Below, piece by piece: positions 1 through 36,629 of a stretch of 36,629 bases of DNA. Each line of letters begins with the position of its first letter. Position 1 is the stretch's first letter. The translations under genes and the position numbers were made by a program. Under the pieces are notes generated by a model that worked only from the letters and a program-made list of their open reading frames with translations, searched no databases and was not told the DNA's origin. The DNA comes from an uncultured Pseudomonadales bacterium (GTDB lineage Bacteria > Patescibacteriota > Microgenomatia > UBA1400 > MFAQ01). The stretch lies in the NCBI GenBank assembly GCA_964352325.1, contig CAYGRQ010000001.1, forward strand, positions 1 to 36,629. Reading direction: 5' to 3'.

Positions 1-166
1 GTCTTTTGACAATCTCAACAGTTCCATCTTGTGAATGATTGTCGACAACAATTACTTCTATTATCCTCTCTGACTCGCTTAATACAGACTGTAAACACCT
101 CCCTATGTGTTTTTCAGAATTATAAGTAAGGACTACCACAGAAGTATTTCTTTTGGGGCTTGACAT
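1..166 (-). CDS. Glycosyltransferase family 2, N-terminal fragment (runs off the left edge)
   Basis: My own reverse-complement translation from the ATG at 166-164 gives MSSPKRNTSVVVLTYNSEKHIGRCLQSVLSESERIIEVIVVDNHSQDGTVEIVKR. This is the classic GT2 N-terminus (xxVLTYNxE ... VVDNxSxDGT). It is absent from the ORF track because it is truncated by the window edge. Confidence 0.75.
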   Translation of the reverse strand, partial: MSSPKRNTSVVVLTYNSEKHIGRCLQSVLSESERIIEVIVVDNHSQDGTVEIVKR

Positions 167-195
167 TTATTTTTTACAGTAGAAAGATAGTATAA

Positions 196-2670
196 GTGAT
201 TTTCAAACTGCTCAAGAGGATTGTTTTCGTATTGATTTTCCTTTTTATTTTCTCTCGAGTCAACCGTGCATATGCCGTTTCTTCGCTCGATGAGGAATTT
301 GGTTCAACTCCCAGCTCACAACTATGGGTATCAGAAAAAAATAATGGCAACATTGAATCTCTTGATGGCTCACTTAAACTATCTGCTCCTCCAGGAAGTA
401 CTTATCCGTATCTTTATTTAGAAAATGGTCCTGAGTACTTGAATGGTAACTTTGTTTTTGAAACTAGATTTAAATTTTACGGATTTCAGAATTATGGTTA
501 CGGTATCATCTTGGCTGACAAATTATTATTAAATGGGACGTCCATCCCCTTAGGGTTAAGCGATTTTATTTTTGCTTTATGGCCCTTAGGAGAAAGTACT
601 CGTTCTTTTTCGTTGACTACGATTCTTTGTTCTAGTTCGTCTACCACCTGTAATGACTACAGTCTTGCGGCAACAGCAAGCTGGGATTCATGGCATATTC
701 TTAAGATCATCCGTTCCGGACAAATTTATTTTGCTTATTTAGATGGAGGTTTCATTTTTGAATCCAAACCAACAGCAAAAATTATTTCTCAATTGTGGTT
801 GGGCAACCCACAGCGTACTGGTGGCATAATCTGGGGAAATTTACTAGTTGATTACATCAAAATTAACGTTTCGACACCCACTCCTACCCCCACTCCATCA
901 CCGACGCCGGAGCCGTTGAGGCCGATCATTATTCTCCCGGGACTGGGCGGGAGCTGGGATTATGGAGCAATATTGAGCGGGACGGCGGGGACAAATTGGC
1001 AGGTTCCCTCTTTCATAACCCTGTATAAAAACTTAATTGATTCGTTGAAAAATGCTGGTTACGTAGAGGGCACTAATTTGTTTGTCTTCGGCTACGATTG
1101 GCGGAAAGGATTGACTGACCTGGCGGGGGACTTGAATAACTACGTAAACGGTTTGGGTTTGACCGGAAAAATAGATTTCATTGGCCATAGCTATGGCGGA
1201 TTGGTGGCCCGAACCTACGGACAAAATATCGGAATAGGAAAGATCGATAAGATCATTACTGCTGGCAGTCCACATCAGGGTGTCATCGACGCTTATGGTC
1301 TTTGGGAAGGAGCAACTGTTTGGAAAAATGTTTGGTGGCAGAGAGCGGCACTGGAATTAATGACAAAATTGAACCAACAACCAGGAGAAAATCGGGTCGA
1401 TACCGTCCGAAGACTGGCGCCTGGGATAAAAGATACGTTACCAACTTTTGATTTTCTAAAGAAAAATGATCTTCTGTTGTCTTCTAGTTCCCTACTCCAA
1501 AAAAATGTCGTGCTCGGCAACCTGAATGGAAACACCGCCACGATTGATGGTCTTTTGTGGGCAAACGGTGGAAATAATAACCAGACGGATCGATTTCTGA
1601 AAGTTGTGAACCGAGGTTGGTTAGAGAAAACCCAGGGGCTGTGGGAGGACGGAAAACCGATTGGGTCGCCTTTTGAAACAACCAATGAGGGCGATGGGGC
1701 GGTTTTAACCCTTAGTTCGACAAATGCGTTCAGCCAGAAGGCTCTTCTGACAGCCAACCATGAACAGATTATTGGCAGCAAAGAATCAATCGAAAAGATT
1801 TTTGAAGAACTGGGATTAGACACAAACAAGGTGATCACGGACGTTACCCCCGACTCTCAAAAAAGCGTTTTTATTGCCTCTCTGCGATCTCCAGGAACGC
1901 TGCGTGTTTGCGCCGAAACGGTTTGTGACGGAAATTTAGGCATTTATCTGCCTGATCAAAAATTGTTTTTCCTACCCGGGTACAATAACCAGACCCTAAC
2001 AGCTAGTGTAGACGCCGCTGGAGAAACCGGCAGTTATCAGCTCTACGTCGGCGATATGGATGAGGGACAGACGAATTGGAGAGACCAAAAGGGAAACCTC
2101 ATTACATCGAGTCAGGTAGATACCTACCAGGTTACTTCCAGTGACGGAGAGTTTGACATCTCCGGAGACAGTCAAACTTCTAGCCGCTCCTTCGATGAGA
2201 ACCTGTCCGTTCTTAATGGATTGCTCCCCAACTGGGATAAAAAGAACCTGGTTTCGGTGATGAGGTCTGAATCACAGCCGCGAAACAAAAGGATTGTGGC
2301 GATAAGACAGCTCAGAGAACAGCTGTCAAGATTGGTGATCAAGGCGCATAAAAATAACCGCTCGGACCAGATCGAAGCCATAATAAATGTCTGGACGGAT
2401 ATTGATGATCTCGCAGAAACTGTGATTGGAAGTGGAAATAGTACGAAGGGGGTTTTTTTGAATGCCAACATCGCCCAGGTCGAAGCTTATAAAATTTTGG
2501 GCGATAATCTTCTGCGAAATAGTACCAGCTACTACGCCGGCGTATTCTATACTCTCTTTACCGAGCGATTCGATGAAGCAAAGGAGATAAAGACTACACG
2601 GCGTGATTTGTCGTTGGATAAAACACTCTCGGCACGTTACCTACTCCTCACTGCCTTGGGGATTAAATAG
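196..2670 (+). CDS. Secreted multidomain protein: signal peptide, concanavalin/LamG-like beta-sandwich, PT linker, LCAT/PGAP1-like alpha/beta-hydrolase (lipase), ~400 aa C-terminal region of unknown function
   Basis: GTG start. The N-terminus MIFKLLKRIVFVLIFLFIFSRVNRAYA-VS looks like a Sec signal peptide. Residues ~30-225 have a lectin/glucanase-like pattern (W..H.L.I...G.IYFAYLDG...G.I.WGNLLVDYIKI). A PT linker STPTPTPTPSPTPEP lies at nt 871-915. The hydrolase has FGYDWR (nt 1093-1104), a nucleophile elbow GHSYGG (Ser codon 1189-1191) and GSPHQG. Confidence 0.8.
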   Translation: MIFKLLKRIVFVLIFLFIFSRVNRAYAVSSLDEEFGSTPSSQLWVSEKNNGNIESLDGSLKLSAPPGSTYPYLYLENGPEYLNGNFVFETRFKFYGFQNYGYGIILADKLLLNGTSIPLGLSDFIFALWPLGESTRSFSLTTILCSSSSTTCNDYSLAATASWDSWHILKIIRSGQIYFAYLDGGFIFESKPTAKIISQLWLGNPQRTGGIIWGNLLVDYIKINVSTPTPTPTPSPTPEPLRPIIILPGLGGSWDYGAILSGTAGTNWQVPSFITLYKNLIDSLKNAGYVEGTNLFVFGYDWRKGLTDLAGDLNNYVNGLGLTGKIDFIGHSYGGLVARTYGQNIGIGKIDKIITAGSPHQGVIDAYGLWEGATVWKNVWWQRAALELMTKLNQQPGENRVDTVRRLAPGIKDTLPTFDFLKKNDLLLSSSSLLQKNVVLGNLNGNTATIDGLLWANGGNNNQTDRFLKVVNRGWLEKTQGLWEDGKPIGSPFETTNEGDGAVLTLSSTNAFSQKALLTANHEQIIGSKESIEKIFEELGLDTNKVITDVTPDSQKSVFIASLRSPGTLRVCAETVCDGNLGIYLPDQKLFFLPGYNNQTLTASVDAAGETGSYQLYVGDMDEGQTNWRDQKGNLITSSQVDTYQVTSSDGEFDISGDSQTSSRSFDENLSVLNGLLPNWDKKNLVSVMRSESQPRNKRIVAIRQLREQLSRLVIKAHKNNRSDQIEAIINVWTDIDDLAETVIGSGNSTKGVFLNANIAQVEAYKILGDNLLRNSTSYYAGVFYTLFTERFDEAKEIKTTRRDLSLDKTLSARYLLLTALGIK

Positions 2671-3364
2671 TCAAAAGGTAGTGGTTTGTCTTCAGCCACT
2701 TGATGTGCATTTTGTAGTCAGGGTCGAGACTTTTGACTAGATCCCAAAAACTTTGGCGGTGGTGATGATGGATCAAATGACAAACCTCGTGGATGATGAC
2801 ATAGTCGACGACTTTGTGGGGGGCCATGATGAGCTTGCGGTTGAAGTTGAGATTGTTTTTGCGTGAACAACTACCCCAGATGGAGGAAACTTTCTTCAGG
2901 ACAATGCGGTTATGGGAAATGTTGAGTAGCTTGGTGAAGAAGTTAACCTTTTCGGTGATGATCCTCTTGCCGTTGTCGAGATACCAGCGGAGCATGGCTT
3001 CTTCCAGACCCTTTCTTTGTTTATGCGGAGGATGATGGGCGGGGACTTTGGCTTCAAAACAGTTGTAGAGAAATTGTAACCTGGGAGTAGCGATACCGAC
3101 AGTCGGAATGACGGCAAGGGGGTACTCTTCGCCGAAATAGAGGTGCTTTTCACCGTCGGTGTATTGTTTCGCTTTTGGATGTGGCTGGGCGCCGAGCCGA
3201 GCGAGAGTTTTTCTAATCCAGTCGGCTTTTGCCCGCACTATTTCTTCGATAGCCGAAAGAGATACCCAGGGAGGAACGGAAACTACCACTCCCCTCTCGG
3301 GTGTGATTGAGATTGATGAAGAAAGGCGGCGGCGGGAACTGCGAACGACTTTATAATTAATCAT
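2663..3364 (-). CDS. YgjP/DUF45-type (M48-like) zinc metallopeptidase
   Basis: HEVCHLIHHHH (HExxH) near the C-terminus and a DUF45-like N-terminus (YKVVRSSRRRLSSSISITPERGVVVSVP). The stop overlaps the convergent upstream CDS by 8 nt. Confidence 0.8.
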   Translation of the reverse strand: MINYKVVRSSRRRLSSSISITPERGVVVSVPPWVSLSAIEEIVRAKADWIRKTLARLGAQPHPKAKQYTDGEKHLYFGEEYPLAVIPTVGIATPRLQFLYNCFEAKVPAHHPPHKQRKGLEEAMLRWYLDNGKRIITEKVNFFTKLLNISHNRIVLKKVSSIWGSCSRKNNLNFNRKLIMAPHKVVDYVIIHEVCHLIHHHHRQSFWDLVKSLDPDYKMHIKWLKTNHYLLTI

Positions 3365-3440
3365 GGTGGACCCGGAAGGTCTCGAACCTTCGACCTCCCC
3401 GATGTGACCGGGGCGCTCTAACCAGCTGAGCTACGGGTCC
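3364..3440 (-). tRNA. tRNA-Val (anticodon CAC), CCA encoded
   Basis: The reverse complement GGACCCGTAGCTCAGCTGGTTAGAGCGCCCCGGTCACATCGGGGAGGTCGAAGGTTCGAGACCTTCCGGGTCCACCA folds by hand into a cloverleaf. Stems: 7-bp acceptor GGACCCG/CGGGTCC, D stem GCTC/GAGC, anticodon stem CCCCG/CGGGG with loop GTCACAT (U33, CAC, A37), T stem GAAGG/CCTTC with loop TTCGAGA. Confidence 0.93.
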
Positions 3441-3696
3441 TTAATGATAAGGTGTATTTTACAATTAGATCTTTAATTTGCCTACCAAACCCAGATTTAT
3501 AAAACTTTTCCCGAAGAATGGCGTCTTTTTTGCAGAAATAATTTTCGGAATAAATTAACTCAAATGGAGCGTTTAGCTTAGTGAAAGAATTACTTCCATT
3601 GTTGTGTTCAACCAAGCGTGTCTCTGGATTTTTTGACGTACTACCAACATACACCTTTTCATTTTTCAAACTTTTTAGAAAATATATGTAAAACAT
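3418..3696 (-). CDS. GIY-YIG nuclease family protein (URI/YhbQ-like, 92 aa)
   Basis: MFYIYFLKS..EKVYVGSTSKNPETRLVEHNNG...REKFYKS matches the GIY...YxG...R..EH...E core. The last 8 codons (LRTRSSAG) and the TAG stop are supplied by the 5' part of the tRNA-Val gene (overlap 3418-3440). Confidence 0.8.
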   Translation of the reverse strand: MFYIYFLKSLKNEKVYVGSTSKNPETRLVEHNNGSNSFTKLNAPFELIYSENYFCKKDAILREKFYKSGFGRQIKDLIVKYTLSLRTRSSAG

Positions 3697-3705
3697 ATTT
3701 AATCT

Positions 3706-3763
3706 GCGCTCTAACCTCCGCCATAGGCGGATCAGCCTTTGGCTGAAACTGCGCTACGGGTCC
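3706..3763 (-). pseudogene. Degenerate duplicate of tRNA-Val positions 1-27, interrupted in the D-loop by a 30-nt insert
   Basis: The minus strand reads GGACCCGTAGCGCAGTT[TCAGCCAAAGGCTGA][TCCGCCTATGGCGGA]GGTTAGAGCGC. Outside the insert it matches the real tRNA 5' part at 26/28 positions. It has no anticodon or T arm and runs straight into the GIY-YIG start region. Confidence 0.8.
3717..3746. repeat. Two abutting 15-nt palindromes (6-bp stem, 3-nt loop each) inside the tRNA fragment
   Basis: TCCGCC-ATA-GGCGGA (3717-3731) is followed directly by TCAGCC-TTT-GGCTGA (3732-3746). Both share the pattern TC-NGCC-NNN-GGCN-GA. Confidence 0.85.
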
Positions 3764-3773
3764 TTTTGGGCTT

Positions 3774-3792
3774 GCCCGACGATTCGTCGGGC
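3774..3792. other. Perfect 8-bp stem / 3-nt loop hairpin in the divergent intergenic region
   Basis: GCCCGACG-ATT-CGTCGGGC. It lies inside the TTG-initiated 5' extension of the lepB ORF, which argues for a downstream lepB start. Function unknown. Confidence 0.5.
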
Positions 3793-3828
3793 TTGAATTA
3801 TTATACCAAGAGCCTTAAGCTTAAAGAT

Positions 3829-4395
3829 GTGGCTAGGATAGTGAAAAAGTTCTTGGGTCTGTTGTACGAAATGGTGGAGGTGTTCGTGGTTTCGGCCTCG
3901 ATTTTTGTGGTGGTTTATCTTTTTTTGATGCAGCCGCATCAGGTAAAGGGTAGTTCGATGTTTCCCACCTTTCACGACGGCGAGTATGTTCTGACCGACA
4001 AAGTGACTTTTCGGACCAGGGCACCAAAATGGGGTGACGTGATCGTTTTTAGAGCACCGGTGAATGAAAATTTTGATTTCATCAAGCGGGTCATCGCCGT
4101 TCCCGGTGACAGAATCATGGTTTCCGGAGGCAAAGTCTATGTCAATGGCCAACCCCTTGATGAGTTCTACCTCCCCCCTGAATACACAACCGCGGCCGGG
4201 CAGTTTTTAAGAGAGGGAACGGAATATACAATTCCAGGAGGCTCGGTTTTTGCCGTCGGTGATAATCGTGGCCATTCTTCGGATAGTCGCGACTGGGGGC
4301 CAGTCCCCTACCAAAACATTGTCGGGAAAGCGTTTTTCCGCTACTGGCCGGGAGATAAAGTGGGTTTGATCGTTAACCCGGTGGAAAATCAATAA
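3829..4395 (+). CDS. lepB: Signal peptidase I
   Basis: GSSMFPTF (catalytic Ser), FIKRVIAVPGDRI (catalytic Lys box) and GDNRGHSSDSR. The ORF track begins at a TTG at 3739, inside the tRNA fragment and hairpin. GTG 3829 (chosen here) or ATG 3871 are more plausible starts, and the choice remains uncertain. Confidence 0.88.
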   Translation: MARIVKKFLGLLYEMVEVFVVSASIFVVVYLFLMQPHQVKGSSMFPTFHDGEYVLTDKVTFRTRAPKWGDVIVFRAPVNENFDFIKRVIAVPGDRIMVSGGKVYVNGQPLDEFYLPPEYTTAAGQFLREGTEYTIPGGSVFAVGDNRGHSSDSRDWGPVPYQNIVGKAFFRYWPGDKVGLIVNPVENQ

Positions 4396-5342
4396 TCCTC
4401 GAATTCGTCTTTGGGGGAGTCGATCGGAAGAATTGGTTCGAAGGGATTATTGAAGGCCGGGGCGGCATTGGCGGCGGCGGTTTCGGGAATGGTTTCTTCA
4501 GCAACTTCATTGGTGACCTCACCAGTGGAGAGGGCGATACAAATCTTTTTTAGCTGCTGTTCGGTTTCTTCCGGTTTCCCACGAAGAACGATACTGATGG
4601 CGGTCTCAATGCGGGAGCGGCGCATTTTGACCTTGGCATTTTTGCCAATTGAAGTCTGAATCTGATTGCTTAGCTGATCAATCAAGTCATTAATCGACTT
4701 GTTGGCGACATCATCGATAGCAACTTTGGTTTTGCCCCCCATTTGTTTCTTGAAGCGGCGGGCCAGTTCCTCGGCGCGACGGACGGAGCCGCCTTCACGC
4801 AGGATAATCTTGTAGGCTTCGATCATGGCCTGAGTTTCGGGGATGGCGGACAGAGCCCGAGCGTGGCCTTCGCTAATGACACCAGAAATCAGACCGTCTT
4901 TTAAGGCGTCGGGGAGTTCCAAAAGACGAAGTGAGTTGCTGACATAGGAGGGACTTTTGCCGGTGCGGGTGGCGATATCGAGATTGGTCAGGCTGAACTC
5001 CCGCATCAAGCGGTCGAAGGAATTGGCCCGGTCGATCGCGTTGAGATCACTGCGCTGAACGTTTTCGACGATGGCCATCTCGAGCATCCCCTGGGGCGAA
5101 GTTTGGATGATTTTGACCGGAACGTGAATCAAACCGGCCAAACGGGCAGCGCGCCAACGGCGTTCACCGGCGATGATTTGGTAGCCGGCCGGAGTGTGGG
5201 CGATGACGAGAGGTTGAATAAGGCCGTGGGTTTTGATGGAGTCAACCAGCTCGGCGAGAGACTCGGGAGTGATGACACCCCGGGGTTGCAAAGGATTGGG
5301 CTGAAGTTGATCTATCGGGAGTTGTTCGATGACGTCGGCCAT
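4389..5342 (-). CDS. parB: ParB/Spo0J family partition protein
   Basis: LQPNPLQPRG, GLIQPLVI and IIAGERRWRAARLAGL (ParB N-terminal CTPase box), followed by an HTH region. The stop overlaps the convergent lepB stop by 7 nt. Confidence 0.9.
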   Translation of the reverse strand: MADVIEQLPIDQLQPNPLQPRGVITPESLAELVDSIKTHGLIQPLVIAHTPAGYQIIAGERRWRAARLAGLIHVPVKIIQTSPQGMLEMAIVENVQRSDLNAIDRANSFDRLMREFSLTNLDIATRTGKSPSYVSNSLRLLELPDALKDGLISGVISEGHARALSAIPETQAMIEAYKIILREGGSVRRAEELARRFKKQMGGKTKVAIDDVANKSINDLIDQLSNQIQTSIGKNAKVKMRRSRIETAISIVLRGKPEETEQQLKKICIALSTGEVTNEVAEETIPETAAANAAPAFNNPFEPILPIDSPKDEFEDY

Positions 5343-5597
5343 TTACTTTTGAGGCAGGACTTCGACGTAATTGGTACCTTGTTTGATTTTGAAGTTAACG
5401 GTGCCGTTAACGAGAGCGGAGAGGGTGAAATCGCGGCCGCGCTCGACGTTTTCCCCGGCGTGGAAGTTAGCGCCGCGCTGACGGACGATGATTTGGCCGG
5501 CCTTGATCGCCTGACCACCGTACATCTTGACGCCGAGGCGTTTGCCGGCTCGTTGCGCATGTTGTCTGGTGGCTCCTCCTGATTTAACGTGGGCCAT
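5343..5597 (-). CDS. rpmA: 50S ribosomal protein L27
   Basis: [29 protein letters not shown]...IIVRQRG..FHAG.NV is the canonical L27 sequence. There is no N-terminal pro-extension. Confidence 0.95.
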
Positions 5598-5604
5598 AAA
5601 ATTT

Positions 5605-6438
5605 CTATTTCTTTTCTAGGACGACGATTTCTCGTCTAACTTTCGCTTCCGGCTGGCTATACATCAAGCCTCGAGCAACGGTATTGTAGCCGATAAGCTT
5701 TGGATCGTCAATGACGGCGCTGGTTTTATATTGGCGACCTTGGTATTCAAAAACCGGAAAAATCATGGCGATGCGGCCACTGGTTTTTAGGAATTTAAAC
5801 CAATCCTTGAGGCAGCCGAGATAAAGTTTCATCAAACCCTTGGCCAGGTCAGGCAGGCGGTCGACGCGCGTCCCCGGCCGGCCCATGTATGATTCCGTAG
5901 CAATAAAATCAATTTCTTCTTTGAGGTGATCGGACAGAGCGGTGGCTTCGTAGGCCATGAGTTTCGAGCCGTAGCCAAAAAAATCGAGGTTTCGCCTGGC
6001 ACCAGCGGTCTGGACCGGATCCAGATCGTTACCGATGAGATTCATCTTCATCACCCCCGCTTCTATAAGAATGGTGCCCGAGCCGCAAAAAGGATCGAGA
6101 AGGGTCTGGCCTTCAGGGTCGTCGACGCCCACGGCCAGGTTGACGAGGATACGGGCAATTTTGGGAGGGAGCAGGCCTTTGTGACGATCGGAGTAGGGCT
6201 TAGTGCGATCGCGCTTGAACCAGGCTTTGGCGCTGTGGCGCCAGACCATTTTGCCGGTAGCGTCCGCGACCTCGACCAGGCCACCCAAACGATTGGCTAA
6301 ATAGTTCATTCGGGAAAGTCCGTCAAGATGAACTTGGTATTGATGATCCCCCGTTTTTTGCGGATTTTGACCGGAAACCTGGATTAGTTCCATGAGGGCC
6401 AGTTCTTCAGAAAAACCCAAGGTAAAAAGAAAGTCCAT
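5605..6438 (-). CDS. Class I SAM-dependent RNA methyltransferase (Trm11/UPF0020-like)
   Basis: Motif [17 protein letters not shown] is preceded by [13 protein letters not shown], typical of the Trm11/RlmL-type family. The expected (D/N)PPY motif IV position reads ATESYMG. Confidence 0.7.
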
Positions 6439-6441
6439 TGC

Positions 6442-6783
6442 CTATTTTAGTTTGATGCCGGTGACAGTCAGATGACTCTCGATTTGGCGATGGCCAGTGG
6501 AGCGGCGATAGCGGGATTTGGCGCGGAATTTTCGAATCTCAATTTTTTCGCCAGGGGCGGTTTTATCGAGAGACAGTTCAACTGAGGCCCCTTCCACATA
6601 AGGGGTACCGACCTTAACGTCGGCGGCGGTGGAAACGAGAAGAACAGCGTCTACTTTTACTTTTTCACCATCTTTGGCGTCAAGTTTTTCGGCTGTGATT
6701 TTGTCTCCTTCCTTGACCAGGTATTGCTTACCGGAAAGCTCGATGACAGCTAGAGTACTGGTAGGTATCTTTTTGGTTGCCAT
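6442..6783 (-). CDS. rplU: 50S ribosomal protein L21
   Basis: AVIELSGKQYLVKEGDKI ... RKFRAKSRYRRSTGHRQ is the L21 signature. Confidence 0.93.
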   Translation of the reverse strand: MATKKIPTSTLAVIELSGKQYLVKEGDKITAEKLDAKDGEKVKVDAVLLVSTAADVKVGTPYVEGASVELSLDKTAPGEKIEIRKFRAKSRYRRSTGHRQIESHLTVTGIKLK

Positions 6784-6795
6784 AGCAGGTGTCGA

Positions 6796-7836
6796 TTATA
6801 TCTGATGCGCGGGTGTTAATTCAAGCAGTCGGGCGCTCATACCCAAAAGGGCCATGAACGATAGGAGCGAGCTGCCGCCATAAGAAAAGAGCGGCAAGGT
6901 AATGCCGGTGACCGGTATAATACCCAGATTCATGCCGATATTGACGACCGTTTGAAAAAGAAAGATAGCGATGATACCCACCCCGAGGAGGCGGTGTTCC
7001 TGTTCTTTTAGCTTTTCGACGGTGGATAACAAGAGGGACAAGAGACTGAAATAGGCGATCAAGGTGAGACTGATGCCCAGAAGGCCGAATTCTTCAGCAA
7101 AGGAGGCAAAAATAAAATCGGTATGCCGCTCGGGCAGGAAATTGAGATGAGACTGGGTGCCGAGACGGACTCCCTTGCCAAAAATGCCGCCGGAGCCGAT
7201 GGCAATGACCGATTGAATGACGTTGTAGCCCCGGCCGCGGGGGTCGTGGTAGGGGTTAATAAATGACTCGAGCCGGTCGAGTTGATAACCCTTGAGAAAA
7301 TAAGGCGACAAGGGAACAAGCAGGAGAAGAAAGAGTAAAAAGATGATAATTTTTTTAGGCGAGAGACCGCTAAAGACAGCCATGAAAGTGGCTAAAGCGG
7401 TGAGAACGAGGGCACTGCCCAAATCCGGCTGGATTTTGACCAAGATCACCGGAATCAGGGCCATGACGATAAAAAGAAGCAGATTCTTGAGTTTATCGAG
7501 CTTGTGTTTAACTAAGAAACCGGCATAGGCCAAAATCAATAGCGGCTTGACGACTTCTGATGTCTGGATACCAAGAAACCACCTGGTGGTCCCTCGAACC
7601 GATGGGGCAAAAAAGAGGGTCAAAATCAACAAGAGGAGACAGAAGATATAGATGAAATTCGAGGCGCCAAAGGCGACAGTCAGGTCAAGTTTGTAAAAAA
7701 CAAAGGCAATCAGCAATCCTATCCCAAGAAACGAGAACTGGACCCAAAAAAGGTCGGGGACGGTACTCCAGATGGTGGTTAAGCCAAAACTAACGAGCAG
7801 ACCGACGGAAATAAGAAGCCTTAGTTTTTTATTCAC
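6796..7836 (-). CDS. rodA: SEDS-family peptidoglycan glycosyltransferase (RodA-like)
   Basis: A polytopic membrane protein with QPDLGSALV, NFLPERHTDFIFASFAEEFGLLG and GITLPLFSYGGSS motifs. The start overlaps the ileS stop by 4 nt. The rodA versus second-ftsW assignment rests on its position outside the dcw cluster. Confidence 0.8.
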   Translation of the reverse strand: MNKKLRLLISVGLLVSFGLTTIWSTVPDLFWVQFSFLGIGLLIAFVFYKLDLTVAFGASNFIYIFCLLLLILTLFFAPSVRGTTRWFLGIQTSEVVKPLLILAYAGFLVKHKLDKLKNLLLFIVMALIPVILVKIQPDLGSALVLTALATFMAVFSGLSPKKIIIFLLFLLLLVPLSPYFLKGYQLDRLESFINPYHDPRGRGYNVIQSVIAIGSGGIFGKGVRLGTQSHLNFLPERHTDFIFASFAEEFGLLGISLTLIAYFSLLSLLLSTVEKLKEQEHRLLGVGIIAIFLFQTVVNIGMNLGIIPVTGITLPLFSYGGSSLLSFMALLGMSARLLELTPAHQI

Positions 7837-10652
7837 TTACGAACAACGGTGAGGGTTGCCCCTTTGGTAATTTGTTTTACTAGTGTTTGTTGTTTGAGAT
7901 AGTCTTCGAATTCAGTTGGCCAGTCGGGAAGGATGACGTCGATAACTTCATCGAGACGACAGGCGGCCGCTTTCCTGGCTTCCTGAATGGCCCGGACCAG
8001 TTCCCTGGCCTGACCTTTTTTGGTGAGATGATCGGTCAGTTTGGTGTCGAAATCAACAGCCAGTTGTTCCCCAGCGACAAACCTTACCTCTTCGACATTG
8101 AGTTCGTCCTTGATCAGGGCCACCAGGTCGCTATCGGTGGCGATGTCTTCAAAATTACCTTTGACGGTCAGGGAAGCAAGCGGTTGTTTGACGGCGATGG
8201 TGTTGGTCTTGCGGAAGGCATGACCGGCTTCGACAATCCGACGCACTTGGGCCATGGCGGTGATTAAATTTTGGTCGATAACTTCAGGAGTAGCGACAGC
8301 CGGCCAGTCAGTCAGGTGGACCGATGCCTCTCCGGTCAGATGCCGATAGATATATTCGGAAATAAAAGGAATGATCGGTGAAACAGCCTGTGAGAAGACG
8401 GCAAAGACGGTCCGGAGGGTGGTGTAGGCCAGGTCACGGTCGGTTTTATCAACCGCAGTCGGCCCGACGCGATCGCGGGAGCGCCTGATATACCAAGTGG
8501 AGAGATCGGAAACAAATGGTCTGATTGTGGCAACGGCCTTTGGTATCTGATAGCCAGCGAGTTGTTTGTCGATTTCCAGAACGGTTTCGTTGAGGCGGGA
8601 AAGGATCCAGAGGTCGAGTTTGGTGGGGACTTGCGCCATTTCAATCTTTGGTTCCCAGTTATCAAGCGCGGCATAGTTAATGAAGAATTTATAGGAGTTC
8701 CAGAGTGTCATCAGAGTCGTTTTCAAGTGTTCCTGCCAATCGGTTTCAGAAATAATGATGTCCTGGCCAACCATGATCGGACTACCCATGAGGTAAAGAC
8801 GGAGAGAGTCGGCACCATATTTGACAATATAATCCTTCGGGTCGGGGTAATTGCCATAGTTCTTGCTCATTTTCCGACCGTCGTTGCCCATGATGACACC
8901 CTGGACGATGACGTTTTTGAAGCAGTTGGTTTTAAAAAGGGCGTTACTAATGACGTGCATGACATAAAACCAAGCCCGAAGTTGGCCGGTATACTCGGTA
9001 ATGAAGTCAGCCGGAAAATTAGCCAGAAATTCTTTTTCGTTTTCAAAGGGATAATGCCGCTGCCCATACGGCATCGAGGCGGCTTCGACCCAACTATCAA
9101 GAACTTCCGGGACACGATGGGCAACCCCGTCGCACTTGATACATTTAATGGTCACCTTGTCGATGTCCGGGCGGTGAAGATCGGTAATCTTTTGGCCCGA
9201 CCAGTCTTCCAAATCCTTGATTGAACTGGGGACAAAAATTTCACCACAGGAACATTCCCAAACGGGAATGGGGGCGCCCCAGTAACGGGTGCGGCTGATA
9301 CACCAATCGGGAGCAGAGTCGATGCCGAGTTCAAAACGGCCGTGCTTGAAGTGACCGGGAACCCAGTTAATGTTTTTGTTGGTCGCTTTCATCTGCTGCT
9401 TGAGTGAAGCGACGTCGAGATACCAAGCTTTTTGAACTTTGTAGATCAGAGGTGTCTCACAGCGATGACAGTGAGGATAGCTATGGATGATTGATTCCAG
9501 TTTGAAGACCAGGTTGTGGCTTTGGAGATCGGCCAGAATCAATTTATCGGCTGATTTGAAAAACTTGCCGGCGGCGACGGTAACTTTCGGGTCAAGTTTC
9601 CCTTCTTCGTCGACCGATTCGGCCATGGTGAGATCGTGTTCTTTGCCAAGGGCGGTGTCGTCCTCACCGAAACCGGGAGCAATGTGGACAATGCCGGTGC
9701 CGTCCTCCAGGGAGACGAAGTCGGCGGCGTAGACTTGGTGGTCCTGGGGCTTGGCCGCATAATAGGCATAGAGGGGCTCGTATGATAGACCGACCAATTT
9801 TTGACCCTTGAATCCGTCTTTTTCCTCGTATTTTTTGTCAGCAAAAACGGCTTTCACGCGGGACTGGGCCAAAATGTAGCGCTCCCCGGCCGACTCGACT
9901 TCGACATAATCCTCGTCGGGGGCGACACCAAGGGCGAAGTTGGTCGGCAGGGTCCAGGGGGTAGTCGTCCAGGCGAGCAAATATTTATCTTCACCTTTGA
10001 CTTTGAATTTGGCGAAGACAGAAGGGTCGGTGACATCTTTGTAGGAGTTGTCCATGGCGACCTCGAAGTTAGAAATCGGGGTGGAACAGCGAGGACAAAA
10101 GAGCGAGACGCGTTTGCCTTTGTAGATTAGTTTTTTGTCGTAGAGCTTATGGAAAACCCAGATGACCGACTCCATATAGTCGGTATCCATGGTCTTGTAG
10201 GCGTTTTTGAAATCAACCCAACGGCCGATGTGGTCGACGTACCACTCCCACTCAGCGCTGACGTTGCCAACATAATCCTTGCAGGCGGCGATGAATTTAT
10301 CGATGCCCAGGGTCTCGATTTCTTTCTTGCTGTTGATGCCCAGTTGTTTCTCGACTTTGTTTTCGGCGGGGAGACCGTGACAGTCCCAACCCCAAACGCG
10401 TCTGACGCGCTTGCCCTTCATGGTCTGGTAACGGGGAATGACGTCTTTGACGATACTACCCAAGAGGTGGCCATAATGGGGTAAACCGGTGATGAAGGGT
10501 GGGCCGTCGTAGAAACTGTAAGAGTCTTTTTCCGGTCGCATCTGGACTGACTTCTCAAAGATTTCGTTTTTCTTCCAGTACGCCAAAACCTCCTCCTCGA
10601 CCTGGTTAGGAACGTAATTGGTCTCGATTGGCTTTAGTTTGTGTTTGGCCAT
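7833..10652 (-). CDS. ileS: Isoleucine--tRNA ligase (type 2-like)
   Basis: PHYGH (HIGH) and KMSKNYGN (KMSKS) motifs, with an editing-domain region WTTTPWTLP. I use ATG 10652 (MAKHKLKPIETNYVPNQVEEEVL...) rather than the ORF-track start at 10730, which would overlap the upstream deacetylase gene. Confidence 0.93.
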   Translation of the reverse strand: MAKHKLKPIETNYVPNQVEEEVLAYWKKNEIFEKSVQMRPEKDSYSFYDGPPFITGLPHYGHLLGSIVKDVIPRYQTMKGKRVRRVWGWDCHGLPAENKVEKQLGINSKKEIETLGIDKFIAACKDYVGNVSAEWEWYVDHIGRWVDFKNAYKTMDTDYMESVIWVFHKLYDKKLIYKGKRVSLFCPRCSTPISNFEVAMDNSYKDVTDPSVFAKFKVKGEDKYLLAWTTTPWTLPTNFALGVAPDEDYVEVESAGERYILAQSRVKAVFADKKYEEKDGFKGQKLVGLSYEPLYAYYAAKPQDHQVYAADFVSLEDGTGIVHIAPGFGEDDTALGKEHDLTMAESVDEEGKLDPKVTVAAGKFFKSADKLILADLQSHNLVFKLESIIHSYPHCHRCETPLIYKVQKAWYLDVASLKQQMKATNKNINWVPGHFKHGRFELGIDSAPDWCISRTRYWGAPIPVWECSCGEIFVPSSIKDLEDWSGQKITDLHRPDIDKVTIKCIKCDGVAHRVPEVLDSWVEAASMPYGQRHYPFENEKEFLANFPADFITEYTGQLRAWFYVMHVISNALFKTNCFKNVIVQGVIMGNDGRKMSKNYGNYPDPKDYIVKYGADSLRLYLMGSPIMVGQDIIISETDWQEHLKTTLMTLWNSYKFFINYAALDNWEPKIEMAQVPTKLDLWILSRLNETVLEIDKQLAGYQIPKAVATIRPFVSDLSTWYIRRSRDRVGPTAVDKTDRDLAYTTLRTVFAVFSQAVSPIIPFISEYIYRHLTGEASVHLTDWPAVATPEVIDQNLITAMAQVRRIVEAGHAFRKTNTIAVKQPLASLTVKGNFEDIATDSDLVALIKDELNVEEVRFVAGEQLAVDFDTKLTDHLTKKGQARELVRAIQEARKAAACRLDEVIDVILPDWPTEFEDYLKQQTLVKQITKGATLTVVRK

Positions 10653-10671
10653 TTTATTCTTTTTTATAACA

Positions 10672-11418
10672 TTAGTCGGCCTTGATGTAGCGGAATTGTT
10701 CGTAGCGACGACCCTCTTTCTCTGGAGCAAAGTAATCGGCTGCTCCCTTGGCTTTTTCTTCGCTATATTGGGATTTGTGACTTGCGATGGCGTTTATTTT
10801 CTGATCGAAAAAATTGGTTATATCAAAATAAACTAGGTCAGGATCTCCCCAGAAATCAGCGAAAAGAAACTCTTTTACTATATGTGGCGACAATCCTTCT
10901 TCGATCTGTTTGGGGAAAAATAAATTGTCTCGAGAGTAAGGGTAGGCGGCGTCAACTGCTGATATGGCTGTATTTCGATGATCTCGATGATTTAAATAAA
11001 ACTCTCCAAAATCATCTTTGATAATTACTTTCTCTGGATTATGGGTGACGATTAGATCCGGCCTAAAAGTACGGATTTGCTTGACGATTTTTTCGATGTT
11101 ATCAAGATTATTTTCGATTTGACCGTCGCCTAAATTTAGATTGACGCTGTTTTTTGGAGCAAGACCCAAAATCTCTAAACCAGCTTCATCCTCGGTCTCT
11201 CGGATGTTTGCTAGATCGGACTCGGTATATTTATCTTGGCGTGAGCCTTTGTTTCCTTTGGTCGTTTTGACATGTAAGACCTCGATCCCTTCTTTGACCA
11301 GCCTAGCTATAAGTCCACCGGAATACATCTCCGCGTCGTCGGGATGAGCATAAACAAACATCACCTTTTTCTTACTGGAAAAAATTTCCGAGAATGAATC
11401 TTTTACCATGTTGTTCAT
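10672..11418 (-). CDS. PIG-L/LmbE family N-acetylglucosaminyl deacetylase
   Basis: VMFVYAHPDDAEMYSGG (the AHPDD zinc-binding motif) and downstream HRDHRN. Confidence 0.8.
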   Translation of the reverse strand: MNNMVKDSFSEIFSSKKKVMFVYAHPDDAEMYSGGLIARLVKEGIEVLHVKTTKGNKGSRQDKYTESDLANIRETEDEAGLEILGLAPKNSVNLNLGDGQIENNLDNIEKIVKQIRTFRPDLIVTHNPEKVIIKDDFGEFYLNHRDHRNTAISAVDAAYPYSRDNLFFPKQIEEGLSPHIVKEFLFADFWGDPDLVYFDITNFFDQKINAIASHKSQYSEEKAKGAADYFAPEKEGRRYEQFRYIKAD

Positions 11419-11444
11419 TTTACTATATTTATGAGCGTCGCTTT

Positions 11445-11469
11445 CCTGCAGGGTCTGACCCCGTAGGTG
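11445..11469 (+). repeat. REP-like 25-mer, left copy
   Basis: CCTGCAGGGTCTGACCCCGTAGGTG is identical to 12138-12162. It is an imperfect palindrome CCTGCAGGG-TCTGA-CCCCGTAGG (7 Watson-Crick pairs, 1 G.T, 1 mismatch). It ends 1 nt before the Y1-transposase ORF. Confidence 0.9.
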
Positions 11470-11470
11470 A

Positions 11471-12136
11471 TTGGGGTGCTATGCTGGAGTAGAAGTGCCT
11501 GGCAAAAACATAATCAAGATTTACGATGAAAACGGTTATTATCATATTTACAATCGTGGAGTGGAGAAACGGAATATCTTTCTTGATCAGCAGGACCATT
11601 CGGTATTTCTTTCGTATCTGATGATATATTTGTCACCCGTTGATCAAAATCAAAAAATTTCTCCTTCGAAGAGGCTTAAAAACTATTTTGGAATTGTTGA
11701 CCTGCTTTGTTATTGCCTAATGCCCAATCACTTTCATCTACTGATAAAGCAACATGTTTCTACGGGGATTGCTGATTTTGTCCAATCAGTCTCGACGAAG
11801 TATGCGATGTATTTTAATAAGAAATATCAAAGGTCCGGACATCTCTTTCAGGGAGCCTATCGGGCGGTAACGATTGATTCTGAAGCCCAATTGCTCCAGT
11901 TGTCTCGTTATATTCATCGTAACCCCGACCCTGCAAGGTCTGACCCTGCAGGTTTGCTGGAGTATCGATATTCGAGCCTACCGATTTATCTAGGGAAATT
12001 TAATCAGTCGTGGGTTAGAAACCAGGAGATATCGTGCTTATTTTCTAAAGGTGACGTTCTAAATTCGTACAAATCATTTGTGCTCGAGTCCGTGGATCTC
12101 TCGGACATGAGTTCTCTGTTGATTGATTACGATTAG
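11471..12136 (+). CDS. REP-associated / IS200-like Y1 (HUH) tyrosine transposase homolog
   Basis: YYHIYNRGVEKRNIF, the HUH motif in CLMPNHFHLLIKQ, and a catalytic-Tyr region LSRYIHRNP...YRYSS. The start is uncertain: TTG 11471 in the track, or GTG 11495 as an alternative. Confidence 0.8.
   Translation: MGCYAGVEVPGKNIIKIYDENGYYHIYNRGVEKRNIFLDQQDHSVFLSYLMIYLSPVDQNQKISPSKRLKNYFGIVDLLCYCLMPNHFHLLIKQHVSTGIADFVQSVSTKYAMYFNKKYQRSGHLFQGAYRAVTIDSEAQLLQLSRYIHRNPDPARSDPAGLLEYRYSSLPIYLGKFNQSWVRNQEISCLFSKGDVLNSYKSFVLESVDLSDMSSLLIDYD
11930..11952 (+). repeat. REP-like palindrome embedded in frame in the transposase CDS
   Basis: CCTGCAAGG-TCTGA-CCCTGCAGG pairs at 8 of 9 positions. It encodes PARSDPAG directly after YIHRNPD. 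Confidence 0.75.
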
Positions 12137-12137
12137 G

Positions 12138-12162
12138 CCTGCAGGGTCTGACCCCGTAGGTG
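12138..12162 (+). repeat. REP-like 25-mer, right copy
   Basis: Identical to 11445-11469. It fills the gap between the transposase stop (12134-12136) and the convergent ftsZ stop (12163-12165), leaving only nt 12137 before it. Confidence 0.9.
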
Positions 12163-13362
12163 TTACTGGCGCTTGCGGAGGAAGGTGGGAATGTCGAGGT
12201 CGTCTTCGATCGTAACCTCGCGGTGCTTGATATGTAGTCTATCCCTCAAGCTGATTGGTTGTTCCGCGGAAATCTCCTCGACGGCGGGCTCGAGGGCCAA
12301 CTCGGGCGCCTCTTCCTCAGCAAACTCTGCCGGTTCTGGCTGGGCGGCTGGGCGGGAGAAGTAATTAGGGTTAACGCGGCTAACGAAACTTTGCATCCGG
12401 CGGCGGTTTTCATCGAAGCCAGTAGCGATGACGGAAATCTTGATGTCCTCACCCAGATCTTCTCTGATGGTGGCACCAAAAATAATGTTGGCGTCGGGAT
12501 CGGCGGCGGCGGAGATGATATTGGCGGCATCATTGACCTCGTTCATGGTCAGGCTTTTGCCGGCGCTGATATTAAAGAGAATGCCGCGGGCGCCATCGAT
12601 ACTAATTTCCAGCAGCGGCGAGCTGACGGCTTGTTTGGCGGCGGTGACGGCGCGCTTGTCGCCGCTGGCGGTTCCGATACCCATGAGGGCAGAACCGGCG
12701 TTACACATAACTGTCTTGACGTCGGCGAAATCGACGTTGATCAGCCCTGGAATGGTGATCAGATCAGAAATACTTTGGACACCCTGAGAAAGAACCGAGT
12801 CGGCCATTCGGAAAGCATTAAGAAGGGTGTCTTCTTTTCTGATGACATCGAGAATTCTTTGGTTAGGAATGACGATCAAGGTGTCGACTTCTTTTTTCAG
12901 TTTTTCGATCCCCTCTTCGGCCTGGACCATGCGCCGGGTACCTTCAAAAAGAAATGGTTTGGTGACGACGGCGACGGTGAGGGCGCCGACTTCTTTGGCG
13001 ACGGAGGCGATGATCGGAGCGGCGCCGCTACCGGTTCCTCCACCTTCACCGGCAGTGATGAAAACCATGTCGGTGCCGGCAAGCAGATCGCGGATTTTGT
13101 CGCGGCTTTCTTCGGCAGCGGCTTGACCGATTTCCGGATTGGCACCCGACCCCAGACCCTTGGTGACCCGCTCACCAATTTGGAGTTTGATATCGGCGTT
13201 GTTGGCCAACAGCGCCTGGAGGTCGGTATTGATGGCGATGAACTCAACACCCTGGATCTTGCTATCGGAAATCATGGAATTGAGGGCATTGTTTCCCCCA
13301 CCGCCGACACCGAGAACTTTGATCTTGGCAAATGAATTAATATCAGGTTTGACTAAAGCCAT
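12163..13362 (-). CDS. ftsZ: Cell division protein FtsZ
   Basis: [26 protein letters not shown], and the C-terminal peptide [13 protein letters not shown]. Confidence 0.97.
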
Positions 13363-13382
13363 GTTAGATTTATTTTGGCGTC

Positions 13383-13411
13383 ATTGTACATAATGGGGCA
13401 GGAGATAACAA
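13383..13411 (-). promoter_or_regulatory. Candidate sigma70-type promoter for ftsZ
   Basis: The minus strand reads TTGTTA, a 17-nt spacer, then TACAAT, located in the 62-nt ftsA-ftsZ spacer. Pattern match only. Confidence 0.35.
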
Positions 13412-13424
13412 GAAGGCGGGCGGC

Positions 13425-14690
13425 TCAGGGCAGAAACGATTTGACGAACTCAAACGCCTTGTCCAGAAAGCCCTTGAGTGGCAGTTTTTTTGTCAGTTGA
13501 TCGAAAACGGATTTTTTGCTGCCGCCATATTCATTCTTTTTGCCGGCGCCATACAAGATAAGACCGACGGTGGCGGCGTAAGCGGGCGAACCGATTTCTT
13601 CGACGAGCCCGGAAAGACCGGCGGGGCTACCAACACGAGTTGGCAGTTGGAGAACGCGTTTACAGGCCGAAGCGGCGTCAACGGTCATCGAACCGCCGCC
13701 GCAGAGAACGATGCCGGCTGGGGCTTGACCGGCATAACCGGATTTTTTGATCGCTGTCCCAACCATGGTAAAAATTTCATTGAGACGAGGTCGAATAATG
13801 CCGTCGACAATGGTTTTGCGGCTGATGGTTTTGGTTTCTTCCTTCAGGCCCAAGCGGTTTAGATTGACTTCATCGGTTTTCTCGGCTGTTCCTTCCGGTG
13901 CGCTACTGAGATAATGTTTAATTTTTTCGGCGGACTCGAGACTAACCATCAGACCGATAGCGAGATCGTCAGTGACCTTTTTGGCACCGACAGGAATAAC
14001 AGTTGAGTAGGCACAAGCGCCTTCGATATAAATGGAAAGACTGGTCGTACCCCCACCGATATCAACCAGGACAACTCCCAACTCCTTTTCAGTCTCTGTC
14101 AAGACAGAGTAACTGCCGGCTAAACCGGTATAGACCATGCCGCTGACGTCGATACCGATCTCAGTGACGCACTTGGCCATGTTCTTCATGGCGACCGAAG
14201 AACAGGTGATCAGATGAGCGTCGGTCTCCAAACGAACGCCGGCCATGCCGATGGGATCTTTGATCCCCCGTTGGGAATCGACAATATATTCACGAGGCAG
14301 AACGTGAAGAATCTCGCGGCTGTTGGGGAGTGAAACAGCCCGAGCGGCCTCGACAACGCGATAGACATCCTCCTCCCCGATTTCCCCTTCGGGTTGGGTA
14401 ATAGCAACGACGCCCTTACTGTTTTGGGACTGAATATGTTCACCGGAAATAGAAACATAGGCGTTGTTGATCGAGAAACCGGTCATTCTTTCGGCCGCTT
14501 CGACGCAGTCGGTGATGGCGGAGACGGCCTCGTCAATGTCGACGATCTGACCCTTCCTGACGCCCCGGCTCGGAGTAGTGGCGACACCAACGACATTAAT
14601 CTTGTCAGAATCGCTACTCTCTACGGTAATAAGACAACTGATTTTGCTACTGCCAACGTCAATGGCGTTCATGGAGGTTGTTTTGGCCAT
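13425..14690 (-). CDS. ftsA: Cell division protein FtsA
   Basis: Actin-like ATPase motifs (AIDVGSSKISCLI, VLVDIGGGTTSLSI, VLCGGGS) and a C-terminal amphipathic tail KGFLDKAFEFVKSFLP. Confidence 0.93.
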   Translation of the reverse strand: MAKTTSMNAIDVGSSKISCLITVESSDSDKINVVGVATTPSRGVRKGQIVDIDEAVSAITDCVEAAERMTGFSINNAYVSISGEHIQSQNSKGVVAITQPEGEIGEEDVYRVVEAARAVSLPNSREILHVLPREYIVDSQRGIKDPIGMAGVRLETDAHLITCSSVAMKNMAKCVTEIGIDVSGMVYTGLAGSYSVLTETEKELGVVLVDIGGGTTSLSIYIEGACAYSTVIPVGAKKVTDDLAIGLMVSLESAEKIKHYLSSAPEGTAEKTDEVNLNRLGLKEETKTISRKTIVDGIIRPRLNEIFTMVGTAIKKSGYAGQAPAGIVLCGGGSMTVDAASACKRVLQLPTRVGSPAGLSGLVEEIGSPAYAATVGLILYGAGKKNEYGGSKKSVFDQLTKKLPLKGFLDKAFEFVKSFLP

Positions 14691-14692
14691 TA

Positions 14693-15400
14693 TTATTTCA
14701 GTATAGGGTTACTGTATCTAAAATCAATAACACTAAGCTCGTTTATTGTAACGGCCATGAGGAGACGTTGTAAAGCCATGAGAGTTGGCGGTGGGTCGGA
14801 AGCAAAACTAAAGAGGTAGTCCGGTTGGTCTGTGACTTTGACAACGAGCAGGTGGGGTAGGAGATAAATGGCCTCGGTCGGCAACTTGGCGTCAGCAATC
14901 GCCTTGAGCCAGGAAAAAGCAGCCAGTAGGTAATCTGACTTAGGGATTTCGGAAGCAATTAGATAGATTGTCGTTTCGTTCTCGCTTTGGTCAAGAATGC
15001 CGCCAGGCAGGAGGCGAAAAGTTTTTCCGTTTGAGGCGGCGACAAAACGAGCCAATTCAATCGACGGGGCAATGATTTCTGTCAGGGAGGGAGTGCCAAA
15101 AATGGCTTTTAAGTAAAAGCTAGTTGCCGGCGGGGTCAGAGCGATCACTAACCGGCCGGGAAGCCGGACCGAAATCTTTGCCTGATCGGCCAAACCGGAG
15201 GCGACAATTTCCCGCGCTAACTGGCGCTGACGAAGCAATAAAAGAGATCGACCTTGGTATCTTTCGGCCAGATTTTGAATCGCTTCGGGACAAGGTGAAT
15301 TATCAGCCCGGCAAACAATGGTGCTGATTTTCAAGAAACGCTGGTTAATCAAAATCAGGCCGGCAATAACGGCTAGAGAGCTAGCTTTGAAGGTATTCAT
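14693..15400 (-). CDS. ftsQ: FtsQ/DivIB-like cell division protein (assigned by position and topology)
   Basis: A single N-terminal TM segment (SSLAVIAGLILI) followed by a ~200 aa extracytoplasmic domain, sitting between murG and ftsA. ATG 15400 is preferred over the track's TTG at 15433. I see no strong motif. Confidence 0.5.
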   Translation of the reverse strand: MNTFKASSLAVIAGLILINQRFLKISTIVCRADNSPCPEAIQNLAERYQGRSLLLLRQRQLAREIVASGLADQAKISVRLPGRLVIALTPPATSFYLKAIFGTPSLTEIIAPSIELARFVAASNGKTFRLLPGGILDQSENETTIYLIASEIPKSDYLLAAFSWLKAIADAKLPTEAIYLLPHLLVVKVTDQPDYLFSFASDPPPTLMALQRLLMAVTINELSVIDFRYSNPILK

Positions 15401-16457
15401 GAATAACGGCGAGTATTTTGTTAGTGGCGGCAAAGGGGTCGGCTTTAACTTTGACCCTTGGTTTCATCTTTTCAACTTTTTCGATCGCGGCCAATAGGGA
15501 CTCCGGGGTCAGCTCGCTTTCGGCAAGAATAACGGCCGGGGCGACTTTGGCCGCTTCAACTGCGTTTAGCAGCTGCTCGTTATGGGAAACCCACGAGATG
15601 GGAATAAAGACGGTCCGTTTTTGAAGTAAAGACAATTCGTAGGTGAGGTGGGCGCCGGCGCGGCTGACGACGACAGCGGCTGACTGGAGATAGCTGGCCG
15701 CTTCGCGGGCAAAGAAGTAAGGGGCGTAGTGATAACGACCGGCAAGGTCGCCAAGAGGTTCCCTGAGACGCCTGGCTTTGTCAAGGTCGCGGTTGATAGT
15801 ACTGGCGCCGGTTTGGTGAACGATGGTGAATCTCTTCACCAACTGGGGAATGATCGGAAAGAGGGTCTGGTTGATAAGGTGCGAGCCTTGTTTACCACAA
15901 GAGACATAGAGGAGTTTGGGGGTAAATTTCTTTTTCAGACTGGGGTCGAAAAGGGCAGGCCGCAAGGGCAGGCCGACGACCAGTGATTTTTTCTTTGGGT
16001 AACTGGACAGAGACGAAGCGTGGGTCAAAAAGATTTTGTCGACAAAGGGAGCAATGGCGCGGTTGGCCCAACCGGCGACGACGGTTTGCTCATGAGTGAG
16101 GCTGGGGATTCTTAGCAGCCAGCCGGCGAGAACAACCGGGACGGCCAGGTAACCGCCAAAAGAAACGATCAACCTTGGTCGGAGACGGAGGAGGTAGGAA
16201 AAGGCTTGGAGGAACCCGAAAAGTGTTTTGATGTGGGTGAAGGGATTGAGCTGACGGTAAAACTTGCCGGTTTTTAACTCGTAAAAAGGAATTTGGGCGG
16301 CGGTGACTTCCTGGTATTCGGCCGAAACGTTTTTGTCTCCTCCGGCGGCGAACTTATGGCCAATCCAAGTGATCTGCCAACCTTCTCTTTTTAGTTGCTC
16401 GGCAATGACGAGGGCGGAATTATGATGACCACCGGTGAAAACAATGGTTTTTTTCAT
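15381..16457 (-). CDS. murG: Lipid II synthase MurG (UDP-GlcNAc:lipid I GlcNAc transferase)
   Basis: N-terminus KKTIVFTGGHHNSALVIAEQL, a GT28 two-domain length, a C-terminal AAVVVSRAGAHLTYEL motif, and dcw context. Confidence 0.9.
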   Translation of the reverse strand: MKKTIVFTGGHHNSALVIAEQLKREGWQITWIGHKFAAGGDKNVSAEYQEVTAAQIPFYELKTGKFYRQLNPFTHIKTLFGFLQAFSYLLRLRPRLIVSFGGYLAVPVVLAGWLLRIPSLTHEQTVVAGWANRAIAPFVDKIFLTHASSLSSYPKKKSLVVGLPLRPALFDPSLKKKFTPKLLYVSCGKQGSHLINQTLFPIIPQLVKRFTIVHQTGASTINRDLDKARRLREPLGDLAGRYHYAPYFFAREAASYLQSAAVVVSRAGAHLTYELSLLQKRTVFIPISWVSHNEQLLNAVEAAKVAPAVILAESELTPESLLAAIEKVEKMKPRVKVKADPFAATNKILAVIHEYLQS

Positions 16458-17518
16458 AGGTTGCGGGCGACACTTGCTAGTATACCAAGGGCGGCAAATG
16501 TCGTGACCAAAGCAGAACCGCCGTAAGAAATGAGCGGTAGGGGTATGCCGGTCAGGGGGACGATGGCTACCATTGAAGCCAGGTTGACGAAGGTCTGGGC
16601 CGAAAAGAGGATGGCAACGCCGGCCGCCAGGAGCCGGCTGTGTTGGTCTCTCGCCGAAAAAGCGATGCGGAAAGCCAGGAGAGACAAGGATAGAAGTAGA
16701 CCGATCAGAACCAAGCCGCCGACAAAACCCAGTTCTTCGCCGATAATGGCGAAAATTGAGTCGGTGGTCGCTTCGGGCAGGTAGGCATATTTCTGACGGG
16801 AACGCCCCAAGCCCACGCCGGACAAACCCCCCGAACCCAAACCCAAAAGAACTTGGTTAATGTGATAGGAACGGCCGAGCGGGTCAGCCGTTGGCTCGAT
16901 GAAAGTCTTTAACCGCTCGAGCCGGTAGGAGGAACTGAAAATGAGAAACAGACCGGCAAAGACTAAGGTCGAAACGACGAGCAGAAGGTCGCGGGCCTTG
17001 GCGCCGGAGACATAAAAAAGGCCGAAACCAATCATGGCGACAACAACGGCGGTTCCCAGGTCGGGCTGGAGCATGACGAGCCCCAAACAGACCGCCAGCA
17101 AGAGAGTTAGTTTTTTCATCTCCCGATTCGACGTCAGCCAACTGGCCAGGTAAACAACGAGGCCAACTTTAAGGAGCTCCGAGGGTTGAAACCGAAAAAA
17201 ACCAAGTGAGAGCCAGCGCCGCGCGCCCTGTAAACGCAGCCCCAAACCGGGGATCAACACCAGGATCATGGACAAGAGAGCCACGACGAAAAAAGGCAGG
17301 GCGATTTTTTTGTAAAACCTAGGCGACAAACTTGAGGCGACAAAATAGATGACAAGACCCAGGAGGAGCCAGGTGGCTTGTTGTTTAACGAAATAGTATT
17401 TGTCGTGAAAGTTGTTAAAAGCCTCGACGACGGAGGCGTTGTAAACGGCAACCAGGCCGATCAACGAAATGAAAAGAGCGAGTCCGGTTAGGAGGGTAAA
17501 ATAGGGATGCCGCTTCAT
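16454..17518 (-). CDS. ftsW: SEDS-family lipid II polymerase FtsW
   Basis: QPDLGTAVV, YLPEATTDSIFAIIGEELGFVGG and GIPLPLISYGGSA. ATG 17518 forms an ATGA overlap with the mraY stop. The 33-aa upstream extension in the ORF track is rejected. Confidence 0.9.
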   Translation of the reverse strand: MKRHPYFTLLTGLALFISLIGLVAVYNASVVEAFNNFHDKYYFVKQQATWLLLGLVIYFVASSLSPRFYKKIALPFFVVALLSMILVLIPGLGLRLQGARRWLSLGFFRFQPSELLKVGLVVYLASWLTSNREMKKLTLLLAVCLGLVMLQPDLGTAVVVAMIGFGLFYVSGAKARDLLLVVSTLVFAGLFLIFSSSYRLERLKTFIEPTADPLGRSYHINQVLLGLGSGGLSGVGLGRSRQKYAYLPEATTDSIFAIIGEELGFVGGLVLIGLLLSLSLLAFRIAFSARDQHSRLLAAGVAILFSAQTFVNLASMVAIVPLTGIPLPLISYGGSALVTTFAALGILASVARNL

Positions 17519-18549
17519 ATGACCGCTAGCCAGAGGCCAAAAACAACAACCATAATGCCGGCCAACCAAGCCCGCTGGACGATTTTCGGTTCGGTCCAGC
17601 CAATTTTCAGGAGCCAATAATGAATCGGAGCGATGGGGAACAGGCGTTTACCCGTCAGTTTTACCGAAGCAATTTGGAGAAGACTGCTGGCGCCATCGAC
17701 CAGGAAGGGCGCGCCAACGACCAATAGGGCAATTGTTTTCCCCAAAAGCAAACCGATGACGGCCAAGGTGGCGCCAAAGGCCATCGCCCCGGCATCTCCC
17801 ATAAAAATACGGGCAGGATAAACGTTGAAATAGAGGAAGGCAATTAGGCCGCCCAGCCAGAGGGCAATGAAGATTGAGATGGGGGTATCGAGAACGGAAA
17901 CGGAAAGCATCAGAAAGCCGAAGAGGCCGATCATGAGTAAGCCCCCAGCTAGGCCGTCCATGCCATCGGTGATATTGACGGCATTGGCAAAAGTTATGAC
18001 CACAAAGGCGGCAACAGGAATAAACCAAAAGCCCAGGTTCATGACACCAATGAATGGGATATTGATAATACTGATATGCAGATTGAAGTACATCAAGGAA
18101 CCAATAATTAGGCCTAGGACAGTCTGAATGGCGAATTTGTTTCTGGTTTTTAGACCGGCATAGCCCAAATCCCGGTCCAGTTCAAAGTACTTGACGATGT
18201 CATCGTAGAGGCCAAGAAGACCGAAGGCCAAAAAAGTGAAGAAAATGACGTTAATTTCCTCATTGATCGGGTAGACGTGGGTGATGTTGACGCCCAGGAG
18301 TTTAAAAAGTGGTAGCAGAGCGGCAAAAATGAGACTAGTGATGACGATGATGAGCAGGCCGCCGCCCTCCGGGGTTCTGGATTTGGACCGAATATGGACC
18401 GAGGCGGTGTCAGTCATACTGGCGATGACGGCGGTTTTCCTTTTGAAAAACTTAACCCGGTAGAGGAGGTTAATGAAAGGAACAACGGCGGTGGCGTGGA
18501 TGATGAAGGAGATGAGTATGATTCCTAGAAGGATCGATATTGATGACAT
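17515..18549 (-). CDS. mraY: Phospho-N-acetylmuramoyl-pentapeptide transferase
   Basis: NAVNITDGMDGLAGG, FMGDAGAMAFGA, and a polytopic membrane profile. Confidence 0.95.
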   Translation of the reverse strand: MSSISILLGIILISFIIHATAVVPFINLLYRVKFFKRKTAVIASMTDTASVHIRSKSRTPEGGGLLIIVITSLIFAALLPLFKLLGVNITHVYPINEEINVIFFTFLAFGLLGLYDDIVKYFELDRDLGYAGLKTRNKFAIQTVLGLIIGSLMYFNLHISIINIPFIGVMNLGFWFIPVAAFVVITFANAVNITDGMDGLAGGLLMIGLFGFLMLSVSVLDTPISIFIALWLGGLIAFLYFNVYPARIFMGDAGAMAFGATLAVIGLLLGKTIALLVVGAPFLVDGASSLLQIASVKLTGKRLFPIAPIHYWLLKIGWTEPKIVQRAWLAGIMVVVFGLWLAVI

Positions 18550-18554
18550 GATCG

Positions 18555-18953
18555 CTAGAGCTTTCCGCCAAAGGCGAATTGGCCTTTGGCCAAGGCTGTT
18601 AACAGATAGGGTAGAAAAACAAGCAGGCCGGTGATGACCGCCATGGCGGCAGTCGTCAGGACCATGCCGGCGGAAACATCCTTGGCGACTCTGGCTAGCT
18701 CATGAAATTTTTCGGTATGGAGGTCGACTACCGACTCAATGCTGGTATTGATCATCTCGGTGATAAAAACCAGACCGATGATGAAAACGATAACTGACCA
18801 CTCGGCCGAAGTGAGGTTGAAATAAAAGCCGGCGCTGATGGCGATGATGGCCGCAATTAAATGAACGCGAAAGTTGGGTTGGGTTTTGATGGTATAGCTG
18901 ACGCCGTCGAGGGCGTGCTTAAAGGAGATAGTATGCCGCTGGTTCGGTGACAC
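18555..18953 (-). CDS. dgkA: DgkA-family lipid kinase (diacylglycerol/undecaprenol kinase)
   Basis: 132 aa, three TM segments, SFKHALDGVSYTIKTQPNFRVH and EMINTSIESVVD. GTG start. Confidence 0.85.
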   Translation of the reverse strand: MSPNQRHTISFKHALDGVSYTIKTQPNFRVHLIAAIIAISAGFYFNLTSAEWSVIVFIIGLVFITEMINTSIESVVDLHTEKFHELARVAKDVSAGMVLTTAAMAVITGLLVFLPYLLTALAKGQFAFGGKL

Positions 18954-18975
18954 AGTTTGATTTTAACCTGTTTGA

Positions 18976-20673
18976 CTAGCGGGCGCCACCAAGGAGCAAT
19001 AGTTGGTTAGCGATGGCAAACCAGAGCGGAGCGGCCGTTTCCGATCCCCAAGGGGATGTTTGAGGTTCGGTCAGGCTGACCAGCATGGTGTATTGAGGTT
19101 GCCGGGCCGGAAAAAAACCGATAAAACTGGCAATCGTTTTTTCGGGATCATAATGGCCGGCGATCGGAATCTGGGCGGTACCGGTCTTACCGGCGATTTC
19201 GATATTTTTCGGCTTGGCCCATTTGGCTTCCCCCCGGTCAACCGCGGCAATCATCATATCGCGAATTTGGATGGCCGTTTCCGGTTCGATCACCTTTTTT
19301 TTTGTAGCTTGAGGAAGGCTAACTTCTTTGTCGCCACTTTTTATTTTTTCGACAATTGTCGGCTGAACCAGGACGCCCTGGTTGGCAACGGCGTTGACGG
19401 CCGCGAGCATCTGGATGGGGGTGACGGCGATTCCCTGACCGAAAGAATTGGTGGCTAAATCAATATCTTTCAGGTCGGCTTGAAGTTTTTTGGAACCGGC
19501 GGCCTCCTCCTGAAGTTCGATGCCGGTTAACTGGCCGATACCGAAATCAGATAAGTAACGGGCGAATTTTTCTTTACCTAAGCGGCGGGCAACAAAAACC
19601 ATACCGATATTGTTGGAGTGAACGATGACGTCGGTAAGGGTGCTGTTCGGGTAATATTTTTCATCCCAGGTTTTGATGGTGTATTGACCGATGTGGATAG
19701 GACCGGCGCAAATGTCGCAGATGGTAGTCGGGGTAACCACTTTTTCATTGAGGGCGGCGGCCATGACGAGGACTTTGAAGATTGAACCCGGTTCAAAAAG
19801 GTCGGCGACGCTGGGGTTTTGGTAGGTAGATTTGTCGAAATCGGCAAAATGACCGGGGTCATAGTTGGGATAGGCGGCCATGGCTAGGATTTTGCCGGTA
19901 GTGCTCTCCATGATAATGACATTACCGGCTTTGGCCTGATAGCGGTCCAGGCCCTCGCGCAGAAGTGATTCGACCAGAAACTGGGTTTGTTTATTGATAG
20001 TCGTGATGATTGACCGGCCGGTGATGTTGGCAAGCAGGTTATAACGGCCGATGAGGATTGGGTTGCCGAAAGCATCTTTCTCGCTTCTGATCTTTCCTTC
20101 CCGGCCGCGCATTTGGCGATCAAAGTAGCCCTCCAAACCGAAATAACCCTGGGGTTCCCCGGCAAGGTCGCTACCAACGAAGCCGAGGACTTGGGCGGCC
20201 AGACTGGCTTCGGGATAGAAACGGGTGAATTCGTCCTCGAAACCCAGGCCTTTGAGGTTTAGGGCCTCAATTTTTTTCTTTTGATCGGGGGTTAGGTAGT
20301 GCTTCAATGAGACCCAGTTGCTGGTAAGGTTAAAGCGGTCGAGAAGCTGGGAGCGAGTTTGATCGAGCACGCCCGCGGTAGTGGCGAGAACGGGCGCGAG
20401 AAGATCGATAACTTCGGCTTTGGACTTCTCCAGTTGAGGTTTGTAGACAAAAAGGTGATAGAGGTTCTGACTGCCCGCTAAAAGCTGGCCCGAAGAATCC
20501 AAAATATCGCCTCGCTGGCTAGCCAAAATGACGACGTCCTGGTGCTGGCGGTCGGCGCGCTCGGCTAGTCCCGGTCCCCGAATGATCTGCCAATAAAAAA
20601 GGCGGCTGACGATGACAAGAGCAAAAAAAGGAATCAGGAAAAAAATAACCCGCAAGCGAAAATGGGTAATCAT
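18976..20673 (-). CDS. ftsI: Class B penicillin-binding protein (FtsI/PBP2-type transpeptidase)
   Basis: An N-terminal TM anchor, SxxK (GSIFK), SxN (HSNNIG) and KTGT motifs. Confidence 0.92.
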   Translation of the reverse strand: MITHFRLRVIFFLIPFFALVIVSRLFYWQIIRGPGLAERADRQHQDVVILASQRGDILDSSGQLLAGSQNLYHLFVYKPQLEKSKAEVIDLLAPVLATTAGVLDQTRSQLLDRFNLTSNWVSLKHYLTPDQKKKIEALNLKGLGFEDEFTRFYPEASLAAQVLGFVGSDLAGEPQGYFGLEGYFDRQMRGREGKIRSEKDAFGNPILIGRYNLLANITGRSIITTINKQTQFLVESLLREGLDRYQAKAGNVIIMESTTGKILAMAAYPNYDPGHFADFDKSTYQNPSVADLFEPGSIFKVLVMAAALNEKVVTPTTICDICAGPIHIGQYTIKTWDEKYYPNSTLTDVIVHSNNIGMVFVARRLGKEKFARYLSDFGIGQLTGIELQEEAAGSKKLQADLKDIDLATNSFGQGIAVTPIQMLAAVNAVANQGVLVQPTIVEKIKSGDKEVSLPQATKKKVIEPETAIQIRDMMIAAVDRGEAKWAKPKNIEIAGKTGTAQIPIAGHYDPEKTIASFIGFFPARQPQYTMLVSLTEPQTSPWGSETAAPLWFAIANQLLLLGGAR

Positions 20674-20675
20674 CG

Positions 20676-21023
20676 TTATCTAACTGCCGCCAACGCCTCG
20701 TCTCCCGAAATTATTAAATTGGTCTTCACCCTGACGAAACCCAGGTCGGAAGCCGCAGATTGAATATTGCTCAAGTTGGCTTTTTTGCCAATTTCGACCG
20801 TCAGGATTTGGTTTTCTTTGTTTAATTTTCCTGTTTCGGATAGTACGTAGTCGAGAACAACACCTTGGGTGGCCAGGGCGTTAGTACCAATGAGGTTAGC
20901 GAGGGCCAAAACAGCCACCAAGCCGAAGACCAGACCGACGAGGTTGTTGACTAAGCTAAATTTTTTGAGCCAGACGGAGTTTGGCACTTCTGACTTTTGG
21001 ATTAATTTGTAATTCTTTTTCAT
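20676..21023 (-). CDS. ftsL: FtsL-like small bitopic membrane protein (by position)
   Basis: 115 aa with a single TM segment (LVGLVFGLVAVLALANLIG), between rsmH and ftsI. It overlaps the rsmH 3' end by 68 nt, and I see no alternative start downstream. Confidence 0.45.
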   Translation of the reverse strand: MKKNYKLIQKSEVPNSVWLKKFSLVNNLVGLVFGLVAVLALANLIGTNALATQGVVLDYVLSETGKLNKENQILTVEIGKKANLSNIQSAASDLGFVRVKTNLIISGDEALAAVR

Positions 21024-21870
21024 TTGGTTTTAGTGGTTTAACGTTAATAACGCGGAGGATGCTTGTCTTTTTCTTTTCTTTGATGAAGCGCTTGACGAGT
21101 CGGTCTTCGCCGGAGTGGAAACTGATTACCCCCAAGATGCCGCCTTGGGCGAGTAAATTCGGCGTCGCGGCGAGCATGTCCCGAAGGGCTTCCCGTTCGA
21201 GATTGACGGCCATACGCAAAGCCATGAAAGTCTTGGTGGCGGGGTGAATTTTTTTGGCCGTCGGCCGCTTTGCCTGACTCACGATTTCGGCCAGTTCACT
21301 TGTGGTTGTGACTGGAGCATTTTTTCTGGCCCGAGCGATAGCCCGAGCGATTATTTTGGCTTGGTATTCATCGGCCAAAAGGAACAACTCTGCCAATTCT
21401 CTTTCAGAAAGGGCATTGACCAGGTCGGCGGCGGACAGACCAAGGCGTTGATCGAGGCGCATATCGAGCGGGCCCTCCAGGTTGAAACTGAAGCCTCTTG
21501 GCGCCTCTGCTAACTGATATTGGGAAGTCCCCAGATCGGCAAGAATGGCCTTGAAGAGGGGCAGGTTGAGTTGGGCCGCTACTTCTCCCGCTTTGGCAAA
21601 ATTGGTGTGAACGATGAGCCAGGTGAAGTCGGCCGGTGGTGCAATGGCCATTTCCGGGCGGACAATGATGGGCGTGTATTTGCCGGAGAGGAAGTTGGTG
21701 GCCCGACTGATTGCCTGCTCATCGACATCAAAGCTGACGACCCGGGCGCCGGCATCAAGGGCTTCCTGGGTGTGTCCCCCGTCACCAAGGGTGAGATCTA
21801 GGAACAGATCCCCGGGCTGGAGGTGAAAAAGGTCCTTTATTTGACCGGCAAAGGCGGGTAGATGTCTCAT
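20956..21870 (-). CDS. rsmH: 16S rRNA (cytosine1402-N4)-methyltransferase
   Basis: DLTLGDGGHT, ADLGTSQYQL, ISFHSGEDRLVK and C-terminal NPKVRSAKLRLAQK. ATG 21870 forms an ATGA overlap with the mraZ stop. Confidence 0.92.
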   Translation of the reverse strand: MRHLPAFAGQIKDLFHLQPGDLFLDLTLGDGGHTQEALDAGARVVSFDVDEQAISRATNFLSGKYTPIIVRPEMAIAPPADFTWLIVHTNFAKAGEVAAQLNLPLFKAILADLGTSQYQLAEAPRGFSFNLEGPLDMRLDQRLGLSAADLVNALSERELAELFLLADEYQAKIIARAIARARKNAPVTTTSELAEIVSQAKRPTAKKIHPATKTFMALRMAVNLEREALRDMLAATPNLLAQGGILGVISFHSGEDRLVKRFIKEKKKTSILRVINVKPLKPNEKELQINPKVRSAKLRLAQKI

Positions 21871-22298
21871 ATGTTTAAATCTTTTAGTCCCGATTCCCAA
21901 TCGGGATTTTCCTGCGTTACTAAGTTAAGGTGCTGGTGATAGCGGTCACGATCCCAGATTTCAATTCTGGTTAGGGCGCCGGCGATCACCACTTGTTTTT
22001 TTAGTGAAGCGCTTTCCTTTAAGTAGTCCGGGATTAAGGTCCTCCCCTGTGAGTCGAGAACCAGATCCACGGCTGATTGAACCAAGACCCTGGTAAATTG
22101 ACGGCCGGTCCGGTTCGTCAGGGGTAGGGACGCCAGCTTGCTGCAGAGCTCTTGCCAATATGAGTTGGGGAAAAGAAATAGGCAGCCATCCAGCCCGATG
22201 GTGATGACGCCACCAGATGTTAGTTTTTCGCGGAATACCGCCGGAATCGCCAACCTCCCCTTGGCTTCGAGGTTGTGATAATGGCGAGAGATAAACAT
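21867..22298 (-). CDS. mraZ: Transcriptional regulator MraZ
   Basis: MFISRHYHNLEAKGRLAIPAVFREKL, with the second SpoVT/AbrB-like half DSQGRTLIPDYL. Confidence 0.93.
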   Translation of the reverse strand: MFISRHYHNLEAKGRLAIPAVFREKLTSGGVITIGLDGCLFLFPNSYWQELCSKLASLPLTNRTGRQFTRVLVQSAVDLVLDSQGRTLIPDYLKESASLKKQVVIAGALTRIEIWDRDRYHQHLNLVTQENPDWESGLKDLNI

Positions 22299-22330
22299 AG
22301 TGCATAGGACAGGTTTGGTAACTAGTTACT

Positions 22331-22361
22331 ATTATAATGGTAATTCACCACTTGTCACCAC
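22331..22361 (-). promoter_or_regulatory. Candidate mraZ/dcw promoter with tandem GTGGTGA boxes
   Basis: The minus strand reads GTGGTGAcaaGTGGTGAattaccatTATAAT. The two 7-mers are exactly 10 bp apart, and the upstream one contains a -35-like GTGACA 16 nt upstream of TATAAT. A 12-bp palindrome GTAACTAGTTAC follows the -10. Confidence 0.45.
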
Positions 22362-22377
22362 CCCCCAGTATCGTGAA

Positions 22378-22479
22378 AAGAAACTGCCCTGTCAAGGGGT
22401 AACCCGAGGCTAAAAAGGAGTTTATTTGATGAGGACGATGGGGCCGAGAAGGTAGAGCTGGGCCGTTTCGGCTTCCCCT
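22378..22479 (+). repeat. 102-bp direct repeat, copy A1 (non-coding relic of the lipoprotein gene 3' end)
   Basis: By my base-by-base comparison it is identical at 102 of 102 positions to 23079-23180. It contains the last 58 nt of the lipoprotein CDS plus 44 nt downstream, but here it is cut off from any ORF by an in-frame TAA in the adjacent B1 repeat. Confidence 0.9.
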
Positions 22480-22483
22480 CCCG

Positions 22484-22537
22484 ACTTACCCAATTAGTAC
22501 GGGAAAACGATTACTCGTGGTCAATTTACATGGGATA
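22484..22537 (+). repeat. 54-bp direct repeat, copy B1
   Basis: ACTTACCCAATTAGTACGGGAAAACGATTACTCGTGGTCAATTTACATGGGATA matches 22980-23033 at 53/54 positions (one A/G difference). Confidence 0.88.
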
Positions 22538-22548
22538 CGTCCTTCTTT

Positions 22549-22588
22549 GTCATCCCGACCAAGCGTACTCGCGAGTGGAGGGATCTTC
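22549..22588. repeat. 40-bp inverted repeat, left arm
   Basis: GTCATCCCGACCAAGCGTACTCGCGAGTGGAGGGATCTTC is the reverse complement of 22924-22963 at 39/40 positions. It contains the internal palindrome ACTCGCGAGT and ATCCC...GGGAT pairing. Confidence 0.88.
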
Positions 22589-22618
22589 CTAGACTGCATA
22601 GCCTACAATTAACATTAG

Positions 22619-22918
22619 ATGATTCGAAGTCAGAGATACTTCTTCGTATATATCTTAAGTAATTTCAAACGAAACGTCCTTTATACAGGCATCACCAGCA
22701 ACTTGCTCCGTCGTGTTTGGGAACATAAGGAGGGGGTTGTGGAAGGATTTACAAATGATTATCAAGTTCACGACCTCCTCTACTTTGAAACATACGATGA
22801 TCCTCAAACAGCTATCGCCAGAGAAAAACAAATTAAGAAATGGTCCAGAAGAAAGAAAAATGTGCTCATCGCAAAACAAAATCCAACACTAAAGGATCTT
22901 TATCCAACCCTTGTTTAG
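22619..22918 (+). CDS. GIY-YIG nuclease family protein (URI/YhbQ-like, 99 aa)
   Basis: YFFVYILSNFKRNVLYTGITSNLLRRVWEHKEG...YFETYDDPQTAIAREKQIKKWSRRKK is the canonical GIY-YIG core (GIY / YxG / R..EH / E). It is one of the few plus-strand genes and the only one in the right-hand 24 kb. Confidence 0.85.
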   Translation: MIRSQRYFFVYILSNFKRNVLYTGITSNLLRRVWEHKEGVVEGFTNDYQVHDLLYFETYDDPQTAIAREKQIKKWSRRKKNVLIAKQNPTLKDLYPTLV

Positions 22919-22923
22919 ACCCC

Positions 22924-22963
22924 GAAGATCCCTCCACTCGCGAGTACGCTCGGTCGGGATGAC
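22924..22963. repeat. 40-bp inverted repeat, right arm
   Basis: GAAGATCCCTCCACTCGCGAGTACGCTCGGTCGGGATGAC starts 5 nt after the GIY-YIG stop. Confidence 0.88.
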
Positions 22964-22979
22964 ATGGTCTTTTTCCCCA

Positions 22980-23033
22980 ACTTACCCAATTAGTACGGGG
23001 AAACGATTACTCGTGGTCAATTTACATGGGATA
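22980..23033 (+). repeat. 54-bp direct repeat, copy B2
   Basis: 53/54 identical to B1 (22484-22537). Confidence 0.88.
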
Positions 23034-23078
23034 TATCAATTACCTAGTTTTCAGTGTTGGTAGTTTGGGTAAGTCGGG

Positions 23079-23180
23079 AAGAAACTGCCCTGTCAAGGGG
23101 TAACCCGAGGCTAAAAAGGAGTTTATTTGATGAGGACGATGGGGCCGAGAAGGTAGAGCTGGGCCGTTTCGGCTTCCCCT
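23079..23180 (+). repeat. 102-bp direct repeat, copy A2 (functional 3' end of the lipoprotein gene plus downstream flank)
   Basis: Identical to 22378-22479. It overlaps CDS 23123-23947 over 23123-23180. Confidence 0.9.
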
Positions 23181-23947
23181 TTGAGGTCGTCGCGAACAAT
23201 GTTGGCGGCTTTGTTCCAGGGAAGTTGGTTGAGGCTGACTTCAACTGAGTCAGCCGTGATATTGACCTTGAGCGGTTGGAAGTTGGCCCCGTCGTAGATC
23301 AGGACCGATTTAACTCCCGAGACTCTAAAAGTCAGCTGGCCGCTAATTTTCGCATCACCAACGGCACTAATGGCAATCGGGGCATAGGCCAACTCGCCTT
23401 CGATCGCCTTGGGTAGTCCTTGAGTGTCCAAAAGAATTTGGTCTTTTTGTTTGGCACTACTTGGGGTATAAGTGACCCGCCCATCGGTAGTAGTTACCTC
23501 GCCCTTGACGACGAAAACAAAATCGCTTTTGAGGACGTTCATGACATCACTGCCGTCATCGAGTTTGTTCTTGATGGTGCCGGAAATGAGGTCGGTATCA
23601 AAGGAACATTTACCTCCGGAAGAGCAACTGCCGAGCAGAAAAGCTTGAGCGTAGGGAAGGCTTTTAGGAAAATCGATGGTGGTCCGACCCCCCTTGAGGG
23701 AGTTGCCAGAGAGATATTCGAGATCAACGGATGACTGTTTGTACTTGGTGTCAACCCGATCGAGATAGATGGTCAGGAGTTTACCGGTAGTGTGGGGAAA
23801 GACAACCAGAAAGGGGCGCTCCCCCACCGGCAGAGCGTTGATTAGTTGGCGGGGCTGTTTGGTGGTCTGACTAGGACCAGCTTTTTTTGCTCCGCAGGCG
23901 GATAACAGCAGGGCGGCGCCAAGGATAAGACCAAATTTTTTAAACAT
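23123..23947 (-). CDS. Lipoprotein of unknown function
   Basis: MFKKFGLILGAALLLSAC has a lipobox (LSAC) after a signal peptide. The rest has no recognisable motif. Confidence 0.7.
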   Translation of the reverse strand: MFKKFGLILGAALLLSACGAKKAGPSQTTKQPRQLINALPVGERPFLVVFPHTTGKLLTIYLDRVDTKYKQSSVDLEYLSGNSLKGGRTTIDFPKSLPYAQAFLLGSCSSGGKCSFDTDLISGTIKNKLDDGSDVMNVLKSDFVFVVKGEVTTTDGRVTYTPSSAKQKDQILLDTQGLPKAIEGELAYAPIAISAVGDAKISGQLTFRVSGVKSVLIYDGANFQPLKVNITADSVEVSLNQLPWNKAANIVRDDLKGEAETAQLYLLGPIVLIK

Positions 23948-23952
23948 TAGTT

Positions 23953-25326
23953 TTAAGTATTTAGAAATGAGATTAGTTTGTCAACACTGACGCGCTCCTG
24001 AATGGCGGTATCGCGATCGCGGACGGTGACGGTGTCGTCCTGAAGGGTTTGGAAATCGATCGTGACACAGGCCGGGGTGCCGATTTCATCCTGACGTCGA
24101 TAGCATTTACCAATATTGCCCGAATTGTCGTATTCAGCTCGGAAAGCCCACTTGAGTGAATCAAAAATCTGTTTGGCCTTTTGTGTCAATTCCGGCTTAT
24201 TTCTGGCCAATGGGATGACGGCCACCTGCACTGGGGCAAGAGTTTTCTGTAATTTGAGGAAGATTCTTTTTTCGCTATTTTTCTCATCTTCAGAGTAAGC
24301 GTCACATAGAATGGCCAGAACCAATCTACCTACCCCGGAAGAAGATTCAATAATGTGTGGCATGAATTTTTGACCTGAGTTCGGGTCGACATACGACAGA
24401 TCGGTTCCGGAGAATTTACTATGTTGTGATAGGTCGTAGTCACCTCGGGCATGAACTCCTTCAAGTTCGTCGAAACCCCACGGGAAATCATATTCAATGT
24501 CGTATGCCTCTTTGGCATAAAAAACGAGATTTTCGTGTTTTTTCCAACGGAGGTTTGTCATATTAAAACCGAGAGCTTTGTAATACTCCCAGCGTTCCTG
24601 TCTGAGCTTTTCGTATTGGATCATCTCCTCTTCAGGAGAAGTAAAAAACTGCATTTCCATCTGTTCAAATTCCCTGGTACGGAAAATAAAGCGTCTGGCT
24701 GTAATCTCGTTCCTGAAAGCTTTGCCAATTTGGGCAATACCGAAAGGAATTTTGACACGACTTGAGTCTAAAACGGACTTAAAGTTGACGTAGATTCCCT
24801 GACAGGTTTCGCCTCTCAAATAAACCGGATTTTCGGTCATGTCCTCAGTAAAGTTGCCGAAGTTTGATTTAACAAGTAGGTTAAATTTTTTGGCGTGGGA
24901 AAAGTCATTGGTCCCGCACTGCGGACACTTAATTTTGTCTTTGTTTTGGACAATTAGGCGATTAATTTCTTCGATACTAATTTTCTCGTCTGCTTCGACT
25001 CCTATCTCATTAAGCATTTTATCGGCTCTTGAACGAGTGTGACATTTTTTGCATTCGACAAGTGGATCTGAAAAACCGCCCACATGACCACTGGCTTCCC
25101 AAATCCTTGGGTGCATAAAAATGGCTGAATCTAAACCAACGATATCCTCGCGAGCTTGGACCATATGGAGCCACCAAAAACGCTTGATCGCGTTTTCAAG
25201 TTCTACACCGTAAGGTCCAAAATCATAAACCGCGGCAAAGCCGCCATAGATTTCAGATGATGGGTAGACAAAACCACGCCTTTTGGCGAGAGAGATGACT
25301 TTATCAAGGAGTTCTTGGTCGGCCAT
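23953..25326 (-). CDS. glyQS: Glycine--tRNA ligase (alpha2 type)
   Basis: The N-terminus LAKRRGFVYPSSEIYGG, class II motifs (FRNEITARRFIFRTREFEQMEMQFF) and typical length (457 aa). Confidence 0.93.
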   Translation of the reverse strand: MADQELLDKVISLAKRRGFVYPSSEIYGGFAAVYDFGPYGVELENAIKRFWWLHMVQAREDIVGLDSAIFMHPRIWEASGHVGGFSDPLVECKKCHTRSRADKMLNEIGVEADEKISIEEINRLIVQNKDKIKCPQCGTNDFSHAKKFNLLVKSNFGNFTEDMTENPVYLRGETCQGIYVNFKSVLDSSRVKIPFGIAQIGKAFRNEITARRFIFRTREFEQMEMQFFTSPEEEMIQYEKLRQERWEYYKALGFNMTNLRWKKHENLVFYAKEAYDIEYDFPWGFDELEGVHARGDYDLSQHSKFSGTDLSYVDPNSGQKFMPHIIESSSGVGRLVLAILCDAYSEDEKNSEKRIFLKLQKTLAPVQVAVIPLARNKPELTQKAKQIFDSLKWAFRAEYDNSGNIGKCYRRQDEIGTPACVTIDFQTLQDDTVTVRDRDTAIQERVSVDKLISFLNT

Positions 25327-25335
25327 GAGGTTATT

Positions 25336-25878
25336 TTAGCCTATTTTTATCCGGGCGGACACCAGCGGACGATCGATCAGGGACTCGAAGTAGGAAACGA
25401 GAGCGGAGGGCTCGTTACTTTTGGGTGGGGGGAAACCGAGGCGGTTGATCAGGTAATGCTGAAACTCAATCGCCAGGTGGCGGCAGGCCGACTCGGCGGA
25501 CAGATTTAGATCCTCAAGAAATTTTTTCAAGGCGGAGAAAAGCGCTTCATCGGGTTCGCCTTCGGCCAGGGTCCGATGAAGAATCTCGGTCAGGTAAAAA
25601 CAGGTCCGGGTTTTTTTGAGGTCGGCTTTGATTTCGGAGAAGGCGTTAACGGTTTCCACTTGAGAGAGATATTGAGGGATGTCGCCTCTGTTGGTCTGAA
25701 ATTTGATCAGATTAAGATTGTCCAGGTGGGGTGATTTTTTCGAGGTCAGGCGGCGGGCCCCTTTGCCGACAACTTTAATAAGGCCGTGGTGCCAACTAAA
25801 GATAAAGACAAATTTATCGGCCTCACCAAAACGGACCTGGTGAATAATGATACCCAAATCGGAAATGGAAGCGGTCAT
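25336..25878 (-). CDS. recO: DNA repair protein RecO (short form)
   Basis: An N-terminal OB-fold pattern GIIIHQVRFGEADKFVFIFSWHHGLIKVVGKGARR. At 180 aa it is shorter than typical RecO and lacks the Zn-finger region. Confidence 0.7.
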   Translation of the reverse strand: MTASISDLGIIIHQVRFGEADKFVFIFSWHHGLIKVVGKGARRLTSKKSPHLDNLNLIKFQTNRGDIPQYLSQVETVNAFSEIKADLKKTRTCFYLTEILHRTLAEGEPDEALFSALKKFLEDLNLSAESACRHLAIEFQHYLINRLGFPPPKSNEPSALVSYFESLIDRPLVSARIKIG

Positions 25879-25884
25879 ACTCCC

Positions 25885-27774
25885 CTATTCTAGAACAAGC
25901 TCGATGTCGCGGGTGAGATCAATGGTGGTCGGCCTGCCGTCGAGGGTGATCGCGTGTTTGACGCTACTTAAACCCGGCTGTTTTTGGATTAAGATCCGAT
26001 AAGGAGAGAGGTTAAGAGATGGCAGTTCATAGGTAAAGACGAGTTTGCTGCTGCTTTCCGGGCGCATGGTAAAGAAAGCGTCAAAGACGGTCTTGCCGAG
26101 GTCCTCGAAGGTGCTTTCTTTGACTTCACTGCCGATGACGCTGACTAATTTACTGCCCTTAGGAACATAGAGACGAACATAGTCACGATAAACACCATTT
26201 AAGCAGAGTTGACCGGCTTCGAGATTGCAGTTACTGCCCTTTCTGGGGTTGGTGTAGGTGATGGTCACTTTTTTCGTCACTTTATCGCCTGCGGTTTCAA
26301 TTTCCTGTTCGACCTCGCGTTTGATAAAGAGGTCGGACTTGGCGCCGCCGAAGTTGCTGTCGTTGACGTGCAGATAGTCGTAATCGTAGTCCCTGATCCG
26401 GCCGGCGGCATTGAAGCTTTCGGCCGCTTTTTGGTTGGCCTCTTCAAAGAAGTAGAAGAGGACGTGCTTCTGGTTGATCGCTTCGAGGACAATGTTCAGA
26501 AACTTTGGCCACTTGGCCTTGGGGCTACCCATGGCGTTAGCCAAAATCGAGTGCATCAGGGGACCGAGAACGGCCTTGCGGTCGACGCGGACGCCGGGAA
26601 CGGGCTTACTGATGATATCTTCGAGAATGTAAACGACCTGGGGACAGTCACAGCGGGGGTCATTTGCCGCCGAGAAGTTACCCCAGCCGCCGACGCCGAT
26701 GGGGCCCAGTTCTTTGAGAAGAGCGACCGGTAAATAGGTATCGAGGGCGATGATGCCGTCGATGGTGGACAAACCGAGGTCGCGGACATATTTGGAAAAA
26801 GTATCCATGGAGATTTTGTAGTCCGGGGAAAAGTTCATATTCCTTAGGTACCAGCGATTTTCGTTGAGGTATTTTTTGATCGGATCGGGGGGGGTGACGT
26901 TTTTGTTAAATCTGGCGTCAAGATCGTAGATGTTGAATGAGTTGAGGGGGGTGATTTTGCCCTTGCTCACTTTCAGGTAGGCATAGGCGGTTAAAAAGCC
27001 GCCGGTGGGGCGGAGTTCGCCGTCGTTTTGGAAGAGGAGCAGGTAGGTTTTTTCATTGGGGTCGCCGAGGAGGGTGGGCAGAAGATCGATCAGGGGTTTG
27101 GCCTGGGAAATGATGACGGCAAAGCTAGTGACGCTGTCTTGGATGCCGACGATTTTGGCCCGGACGGCCTTGCCCATGAATTCTTCGGGATAGCGGGCAG
27201 GGTTAATCTGGCCCAGTTCACTTTTGACTTTCTCGATATCGCCGGAAATGGACTCAAGTTGGGGCGAAATCTTGCCGAGGGTATTAACCAGGAAGACAAT
27301 CCGGTCTTCGATGGACTGGACGGCGGTTAGATTTTTGGCTTCGGTCTTGAAACCGATCAGGTCGGAGTAAGGCTCGATGGCGAGGATCAGTTTATCGAGG
27401 GCGTCGATACCGGCGGAAGCGGCATTCAAGCCGTGGTTGCCGTCGCTAACGTAAGCGCCCAAGAAGGGAACGGCGGTAAGTAACTTGACCTGGTTATACT
27501 TCCCCTGAATTTCGGTTAATTTTTCCCGGAGTTTGGCCGACGCTTCCTTGGCCTTGATCAAGTCCTGTCCCTGAAAGGCAGTGACGATTTCATTGCCGTT
27601 GCCGGCGGCTTCAGTTAATAGGGGTTGGAGTGATTTAGCGAAAACATAAGCATAAAGGCCGGTGCCGCCGAGGAGAAGTACTAAAACCAAGACGGAAAGA
27701 AAAACCCACTTTAAAAAGCCGAGTTTTCTCGTTTTAACTTTTTCCGGTTGGGGATCGATTTTTTTTAGTTCCAT
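25885..27774 (-). CDS. DUF4012 domain membrane-anchored protein
   Basis: An N-terminal TM segment and the family hallmark TYLLLFQNDGELRPTGGFLTAYAYLKV. It lies next to the glycan genes. Confidence 0.8.
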   Translation of the reverse strand: MELKKIDPQPEKVKTRKLGFLKWVFLSVLVLVLLLGGTGLYAYVFAKSLQPLLTEAAGNGNEIVTAFQGQDLIKAKEASAKLREKLTEIQGKYNQVKLLTAVPFLGAYVSDGNHGLNAASAGIDALDKLILAIEPYSDLIGFKTEAKNLTAVQSIEDRIVFLVNTLGKISPQLESISGDIEKVKSELGQINPARYPEEFMGKAVRAKIVGIQDSVTSFAVIISQAKPLIDLLPTLLGDPNEKTYLLLFQNDGELRPTGGFLTAYAYLKVSKGKITPLNSFNIYDLDARFNKNVTPPDPIKKYLNENRWYLRNMNFSPDYKISMDTFSKYVRDLGLSTIDGIIALDTYLPVALLKELGPIGVGGWGNFSAANDPRCDCPQVVYILEDIISKPVPGVRVDRKAVLGPLMHSILANAMGSPKAKWPKFLNIVLEAINQKHVLFYFFEEANQKAAESFNAAGRIRDYDYDYLHVNDSNFGGAKSDLFIKREVEQEIETAGDKVTKKVTITYTNPRKGSNCNLEAGQLCLNGVYRDYVRLYVPKGSKLVSVIGSEVKESTFEDLGKTVFDAFFTMRPESSSKLVFTYELPSLNLSPYRILIQKQPGLSSVKHAITLDGRPTTIDLTRDIELVLE

Positions 27775-27778
27775 GGTT

Positions 27779-28429
27779 CTACCATTTTGAGATCATCGCC
27801 AGTGGTGTTTTGAGGGCGATATAAAAATCATACACTAGTGAGCGGCGGTGGGCATAGTCGGCGTCGAGAGCAACGCGCTGGTCCCAGGGGATGACATTTC
27901 GACCCGAAACCTGCCAGGGACCAGTCAGGCCGGGCTTAGCCATCAGGCTTTCCTTGATGAGGGGGGTGATTTTTTGGCCGTAGCGTTTGACGGCATCGTC
28001 GATTTCCGGTTTGACATAGGCCCGCGGCCCAATTAAACTCATGTCGCCTTTGAGAATGTTAAAAACTTGAGGGAATTCGTCAATGCTGGTTTGCCGCAGT
28101 ATTTTCCCCAAGCGGGTGATGCGCGGGTCTTCCTCGAGGGTTAACTTCCAACCGGCTGTTTTGTATTTTTCGAAAAGTTCCCGGTTGTATTTCCAAAACT
28201 CGACGGCGTGAACTTCCTGGCCGTTAATCTCAAACATCTTCATCGAGCGGAATTTGAGCATTTTGAAGGGTAGACCGTAGCGGCCAACGCGCTCGGGAGA
28301 ATAAAAAACGGTGCCCCTGGATTCAAGTTTGATCAGAATAGGAACAATCAGCCAGATGGGAAGAAAAAGAATGATCAAAATAAGGGCGGCGAGAATGTCG
28401 ATGACGCGTTTGCTGATTTCGTAAAACAT
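27779..28429 (-). CDS. Monotopic (PglC-type) polyprenyl-phosphate sugar-phosphate transferase
   Basis: The Bac_transf pattern KRVIDILAALILII...ERVGRYGLPFKMLKFRSM...DEFPQVFNILKGDMSLIGPR. 216 aa. Confidence 0.88.
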   Translation of the reverse strand: MFYEISKRVIDILAALILIILFLPIWLIVPILIKLESRGTVFYSPERVGRYGLPFKMLKFRSMKMFEINGQEVHAVEFWKYNRELFEKYKTAGWKLTLEEDPRITRLGKILRQTSIDEFPQVFNILKGDMSLIGPRAYVKPEIDDAVKRYGQKITPLIKESLMAKPGLTGPWQVSGRNVIPWDQRVALDADYAHRRSLVYDFYIALKTPLAMISKW

Positions 28430-29536
28430 TTACAGATATTGGTTAAGCTTTTTTTCTTTGAGTAAGTTTACCAGCTTCTTGACGTCCTGGGTCTTGGTTT
28501 TATCACAGATAAGCATGATATCGCCAGCGTCGATAACGACGAGGTTGTTGACCCCGACCAGAGCAAGAGGGTTTTTGCCGGGGATCAAGAGACTATTCGT
28601 CGCCCCGAGGCAAAGGATTTTGTTCTTGTCGCCGATGACGACATTGCCGCAATCGTCTTTCTGCTTCAGGGCATAAACGTGGTCCCAAGTACCGACGTCG
28701 CTCCAAGTTTCCTCAAGGACGACCATGTAAGTCGCGCCGGTCGTTTTTTCCAGAACCTGGTTGTCGATACTGCTCTCGACAAGCTTCTGGTAGTGGCCTT
28801 TCAGTTTTTCTGCCTCCAAACGGGCCGGTAGTCTGAGGTCGCTTTCAATTTGTTCCAAGACCCGACTAGTAGCGGGGTCGTAGAGGGCGATGAGAGACAG
28901 CATTTTGGCGACGGTAGTCGTAAAACCGAAGACATGCCAAAAATAATCGCCGGATTCCAAATATTGCTCGGCGGTTTCAAGCGGTGGTTTTTCGTGGAAG
29001 GACTTGACCAGATACGAGTCGGCCCCGTTTTTGGTCCGGCTCTCTTTATCTACCTGGACATAGCCATAGCCGGTATTGGGGTCGGCCGGTTTGACGCCAT
29101 AGATAACGAGCGCGTCCCGGGCAAGCGCAATTTTGGCGGCTTCCTTGAGAGCTTTGGCGTATTTGGTCTCGTCTTTGAGGTAATCGTCAGCAGCGATAAT
29201 GTGGAGGACCGCTTCGGGGTTTAGTTGTTTGATGTAGGTGGCAGTGTAACCATAGGCGGCGGTGGTCCCCTTTTTGGCCGGTTCGCCCATGAAGTTCTGC
29301 TGGGGAAACTCGGGCAGGTAGTGTTTCAAATACTGCCCGTATTCTTCCGGAGCGACAATAAAAACCCGTTTTTGGGGGGCAACTTTCAGAGCCCGGCGGT
29401 AAACCGTCTGAATAAATGACTGATCATCAAAGATGCTTAAAAATTGTTTCGGTCTTTTTTGGCGGGAAAGCGGCCAAAGTCTGGTGCCGGTACCGCCGGC
29501 TACAATAATGACATATTCTTCGCGTGCTCTTGCCAT
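28430..29536 (-). CDS. manC: Mannose-1-phosphate guanylyltransferase-like nucleotidyltransferase
   Basis: IIVAGGTGTRLWPLSRQKRPKQFL. At 368 aa it has no C-terminal PMI cupin domain. The start overlaps the upstream GT4 stop region by 37 nt. Confidence 0.8.
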   Translation of the reverse strand: MARAREEYVIIVAGGTGTRLWPLSRQKRPKQFLSIFDDQSFIQTVYRRALKVAPQKRVFIVAPEEYGQYLKHYLPEFPQQNFMGEPAKKGTTAAYGYTATYIKQLNPEAVLHIIAADDYLKDETKYAKALKEAAKIALARDALVIYGVKPADPNTGYGYVQVDKESRTKNGADSYLVKSFHEKPPLETAEQYLESGDYFWHVFGFTTTVAKMLSLIALYDPATSRVLEQIESDLRLPARLEAEKLKGHYQKLVESSIDNQVLEKTTGATYMVVLEETWSDVGTWDHVYALKQKDDCGNVVIGDKNKILCLGATNSLLIPGKNPLALVGVNNLVVIDAGDIMLICDKTKTQDVKKLVNLLKEKKLNQYL

Positions 29537-30612
29537 AACGCATTAACTTTAGCAGAAAAGGCGGCGCTAAATCCAGCTTCCGAGAATTCCGCCGCTTTTT
29601 CGCGGCAACGCTTGGCGCTGATCTGATGACGATGGCTCTCGAAACGGTGGACGACGTTTTCGATGCTGGCTGGTGTCTGTTCGTCAAAAAACAAGCCGGT
29701 GTATTTGTCAATGATGGTCTCCAGGGCACCACCCGCCCGGAAAGCCAAGGTTGGGGTGCCGGCGGTGGCGGCTTCGAGCGGGACCAAACCGAAATCTTCA
29801 ACCTGGGGAAAAATGAGGGCGCGGGCGAGGGCGTACAAACGTCTGAGTTTAACGTCATTGACCTGCCCAACAAACTCAATGGTGTCGCCGGCCATTTTTT
29901 TTAGCTTTTTTTCTTCCGAGCCGGTGCCGGCAATGATCAGGGGCAGTTTCAATCGATTAAAGGCCTCGATCACCAGATCGACTTTTTTGTAAGGGACCAA
30001 GCGACTGACCAGCAAATAGAAATTACTTTTCTTGTGGCGATGGGGGGCGCTAAAAAAATCGTAGTTGATGGGAGGATATATTACCGTAGAGGGGCGGCCA
30101 TAATATTCTTTGACCCGCCCGGCGACTTCCCGGCTAATCGACAGGTAGGCGTCAGGCCGACTGGCGTAAATCTGATCGGCGACTTTGGCGCCCGGCAAGT
30201 ATTTATCAAACAGCCATTTCAGTGGAAAATGGCGACGGTAGAGGGCGGCGCTACTGTAAAGATGGCGAGTCGGGGTAAGACAATAGCAAAGATGGAGCGT
30301 CTCCGGCCGGGTAATCACGGCTTTAGCTTGTTGATCGCTGGTGACCGAAATGACGACATCAAATTCCTTGAGATTGAAAGTCTCAAAGGCAAGTGCGGAG
30401 AACGGTGCCAGGATTTCGTGGCGGCGGCGGAGGAACTTTATTTTATTAAAGAAAGTTGGAATGACCCTAAATCCTTTGGCCCAGGGAGCGGTTGGTTTAT
30501 TATAGACGAGGGTGTAAAGAGGGGCGTCGGGGTAAAGTTTTTTTAAGGCCAAAAGGACTCTCTCGGCGCCGCCGAATTTGTTGACCCGGTCATAAACTAA
30601 GGCGACTTTCAT
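29500..30612 (-). CDS. Glycosyltransferase family 4 (GT-B)
   Basis: MKVALVYDRVNKFGGAERV, and a C-terminal EDFGLVPLEAATAGTPTLA (E-x7-E-like) motif. ATG 30612 forms an ATGA overlap with the upstream stop. Confidence 0.85.
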   Translation of the reverse strand: MKVALVYDRVNKFGGAERVLLALKKLYPDAPLYTLVYNKPTAPWAKGFRVIPTFFNKIKFLRRRHEILAPFSALAFETFNLKEFDVVISVTSDQQAKAVITRPETLHLCYCLTPTRHLYSSAALYRRHFPLKWLFDKYLPGAKVADQIYASRPDAYLSISREVAGRVKEYYGRPSTVIYPPINYDFFSAPHRHKKSNFYLLVSRLVPYKKVDLVIEAFNRLKLPLIIAGTGSEEKKLKKMAGDTIEFVGQVNDVKLRRLYALARALIFPQVEDFGLVPLEAATAGTPTLAFRAGGALETIIDKYTGLFFDEQTPASIENVVHRFESHRHQISAKRCREKAAEFSEAGFSAAFSAKVNALWQEHAKNMSLL

Positions 30613-31712
30613 TGCTGGTAAACAGTTAGTGTTTGGCGGGCGCACTTGGCCCAACTAAACTGTTTGACTCTTTTTCTGCCGGCGGCAATAAGGGAGATCA
30701 GCAACTCCTGATCAGAGATTAATCGGGAAAGGGCCCCGACCAACTCATCTTCGTTTCGAGGATCAAAGTAGAGGGCGGCGTCGCCATAAATCTCGGGTAG
30801 AACGGTGGCATTACTGGCTAAAACCGGTAAACCGACGGACATCGCCTCCAAGCCGGTCAAACCGAAGCCTTCTATTAGTGAGGGCTGGACCAGAGCCAGG
30901 GCTTGAGAGTAAAGAAGGGCCAAGTCGCTGTCGGCAACGAAACCAAGATACTTGACTGTTTCGTCCGGGGTGATGATTTTTTTGAAAGCGTCATCACGAC
31001 CACAGGCGAGAGCTAGTTGGAGTTTGTGTTCGTGGGAGAGGTTAAAGCGCTTGACCGCCTCGACCAGAAAGGGCACATTTTTGTGGGGATAAAGATTGCC
31101 GGTATAAATAACGAAAGGTTTGGACAGACCGTAACGGCTTAAGACCTCAGCGGGCAAACCTTTCGGAGGGGAGGTGGGGGTTTTTGTCGCCGCCTCGTAA
31201 GTGACAAAGATTTTGGCGGGTGCAATCGCAAAATGTTTGATGAGGTAATCTTTCCAGAAAAAGGCGGGGGTAATAATGGCGCCAGCGCGGGCTAAATTAA
31301 CCCGAACCACCAGCCGATAGAGGAGGTGTTTGAGCCAGTATTGATAAAACGGTAGAGTGGTGGTCGCCCGACCGACGGATAAGTGTTTGATCAAATCGTG
31401 AAGAGTGATTACCAACGGGCCCGGATAAAAAATCGGGGCATTAAAGTGGGGCACGTGGAGCAGGTCGAGTTTTTCAGAAAGAAATATACCGGGGTTCTTT
31501 ATCTGTTCGGCGAGTGAGTAGGGCCGGGTTGACAACTTTACCCATTTAAAGTTGGGGTACTTTTCGATTTCGGTTTTTATCTCTTCCCGACCAAAAATGA
31601 CATACTCGTTTTTCTTGTCAATTTTAGCCAAACTTAAAACGAGGTTTTGGACATAGCGGCCGATGCCGGTATCTCTTGTGCCCCAGTAGCGCGCGTCGAT
31701 GCCAATCCGCAT
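30609..31712 (-). CDS. Glycosyltransferase family 4 (GT-B)
   Basis: MRIGIDARYW..TGIGRYVQNL and EGFGLTGLEAMSVGLPVLAS. Confidence 0.85.
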   Translation of the reverse strand: MRIGIDARYWGTRDTGIGRYVQNLVLSLAKIDKKNEYVIFGREEIKTEIEKYPNFKWVKLSTRPYSLAEQIKNPGIFLSEKLDLLHVPHFNAPIFYPGPLVITLHDLIKHLSVGRATTTLPFYQYWLKHLLYRLVVRVNLARAGAIITPAFFWKDYLIKHFAIAPAKIFVTYEAATKTPTSPPKGLPAEVLSRYGLSKPFVIYTGNLYPHKNVPFLVEAVKRFNLSHEHKLQLALACGRDDAFKKIITPDETVKYLGFVADSDLALLYSQALALVQPSLIEGFGLTGLEAMSVGLPVLASNATVLPEIYGDAALYFDPRNEDELVGALSRLISDQELLISLIAAGRKRVKQFSWAKCARQTLTVYQQ

Positions 31713-31717
31713 ATCTT

Positions 31718-32626
31718 TTAGGTTAAGTGATGTTTAATGACCCGGAGCCAACCTTTCAGGGTGATGGCAGAGAGGACCAACCAGGTGACAATGGCGGGAT
31801 ATTTTTTAGAATAGAATTTTTTGTAGAAAATTTTCATCGCTTCGACTGATGATTTGGCCACCCTGATCCGGGTGGCCCGATCGACGGAAACGGTTTTGGC
31901 GGTTTCTTGGCGTAGTCCCGATGAGGCCCCTTTGAGGTGGAGGGCGCTGACTTTGGGGTAATAAATGATTTTATAGCCGGCTTCGTTGAGGCGATAGCAA
32001 AGATCAATGTCCTCGCCGTAGAAATAGTAAGCTTCGTCCCAGCGGCCGATTTGGTCAAAGACCTTGGCGGGCATCATCAAAAACGAGCCGGCGGCGACGG
32101 GGATGGAGTGGATGCGGTTGAGTTTGGCGAGGCCCAAATAATAGGGGTTAAAAATAATCGAGTGGGGAAAAAGTTTGGCTAGATAGGTAAAGTGAGTAAA
32201 CGAAGCCCAGGGAGTGGGGTAACCGCGGTGATTGTCAATATCGAGCGAGCCGCCGGCGGTCACCAATTTGATGGTGATGGCGCCAACTTTGGGGTGGTTT
32301 TTGAGAAACTTCAGGGGTTTGACCAAACTGTAGCGTTTGACCACGGTGTCGGAGTTTAGGAAGAGAAGATATTTCCCCCTGGTAACTTTGTAGCCTTCGT
32401 TGTTGGCCCGGGCAAAACCGAGGTTGGCTTTGTTCCTGACTAATTTGACTTGCTTAAACTCCTTGGCCACCATCTGGCTGCTACCGTCTGAGCTATTGTT
32501 GTCGACAACAATGACCTCCAGGTCGTTCTTCGGAGCGGCGGCGGCGAAAACCGAGCGGAGGCAGTCGGCCAATAAGTCCTTGGTATTGTAGTTAACAACG
32601 ATGATCGAAAGATTGGGTTGGATCAT
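31718..32626 (-). CDS. Glycosyltransferase family 2 (COG1216-like)
   Basis: [30 protein letters not shown] and [11 protein letters not shown]. The C-terminus has a hydrophobic segment. Confidence 0.85.
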
Positions 32627-33828
32627 TTCTTTTTGGCAAGCGACAAATAAATCTGAGACAGCTTTTCGGCTATTTTCTCATAATCGAACTTTTCTACCAC
32701 TATTTTCCTAGAATTCATCCCCAATTGCTTGCCCAACTTCGGGGATTTCATTATTCTGACCAGCTGTTTACTGAAGGTTATCGGGTCATCACCGATAAGG
32801 ACGTCTCTATCCTCAACCGCCCCCAAGCCGGAGATACCGACAGAGGTGGTCACCATGGGCAGCTGACTAGCCATGGCAGCTAGGTTTTTAAGTCTGGTAC
32901 CACCGGGACCCTTAACGGGTGAGGCGAAAACGGTTGCCTCGGCGTAAGCTTCCGCCGTCCCCGCAATGTCGTCCTCTTGGAGCGAGCGGACTTCGATATC
33001 TTGACTGGCATATTTTTTGATACTTTCGGGAATATGTTGGCCGACAATCAAAACCTTGGCTTCGGGAACGTCATTTTTTACCAGTGGGAAGATCTCGTCT
33101 AAAAGAATTTTGGCGGCTTCGATGTTTTGTAACCATTTGAAGTTGTTCGAGATGAGAATAATTGGAGGTTGCTTGTTCCAGTTTTCGGTTTTTTTGAAAA
33201 AATCCAAATTGACACCGTTGGGAACAATTTCCACATCAATGTTAGGTTCGACCTTGAGCATTTCTTCTTTGTCTTTCTCGGAAACGGCGATGACTTTGTC
33301 TGCCTGGCGCCAATAATATCTCTCCCAGTATTTCAGTTTGGCGACATCGACGGCGAGGAGGGGCCGAAGGAAGAAAGGAGCGGTATGTTTGACGTAATGA
33401 TCATAGACTTGGTACTCGATTGTCTGGTCGACGAGCACTACTGGTAAATTGGTTTTGGGGATATGGGGCATGGCATAAAAAGTTTCAGCGTGGATGAGGT
33501 CATAGTGGCCGGTTTTAAGTTCTGCTTCAACCGCTTTTTTTGCCTCCGGGGAGAAATTCCTGACGACCAGGAAGGGGTTCATCGAGAAGCCCGTCCGCAG
33601 AATATTTGAAAGCATCCAGGGTTTCTCGGGACGATAAAAGACCCGGACTTTTTTACAGAAGCTTTTTTCCAGAATCGGAATATATTGTTCTTCTTTTTTG
33701 TATTTAATCAAGGAGAAGAGAGTAATTTCGTGCTTTTTCTTGAGATGTTTCAATAGGTTCTGGGTCCGAATCTGACCACCGGAGGAATCCGGATAAGGCA
33801 GATAGGGGGTGAACATTAGGATTTTCAT
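32623..33828 (-). CDS. Glycosyltransferase family 4 (GT-B)
   Basis: [29 protein letters not shown] and a GT-B C-terminal domain. Confidence 0.8.
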
Positions 33829-35261
33829 TTCTTTTTGGCGGTTAGGTCGATAATGATGTAGCGATCGGTCTTTGCTAAAGTGGAATATTGTTTTTCTAGA
33901 TTTCTCGCTTCGTCATCGTAAACGACCGAAACATAAGCAGTCGCCCCCGCCTTGATTTTTTCGTCGATATAAAAGCCGATGGGCCAACCCGTCCGGTTGG
34001 TTTGGAAAAGAAAGGCGGTGTCACCGTTATAAGGGGCAATCACCTTCGCGTCTTTTGGAAGAATTTGATCGGCCTTTCGGCCCGCCTCGACAATCGGCCA
34101 GTTGTTGACTTGATAGTAACCGCGGATGGTGTACCAGGAGACAAACAGCGAATAAATCGTGAGACCGCTGATCATAAAAACAACCGTTTTCTTGCCCAAA
34201 TAATTTCCCGGAAGGTCGATGAGAAAAGCGATCCCCCGACCAATGGCCAGAGCGACAAAAGGCATTAGAAAAAACTGGTAATAATCGTGTTGAACATTGC
34301 CGCCGGCAAAAATTGATAAATAAGCGAAAAGACAAACTGCCCAGGTGATATAAAAGAGGCGCGATTTATCTTTCTTGAAAATCCCCAAGATCAGAGGCAG
34401 GATACCGGCAACGCCCAAGATCAAGACGCCCAGGCGAACCTCGAACAGCCAGCGAAAGAAGGCGCCCTTGAAACGGATGTTATCTTTGTTGTAAAGCCAG
34501 TCGGAAACCGGAATGCCTTCAGGAAAACGAAGAATCCAATTGCGCCAAAGTATAAGCGGCAGGCCGCTAACGCCAATGAGGGCCAGGGAGAAAAAATAGT
34601 CTTTGAGTTTGGCCTGCTTGACAAAACAGAGAACCAAGTAGAGAGGGGTAAGAAAAATGGCATAGGGTTTGACCAGGAGGGCCAGAGTCAAACTAAGAAG
34701 TGAAAAAAGATAGAAAGATGGGTTTTTCTTCTCGAGCCAAAGAGAAAAGAGGGCCAGGGAAAGAGTGGAAAAAGCCAGAAGAGCCGGCTCGGGAAGAATA
34801 GTTCGACTGAAGTAAACCGAATAAGGAAAAATACTAAAAACTACGGCGCCGACCAGTCCGGTCAGGGGTCCACTAAGAGATCGGCCCAATAAGTAAATGG
34901 AGACGATGGTGATCAGAGAGAAGAGGACCGAGACCAACCTACCGACCAAAACCTCCTGGGCTTGAAGATGAAGGATTTGGATTAGAGCGGCGGTGGCGCC
35001 ATTGATGATAGGGAACTCAACCATGCGGTAACCGGCGGGGTTTTCTTTTCCCGACTGAATATTAGAGAGGTCGTGATACTTTGGGACAAGCCAATTTAGA
35101 CCATGTTTGAGGTACTCCCGGGTGACTGAGGCGGTGTCGGCTTGGCGAAAGGAGTGCCAGTCGGCGACGGGGTTGTCAATTTTGTAAAGCCGCAAGACCA
35201 GGGCGAGAACGAGAATCGCGGCTACGAAAAAAAATTCCAGTCGGGGGGTGATGTTTTTCAT
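33825..35261 (-). CDS. GT-C fold membrane glycosyltransferase (family 39/83, ArnT/PMT-like)
   Basis: About 11 predicted TM segments, a first-loop motif ADWHSFRQADTASVTREY, and a ~100 aa soluble C-terminal domain. Confidence 0.7.
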   Translation of the reverse strand: MKNITPRLEFFFVAAILVLALVLRLYKIDNPVADWHSFRQADTASVTREYLKHGLNWLVPKYHDLSNIQSGKENPAGYRMVEFPIINGATAALIQILHLQAQEVLVGRLVSVLFSLITIVSIYLLGRSLSGPLTGLVGAVVFSIFPYSVYFSRTILPEPALLAFSTLSLALFSLWLEKKNPSFYLFSLLSLTLALLVKPYAIFLTPLYLVLCFVKQAKLKDYFFSLALIGVSGLPLILWRNWILRFPEGIPVSDWLYNKDNIRFKGAFFRWLFEVRLGVLILGVAGILPLILGIFKKDKSRLFYITWAVCLFAYLSIFAGGNVQHDYYQFFLMPFVALAIGRGIAFLIDLPGNYLGKKTVVFMISGLTIYSLFVSWYTIRGYYQVNNWPIVEAGRKADQILPKDAKVIAPYNGDTAFLFQTNRTGWPIGFYIDEKIKAGATAYVSVVYDDEARNLEKQYSTLAKTDRYIIIDLTAKKK

Positions 35262-36583
35262 GATTTTGTGCTCATGGCTAAGCCGGTAAAGGCCCAGAAA
35301 AGGATGGCGATTTTGCTGGCTTCAAAAACGTCCAGGAAGATAGCGGAGATGAGAAAGGCGGAAAAGGCCCCCAAAGTACCTAAGGCAATGATCTTGTCGA
35401 GATTGCTCCCCGCCTTGAGATAACGATAGTAGAGACCACGACCAAGGGCAATAAGGACGGCGATGAAGGCGGCGAAACCGAGTAACCCAGTTTCACCGAG
35501 CGCGCGAAGGTATTCGTTATCGGTTGCCAGAGTAATTGAGGAGTAGCCGGTACCCAAGATAGGATTTTTATAGAATGAGCGCAGGGCACGGGGCCACTCA
35601 ATGTCGAACCTGATGCTGGTCGAGCGGTCTTGTTGGATTGGCCGGAGCGTTTCGGCGGCGAAAACCGGCCGAATGACTAAACTAGTCTGGACCTTCGATT
35701 GAAAAACGCGGAAAAGATTGCCCAGACGCGCCATTAAATTCGGACTGGTTAGAATACTGGCACCGACCAAGAAAACCAGAATAATACCCAGAGCCAGACG
35801 TTTTCGTAAGAAACAAATTAAACTAATGGAAAAAACCAGCCCAAAAATGGCGATGCGAGAACCAGTTTGGGTCAGAATCCACAGCAAGGTGATAAAACCA
35901 AGGAGCAAACCGGTAAGGTGGATTTTCTTTTTGGTGAAAGTGAGTAGCGATGAAATATAGGCCATGATCATGATGAGGTAGATGGCCAGATCGTAGTGAC
36001 CGGCGAAAGTACTGGAGAGCATCACGCCTGGTTGAAGCGTCAGGGCGATCCCTTTGGCAAACTCGGTGTTCATGGTGGAGATCACCGGTGCCTGAAAATA
36101 GAGCTGGGCGATACCATAGAGAAAGACGCCGATGGCGGGAAGAAGAATCAACTGAAATAGAAAACGGCGTGAACTCCAACTTTCCCGGCCAACGTAATAG
36201 GCAAAGAAAAAAACCAGTAGGTATTCCAGGCGTCTGGCCCAATGAAAGATAGTCAGTAGCGGGTTGACATTCTTGGTGATCAGAAGCGCCGACAAGACCG
36301 AAAGGGCGCCGATGGCAAGATAAACAAGTACCTGGAAGCCAAGGGGTGGCAACTTGAACTTTCTGGTTAATAATAGGTGAACAACGAGGATAACAGTGGT
36401 GAAACCGATTAGAAAATCTTCAGCCCGAATGGCGACGGCAGAACCGGGCAAAAAAAACAGGGGAAACTTTGGGTAAAGAGGGATGAAGATAAAGATGGCC
36501 GCGGTCAGGTATTTAAGCAAGCCCGCCGATTTGGCGGACAAGGAGGCGAAGAATCTGGCTATAGGCTTGTCGTGCGGTGGCAT
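35258..36583 (-). CDS. O-antigen ligase/polymerase family (Wzy_C-like) membrane protein
   Basis: A polytopic membrane protein with a TQTGSRIAIFGLVFS segment and a large loop before the last TM segments. It overlaps the next gene by 4 nt. Confidence 0.7.
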   Translation of the reverse strand: MPPHDKPIARFFASLSAKSAGLLKYLTAAIFIFIPLYPKFPLFFLPGSAVAIRAEDFLIGFTTVILVVHLLLTRKFKLPPLGFQVLVYLAIGALSVLSALLITKNVNPLLTIFHWARRLEYLLVFFFAYYVGRESWSSRRFLFQLILLPAIGVFLYGIAQLYFQAPVISTMNTEFAKGIALTLQPGVMLSSTFAGHYDLAIYLIMIMAYISSLLTFTKKKIHLTGLLLGFITLLWILTQTGSRIAIFGLVFSISLICFLRKRLALGIILVFLVGASILTSPNLMARLGNLFRVFQSKVQTSLVIRPVFAAETLRPIQQDRSTSIRFDIEWPRALRSFYKNPILGTGYSSITLATDNEYLRALGETGLLGFAAFIAVLIALGRGLYYRYLKAGSNLDKIIALGTLGAFSAFLISAIFLDVFEASKIAILFWAFTGLAMSTKS

Positions 36584-36629
36584 TGGCTTTGATTATCCCA
36601 AAAATGACATACCTTAGCAATGAACCGAC

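Follow-up and report, generated by a model that had tools for sequence, protein, structure and literature searches.

SegB of phages T4 and T6 is a free-standing GIY-YIG homing endonuclease which resides in a tRNA gene cluster and cuts inside tRNA genes, and it gives rise to tandem copies of the tRNA-plus-segB unit by way of a microhomology that the 3' end of segB shares with the 5' end of the tRNA (PMC13096335). SegB shows no isotype preference and spreads through recombinational repair with co-conversion (PMC13096335); its motif RAWTSGAAC (PMC13096335) would, by our own reading, correspond to the antisense of the T loop. The locus presented here resembles SegB in that a nuclease gene lies among tRNA genes in their own orientation, and in that the 3' end of the cassette ORF is the tRNA 5' end, as at the SegB microhomology junction. 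Unlike the phage-encoded SegB, which is considerably longer and binds DNA through a separate C-terminal region, the enzyme is a 92-aa core of the Slx1/UPF0213 clade, encoded on the chromosomes of CPR and other bacteria. Two further departures from SegB are a clade-specific hairpin that sits in a disabled copy of the tRNA, in its D or T loop, and a cassette ORF whose stop codon is supplied by the tRNA. By analogy, the element is best read as a putative cellular mini-analogue of phage SegB.

In size and domain the protein is like UPF0213 (PDB 1ywl and 1zg2). Eukaryotic Slx1 cleaves branched DNA in a structure-specific manner, an activity which would suit the recognition of hairpins or cruciforms at this locus. 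In the literature covered, stand-alone UPF0213 proteins are assigned no function, target or mobility, and a 2006 phylogenomic survey of stand-alone Slx1-like GIY-YIG proteins leaves linkage to tRNA genes unmentioned. A non-exhaustive full-text literature search, which included the palindrome sequences, returned no account of the arrangement in cellular genomes.

Dispersed short GC-rich hairpins with one copy flanking a small nuclease gene, versions with and without the ORF, and repeats that in some cases lie in frame at gene ends (as at 18555-18953 of the window) are features shared with REP/RAYT systems and MITEs. The hairpin of this locus, termed HP2, is dispersed and hairpin type follows nuclease clade, whereas the enzyme class differs, RAYTs being relatives of HUH/Y1 transposases and not GIY-YIG proteins; to our knowledge, REPs are neither targeted to tRNA loops nor coupled to tRNA duplication. 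Tyrosine-integrase elements likewise use a tRNA gene as landing site and keep it functional by a partial duplicate; the present element differs from them in its lack of an integrase, its duplicated 5' (not 3') end, its insert of 323 bp and its variable junctions.

The tRNA-Val locus and its nuclease gene

The cassette lies in a tRNA-Val gene, with one tRNA copy kept intact, in the genome of a Collierbacteria-like bacterium from groundwater, within a window of 36,629 nt (the whole stretch of DNA that was analysed). Its features and the related repeat are as follows.

3800-3805, minus strand: TATAAT, -10 box of the native tRNA-Val promoter, preceded by TGG (sequence reading)
3774-3792, minus strand: native tRNA-Val leader hairpin GCCCGACG-AAT-CGTCGGGC, predicted 8-bp stem, outside the cassette
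3747-3763, minus strand: pseudo-tRNA-Val positions 1-17 (GGACCCGTAGCgCAGtT), occupying the place of the original tRNA 5' end
3717-3746, minus strand: HP2 double hairpin, TCAGCC-AAA-GGCTGA and TCCGCC-TAT-GGCGGA, 30 nt, exactly between tRNA positions 17 and 18
3706-3716, minus strand: pseudo-tRNA-Val positions 18-28 (GGTTAGAGCGC), repeat D7
3697-3705, minus strand: spacer agattaaat, 9 nt, 5' of the ATG (sequence reading)
3418-3696, minus strand: GIY-YIG nuclease ORF, 92 aa, catalytic domain only, Slx1/UPF0213-like (Pfam PF01541)
3364-3440, minus strand: intact tRNA-Val(CAC) (ARAGORN; Rfam, 62.6 bits)
18564-18595, plus strand: second HP2-family copy, diverged, outside any tRNA (found by pattern, 3 mismatches, chance expectation 0)

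The tRNA-Val(CAC) at 3364-3440, which a sequence-only reading of this DNA had proposed as intact, is the sole tRNA that ARAGORN finds in the window, and the upstream fragment obtains no tRNA-like Rfam score. The final base of the intact tRNA doubles as the first base (A) of the ygjP start codon. The duplicated 5' piece, also proposed there, is borne out by two co-linear repeats, D2 (3749-3765 against 3426-3442, 16/17 identical, 2 leader nt included) and D7 (3706-3716 against 3413-3423, 11/11 identical), whose offsets differ by exactly 30 nt; by linear count the fragment covers tRNA positions 1-28, 26/28 identical and split by HP2. It may extend to position 30 at 3704 (AG, GGTTAGAGCGCAG) when compared with the tRNA-Val allele of the L080 type, whose sequence is GGTTAGAGCGCAGC.

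The nuclease ORF has no stop codon of its own. Just as had been read from the letters, its last 23 nt are tRNA positions 1-23, encoding residues 85-92 and the stop; the TAG occupies tRNA positions 21-23 in the window and 8-10 in many relatives. No obvious Shine-Dalgarno sequence is present in the 9-nt spacer.

The native tRNA-Val promoter presumably drives the whole unit. Its TATAAT stands at equal distance from the leader hairpin in relatives whose tRNA-Val site is empty (L082-L084). A generic promoter scan of the window left this box unflagged because the -35 is weak, and the scan found no terminator. The leader hairpin, formerly counted as part of the element, must be regarded as native, since the cassette-free Collierbacteria L082 and L083 carry it, together with 'aagcccaaaa', in identical form before their single tRNA-Val; in strain L002 it is deleted and the cassette is present all the same. 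The leader region (111 nt) folds with z=-3.6 relative to shuffles, and the insert at 3717-3746 folds into two hairpins that abut each other, each with a stem of 6 bp. GC-rich perfect hairpins number 9 in the window against 5.4 expected, three of them at 3717-3790, and among the remainder only the copy at 18564-18595 belongs with HP2.

The protein matches the Pfam GIY-YIG profile at 58.7 bits (cutoff 22.6; E=7.3e-16), with residues 1-71 aligned to profile positions 1-73 of 78. Across 27 relatives Y5, Y16 and G18 are nearly invariant and R27, H31, N32 and E63 invariant, and all of them are present in the window protein; by family membership, R27/H31/N32/E63 and the Tyr motifs are probably catalytic. 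Profile matches to PDB entries point to UPF0213 (1ywl, E=2.4e-8; 1zg2, E=1.4e-7), with SLX1 (7wme) weaker at 3e-3. The protein has the catalytic domain only and falls in the size range of about 80-110 aa that defines stand-alone Slx1-like/UPF0213 proteins, and most of its 150 best relatives measure 80-130 aa. Beyond a catalytic core of about 85 aa it holds nothing but the 8 C-terminal residues translated from the tRNA, and no separate DNA-binding domain is found in it; in I-TevI and Seg proteins such a domain gives long-site specificity. A PADLOC search for defence systems gave no match, while NCBIfam and PHROGs gave weak sub-threshold matches only, to 'group I intron endonuclease / homing endonuclease'.

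Empty and filled tRNA-Val sites

In L082 and L083 a TATAAT box and the leader hairpin known from the window are followed by a lone tRNA-Val(CAC), whose final base is again the first base of the ygjP start codon. The ygjP product is 74% identical to that of the window, and L080/81 and L084 likewise have a single tRNA-Val. The window and L001-L005 are filled whereas L080-L084 are empty, which amounts to a presence/absence polymorphism at one locus. In the filled site the old tRNA 5' end, comprising positions 1-28 with HP2 between 17 and 18, lies beside the promoter, with the spacing from the leader that the tRNA has in empty sites, and the complete tRNA lies beside ygjP. Because relatives have the empty site, 323 bp (3441-3763) can be shown by sequence comparison to have been added inside an ancestral tRNA-Val gene composed of promoter, leader hairpin, tRNA-Val and ygjP, in accordance with the suggested insertion that left one intact tRNA.

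Two ways in which the sequence-only reading could have failed can now be set aside. Chance similarity of the fragment was rejected in view of the co-linearity of its two repeats, of the comparison with empty sites and of the recurrence described below, and mis-assembly of the arrangement, such as a mis-join at 3441 or 3705, was rejected since five independent assemblies (L001-L005) have it in common.

A tRNA piece duplicated around foreign DNA bears a general resemblance to the remnant of an integrase-type tRNA-targeting element or to a tRNA intron. Against the former, the neighbouring genes are all housekeeping genes, syntenic with the empty-site relatives on both sides of tRNA-Val, and there is no integrase among them, as had been anticipated; the insert is just 323 bp, and the tRNA 5' end is the one duplicated, not the 3' end. 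Against the latter, the functional tRNA is contiguous by ARAGORN, and 3000-4200 has no Rfam intron or ribozyme match at E<=10. This explanation is effectively refuted and its probability is close to negligible.

Fragment, HP2, spacer and ORF of L002, L004 and L005 are identical to those of the window over 323/323 positions and the tRNA over 76/77, whereas their flanks agree only to 77.5% in ygjP (222 nt compared, 50 of them mismatched) and to about 80% around the promoter, on contigs that are short, have a coverage of 2-4x and could be chimeric across the tRNA. Counter to chimerism, L002 is diverged on both sides and carries a private 21-nt deletion 14 nt from the fragment. A cassette identical between backgrounds diverged by about 22% points to recent lateral copying between strains. 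The same tendency is seen at other loci, with ORF identity exceeding that of the flank in L046/L056 (97% vs 84%), L050/L056 (98.6% vs 85%) and L015/L016 (90.7% vs 79.8%), and with two loci in one MAG (L063/L064) whose ORFs are 98% identical and whose flanks are unrelated. Polymorphic presence at a locus and an element more similar than its flanks, the latter on short, low-coverage contigs, are what is looked for in a homing gene.

Recurrence at tRNA genes and the hairpin families

With a 9-sequence subset of the 27-sequence protein alignment as query, 74 loci were obtained. A tRNA lies within 150 nt of the ORF in 54/74, on the same strand in 54/54, where 0.045 would be expected per search interval, and the adjoining tRNAs span 27 tRNA/anticodon types in several bacterial phyla with no fixed partner. 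The search for further GIY-YIG genes beside tRNA fragments, which had been recommended, found an exact copy of at least 12 nt of the adjoining tRNA on the far side of the ORF in 37/51 loci, compared with 1/51 controls. Eleven loci have the ORF stop at +10 nt of the tRNA and six have it at +20-24 nt, and the duplicate tRNA nearly always has a hairpin in its D or T loop. Some relatives hold mirror-image (sister) cassettes in the order intact tRNA, ORF, HP2 and tRNA 18-77, L017 is a tandem array, and about 9 of the 74 ORFs have a premature stop. The tRNA-linked nuclease layout is a widespread architecture and not a one-off. The conjecture that the nuclease uses the tRNA gene as its home has become the best reading, because of the 27 tRNA types, the presence/absence polymorphism and the identical cassette in diverged backgrounds.

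Alternatively, the ORF could be a host gene tied to tRNAs, a processing or repair nuclease acting on RNA or DNA, whose tRNA fragments are by-products of tandem duplication and whose hairpins are regulatory or processing signals. The strict co-orientation with tRNAs and likely co-transcription, the covariation of HP2 stems (112 instances), which fits an RNA structure too, and the very large family (15,662 clusters at 50% identity) agree with it, as does the speculation, from a TrmH fusion, that the stand-alone Slx1-like group touches RNA metabolism (PMC1564403). However, the gene is absent from the same locus in close relatives, it has no fixed partner among the 27 tRNA types, one and the same cassette sequence lies in backgrounds that diverge by about 22%, pseudogenisation is frequent with ORF-less relics left behind, and multiple copies and tandem arrays occur, which makes a host gene an improbable explanation.

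The double hairpin, 'unexplained' in the sequence-only reading, is a member of a large dispersed repeat family that occupies at least 120 metagenome sites and is present twice in the window; when the window was shuffled 100 times, the degenerate HP2 pattern matched 0 times by chance. The suggested search for further copies yielded HP2 at 111 unique sites, 47 in tRNA D loops and 64 outside tRNAs. Among the former, 24 are ORF-less relics, fragment plus HP2 beside an intact tRNA, some with ORF remnants such as GFGRKIRNAI. Among the latter, 59/64 have neither ORF nor tRNA nearby and the left flank is commonly TT (T at -2 in 56/64 and at -1 in 48/64), with 5-7 nt repeats (GGNNNTT) flanking some copies, not consistently. 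The window's second copy, between mraY and a dgkA-like ORF, belongs to the repeat family and is no part of the cassette.

Since 64/111 copies lie outside tRNAs, HP2 could be an independent repeat which merely survives in dead tRNA copies. Two events would then be required, a GIY-YIG cassette inserted at about 28/29 with 5' tRNA duplication and a later, independent arrival in the dead copy of HP2, moved by some other enzyme; HP2 would prefer D-loop-like TT|GG sites, be lethal in a functional tRNA and hence be seen in pseudo-copies only. The many copies far from any ORF or tRNA, the one at 18564-18595, the shared TT flank and the 24 ORF-less fragments are all in keeping with such a history. It is countered by the fact that nearly all tRNA fragments adjoining an ORF hold a hairpin, where random later insertions would leave many empty, and by the dependence of hairpin type on protein clade and not on host phylum. 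HP2 accompanies proteins at least 53% identical to that of the window (15/16 loci), whereas a 20-nt palindrome, CCTGCCTGCCGGCAGGCAGG, accompanies those at most 48% identical, whatever the host phylum, and this one palindrome is found beside ORFs in Bacteroidota, Chloroflexota and Patescibacteria. Hairpin matches number 68 in 48 kb beside ORFs against 3 in 273 kb farther off. HP2 also stands at 17|18 whether it lies in an upstream fragment or, in the mirror-image form, at the 3' end of the ORF, and it is co-linear in type A and type B relatives; the mirror-image ORFs run through HP2 as their 3' coding end, with conserved C-termini. HP2 is a dispersed repeat and not a lone insert; we consider the two-event history rather unlikely.

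The insertion point first suggested, 27/28, is compatible with the data, but recombination or insertion at the D-loop position 17|18 fits equally well or better because HP2 sits there in all relatives of the HP2 clade and the sister cassettes join the tRNA there.

A tRNA-homing reading of the element

The region 3441-3763 is probably a copy of a small, selfish, free-standing element of homing-endonuclease type specialised on tRNA genes, made up of a minimal GIY-YIG nuclease gene, the hairpin module HP2 as its cognate partner and a portion of the tRNA that it targets. It can be presumed that the whole unit is read as one RNA from the tRNA promoter and that the nuclease would break tRNA-gene DNA in a conserved loop-coding segment. 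Judged from hairpin position only, the putative cleavage site of the HP2 clade is D loop 17|18, while in the palindrome-bearing clade the break would fall in the D loop at 21|22 or in the T loop. Recombinational repair from an element-bearing copy would then transfer hairpin, ORF and tRNA segment to the broken gene, as homing with co-conversion, with short tRNA homologies giving tandem duplications during the same repair. As tRNA genes of CPR bacteria are probably mostly single-copy and essential, only products with one intact tRNA would survive, and the redundant copy would hold the hairpin and erode towards the ORF. The role of the hairpin in the element is one that we infer. More speculatively, an RNase P cut at the tRNA 5' end may remove the stop codon of the ORF and so keep nuclease expression low.

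Several observations weigh against homing. The protein is little more than a catalytic core with no DNA-binding domain, over half of the HP2 copies (64/111) are outside tRNAs, and tblastn with the protein found no phage match at E<=1e-5 in the phage collection and no plasmid carrier. Furthermore, the intact tRNA keeps the presumed D-loop target with no consistent immunising substitution. In the window the intact tRNA has CT|GG and the fragment TT|GG, and an immunising substitution in the intact D loop was rejected as a general rule, for L009, L011, L018 and L019 have the same dinucleotide before position 18 in both tRNA copies.

Two bolder proposals give the hairpin a more active part. A new class of mobile element is conceivable, though we hold it to be doubtful, in which the Slx1-like nuclease would recognise a clade-specific hairpin or cruciform (HP2 or palindrome), break and invade tRNA loop segments and mobilise ORF-less hairpins in trans, as a GIY-YIG counterpart of REP/RAYT. 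That the transcript of tRNA fragment plus hairpin serves as guide or handle for the nuclease is a very slim possibility.

If true, the homing reading would supply a very large stand-alone GIY-YIG family with a biological role and would mean that selfish DNA habitually lives in the tRNA genes of reduced CPR genomes, which are essential and probably single-copy. The SegB-tRNA relationship, recently described in phages, would extend to the chromosomes of cells, where the enzyme is far smaller, and should the hairpin be a recognition module, the compact nuclease, with its specificity drawn from DNA or RNA structure, could become a possible tool. The homing reading would also account for pseudo-tRNA fragments, odd hairpins and 'tRNA-tailed' ORFs near tRNA genes in MAGs. 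As a minor observation, gene callers read tRNA and hairpin DNA as coding sequence at the C- and N-terminal ends of proteins, for example ..RTRSSAG and the ..SAKGGSASGG that is among the conserved C-termini of mirror-image cassettes.

The cassette at the tRNA-Val gene and its empty site

The arrangement proposed by the sequence-only reading, namely a tRNA-Val fragment, a 30-nt double hairpin (HP2), a GIY-YIG ORF and a tRNA-supplied stop codon, was confirmed by ARAGORN, Rfam, repeat matching, the PF01541 profile and predicted folding that agrees with the structures as drawn. The same layout was found in five independent Hainich groundwater assemblies, which speaks against the mis-join that reading had named as a possible refutation. 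The single tRNA in the 36.6 kb is tRNA-Val(CAC) (ARAGORN); 3364-3440 alone scores as a tRNA (ARAGORN, Rfam), and the upstream fragment has no Rfam score. The repeat finder returned two co-linear tRNA-Val repeats (16/17 and 11/11) with an offset difference of exactly 30 nt, and the first 23 nt of the intact tRNA supply the last codons and the TAG of the ORF.

Features of the cassette and of a second HP2 in the window
3805-3800, minus strand: TATAAT box (sequence reading)
3792-3774, minus strand: leader hairpin GCCCGACG-AAT-CGTCGGGC with an 8-bp stem, then 'aagcccaaaa' (sequence, folding)
3763-3747, minus strand: GGACCCGTAGCgCAGtT, tRNA-Val positions 1-17 (repeat match 16/17)
3746-3717, minus strand: HP2, 30 nt, two abutting 6-bp hairpins (folding)
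3716-3706, minus strand: GGTTAGAGCGC, tRNA positions 18-28 (repeat match 11/11)
minus strand: 9-nt spacer between the tRNA positions 18-28 piece and the ORF (sequence)
3696-3418, minus strand: GIY-YIG ORF, 92 codons (PF01541, E=7e-16)
3440-3364, minus strand: intact tRNA-Val(CAC) (ARAGORN; Rfam 62.6 bits)
18564-18595, plus strand: diverged HP2 TCCGCCAAAGGCGAATTGGCCTTTGGCCAAGG, at the 5-nt gap region between mraY (17515-18549, minus) and a dgkA-like ORF (18555-18953, minus)

Judged by homologues of its flanking YgjP-like peptidase, the window belongs to Candidatus Collierbacteria or close by, and contigs with close homologues keep the synteny of S26 signal peptidase, intergenic region, ygjP and a large lipase-like gene. 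In the relatives L082 and L083 the intergenic order is TATAAT, an identical leader hairpin, 'aagcccaaaat', one tRNA-Val(CAC) and the ygjP ATG, and the GIY-YIG ORF, tRNA fragment and HP2 are all absent from this region; L080/81 and L084 likewise have a single tRNA-Val. Comparison with L080-L084 indicates that the leader hairpin, which had been counted in the bracketed element and yet precedes the lone tRNA-Val of L082/L083, is the native tRNA leader, and that the fragment lies at the ancestral 5' position of the tRNA-Val gene and the intact tRNA at its ancestral 3' position. Relative to the empty site, the window has thus gained 323 bp within the tRNA gene. Of the earlier suggestion that an insertion at about 27/28 regenerated the tRNA, the insertion and the intact tRNA stand, and the point need not be 27/28. 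Because the tRNA stretch is duplicated, it can be written as 28|29, which would need a second insertion, that of HP2, or as 17|18, with a block made of HP2, positions 18-28, spacer, ORF body and positions 1-17.

The final base of tRNA-Val serves as the A of the ygjP ATG (window 3364; L082 2500-2503). The cassette-free L082/L083 keep this zero-spacer junction as well, which makes translation of ygjP from the tRNA-containing transcript probable.

The GIY-YIG protein and its recurrence at tRNA genes

The window protein is a bare GIY-YIG catalytic core whose closest matches among solved structures are 1ywl and 1zg2, both UPF0213 proteins, followed by SLX1. It corresponds to the stand-alone prokaryotic GIY-YIG domains that a 2006 phylogenomic survey groups as the 'Slx-1 cluster', and that survey reports no link to tRNA genes (PMC1564403). 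A profile search returned 15,662 clusters at 50% identity, of which 3,438 reach E<=1e-10; most of the best 150 relatives are 80-130 aa long; PADLOC, a phage collection and a plasmid collection gave no match to the protein.

A pattern-plus-tblastn scan with one genome per species yielded 74 loci encoding relatives, in Patescibacteria, Bacteroidota, Chloroflexota, Planctomycetota, Omnitrophota and one Bathyarchaeia MAG, and the layout is general over them, hence broader than first supposed. A tRNA lies within 150 nt of the ORF in 54 of the 74 loci, always on the same strand (54/54), against 0.045 tRNAs expected per such interval from the tRNA density of the rest of these loci; 27 tRNA/anticodon types adjoin the ORFs. 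An exact copy of at least 12 nt of the adjacent tRNA is present across the ORF in 37 of 51 testable loci (control, 1/51). In 11 loci the ORF stop is the TAG at positions 8-10 of the downstream tRNA (+10 nt), and in 6 it is the D-loop TAG of that tRNA (+20 to +24 nt); it is for this reason that many homologues terminate in peptides such as RTRSSAG and WGGSSIG.

Mirror and tandem forms were both observed. In type A, that of the window, a 5' fragment with hairpin precedes the ORF and the intact tRNA, and in type B (L012, L013, L014, L017) an intact tRNA is followed by an ORF reading through the hairpin and then by tRNA sequence from position 18 on; in both, the disabled tRNA copy bears the hairpin and is eroded on its ORF-facing side. 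L017 is a perfect tandem array of tRNA-Ala, spacer, ORF, HP2, positions 18-77, spacer, ORF, HP2 and positions 18-76.

In locus L194 (11000-11400), a pseudo-tRNA-Ile with two HP2, the first in its D loop and the second in its T loop, comes after an internally deleted ORF (MYYVYFAESLRNNKI*). The 22-nt tRNA 3' flank plus ATG recurs after this pseudo-tRNA, which makes tRNA, spacer and ORF the tandem unit there. For the homologues P0024, P0007, P0021 and many other relatives, gene callers place the start further upstream and so translate hairpin and tRNA fragment as 20-50 extra N-terminal residues, and the P0002 call continues downstream through the adjoining tRNA; database sequences of the family thus bear artefactual tRNA- or hairpin-encoded tails.

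Copying between strains and the proposed mechanism

In a second strain (contigs L002, L004 and L005), ygjP is 77.5% identical to that of the window (50 mismatches over 222 aligned nt, plus a 6-nt indel) and the L002 promoter region about 80% identical, whereas fragment, HP2, spacer and ORF are identical at 323/323 positions and the tRNA at 76/77. The 256-nt ORF body holds 0 differences against about 56 expected at flank-like divergence, the pattern that lateral copying with variable co-conversion tracts gives. A caveat is that these contigs are short, at 2-4x coverage. Chimerism is countered by L002, which shows divergence to either side of the cassette and carries a private deletion 14 nt away from the fragment. 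ORFs also exceed their flanks in identity in L046/L056 (97% vs 84%), L050/L056 (98.6% vs 85%) and L015/L016 (90.7% vs 79.8%), and one Bacteroidales MAG carries two ORFs 98% identical in unrelated flanks. The 21-nt native leader hairpin is precisely what is missing from L002 (~120-140, against window 3774-3794), which has an identical cassette, indicating that the hairpin is dispensable and that the converted tract ends on the left near the -10 box.

We consider it somewhat probable that the segment is a mobile tRNA-gene cassette, and class it as a GIY-YIG element that resembles free-standing homing endonucleases and specialises in tRNA genes. The cassette would be transcribed from the tRNA promoter, and its nuclease would break the conserved loop-coding segment of a tRNA gene, whereupon recombinational repair from an element-bearing copy could transfer hairpin, ORF and tRNA segment. 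Short tRNA homologies might let repair make tandem units, and only products retaining one intact tRNA would survive. If the unit is spacer, ORF, tRNA 1-17, hairpin and tRNA 18-N, recombination with the resident tRNA to the left or right of the hairpin would be expected to give types A and B. It is plausible, as speculation, that RNase P cleavage at 3441|3440 would strip the stop codon from the mRNA and act as a brake on nuclease dosage. Where exactly the nuclease would cut, and what the hairpin does, are proposed far more tentatively than mobility itself.

Among published systems, phage SegB comes nearest: this free-standing GIY-YIG endonuclease cleaves inside tRNA genes, co-localises with tRNAs of many isotypes and drives tandem amplification of a tRNA-Tyr plus segB unit by way of microhomology that the tRNA 5' end shares with the segB 3' end (PMC13096335). 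The tRNA cassette appears to work like SegB but is no SegB: its protein is without any DNA-binding extension and belongs to the Slx1/UPF0213 clade, and the cassette is chromosomal in bacteria, bears a clade-specific hairpin and borrows its ORF stop codon from the tRNA. An integrase island and an intron were each rejected for the cassette, and a literature search found no description of the GIY-YIG, hairpin and tRNA-fragment arrangement.

HP2 and palindrome repeats

The window HP2 aligns co-linearly with the HP2 of further type A fragments and with the 3' ends of type B coding sequences, in every case between tRNA positions 17 and 18. HP2 occurs in 15 of 16 loci whose proteins are at least 53% identical to the window protein, and the 20-nt palindrome CCTGCCTGCCGGCAGGCAGG or variants accompany proteins at most 48% identical, whatever the host phylum; hairpin type thus follows protein clade. 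Hairpins gave 68 matches in 48 kb near ORFs against 3 in 273 kb further off. Flavobacterium loci have 3' tRNA-Leu fragments on both sides of the ORF with the palindrome in their T loop, and L041 has it in the T loop of a fragment spanning positions 1-63.

In metagenomes, a degenerate pattern for HP2 found at least 120 stretches. Among the matches listed, 47 of 111 unique sites are in tRNA D-loop context and 64 elsewhere, the latter non-tRNA copies having a common TT left flank; by a stricter flank test the context holds for 40 of 112 sites listed, against 0.27% of random positions. A decay series is visible in the 47 listed D-loop sites, where 18 have a GIY-YIG ORF and 24 have none but lie within 450 nt of an intact tRNA on the same strand; recognisable ORF remnants persist at some ORF-less sites. 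Stem pairing at four positions left free in the pattern holds in 106-111 of 112 listed instances, with at least three pair types, so the hairpin or palindrome is selected. Candidate roles are target disruption in the spare copy, a recognition structure for the nuclease, or an independent repeat surviving in dead copies only.

Read on the minus strand, the diverged HP2 forms the last residues (..ALAKGQFAFGGKL*) of the dgkA-like ORF; a coding end has thus taken up the repeat, as happens with the palindromic elements of Rickettsia. Locus L150 (3170-3290, reverse strand of the locus) has a full-length tRNA-Val(GAC)-like gene with HP2 in the D loop and two acceptor-stem mismatches, in which ARAGORN miscalls a 79-nt tRNA beginning inside HP2; the entire 13.5-kb locus holds neither an intact copy nor a GIY-YIG ORF. 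L084 (2440-2480) reads GGTCGCGACCACCA, a hairpin (tcCCGCCGCGGCGG) and GGTCGCGACCACCA again, with no ORF, and downstream of tRNAs in L084, L106 and L176 other GC-rich hairpins lie between duplicated tRNA 3' ends, which suggests that hairpin insertion may itself be accompanied by short tRNA-end duplications in CPR genomes. The 20-nt perfect palindrome was also seen within tRNA fragments of Bacteroidota, Dehalococcoidia and several Patescibacteria (L024, L036, L053, L066 and others), a conservation across phyla that would imply protein recognition or very recent spread, and in L131 it is nested by HP2 in one pseudo-tRNA, ~40-60 nt upstream of HP2.

Follow-up and report, generated by a model that had tools for sequence, protein, structure and literature searches.

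Three small nuclease genes in a Pseudomonadales genome fragment: probably unrelated modules, each with its own DNA hairpin

In a window of 36,629 nucleotides (the whole stretch of DNA analysed; GCA_964352325.1 CAYGRQ010000001.1:1-36629) from an uncultured Pseudomonadales bacterium, two GIY-YIG genes and one Y1/HUH transposase homologue are framed by direct repeats, which raises the question whether all three entered by a common route that leaves tens of base pairs of duplicated target, as had been proposed in an initial annotation. The three gene calls are corroborated by matches to PF01541, PF01541 and PF01797, respectively. GIY-YIG no. 1 is neighboured by ygjP, tRNA-Val and lepB, the HUH gene by PIG-L and ftsZ, and GIY-YIG no. 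2 by mraZ, hisS and a gene for a 274-aa protein (g274). As already annotated, the two GIY-YIG proteins are diverged from each other (34-35% identical), and the tree separates them into two clades. The claim that each gene is bounded by direct repeats is true insofar as the repeats exist, but one of them is interrupted (GIY-YIG no. 1) and they have no single shared origin. The three genes are genuine insertions with genuine flanking repeats, but they represent three separate systems. With a probability of roughly 0.7, the small-nuclease modules of the window are three unrelated ones, each paired with a DNA hairpin of its own, and not a single cassette family with a shared insertion scar. Two of the systems, RAYT/REP and Ssn, are of already published kinds; the third, GIY-YIG no. 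1, is tRNA-linked, and for such a system no description was found in the literature searched. The host comes from groundwater and has a small genome of about 0.7 Mb.

At the HUH locus, the following features are present:

11471-12136, + strand: RAYT-like Y1 (HUH) transposase, 221 aa (PF01797 Y1_Tnp, E = 1e-12)
11445-11469, + strand: REP hairpin upstream of the RAYT gene (repeat and hairpin analysis)
11930-11954, + strand: REP copy in frame within the RAYT ORF, a degenerate third 25-mer (repeat comparison)
12138-12162, + strand: REP hairpin on the downstream side of the RAYT gene, matching the upstream copy exactly (repeat comparison)

The identical 25-mers described on either side of the gene (11445-11469 and 12138-12162) are real; the degenerate copy inside the ORF had been overlooked. 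Their reading as duplicated target fails, as they belong to an independent family of REP-like palindromes with 12 sites in the genome and co-vary with the gene across species. In the protein, HFH (within NHFHLL) and YIHRNP are readable as HUH motif and catalytic tyrosine, while the NCBIfam model REP_Tyr_transpos (NF047646) is matched with E = 9e-10 and 38.6 bits, below the cut-off of 80. On its Y1 domain and the REP palindromes, the gene is assigned to the REP-associated Y1 transposases (RAYTs), with the 25-mers as its REPs. Y1/HUH enzymes of this kind are known to bind REP hairpins in single-stranded form and to cut them. G000, G003 and G002 all have the gene at the ftsZ/PIG-L site, with amino acid identities of 71% (G003) and 56% (G002), and it is therefore old there; in G005 it is missing and the two neighbouring genes lie 18 nt apart. 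Among the population contigs listed, it is fixed (10 of 10). An arrangement of REPs before, within and after the gene is also seen in G003, G002 and G017, the REP sequence being species-specific. The gene would have been inherited vertically and held between ftsZ and PIG-L, the 25-mers serving as its REPs. With the REP-associated tyrosine transposases (RAYT or TnpA-REP) and the REPs or REPINs that accompany them (Nunvar, 2010, PMC2817692; Ton-Hoang, 2012, PMC3333891), the locus shares the Y1 HUH domain with HUH and Tyr motifs, a gene flanked by short palindromic repeats that are also dispersed in the genome, and one stable chromosomal site across species at which the repeat sequence co-evolves with the gene. 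It differs in the direct, not inverted, orientation of the flanking REPs, in the third, in-frame REP that the ORF contains in four species and in the NCBIfam score below cut-off. Four Y1 paralogues are present in the genome, another difference.

The second gene, GIY-YIG no. 2, is enclosed by hairpins of a different type:

22619-22918, + strand: GIY-YIG no. 2 (GIY2), 99 aa, Ssn-like clade (PF01541, E = 3e-15; clade tree; alignment)
22550-22588, + strand: left Ssn-type hairpin, SRM-like, a G·A-mismatch variant (repeat and fold analysis)
22924-22962, - strand: right Ssn-type hairpin, an inverted copy with 1 mismatch (repeat analysis)

These 39-nt inverted hairpin repeats, close to the gene on both sides, had escaped the initial annotation. 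PF01541 is the only Pfam match of GIY2, and the alignment shows no variation at Y11, Y22 and E69, whose spacing is that of Y6, Y17 and E64 of SsnA. The Ssn-like clade comprising GIY2 has a support of 100/96; 14 of its 16 genes are flanked by inverted GTCAT...ATGAC hairpins and none of the 16 is adjacent to a tRNA gene. GIY2 is 49-51% identical to a G002 gene that is flanked by a near-canonical NTS (GTCATCCTCGCGAAAGCGGGGATC). On clade, residue spacing and hairpin layout, GIY2 is a probable member of the Ssn clade of single-strand DNA nucleases, known with their NTS/SRM hairpins from the NTS-ssnA-NTS arrangement around SsnA of Neisseria meningitidis (Chenal et al., Nat Commun 2025, PMC11893778). 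Common to both are a GIY-YIG protein that has a single domain of about 95-100 aa and whose two tyrosines and glutamate are spaced alike, a gene between inverted copies of an oriented hairpin with a GTCAT start and an ATC end (GTCAT, stem, loop, stem, ATC), and additional hairpin copies dispersed in the genome. In the 682-kb genome, 27 copies of the Ssn-type hairpin are found, all 27 with co-variation at two stem positions, and a control search with the reversed pattern gave 0 matches. In contrast to the published system, the hairpin variant seen here has a bulge and a tandem G·A mismatch and falls outside the published degenerate pattern: HGTCWYN(0-2)YYVSBRHN(0-5)WNVSBRGN(0-2)RNCYNB has 7 matches in the genome, only 2 of them canonical NTS-like, and 0 among the 27 G·A-variant hairpins. 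Across 41 genomes, a strict 23-nt hairpin is associated with Ssn-type genes only moderately (Fisher P = 0.03), because each genome has its own hairpin variant. Further differences are the groundwater host with its small genome, the movement between sites and hosts that genome comparison directly documents here, with no such evidence reported in PMC11893778, and the nesting of the cassette in a block with terminal inverted repeats and a 102-bp target duplication, again without counterpart in that paper.

As to this movement, the reading of GIY2 as a moving cassette gains support from near-identical copies in other hosts: genes 90-91% identical to GIY2 lie at three unrelated sites (khpA, LytR and EamA) in more distant hosts, of which the two tested (L068 and L069) have housekeeping proteins only 59-75% identical. 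The conserved DNA of the cassette copies stops exactly at the outer edge of the hairpins. Together with the empty sites described below, these copies at unrelated loci support mobility of the cassette. By homology, GIY2 is predicted to bind the hairpin in single-stranded DNA and to cut a few bases upstream, and the unit of about 414 bp delimited by the two hairpins would move between genomes as well as between sites.

Around this cassette, the following elements are arranged:

22378-22479, unstranded: left copy of the 102-bp target duplication, made up of 44 nt from the spacer and the final 58 nt of the 274-aa gene (repeat; single in empty sites)
22480-23078, unstranded: inserted 599-bp block with 14-nt terminal inverted repeats (CCCGACTTACCCAA ... 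TTGGGTAAGTCGGG) (empty sites; repeat analysis)
22480-22537, + strand: left copy of an inner 58-nt direct repeat, starting with the left terminal inverted repeat (repeat)
22976-23078, + strand: 103-nt unit of the right 58-nt repeat copy and a 45-nt tail, closed by terminal inverted repeats (repeat)
23079-23180, unstranded: right copy of the 102-bp target duplication, still joined to the 274-aa gene (repeat; empty-site comparison)

Sequence comparison bears out the annotated 54-bp repeat and the enclosing one of 102 bp, the former as a 58-nt repeat with 2 mismatches (54 nt at 98%; 22480-22537 versus 22976-23033), the latter with two 100% identical copies; the 14-nt terminal inverted repeats of the block had gone unnoticed. 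The two repeats are of different nature, however. Sites lacking the block and holding one copy of the 102-bp sequence are observed in the congeners G001 and G003 and in strain L163 (97.5% identical), and by this comparison the 102-bp repeat is a genuine target duplication. It is the sole proven one among the repeats of the window, the inner 58-nt repeat not qualifying as such, and represents a single event. In this lineage, the Ssn cassette would have arrived inside the 599-bp block, whose entry duplicated 102 bp of target, presumably via a pair of strand breaks separated by about 100 nt, or through illegitimate insertion linked to replication, with fill-in afterwards. An event of this kind would be favoured by selection because the end of the upstream gene and the region upstream of mraZ stay intact. 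Target duplications of DDE-type IS elements and MITEs are short (2-15 bp). The perfect 14-nt inverted repeats at the block's ends and the direct target duplication around it resemble such elements, but the duplication of 102 bp lies outside that range, the block encodes no transposase, and no other copy of its terminal inverted repeats was found in the genome or the searched collections.

The third module, around GIY-YIG no. 1, involves a tRNA gene:

3364-3440, - strand: functional tRNA-Val(CAC), 'allele 1' (ARAGORN; Rfam RF00005, 62.6 bits)
3418-3696, - strand: GIY-YIG no. 1 (GIY1), 92 aa, tRNA-linked clade (PF01541, E = 7e-16; clade tree)
3443-3765, - strand: 323-bp cassette, bracketed by a 13-nt direct repeat (GCTACGGGTCCTT at 3430-3442 and 3753-3765) (empty-site alignments)
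3698-3765, - strand: pseudo 5' part of tRNA-Val (sequence; fold; allele comparison)

The GIY-YIG domain spans residues 1-71 of GIY1, a Pfam search revealed no second domain in the 92 aa, the catalytic Y, Y, G, R, H and E are all conserved in the alignment, and the last codons extend into the tRNA 5' end. The cassette is missing in strains L156 and L157 (99.4% and 98.4% identical) and in the congeners G002 and G004, and allele 1 is identical to the tRNA of the cassette-free strain L156. The 28-nt tRNA-Val repeat annotated here stands as to similarity (26 of 28 positions identical) but is not continuous, being split into 11 and 17 nt by a 30-nt double hairpin (3710-3739; fold of -11.6 kcal/mol, z = -4.6). 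Nor does it bracket the insertion, the true bracket being the 13-nt repeat. In the pseudo fragment, nt 1-17 correspond to the L157 allele, followed by the double hairpin and an allele-1-type 3' strand of the D-arm. On this pattern the fragment is a chimera of tRNA-Val alleles, either of which, L157 type or allele 1, may have been the resident one and the other the imported one. The layout of pseudo-half and hairpin also occurs in G040, G016 and G029, and the closest GIY1 homologues, from three other genera, all lie upstream of a tRNA-Val with pseudo-half and hairpin. Within the genome, 4 of 6 free-standing GIY-YIG genes abut same-strand tRNA genes (P = 2.5e-6), as do 18 of 29 loci of this clade (clade A) in relatives. 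By its position in the tree, GIY1 is a member of the separate tRNA-linked clade. Mobility of its cassette is likewise supported by sequence comparison. The cassette consists of a leftover tRNA 5' fragment, into whose D-loop a hairpin is placed, and the nuclease gene, followed by the intact tRNA. It would have been gained or lost very recently, the likeliest route being a break close to the D-loop and subsequent recombination within the conserved sequence of the tRNA. The Seg family comprises free-standing GIY-YIG homing endonuclease genes of T-even phages, with SegB located in the tRNA gene cluster of T4. Comparable with these are an intron-free GIY-YIG gene beside tRNA genes, its presence or absence among close relatives, which occurs at a conserved target gene as in free-standing homing endonucleases, and signs of exchange of flanking tRNA sequence. 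GIY1 differs in being chromosomal and bacterial, in its size of only 92 aa without a separate DNA-binding domain, and in its position inside a tRNA transcription unit with the leftover fragment and its D-loop hairpin.

The annotation of both GIY-YIG genes as inserted cassettes with presence/absence polymorphism is confirmed among congeners as well as within the same groundwater population. A tentative extension, with the odds against it, is that both modules are selfish and active, each driven by a hairpin-recognising nuclease of its own. In that case, the tRNA-linked cassette would home into tRNA genes, cutting near the D-arm, with conserved tRNA sequence providing its homology arms in different species; the chimeric tRNA fragment would be accounted for in this way. 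The Ssn cassettes, of which no more than possible domestication has been described to date, would still be capable of transposition, and their entry could follow a single-strand or replication-linked route able to duplicate about 100 bp of target. We know of no prokaryotic transposition chemistry producing a scar of about 100 bp.

The opposite view, that the GIY-YIG genes are domesticated host genes and not mobile, appears unlikely. Ssn would then control transformation or recombination and the tRNA-linked enzyme serve a function at the tRNA locus, with hairpins as regulatory or recognition sites, deletions causing presence/absence and passive homologous recombination causing spread. Domestication is advocated in the Ssn paper, which shows an effect on transformation (PMC11893778), and the insertion is fixed in all population contigs carrying GIY2. 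Moreover, two species share, at 100% identity, a tract of 2.56 kb containing the second Ssn gene of the genome, and this suggests that ordinary recombination exchanged it. Precise deletion is possible via the 13-nt or 102-nt direct repeats, and the empty alleles could in principle be revertants from recombination between repeats instead of the ancestral state. However, with empty sites in congeners at both loci (G001 and G003 at mraZ, G002 and G004 at tRNA-Val), insertion is the simpler reading, and domestication is at odds with Ssn genes 90-91% identical at four unrelated loci despite core proteins of only 59-75% identity in the two hosts tested, and with the exact end of conserved DNA at the hairpins.

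Less probable still, and already largely refuted by a census, is the initially proposed unified model in which small free-standing GIY-YIG genes are one kind of selfish cassette inserting by break-and-copy with tens of base pairs duplicated, the HUH gene likewise. It would agree with the empty sites of both GIY-YIG insertions, the one perfect 102-bp target duplication, tRNA-derived sequence on both sides of the tRNA cassette and flank repeats of 29-37 nt in some relatives. When 53 loci (25 on the Ssn side, 28 on the tRNA side) were scored for exact direct flank repeats of at least 20 nt, however, only 6 had them (2 of 25 and 4 of 28, respectively), which speaks against a common route of this kind. 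No such repeats were found at the three closest GIY2 homologues tested (L068, L069 and L070) or at the second Ssn gene of the genome; in shuffled 300-nt flanks, taken as control, repeats never exceeded 13 nt. Also contrary to the model are the different clades and architectures of the two GIY-YIG genes, the mere 13 nt bracketing GIY1, the REP nature of the HUH 25-mers, and a DUF559 gene elsewhere in the genome whose 69-nt flanking repeats are the element's own and not target.

Finally, an artefactual origin of the long perfect repeats, from the assembly of a fragmented metagenome-derived genome, is hardly credible: many exact 55-nt repeats do flank 100-N gaps in this genome as scaffolding artefacts, and several contigs break inside the 102-bp repeat, but the region has no N gaps, and the full structure with both 102-bp copies at the same spacing recurs in contigs independently assembled from different wells and replicates, so that an artefact is not indicated. 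Among nine such groundwater contigs reaching the region, six hold the 102-nt repeat twice, two hold both copies with one base changed and one begins inside the block; in L063 both copies share the same single-base variant, and in L064 one copy alone carries a variant.

The three genes that the initial annotation had singled out as small nucleases, two of the GIY-YIG type and one encoding a Y1_Tnp protein, are as described there. The 102-nt, 58-nt and 25-nt repeats surrounding two of them are genuine, with shuffled flanks yielding repeats of at most 13 nt.

3418-3696, minus strand: GIY-YIG protein no. 1 (GIY1, tRNA-Val side)
11445 and 12138 (starts): identical 25-mer
11471-12136, plus strand: Y1_Tnp protein (HUH gene)
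22378 and 23079 (starts): 102-nt perfect repeat
22480 and 22976 (starts): 58-nt repeat with 2 mismatches
22619-22918, plus strand: GIY-YIG protein no. 2 (GIY2, mraZ side)

The underlying observation is largely right, while the unifying mechanism proposed for it is not supported. A common insertion route leaving long duplications is contradicted by a census in which exact flanking repeats of at least 20 nt were present at 2 of 25 loci on the side of the Ssn nucleases and at 4 of 28 on the tRNA-linked side. Two of the modules fall within published systems. Mobility of both GIY-YIG cassettes, also part of the original proposal, is supported by empty alleles in strains and congeners as well as by GIY2 homologues at other sites and in other hosts, the window supplying, for each of two types of very small nuclease cassette, clean before/after alleles at population level. 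These comparisons are based on the source genome G000 (682 kb in 89 contigs, 49% GC, 94% complete), in which the window is C1:1-36629, on contigs from Hainich groundwater wells encoding proteins identical to those of the window and on relatives, which are small-genome bacteria whose homologous proteins are labelled Candidatus Shapirobacteria, Levybacteria and similar by the sources.

The 25-mer at the HUH gene is an imperfect palindrome whose family occupies 12 sites of G000, and a third copy (11930-11954) lies in frame within the open reading frame, directly past the catalytic YIHRNP motif. Upstream, internal and downstream copies have one common sequence within each species, which differs between species. 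The internal copy, co-varying with the flanking ones, is common to four species (the window, L039, L041 and G017:C5:53523), the last representing another genus with the same three-copy layout. From the number of sites, the internal copy and the species-specific co-variation, the 25-mers are cognate REPs, i.e., RAYT-associated hairpins, and not the duplicated target initially assumed; the independent repeat family that the annotation itself had named as the alternative accounts for them. As the gene matches the NCBIfam REP-transposase model below its cut-off and its flanking REPs are in direct orientation, it is termed RAYT-like here. Orthologues reside between ftsZ and the PIG-L gene in the congeners G003 (71% identity) and G002 (56%), and in G005 the genes neighboring it elsewhere are separated by 18 nt. 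All 10 population contigs shown carry the gene; an apparent truncation in strain L173 is distrusted, stemming from a 3x-coverage assembly with scattered indels. Exact look-up of the PIG-L protein returned no record. For REP/RAYT research, the in-frame REP represents a small testable oddity.

For GIY2, the relevant published system is SsnA, a 94-aa single-domain GIY-YIG enzyme binding an oriented hairpin (CGTCAT-stem-loop-stem-ATC) exclusively in single-stranded DNA, with cleavage a few bases upstream; such hairpins flank the majority of ssn genes, a layout likened to an insertion sequence by the authors, who propose domestication (Chenal et al., 2025; PMC11893778). GIY2 has the catalytic Tyr, Tyr and Glu residues at the same spacing as SsnA and is immediately flanked by 39-nt inverted repeats. 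Its hairpin family, with the 23-nt core CATYCCGASC-GNA-GTSGAGGRAT, counts 27 copies in G000, every one of which shows the co-variation at two stem positions. However, the G·A-mismatch variant of this hairpin is unmatched by the published degenerate pattern. Among 54 small GIY-YIG proteins placed in a tree, the GIY2 clade is supported at 100/96, with GTCAT...ATGAC inverted flanks at 14 of its 16 genes and none of the 16 near a tRNA gene. Judged by these sequence features, GIY2 is most likely an Ssn-type cassette. A rough check places 17 of the 27 hairpins in G000 within ORFs of at least 120 aa; for the NTS hairpin repeats of Neisseria, 2% inside genes has been reported (Chenal et al., 2025; PMC11893778).

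Genes for proteins 90-91% identical to GIY2 follow khpA at one site and a LytR gene at another and precede an EamA gene at a third, with the same hairpins framing all three, and a 74% homologue is located between PIN and GH39 genes. At the khpA and LytR sites, the neighboring proteins are just 59-75% identical to their G000 orthologues. DNA similarity among these cassettes ends at the outer hairpin edge, implying that the mobile unit measures about 414 bp, both hairpins included. For the Ssn family, the window adds comparative evidence that this hairpin-gene-hairpin unit has moved between sites and hosts. When comparing additional Ssn insertions with empty sites (G003 and G002 against G000), clean boundaries were not obtained, the regions being rearranged or too diverged. 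Outside the window, a 2.56-kb tract of G000 (C1:38200-40760) has 100% identity to the congener G001, the background being 80-90%, holds the second Ssn cassette of the genome (40245-40619) and terminates at a REP (40768), suggesting a recent import by interspecies recombination. The spacer downstream of khpA lacks Ssn cassettes in G000 but has them in two other genomes (L068; L076 = G002:C2), from a different sub-lineage in each, and may be a recurrent landing site.

On the mraZ side, spacing within the structure is unchanged between independent assemblies: of the nine contigs reaching the region, six have the two exact 102-nt copies, and in another two both copies are there with a single-base change. 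This recurrence at equal spacing rules out a scaffolding artefact. In G001 and G003, a gene encoding a 274-aa protein is followed by 130 nt and mraZ, with a single copy of sequence homologous to the repeat, and population contig L163 (identical MraZ protein, 97.5% DNA identity) has mraZ, one identical 102-bp sequence and directly the 274-aa gene. These single-copy empty sites indicate that a 599-bp block (22480-23078) was inserted, duplicating 102 bp made up of 44 nt of spacer and the final 58 nt of the 274-aa gene. The block, ending in perfect 14-nt inverted repeats of which neither the genome nor the searched collections have another copy, is arranged as follows.

Left half: 58-nt repeat, 12 nt, hairpin, 30-nt leader, GIY2 gene
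Right half (after the GIY2 gene): 5 nt, hairpin, 13 nt, second 58-nt copy, 45-nt tail

With two mismatches in the inner repeat versus none in the outer one, the inner duplication is older and travelled with the block. The 58-nt repeat and the 103-nt unit formed by its second copy and the tail have no further copy in the genome, exact 24-mer scans of genome and metagenome contig collections being empty; the fold of this unit is no better than that of shuffled sequences, and an Rfam scan of the window matched solely the tRNA, with nothing in 22300-23200. As long flanking repeats were found neither at the three closest GIY2 homologues tested nor at the second Ssn gene of G000, the 102-bp scar belongs to this composite event and not to Ssn cassettes generally. 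The block might have entered via strand breaks about 100 nt apart, one per strand, or by replication-linked illegitimate insertion, and selection would favor an outcome leaving both neighbors intact. For any proposed mechanism, one precisely bounded 102-bp target duplication is a fact to be explained. Adjoining its right copy, window positions 23189-23260, within the 274-aa gene, form a SNP hot spot with 17-23 differences per 200 nt in otherwise more than 99% identical strains (L060, L063 and L064). The stretch separating the 274-aa gene from mraZ (window 22299-23122, loci L012-L014) is an insertion hot spot ahead of the division and cell-wall cluster: G004 has a non-coding insert of about 0.25 kb there, and ORF-containing inserts of about 1.1 kb and about 0.65 kb occur in G005 and G002, respectively, the inserts being unrelated.

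GIY1 belongs to a different, tRNA-linked clade, its split from the Ssn side being supported at 100/99. Of the six free-standing GIY-YIG genes in G000, four directly adjoin same-strand tRNA genes (Val, Asn, Ser and Gln; chance probability 2.5e-6), and of the 29 loci representing this clade in relatives, 18 have a same-strand tRNA gene at most 150 nt away. A description of the clade was not found in the searchable literature (GIY-YIG with tRNA, REP, COG2827 or Patescibacteria; hairpin sequences). The closest homologues (48-53% identity; G040, G016 and G029) are all directly upstream of tRNA-Val, and ahead of every one of them is a 5' piece of tRNA-Val whose D-loop contains a long hairpin. In the window, the 28-nt repeat initially ascribed to the tRNA-Val 5' end is indeed tRNA-derived but not continuous, consisting of 11 and 17 nt with a 30-nt double hairpin between them. 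Cassette-free arrangements of ygjP, tRNA-Val and lepB occur in G002 and G004, and the cassette is also missing from the population contigs L156 (99.4% identical) and L157 (98.4%), with identical YgjP protein. Filled alleles have 323 bp more than empty ones, an insertion with a bracketing 13-nt repeat (16/17 when extended). The functional tRNA-Val beside GIY1 is that of L156, while nucleotides 1-17 of the upstream fragment correspond to the differing allele of L157 and the D-stem strand past the hairpin again to the first allele. Due to this switch, the fragment is not a plain local duplication and looks like a junction of two tRNA alleles at the D-loop. Recombination within tRNA-Val following a break at the D-loop would fit such a two-allele fragment, which points to a break near this loop and suggests a specific substrate on which cleavage can be assayed. 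Upstream of tRNA-Val, a 21-nt hairpin (3776-3796, GCCCGACGATTCGTCGGGCTT) is present in L156 and G002 and absent in L157. Elsewhere in G000, an ARAGORN-predicted tRNA-Ser with ACU anticodon (C5:13809-13897) is directly followed by hairpins and a GIY-YIG gene (13966-14211), and at C46:4213-4635 a GIY-YIG gene lies between two 35-nt pseudo 5' halves of tRNA-Asn that are identical to each other and in which hairpin TCCGCCAGCTGGCGGA replaces the D-arm, with the real tRNA-Asn just downstream.

Direct repeats also surround other sequences of G000. Exact 55-nt repeats, 155 nt apart, around 100-N gaps in many contigs (e.g., C2:14625/14780) are scaffolding artefacts open to confusion with target duplications. 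At C5:2603-3121, a gene for a DUF559-like 119-aa nuclease lies between 69-nt direct repeats (95.6% identical), inserted between two convergent genes, which are directly adjacent in three congeners. Since the empty sites of these congeners have no copy of the repeat, an insertion scar or target duplication is ruled out and the repeats are borne by the element itself. Together with the few census loci having repeats of at least 20 nt, this makes long direct repeats neither a general feature nor one peculiar to GIY-YIG genes, and rejecting a shared long-duplication scar spares others from building on it. A hicA/hicB-like pair at C37:1476-2058 is likewise located between direct repeats, in this case of 39 nt (94.9% identical).

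What the first reader, a model, noticed from the sequence alone, without database searches (positions are those of the whole stretch)
22378..23180. GIY-YIG gene inside three concentric repeat layers, wedged between the lipoprotein gene and the mraZ promoter
Hand alignment shows an onion-like architecture.
- Innermost: the 300-nt GIY-YIG ORF (22619-22918, antisense to all neighbours) is flanked by 40-bp inverted repeats (22549-22588 and 22924-22963, 39/40).
- Middle: this unit is flanked by 54-bp direct repeats (B1 22484-22537, B2 22980-23033, 53/54).
- Outer: the whole 599-bp block ends in exact 13-bp terminal inverted repeats, CCCGACTTACCCA and TGGGTAAGTCGGG.
- Flanks: the block is bounded by a perfect 102-bp direct duplication (22378-22479 = 23079-23180).

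The 102-bp duplication carries the last 58 nt of the lipoprotein CDS plus 44 nt of downstream flank. The gene therefore stays intact at A2, while A1 is a dead relic sitting directly upstream of the dcw promoter.

One reading is two successive insertions. First, a ~103-bp TIR-bounded MITE-like unit (B plus the 32-nt tail plus the TIR). Then a GIY-YIG cassette entered it, each step with an unusually long target duplication (102 bp and 54 bp).

Small URI/YhbQ-type GIY-YIG proteins are normally annotated as housekeeping-like 'nuclease family proteins' rather than as cargo of a repeat-bounded element. No transposase or integrase is present, so the GIY-YIG protein itself would be the only candidate mobility enzyme.
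Basis: partly seen in the sequence, partly recalled or inferred. Interest (0 to 1): 0.8.

Follow-up and report, generated by a model that had tools for sequence, protein, structure and literature searches.

The report
Ssn nuclease cassette with nested duplications
A tiny gene for a single-strand DNA-cutting enzyme, bracketed by its own hairpin recognition sites, was inserted next to the cell-division operon of a groundwater bacterium. It copied 58 and 102 bases of its targets in the process, and the same long-duplication scar flanks related cassettes in other bacteria, so these cassettes probably move.

Summary

**What it is**
- The 99-aa GIY-YIG gene and its 41-nt inverted repeats form an Ssn cassette of the published family (Chenal et al. 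2025, PMC11893778). That family is a single-domain nuclease that cuts single-stranded DNA, and its gene is flanked by its own hairpin target motifs (SRM/NTS).
- It is not a YhbQ/UPF0213-type housekeeping gene.

**Evidence that it was inserted**
- Three relatives have the lipoprotein gene running straight into mraZ, with a single A copy. The 701 bp (599-bp block plus one A) is therefore a lineage-specific gain.
- Cassettes 83-86% identical in DNA sit in three other gene contexts. Homology stops at the outer SRM ends.

**The new point**
- Seven other ssnA loci from unrelated bacteria, out of about 128 testable, are also flanked by direct duplications of host sequence of 16-203 nt.
- These duplications often rebuild a host gene end. 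Only 1 of 198 shifted control windows shows the same.
- The long "target duplications" are therefore a recurrent insertion scar. I found no report of it.

**Not supported or unresolved**
- The 58-nt B unit has no copy in any collection searched, so there is no evidence of a MITE family.
- The order of the two events is unresolved. The cassette plus B probably arrived as one piece.
- The mechanism is inferred, not shown.

The parts
22378..22479 (.). A1: relic copy of the 102-nt target duplication. It holds a dead copy of the last 58 nt of the lipoprotein CDS plus 44 nt, and it supplies the TTGACA hexamer upstream of mraZ.
   Evidence: Perfect direct repeat with 23079-23180. Colinear with the left flank in the empty sites of relatives. 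Promoter-like TTGACA-17-GATACT at 22395..22367 straddles its left edge.
22480..22537 (.). B1: left copy of the 58-nt inner direct repeat. Its first 14 nt (22480-22493) are the left terminal inverted repeat of the 599-bp block.
   Evidence: 56/58 identical to 22976-23033. Terminal repeat confirmed. No copy in any collection searched.
22538..22547 (.). Left spacer, pyrimidine-rich (CGTCCTTCTT), between B1 and the left SRM. It is part of the 438-nt cassette.
   Evidence: Read from the sequence. Comparable spacers of 8-16 nt lie between the duplication and the SRM at L096, L103 and L155 and on the left of L056; other junctions are wider.
22548..22588 (+). Left SRM: the hairpin-type recognition motif of the Ssn nuclease (T-GTCAT-CCC...GGG-ATC-TTC), in the cleavable orientation on the + strand.
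   Evidence: 41-nt inverted repeat, 40/41. GTCAT...ATC frame as in the published NTS CGTCATTCCCGCGMAVGCGGGAATCYRG. Same position relative to the gene as in 25 of 80 homologous loci. Homology with L011, L192 and L193 starts here; in L194, which has a different short left SRM, it starts about 55 nt further in.
22604..22609 (+). TACAAT, a -10-like box 9 nt before the ATG. It is probably the cassette's own promoter, giving a near-leaderless mRNA.
   Evidence: Conserved as TACAAT or TATAAT at the same distance in L011, L192 and L194. Function is inferred.
22619..22918 (+). ssnA-like gene: a 99-aa single-domain GIY-YIG nuclease of the Ssn family.
   Evidence: Pfam PF01541. Conserved Y11, G24, R32, H36, E69 and N88. 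pN/pS about 0.09 against cassettes in other genomes. 41.9% identical (E 4e-16) to the N. gonorrhoeae gene that sits among canonical NTS repeats.
22924..22964 (-). Right SRM, the inverted copy, in the cleavable orientation on the - strand.
   Evidence: Homology with L011 and L194 ends here.
22965..22975 (.). Right spacer (TGGTCTTTTTC) between the right SRM and B2.
   Evidence: Read from the sequence.
22976..23033 (.). B2: right copy of the 58-nt inner direct repeat.
23034..23064 (.). 31-nt tail of unknown origin.
   Evidence: No Rfam match below E = 1, no tRNA, no repeat elsewhere in the window.
23065..23078 (.). Right terminal inverted repeat (TTGGGTAAGTCGGG) of the 599-bp block.
   Evidence: It pairs with 22480-22493 in the single-strand fold.
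23079..23180 (.). A2: the working copy of the 102-nt duplication. It carries the true 3' end of the lipoprotein gene.
   Evidence: The lipoprotein ORF 23123-23947 (-) reads through it.
23123..23947 (-). Host lipoprotein gene (lipobox LLSAC), kept intact by A2.
   Evidence: Orthologues at 70-96% identity are syntenic with glyS and mraZ.
22331..22358 (-). Best mraZ promoter match (GTGACA-16-TATAAT), outside the duplication and untouched by the insertion.
   Evidence: Conserved in L025 and L026.
21867..22298 (-). mraZ, first gene of the division and cell-wall cluster downstream of the insertion.
   Evidence: Pfam MraZ, E 1e-28.

Best explanation
**What it is.** The core (22538-22975, 438 nt) is an Ssn cassette: a 99-aa GIY-YIG nuclease gene (ssnA-like) bracketed by two inverted copies of its own hairpin recognition motif (SRM). 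By homology with the characterised Neisseria, Wolbachia and other enzymes, the protein should bind the SRM hairpin only in single-stranded DNA and cut a few bases 5' of it. Because the two SRMs are inverted, each strand of the cassette has one cleavable site just outside its 5' end.

**How it got here.** The cassette is a mobile, or at least repeatedly inserted, unit. Each insertion duplicates a stretch of the target of variable length, often long.
- An earlier insertion into a sequence called M here (B + 31-nt tail + right terminal repeat, 103 nt) duplicated 58 nt (B).
- The whole 599-bp composite then entered the lipoprotein-mraZ spacer of this Collierbacteria-like groundwater lineage and duplicated 102 nt (A).
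- The A duplication is what lets the insertion be tolerated. A2 keeps the lipoprotein gene complete, and A1 keeps the sequence upstream of the mraZ promoter.

**Inferred mechanism (not shown).**
- Ssn nicks the exposed single strand at the cassette ends.
- The free ends prime or redirect DNA synthesis, by nick-primed copying or template switching, into a single-stranded gap elsewhere.
- The two junctions land some tens to about 200 nt apart, so the stretch between them is copied twice.
- Only duplicating outcomes survive next to needed genes.
- The flanking direct repeats would also allow precise loss by recombination.
For: **Membership in the Ssn family**
- Pfam GIY-YIG only, 99 aa, with the conserved motif residues intact.
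- SRM-like GTCAT...ATC hairpins lie 70 nt before the start codon on the + strand and 6 nt after the stop on the - strand. This is the geometry seen in 25 of 80 homologous loci.
- 24 homologous loci carry the Neisseria-type NTS core, and 8 carry the full published consensus.
- The N. gonorrhoeae homologue (41.9% identity, E 4e-16) is embedded in NTS repeats.
- Family properties are taken from PMC11893778.

**Insertion**
- Empty sites in L025, L031 and L026.
- Insert GC is 0.39-0.44, against 0.48-0.55 in the flanks.

**The cassette as a unit**
- It is 83-86% identical in DNA in four unrelated contexts. Homology ends at the outer SRM ends wherever the two cassettes share that SRM type.
- pN/pS is about 0.09.
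- The two arms of each cassette match each other but differ between cassettes at three positions.

**A recurrent scar**
- Host-derived direct duplications flank cassettes of 378-499 nt at seven other loci:
  - L096, 203 nt: the 3' end of a gene plus a terminator-like hairpin.
  - L056, 116 nt: the first 116 nt of pheT.
  - L103, 76 nt: the 3' end of an ABC ATPase gene.
  - L155, 72 nt.
  - L140, 28 nt.
  - L048, 20 nt.
  - L049, 16 nt.
- Counting the window, that is 9 of 129 loci against 1 of 198 shifted controls (p = 0.0013). Without the window it is 8 of 128 (p = 0.003).
- The copies at L103 and L155 are 8-9% diverged, so they cannot be assembly artefacts.

**Order of events**
- The inner insert is 438 nt, within the 378-499 nt range of the other cassettes.
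- B1 and B2 differ at two positions in every strain. A1 and A2 have no fixed difference.
Against: - No second copy of the cassette, of an SRM or of M exists in the 36.6-kb window. Nothing shows movement within this genome.
- No empty-site contig was found in the Hainich population itself.
- Most homologous loci (about 93%) show no host duplication. None of 14 finished replicons from cultured isolates does. The scar could therefore be occasional rather than obligatory.
- The published SRM search pattern does not match the window's arms, because the loop is too long.
- The arms fold only weakly on their own (z about -0.7 to -0.9).
- The published enzyme needs an SRM to cut. The targets carry none, and the duplication edges share no motif or microhomology. 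Target breakage by Ssn is therefore unsupported.
- GIY-YIG enzymes do not join DNA, so host functions must complete any insertion.
- The exact 14-nt terminal repeat at the ends of the 599-bp block is not explained by a cassette-plus-passenger model. It hints that M is a discrete entity.
- The left end of B coincides exactly with the left end of the block, which neither order of events explains.
Confidence: 0.6

Rival explanations
1. A 103-bp MITE-like element bounded by terminal inverted repeats (B + tail + right repeat) inserted first and made the 102-nt duplication. The GIY-YIG cassette then inserted into it at this locus and made the 58-nt duplication.
For: - The 599-bp block ends in an exact 14-nt terminal inverted repeat. 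The motif CCCRACTTACCCAA sits at all three junctions: A1|B1, cassette|B2 and right repeat|A2.
- The inner insert (438 nt) is a typical cassette size.
Against: - M has no copy in GTDB genomes, JGI metagenomes, IMG/VR or the window.
- M has no SRM, so a 102-nt duplication would need a second, unrelated element with the same unusual scar.
- B1 and B2 have two differences fixed in all strains, and A1 and A2 have none. This suggests B is the older duplication, but weakly (p = 0.13).
Confidence: 0.22
2. One complex replication error. A stalled or broken fork switched templates several times in a single event: target A, then M, then the cassette, then M again, then a snap-back copy giving the terminal repeat, then back to A. 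The Ssn protein played no direct part, and the duplications are ordinary template-switch scars.
For: - Insertions flanked by duplications of arbitrary length are the classical outcome of serial template switching (established knowledge).
- The duplication edges show no target motif, and the spacers between duplication and SRM vary in length.
- The strong inverted repeats form a long panhandle in single-stranded DNA (z = -9), the kind of structure that stalls forks.
Against: - Recurrence specifically around Ssn cassettes in unrelated phyla, against 1 of 198 control windows, argues for a cassette-linked cause.
- B and A differ in identity, which is not expected if both arose at the same moment.
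- No microhomology at the junctions.
Confidence: 0.12
3. A domesticated, immobile Ssn gene. The cassette reached this locus once by transformation and illegitimate or homology-assisted recombination. It now serves a host function, for example restricting incoming single-stranded DNA as in Neisseria. The duplications are accidents kept because they preserve gene ends.
For: - Chenal et al. show a host-level role in transformation and propose domestication.
- There is strong purifying selection on the protein.
- Only one copy is seen, and no SRM expansion occurs in the window.
- Isolate genomes show no host duplications.
Against: - Closely related cassettes occupy four unrelated contexts with sharp common boundaries.
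- Duplication-flanked cassettes recur in several phyla.
- Selection can retain duplications but does not create them.
Confidence: 0.2
4. An assembly artefact. The chromosome has one A copy and no insert. A separate small molecule or a strain variant carrying A + X creates a loop in the assembly graph, and every assembler walks it once.
For: - Several contigs break inside or at the edge of A (L022-L024, L030).
- A (102 nt) is longer than the overlaps of about 31-56 nt at which those contigs break. I infer that it would collapse in the assembly graph.
Against: - Seven assemblies from four wells give the same path.
- L006 has a SNP in A1 only.
- Analogous duplications elsewhere are 2-9% diverged (L096, L103, L155), which no graph loop produces.
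- A free 701-bp replicon is implausible.
Confidence: 0.04

Closest known systems
Ssn / SsnA site-specific single-stranded DNA nucleases with flanking NTS/SRM hairpin repeats (Chenal et al., Nat Commun 2025, PMC11893778)
   Same: - Single-domain GIY-YIG protein of about 95-100 aa.
- The gene is bracketed by inverted hairpin motifs with a GTCAT...ATC frame.
- The homologues include the Neisseria locus, and the motif sits at the same positions relative to the gene.
   Different: - The arms here are 41 nt with a longer loop, and they miss the published degenerate pattern.
- The cassette is solitary, with no expansion of the motif in the window.
- The host is a candidate-phyla (Patescibacteria) bacterium; the word Patescibacteria does not occur in the paper's main text.
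- The paper suggests only that the architecture resembles an insertion sequence. It does not use the term 'target site', and in the sections read it reports no empty sites or movement.
REP / RAYT (REPIN) systems and IS200/IS605
   Same: A small nuclease gene flanked by inverted hairpin repeats that the enzyme recognises in single-stranded DNA. The repeats may spread through the genome. No conventional DDE transposase is present.
   Different: - Those enzymes are HUH tyrosine transposases that form covalent intermediates and rejoin DNA. A GIY-YIG enzyme only hydrolyses.
- IS200/IS605 leave no target duplication. Here the duplications are 16-203 nt.
Penelope-like elements and non-LTR retrotransposons
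   Same: Penelope-like elements use a GIY-YIG nuclease. Both groups give target duplications of variable and sometimes long size, because the two strand breaks are not coupled (established knowledge).
   Different: They are eukaryotic retroelements with reverse transcriptase and an RNA intermediate. Nothing of the kind is encoded here.
GIY-YIG homing endonuclease genes (for example I-TevI, free-standing phage endonucleases)
   Same: A selfish GIY-YIG nuclease gene that spreads between genomes.
   Different: - Homing enzymes carry a separate DNA-binding domain, cut double-stranded DNA at one conserved site, and leave no duplication.
- Here the sites differ at every locus.
UPF0213 / YhbQ small GIY-YIG proteins
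   Same: Similar size and fold.
   Different: Only a marginal sequence match to BH0048 (1ZG2, E 2.8e-4). No NCBIfam family match. I am not aware of flanking SRMs being described for that family.
MITEs, for example Correia elements of Neisseria
   Same: The 103-nt B + tail + right-repeat unit has 14-nt terminal inverted repeats and MITE-like size.
   Different: No other copy was found anywhere. The flanking duplication is 102 nt, not the 2-10 nt typical of MITEs.

Membership tests
Ssn (SsnA, cd10448) single-stranded DNA nucleases | Single-domain GIY-YIG protein of about 90-100 aa with intact catalytic motifs | tested here: met
   99 aa. Pfam PF01541 covers residues 8-80 and there is no other domain. 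Y11, G24, R32, H36, E69 and N88 are invariant among 36 homologues.
Ssn (SsnA, cd10448) single-stranded DNA nucleases | Gene flanked on both sides by inverted hairpin motifs (SRM) of 20-50 nt | tested here: met
   41-nt arms, 40/41, with a GTCAT...ATC frame. The + copy starts 70 nt before the start codon and the - copy 6 nt after the stop, as in 25 of 80 homologous loci. Stem bases covary between loci, for example ATCCC/GGGAT, ATTCCC/GGGAAT and ATTGC/GCAAT.
Ssn (SsnA, cd10448) single-stranded DNA nucleases | Match to the published degenerate SRM pattern HGTCWYN(0-2)YYVSBRHN(0-5)WNVSBRGN(0-2)RNCYNB | tested here: not met
   No match in the window. The loop between the stem halves is about 21 nt, and the pattern allows at most 5. 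The pattern also misses most homologous loci: it finds at least one SRM in 19 of 80, against 37 of 80 with a hairpin-based rule.
Ssn (SsnA, cd10448) single-stranded DNA nucleases | Homology to the Neisseria SsnA clade | tested here: met
   tblastn hit to the N. gonorrhoeae chromosome, 41.9% identity over residues 10-95, E 4e-16. The gene there lies among CGTCATTCCCGCGCAGGCGGGAATC repeats. 24 loci with homologues at 48-58% identity carry the NTS core.
Ssn (SsnA, cd10448) single-stranded DNA nucleases | Assignment to CDD model cd10448 | not testable with these tools
   No CDD library is available here.
Ssn (SsnA, cd10448) single-stranded DNA nucleases | Cuts only single-stranded DNA, just 5' of its own SRM | not testable with these tools
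   This needs purified protein and oligonucleotide substrates.
Insertion sequence / autonomous transposon | Defined ends plus flanking target duplication, with an empty site in relatives | tested here: met
   Empty sites in L025, L031 and L026. Common boundaries at the SRM ends in four contexts. Duplications at nine junction pairs. Their length varies from 16 to 203 nt, unlike any known IS family.
Insertion sequence / autonomous transposon | Encodes a recognised transposase (DDE, HUH, serine or tyrosine) | tested here: not met
   The only ORF is the GIY-YIG nuclease. No PHROG or PADLOC match.
Insertion sequence / autonomous transposon | Several copies per genome, or presence/absence polymorphism within a population | tested here: inconclusive
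   One copy in the 36.6-kb window. The rest of the genome is not available. All Hainich contigs that span the site are filled.
MITE (for the 103-nt B + tail + right-repeat unit) | Terminal inverted repeats | tested here: met
   14 nt exact against B1, 13/14 against B2.
MITE (for the 103-nt B + tail + right-repeat unit) | A multi-copy family | tested here: not met
   No match for a 19-mer from B in GTDB genomes, JGI metagenomes or IMG/VR. No further copy of the terminal repeat in the window, even with 2 mismatches allowed. This organism's own genome is apparently not in those collections.
GIY-YIG homing endonuclease gene | Separate DNA-binding domain and one conserved homing site | tested here: not met
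   A single domain. Insertion sites differ at every locus.
UPF0213 / YhbQ | Significant sequence match to family members | tested here: not met
   Best solved-structure match is 1ZG2 at 24 bits, E 2.8e-4. No NCBIfam family match.

The most novel reading that the evidence does not exclude
Ssn cassettes (SRM-ssnA-SRM, about 0.4 kb) would be a new class of autonomous bacterial mobile element. They would be the smallest known. Their only protein would be a hairpin-specific single-strand nuclease that cannot rejoin DNA. They would insert by nick-primed or template-switch copying into single-stranded gaps, leaving target duplications of variable and often very long size (16-203 nt). Successive moves could carry old duplications along as nested layers, as in this window.
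Probability: 0.35. Interest if true: 0.85.

Novelty: new variant of a known kind. Interest (0 to 1): 0.62.

Why it matters
The Ssn family was described in 2025 as the first site-specific nucleases that cut only single-stranded DNA. Its authors left open whether the repeat-gene-repeat unit is a mobile element.

- **What this locus adds.** It is a filled site with empty sites in relatives. Near-identical cassettes sit in four contexts. Seven further loci carry long host duplications. Together this is, to my knowledge, the first comparative evidence that the unit inserts as a block, and that it leaves a scar unlike that of any known bacterial transposon.
- **If confirmed.** It would point to a way of moving DNA that needs only a nicking enzyme and the host's replication or repair machinery.
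- **Annotation.** It would explain odd duplicated gene ends in annotated genomes.
- **Biotechnology.** It bears on the proposed use of these enzymes as tools.
- **Locally.** The insertion lies directly upstream of the promoter of the division and cell-wall operon. The duplication appears to be what keeps both neighbours functional.

Tried and rejected
- **Rfam.** At the gathering threshold on the whole window, and at E up to 10 on 22300-23250, only chance-level hits.
- **tRNA or tmRNA in the block.** None.
- **Protein family libraries.** NCBIfam, PHROGs and PADLOC gave no family for the protein.
- **Solved structures.** Only a marginal UPF0213 match, so the YhbQ assignment was dropped.
- **Published SRM pattern.** No match in the window. 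I used a hairpin-based rule and the NTS core instead.
- **Single-strand folding of individual arms and of the 103-nt unit.** Not better than shuffles. The strong fold of the whole block follows from the inverted repeats themselves and adds nothing independent.
- **B-unit 19-mer scans.** Nothing in genome, metagenome or viral collections.
- **Protein-guided scans of GTDB genomes and JGI metagenomes.** Close relatives had to come from exact-protein look-ups.
- **Empty site within the Hainich population.** Look-ups by the exact GIY-YIG and MraZ proteins found only filled or broken contigs.
- **Fourteen finished replicons from cultured bacteria.** SRM flanks are present but there is no host duplication.
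- **Direct repeats set aside.** Many repeats around homologues are SRM arrays or mosaic repeat elements, not target duplications (L067, L071, L064, L084, L095, L213). They were excluded from the count.
- **Target motif, junction microhomology and terminal repeats at the other inserts.** None found.
- **Considered and rejected.**
  - Integrase-type att-site duplication: no integrase is present.
  - Campbell-type integration of a circle: the circle would already need a copy of A.
  - A fixed regulatory region: refuted by the empty sites.
Full report
**1.

Reading 22100-23500 and running the repeat finder gave the following.
- A perfect 102-nt direct repeat, A1 22378-22479 = A2 23079-23180.
- A 58-nt direct repeat, B1 22480-22537 and B2 22976-23033, 56/58 identical.
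- A 41-nt inverted repeat, 22548-22588 / 22924-22964, 40/41.
- A 14-nt exact terminal inverted repeat at the ends of the 599-bp block 22480-23078.

The ORF 22619-22918 (+) encodes 99 aa with a Pfam GIY-YIG domain (E 3e-15). It is antisense to its neighbours on the minus strand: glyS, a lipoprotein gene (23123-23947, lipobox LLSAC), mraZ (21867-22298), rsmH, ftsL and ftsI. A2 holds the last 58 nt of the lipoprotein CDS plus 44 nt. None of the repeats recurs elsewhere in the window. The insert has lower G+C (0.39-0.44) than its flanks (0.48-0.55).

**2. Origin and assembly**

The exact protein is on 14 contigs, all from Hainich groundwater metagenomes and all at this locus. Seven separately assembled contigs from four wells carry the full architecture. 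One (L006) has a SNP in A1 only.

Other contigs break inside or at the edge of A, as expected for a 102-nt repeat. These assemblies share the same graph topology, so they do not fully replace read-level proof. An artefact is nevertheless very unlikely (see section 6).

**3. It is an insertion**

Orthologues of the lipoprotein identify the organism as a Collierbacteria-like member of the Patescibacteria.
- In three relatives (L025 and L031 at 86% lipoprotein identity, L026 at 78%) the lipoprotein gene is followed directly by mraZ, with a spacer of 175-185 nt.
- A reconstructed empty site (left flank + one A + right flank) aligns colinearly with them across the 22377/22378 junction.
- The 599-bp block plus one A copy is therefore a lineage-specific gain.
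- More distant relatives (L027-L029) carry a GGDEF gene in the same spacer.
- The best mraZ promoter match (GTGACA-16-TATAAT, 22358..22331) lies outside A. A second match (TTGACA-17-GATACT, 22395..22367) straddles the left edge of A1. A1 therefore preserves the native upstream context of mraZ, and A2 preserves the lipoprotein reading frame.

**4. What the gene and its inverted repeats are**

A literature search led to Chenal et al. 2025 (PMC11893778). They describe the following.
- Ssn proteins are single-domain GIY-YIG nucleases of about 94 aa (CDD cd10448).
- They bind a hairpin motif (NTS in Neisseria, SRM in general) only in single-stranded DNA, and they cut just upstream of it.
- With the SRM pattern, 71% of homologues have at least one motif nearby and 42% have motifs on both sides. 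The motifs are described as 20-50-nt inverted repeats.
- The authors remark that NTS-ssnA-NTS looks like an insertion sequence and suggest domestication. In the sections I read they report no movement and no empty sites, and the term 'target site' does not occur in the main text.

The window's arms read T-GTCAT-CCC...GGG-ATC-TTC. This is the frame of the NTS consensus CGTCATTCCCGCGMAVGCGGGAATCYRG, but with a longer loop, so the published degenerate pattern does not match them.

Membership rests on the following.
- **Geometry.** In 80 homologous loci from GTDB genomes of many phyla, 25 have a GTCWY hairpin upstream on the + strand (28-182 nt before the start, mostly 28-77) and another downstream on the - strand (6-31 nt after the stop). 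The window's positions are 70 nt before and 6 nt after.
- **Canonical motifs next to homologues.** 24 loci carry the Neisseria-type core, and 8 carry the full consensus.
- **Direct homology to Neisseria.** The protein is 41.9% identical (E 4e-16) to the N. gonorrhoeae gene that lies among NTS repeats.
- **Covariation.** Stem bases covary between loci.

**5. The cassette behaves as a unit**

Proteins 90-91% identical occur in three other contexts:
- L011, after a KH-domain protein gene of the rpsP cluster;
- L192 and L193, next to an EamA transporter gene;
- L194, after a LytR-family gene.

DNA identity to the window is 83-86%. Homology starts and stops at the outer SRM ends wherever the two cassettes share that SRM type; in L194, which has a different short left SRM, it starts about 55 nt further in.

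Synonymous divergence is about 0.53-0.55 but pN/pS is about 0.09. The protein is therefore under strong constraint in all hosts. Between the window and L011 the SRM differs at three positions, and each change is mirrored in both arms. The arms are thus kept matched within a cassette. A TACAAT box 9 nt before the ATG is conserved, which suggests that the cassette carries its own promoter.

**6. Long host duplications are a recurrent scar**

I compared the two flanks of 129 homologous loci.
- 44 share an exact direct repeat of 14 nt or more. The figure is 0 of 253 for permuted flank pairs and 4 of 198 for windows shifted by 1.5 kb.
- Most of these repeats are SRM copies or mosaic repeat elements, and I set them aside.
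- Nine are plain host sequence, listed in the table.

| Locus | Duplication | What is duplicated |
|---|---|---|
| Window, A | 102 nt | 3' end of the lipoprotein gene plus 44 nt |
| Window, B | 58 nt | First 58 nt of M |
| L096 | 203 nt, 98% | Last 83 nt of a gene plus a terminator-like hairpin |
| L056 | 116 nt, 99% | First 116 nt of pheT |
| L103 | 76 nt, 91% | 3' end of an ABC ATPase gene |
| L155 | 72 nt, 92% | 3' end of a membrane-protein gene |
| L140 | 28 nt | Start of the downstream gene |
| L048 | 20 nt | 3' end of the upstream gene |
| L049 | 16 nt | Intergenic |

- Against one non-SRM case in 198 controls this gives p = 0.0013, or 0.003 without the window.
- The DNA between the duplications is 378-499 nt in these other cases and 438 nt for the window's B level.
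- The gap between duplication and SRM is 8-16 nt at seven of the ten junctions of the five longest-duplication cases, and up to about 77 nt elsewhere.
- I found no shared motif at the duplication edges, no junction microhomology, and no terminal repeat apart from the window's outer layer.
- The duplications at L103 and L155 are 8-9% diverged, so they are old and real.
- Fourteen finished replicons from cultured bacteria have SRM-flanked genes but no host duplication. One sits between sufB and sufC, another between MmeI and DrmA. This fits a frequency of about 7%, but it means that all positive cases come from metagenome assemblies.
- I found no paper in the library that reports this scar.

**7. 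Reading the onion**

The B level has the size and layout of an ordinary cassette insertion. What remains is M (B + 31-nt tail + right terminal repeat, 103 nt) and the A duplication.

Evidence on the order of events:
- B1 and B2 differ at two positions in every Hainich strain.
- A1 and A2 have no fixed difference.
- One strain shares a variant at the last base of both A copies.

This favours B being older, so the cassette with its old duplication and 45 nt of former flank would have entered the present site as one 599-bp piece. The counts are small (p = 0.13).

Two facts remain unexplained by any model:
- The block ends in an exact 14-nt inverted repeat.
- The left edge of B coincides with the left end of the block.

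M may be a discrete hairpin-ended entity. Alternatively, the right terminal repeat may be a snap-back copy made during insertion. M has no copy in any collection searched. This organism's own genome seems to be absent from those collections.

**8. Mechanism**

*Shown or published.* The family's enzymes cut single-stranded DNA 5' of the SRM and not its complement. With inverted SRMs, each strand of the cassette therefore has its one cleavable site just outside its 5' end.

*Inferred.*
- Such cuts, made on the exposed lagging-strand template or on transforming DNA, create ends that prime or redirect synthesis.
- The two junctions with a new target form independently within a single-stranded gap.
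- When the second junction lands behind the first, the interval is duplicated. This would explain the broad spread of lengths up to about 200 nt and the lack of a target motif.
- Insertions that delete rather than duplicate would be lost next to needed genes. This could explain why the surviving duplications so often rebuild gene ends.

GIY-YIG enzymes do not ligate, so host polymerase and ligase must finish the job. A purely host-driven template-switch accident provoked by the strong palindrome is the main mechanistic rival.

**9. Verdict**

The innermost layer is a known kind of system. The insertion evidence and the recurrent long duplications go beyond what is published, and they make the mobility question testable. 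Its interpretation is partly right: an insertion with long duplications, and the nuclease as the only encoded enzyme. It is partly wrong: the family assignment, the novelty of repeat-bounded GIY-YIG genes, the MITE family, and probably the order of events.

Noticed in passing
window 23189-23267 (inside the lipoprotein gene, starting 9 nt beyond A2): Two sharply different alleles of an ~80-nt segment circulate among the Hainich strains, with 17-21 SNPs and 8 amino-acid changes (VNITADSVEVSLNQLPWNKA versus ADISTDSVKITLNQLPWNKV). The rest of the 10 kb differs by about 1 SNP per kb. The tract is mosaic: L002 carries a shorter version. In L005 it reaches the last base of A2, and A1 carries the same base. 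It may be a recombination tract next to the insertion, or diversifying selection on a surface protein. Chenal et al. note raised diversity of genes next to NTS/dRS3 repeats.
   Followed up: partly
window 22345-22361 (minus strand GTGGTGA ... GTGGTGA): Two copies of GTGGTGA spaced 10 nt apart overlap the -35 hexamer of the best mraZ promoter match. They are conserved in relatives L025 and L026. They look like MraZ operator boxes (autoregulation).
   Followed up: no
L207 (Azospirillum lipoferum 4B plasmid AZO_p3) and L209 (Planktothrix agardhii plasmid p1): In finished genomes of cultured bacteria, SRM-flanked ssnA homologues sit inside functional gene clusters. One lies between sufB and sufC of the Fe-S assembly operon. 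Another lies between the MmeI restriction enzyme gene and drmA of a DISARM defence system.
   Followed up: partly
L061 1239-1811; L130 668-1415; L040 4193-5006: Some control windows 1.5 kb from ssnA homologues also show long direct repeats. In L061, 125-nt repeats (96%) flank a 323-nt segment with an ORF that looks like a small secreted protein. L130 and L040 hold repeats that contain SRM-like motifs but no ssnA gene.
   Followed up: partly
L194 2400-2840 and L192 600-700: Within one cassette the two SRMs can be of different types. One is short (GTCATCCCGAGCGAAGTCGAGGGATC) and one long (GTCATCCCGACCGAGGGTATTCCCGAGTGGAGGGATC). L192 has one of each in tandem downstream of the gene. This suggests that SRM variants are exchanged or duplicated between cassettes.
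   Followed up: no
L027-L029 (relatives at 70% lipoprotein identity): The same lipoprotein-mraZ spacer holds a 217-aa GGDEF-domain gene in more distant relatives. This spacer has accepted foreign or extra genes more than once.
   Followed up: no
window 11445-12173: Three copies of a 36-nt unit (CCTGCAGGGTCTGACCCCGTAGGTG...) lie 485 and 208 nt apart. They are probably a repeated module within a coding region.
   Followed up: no
L195-L205 (IMG/VR viral contigs): Eleven viral or proviral contigs encode homologues of the nuclease at 42-51% identity. Phages could therefore carry these cassettes between hosts.
   Followed up: no
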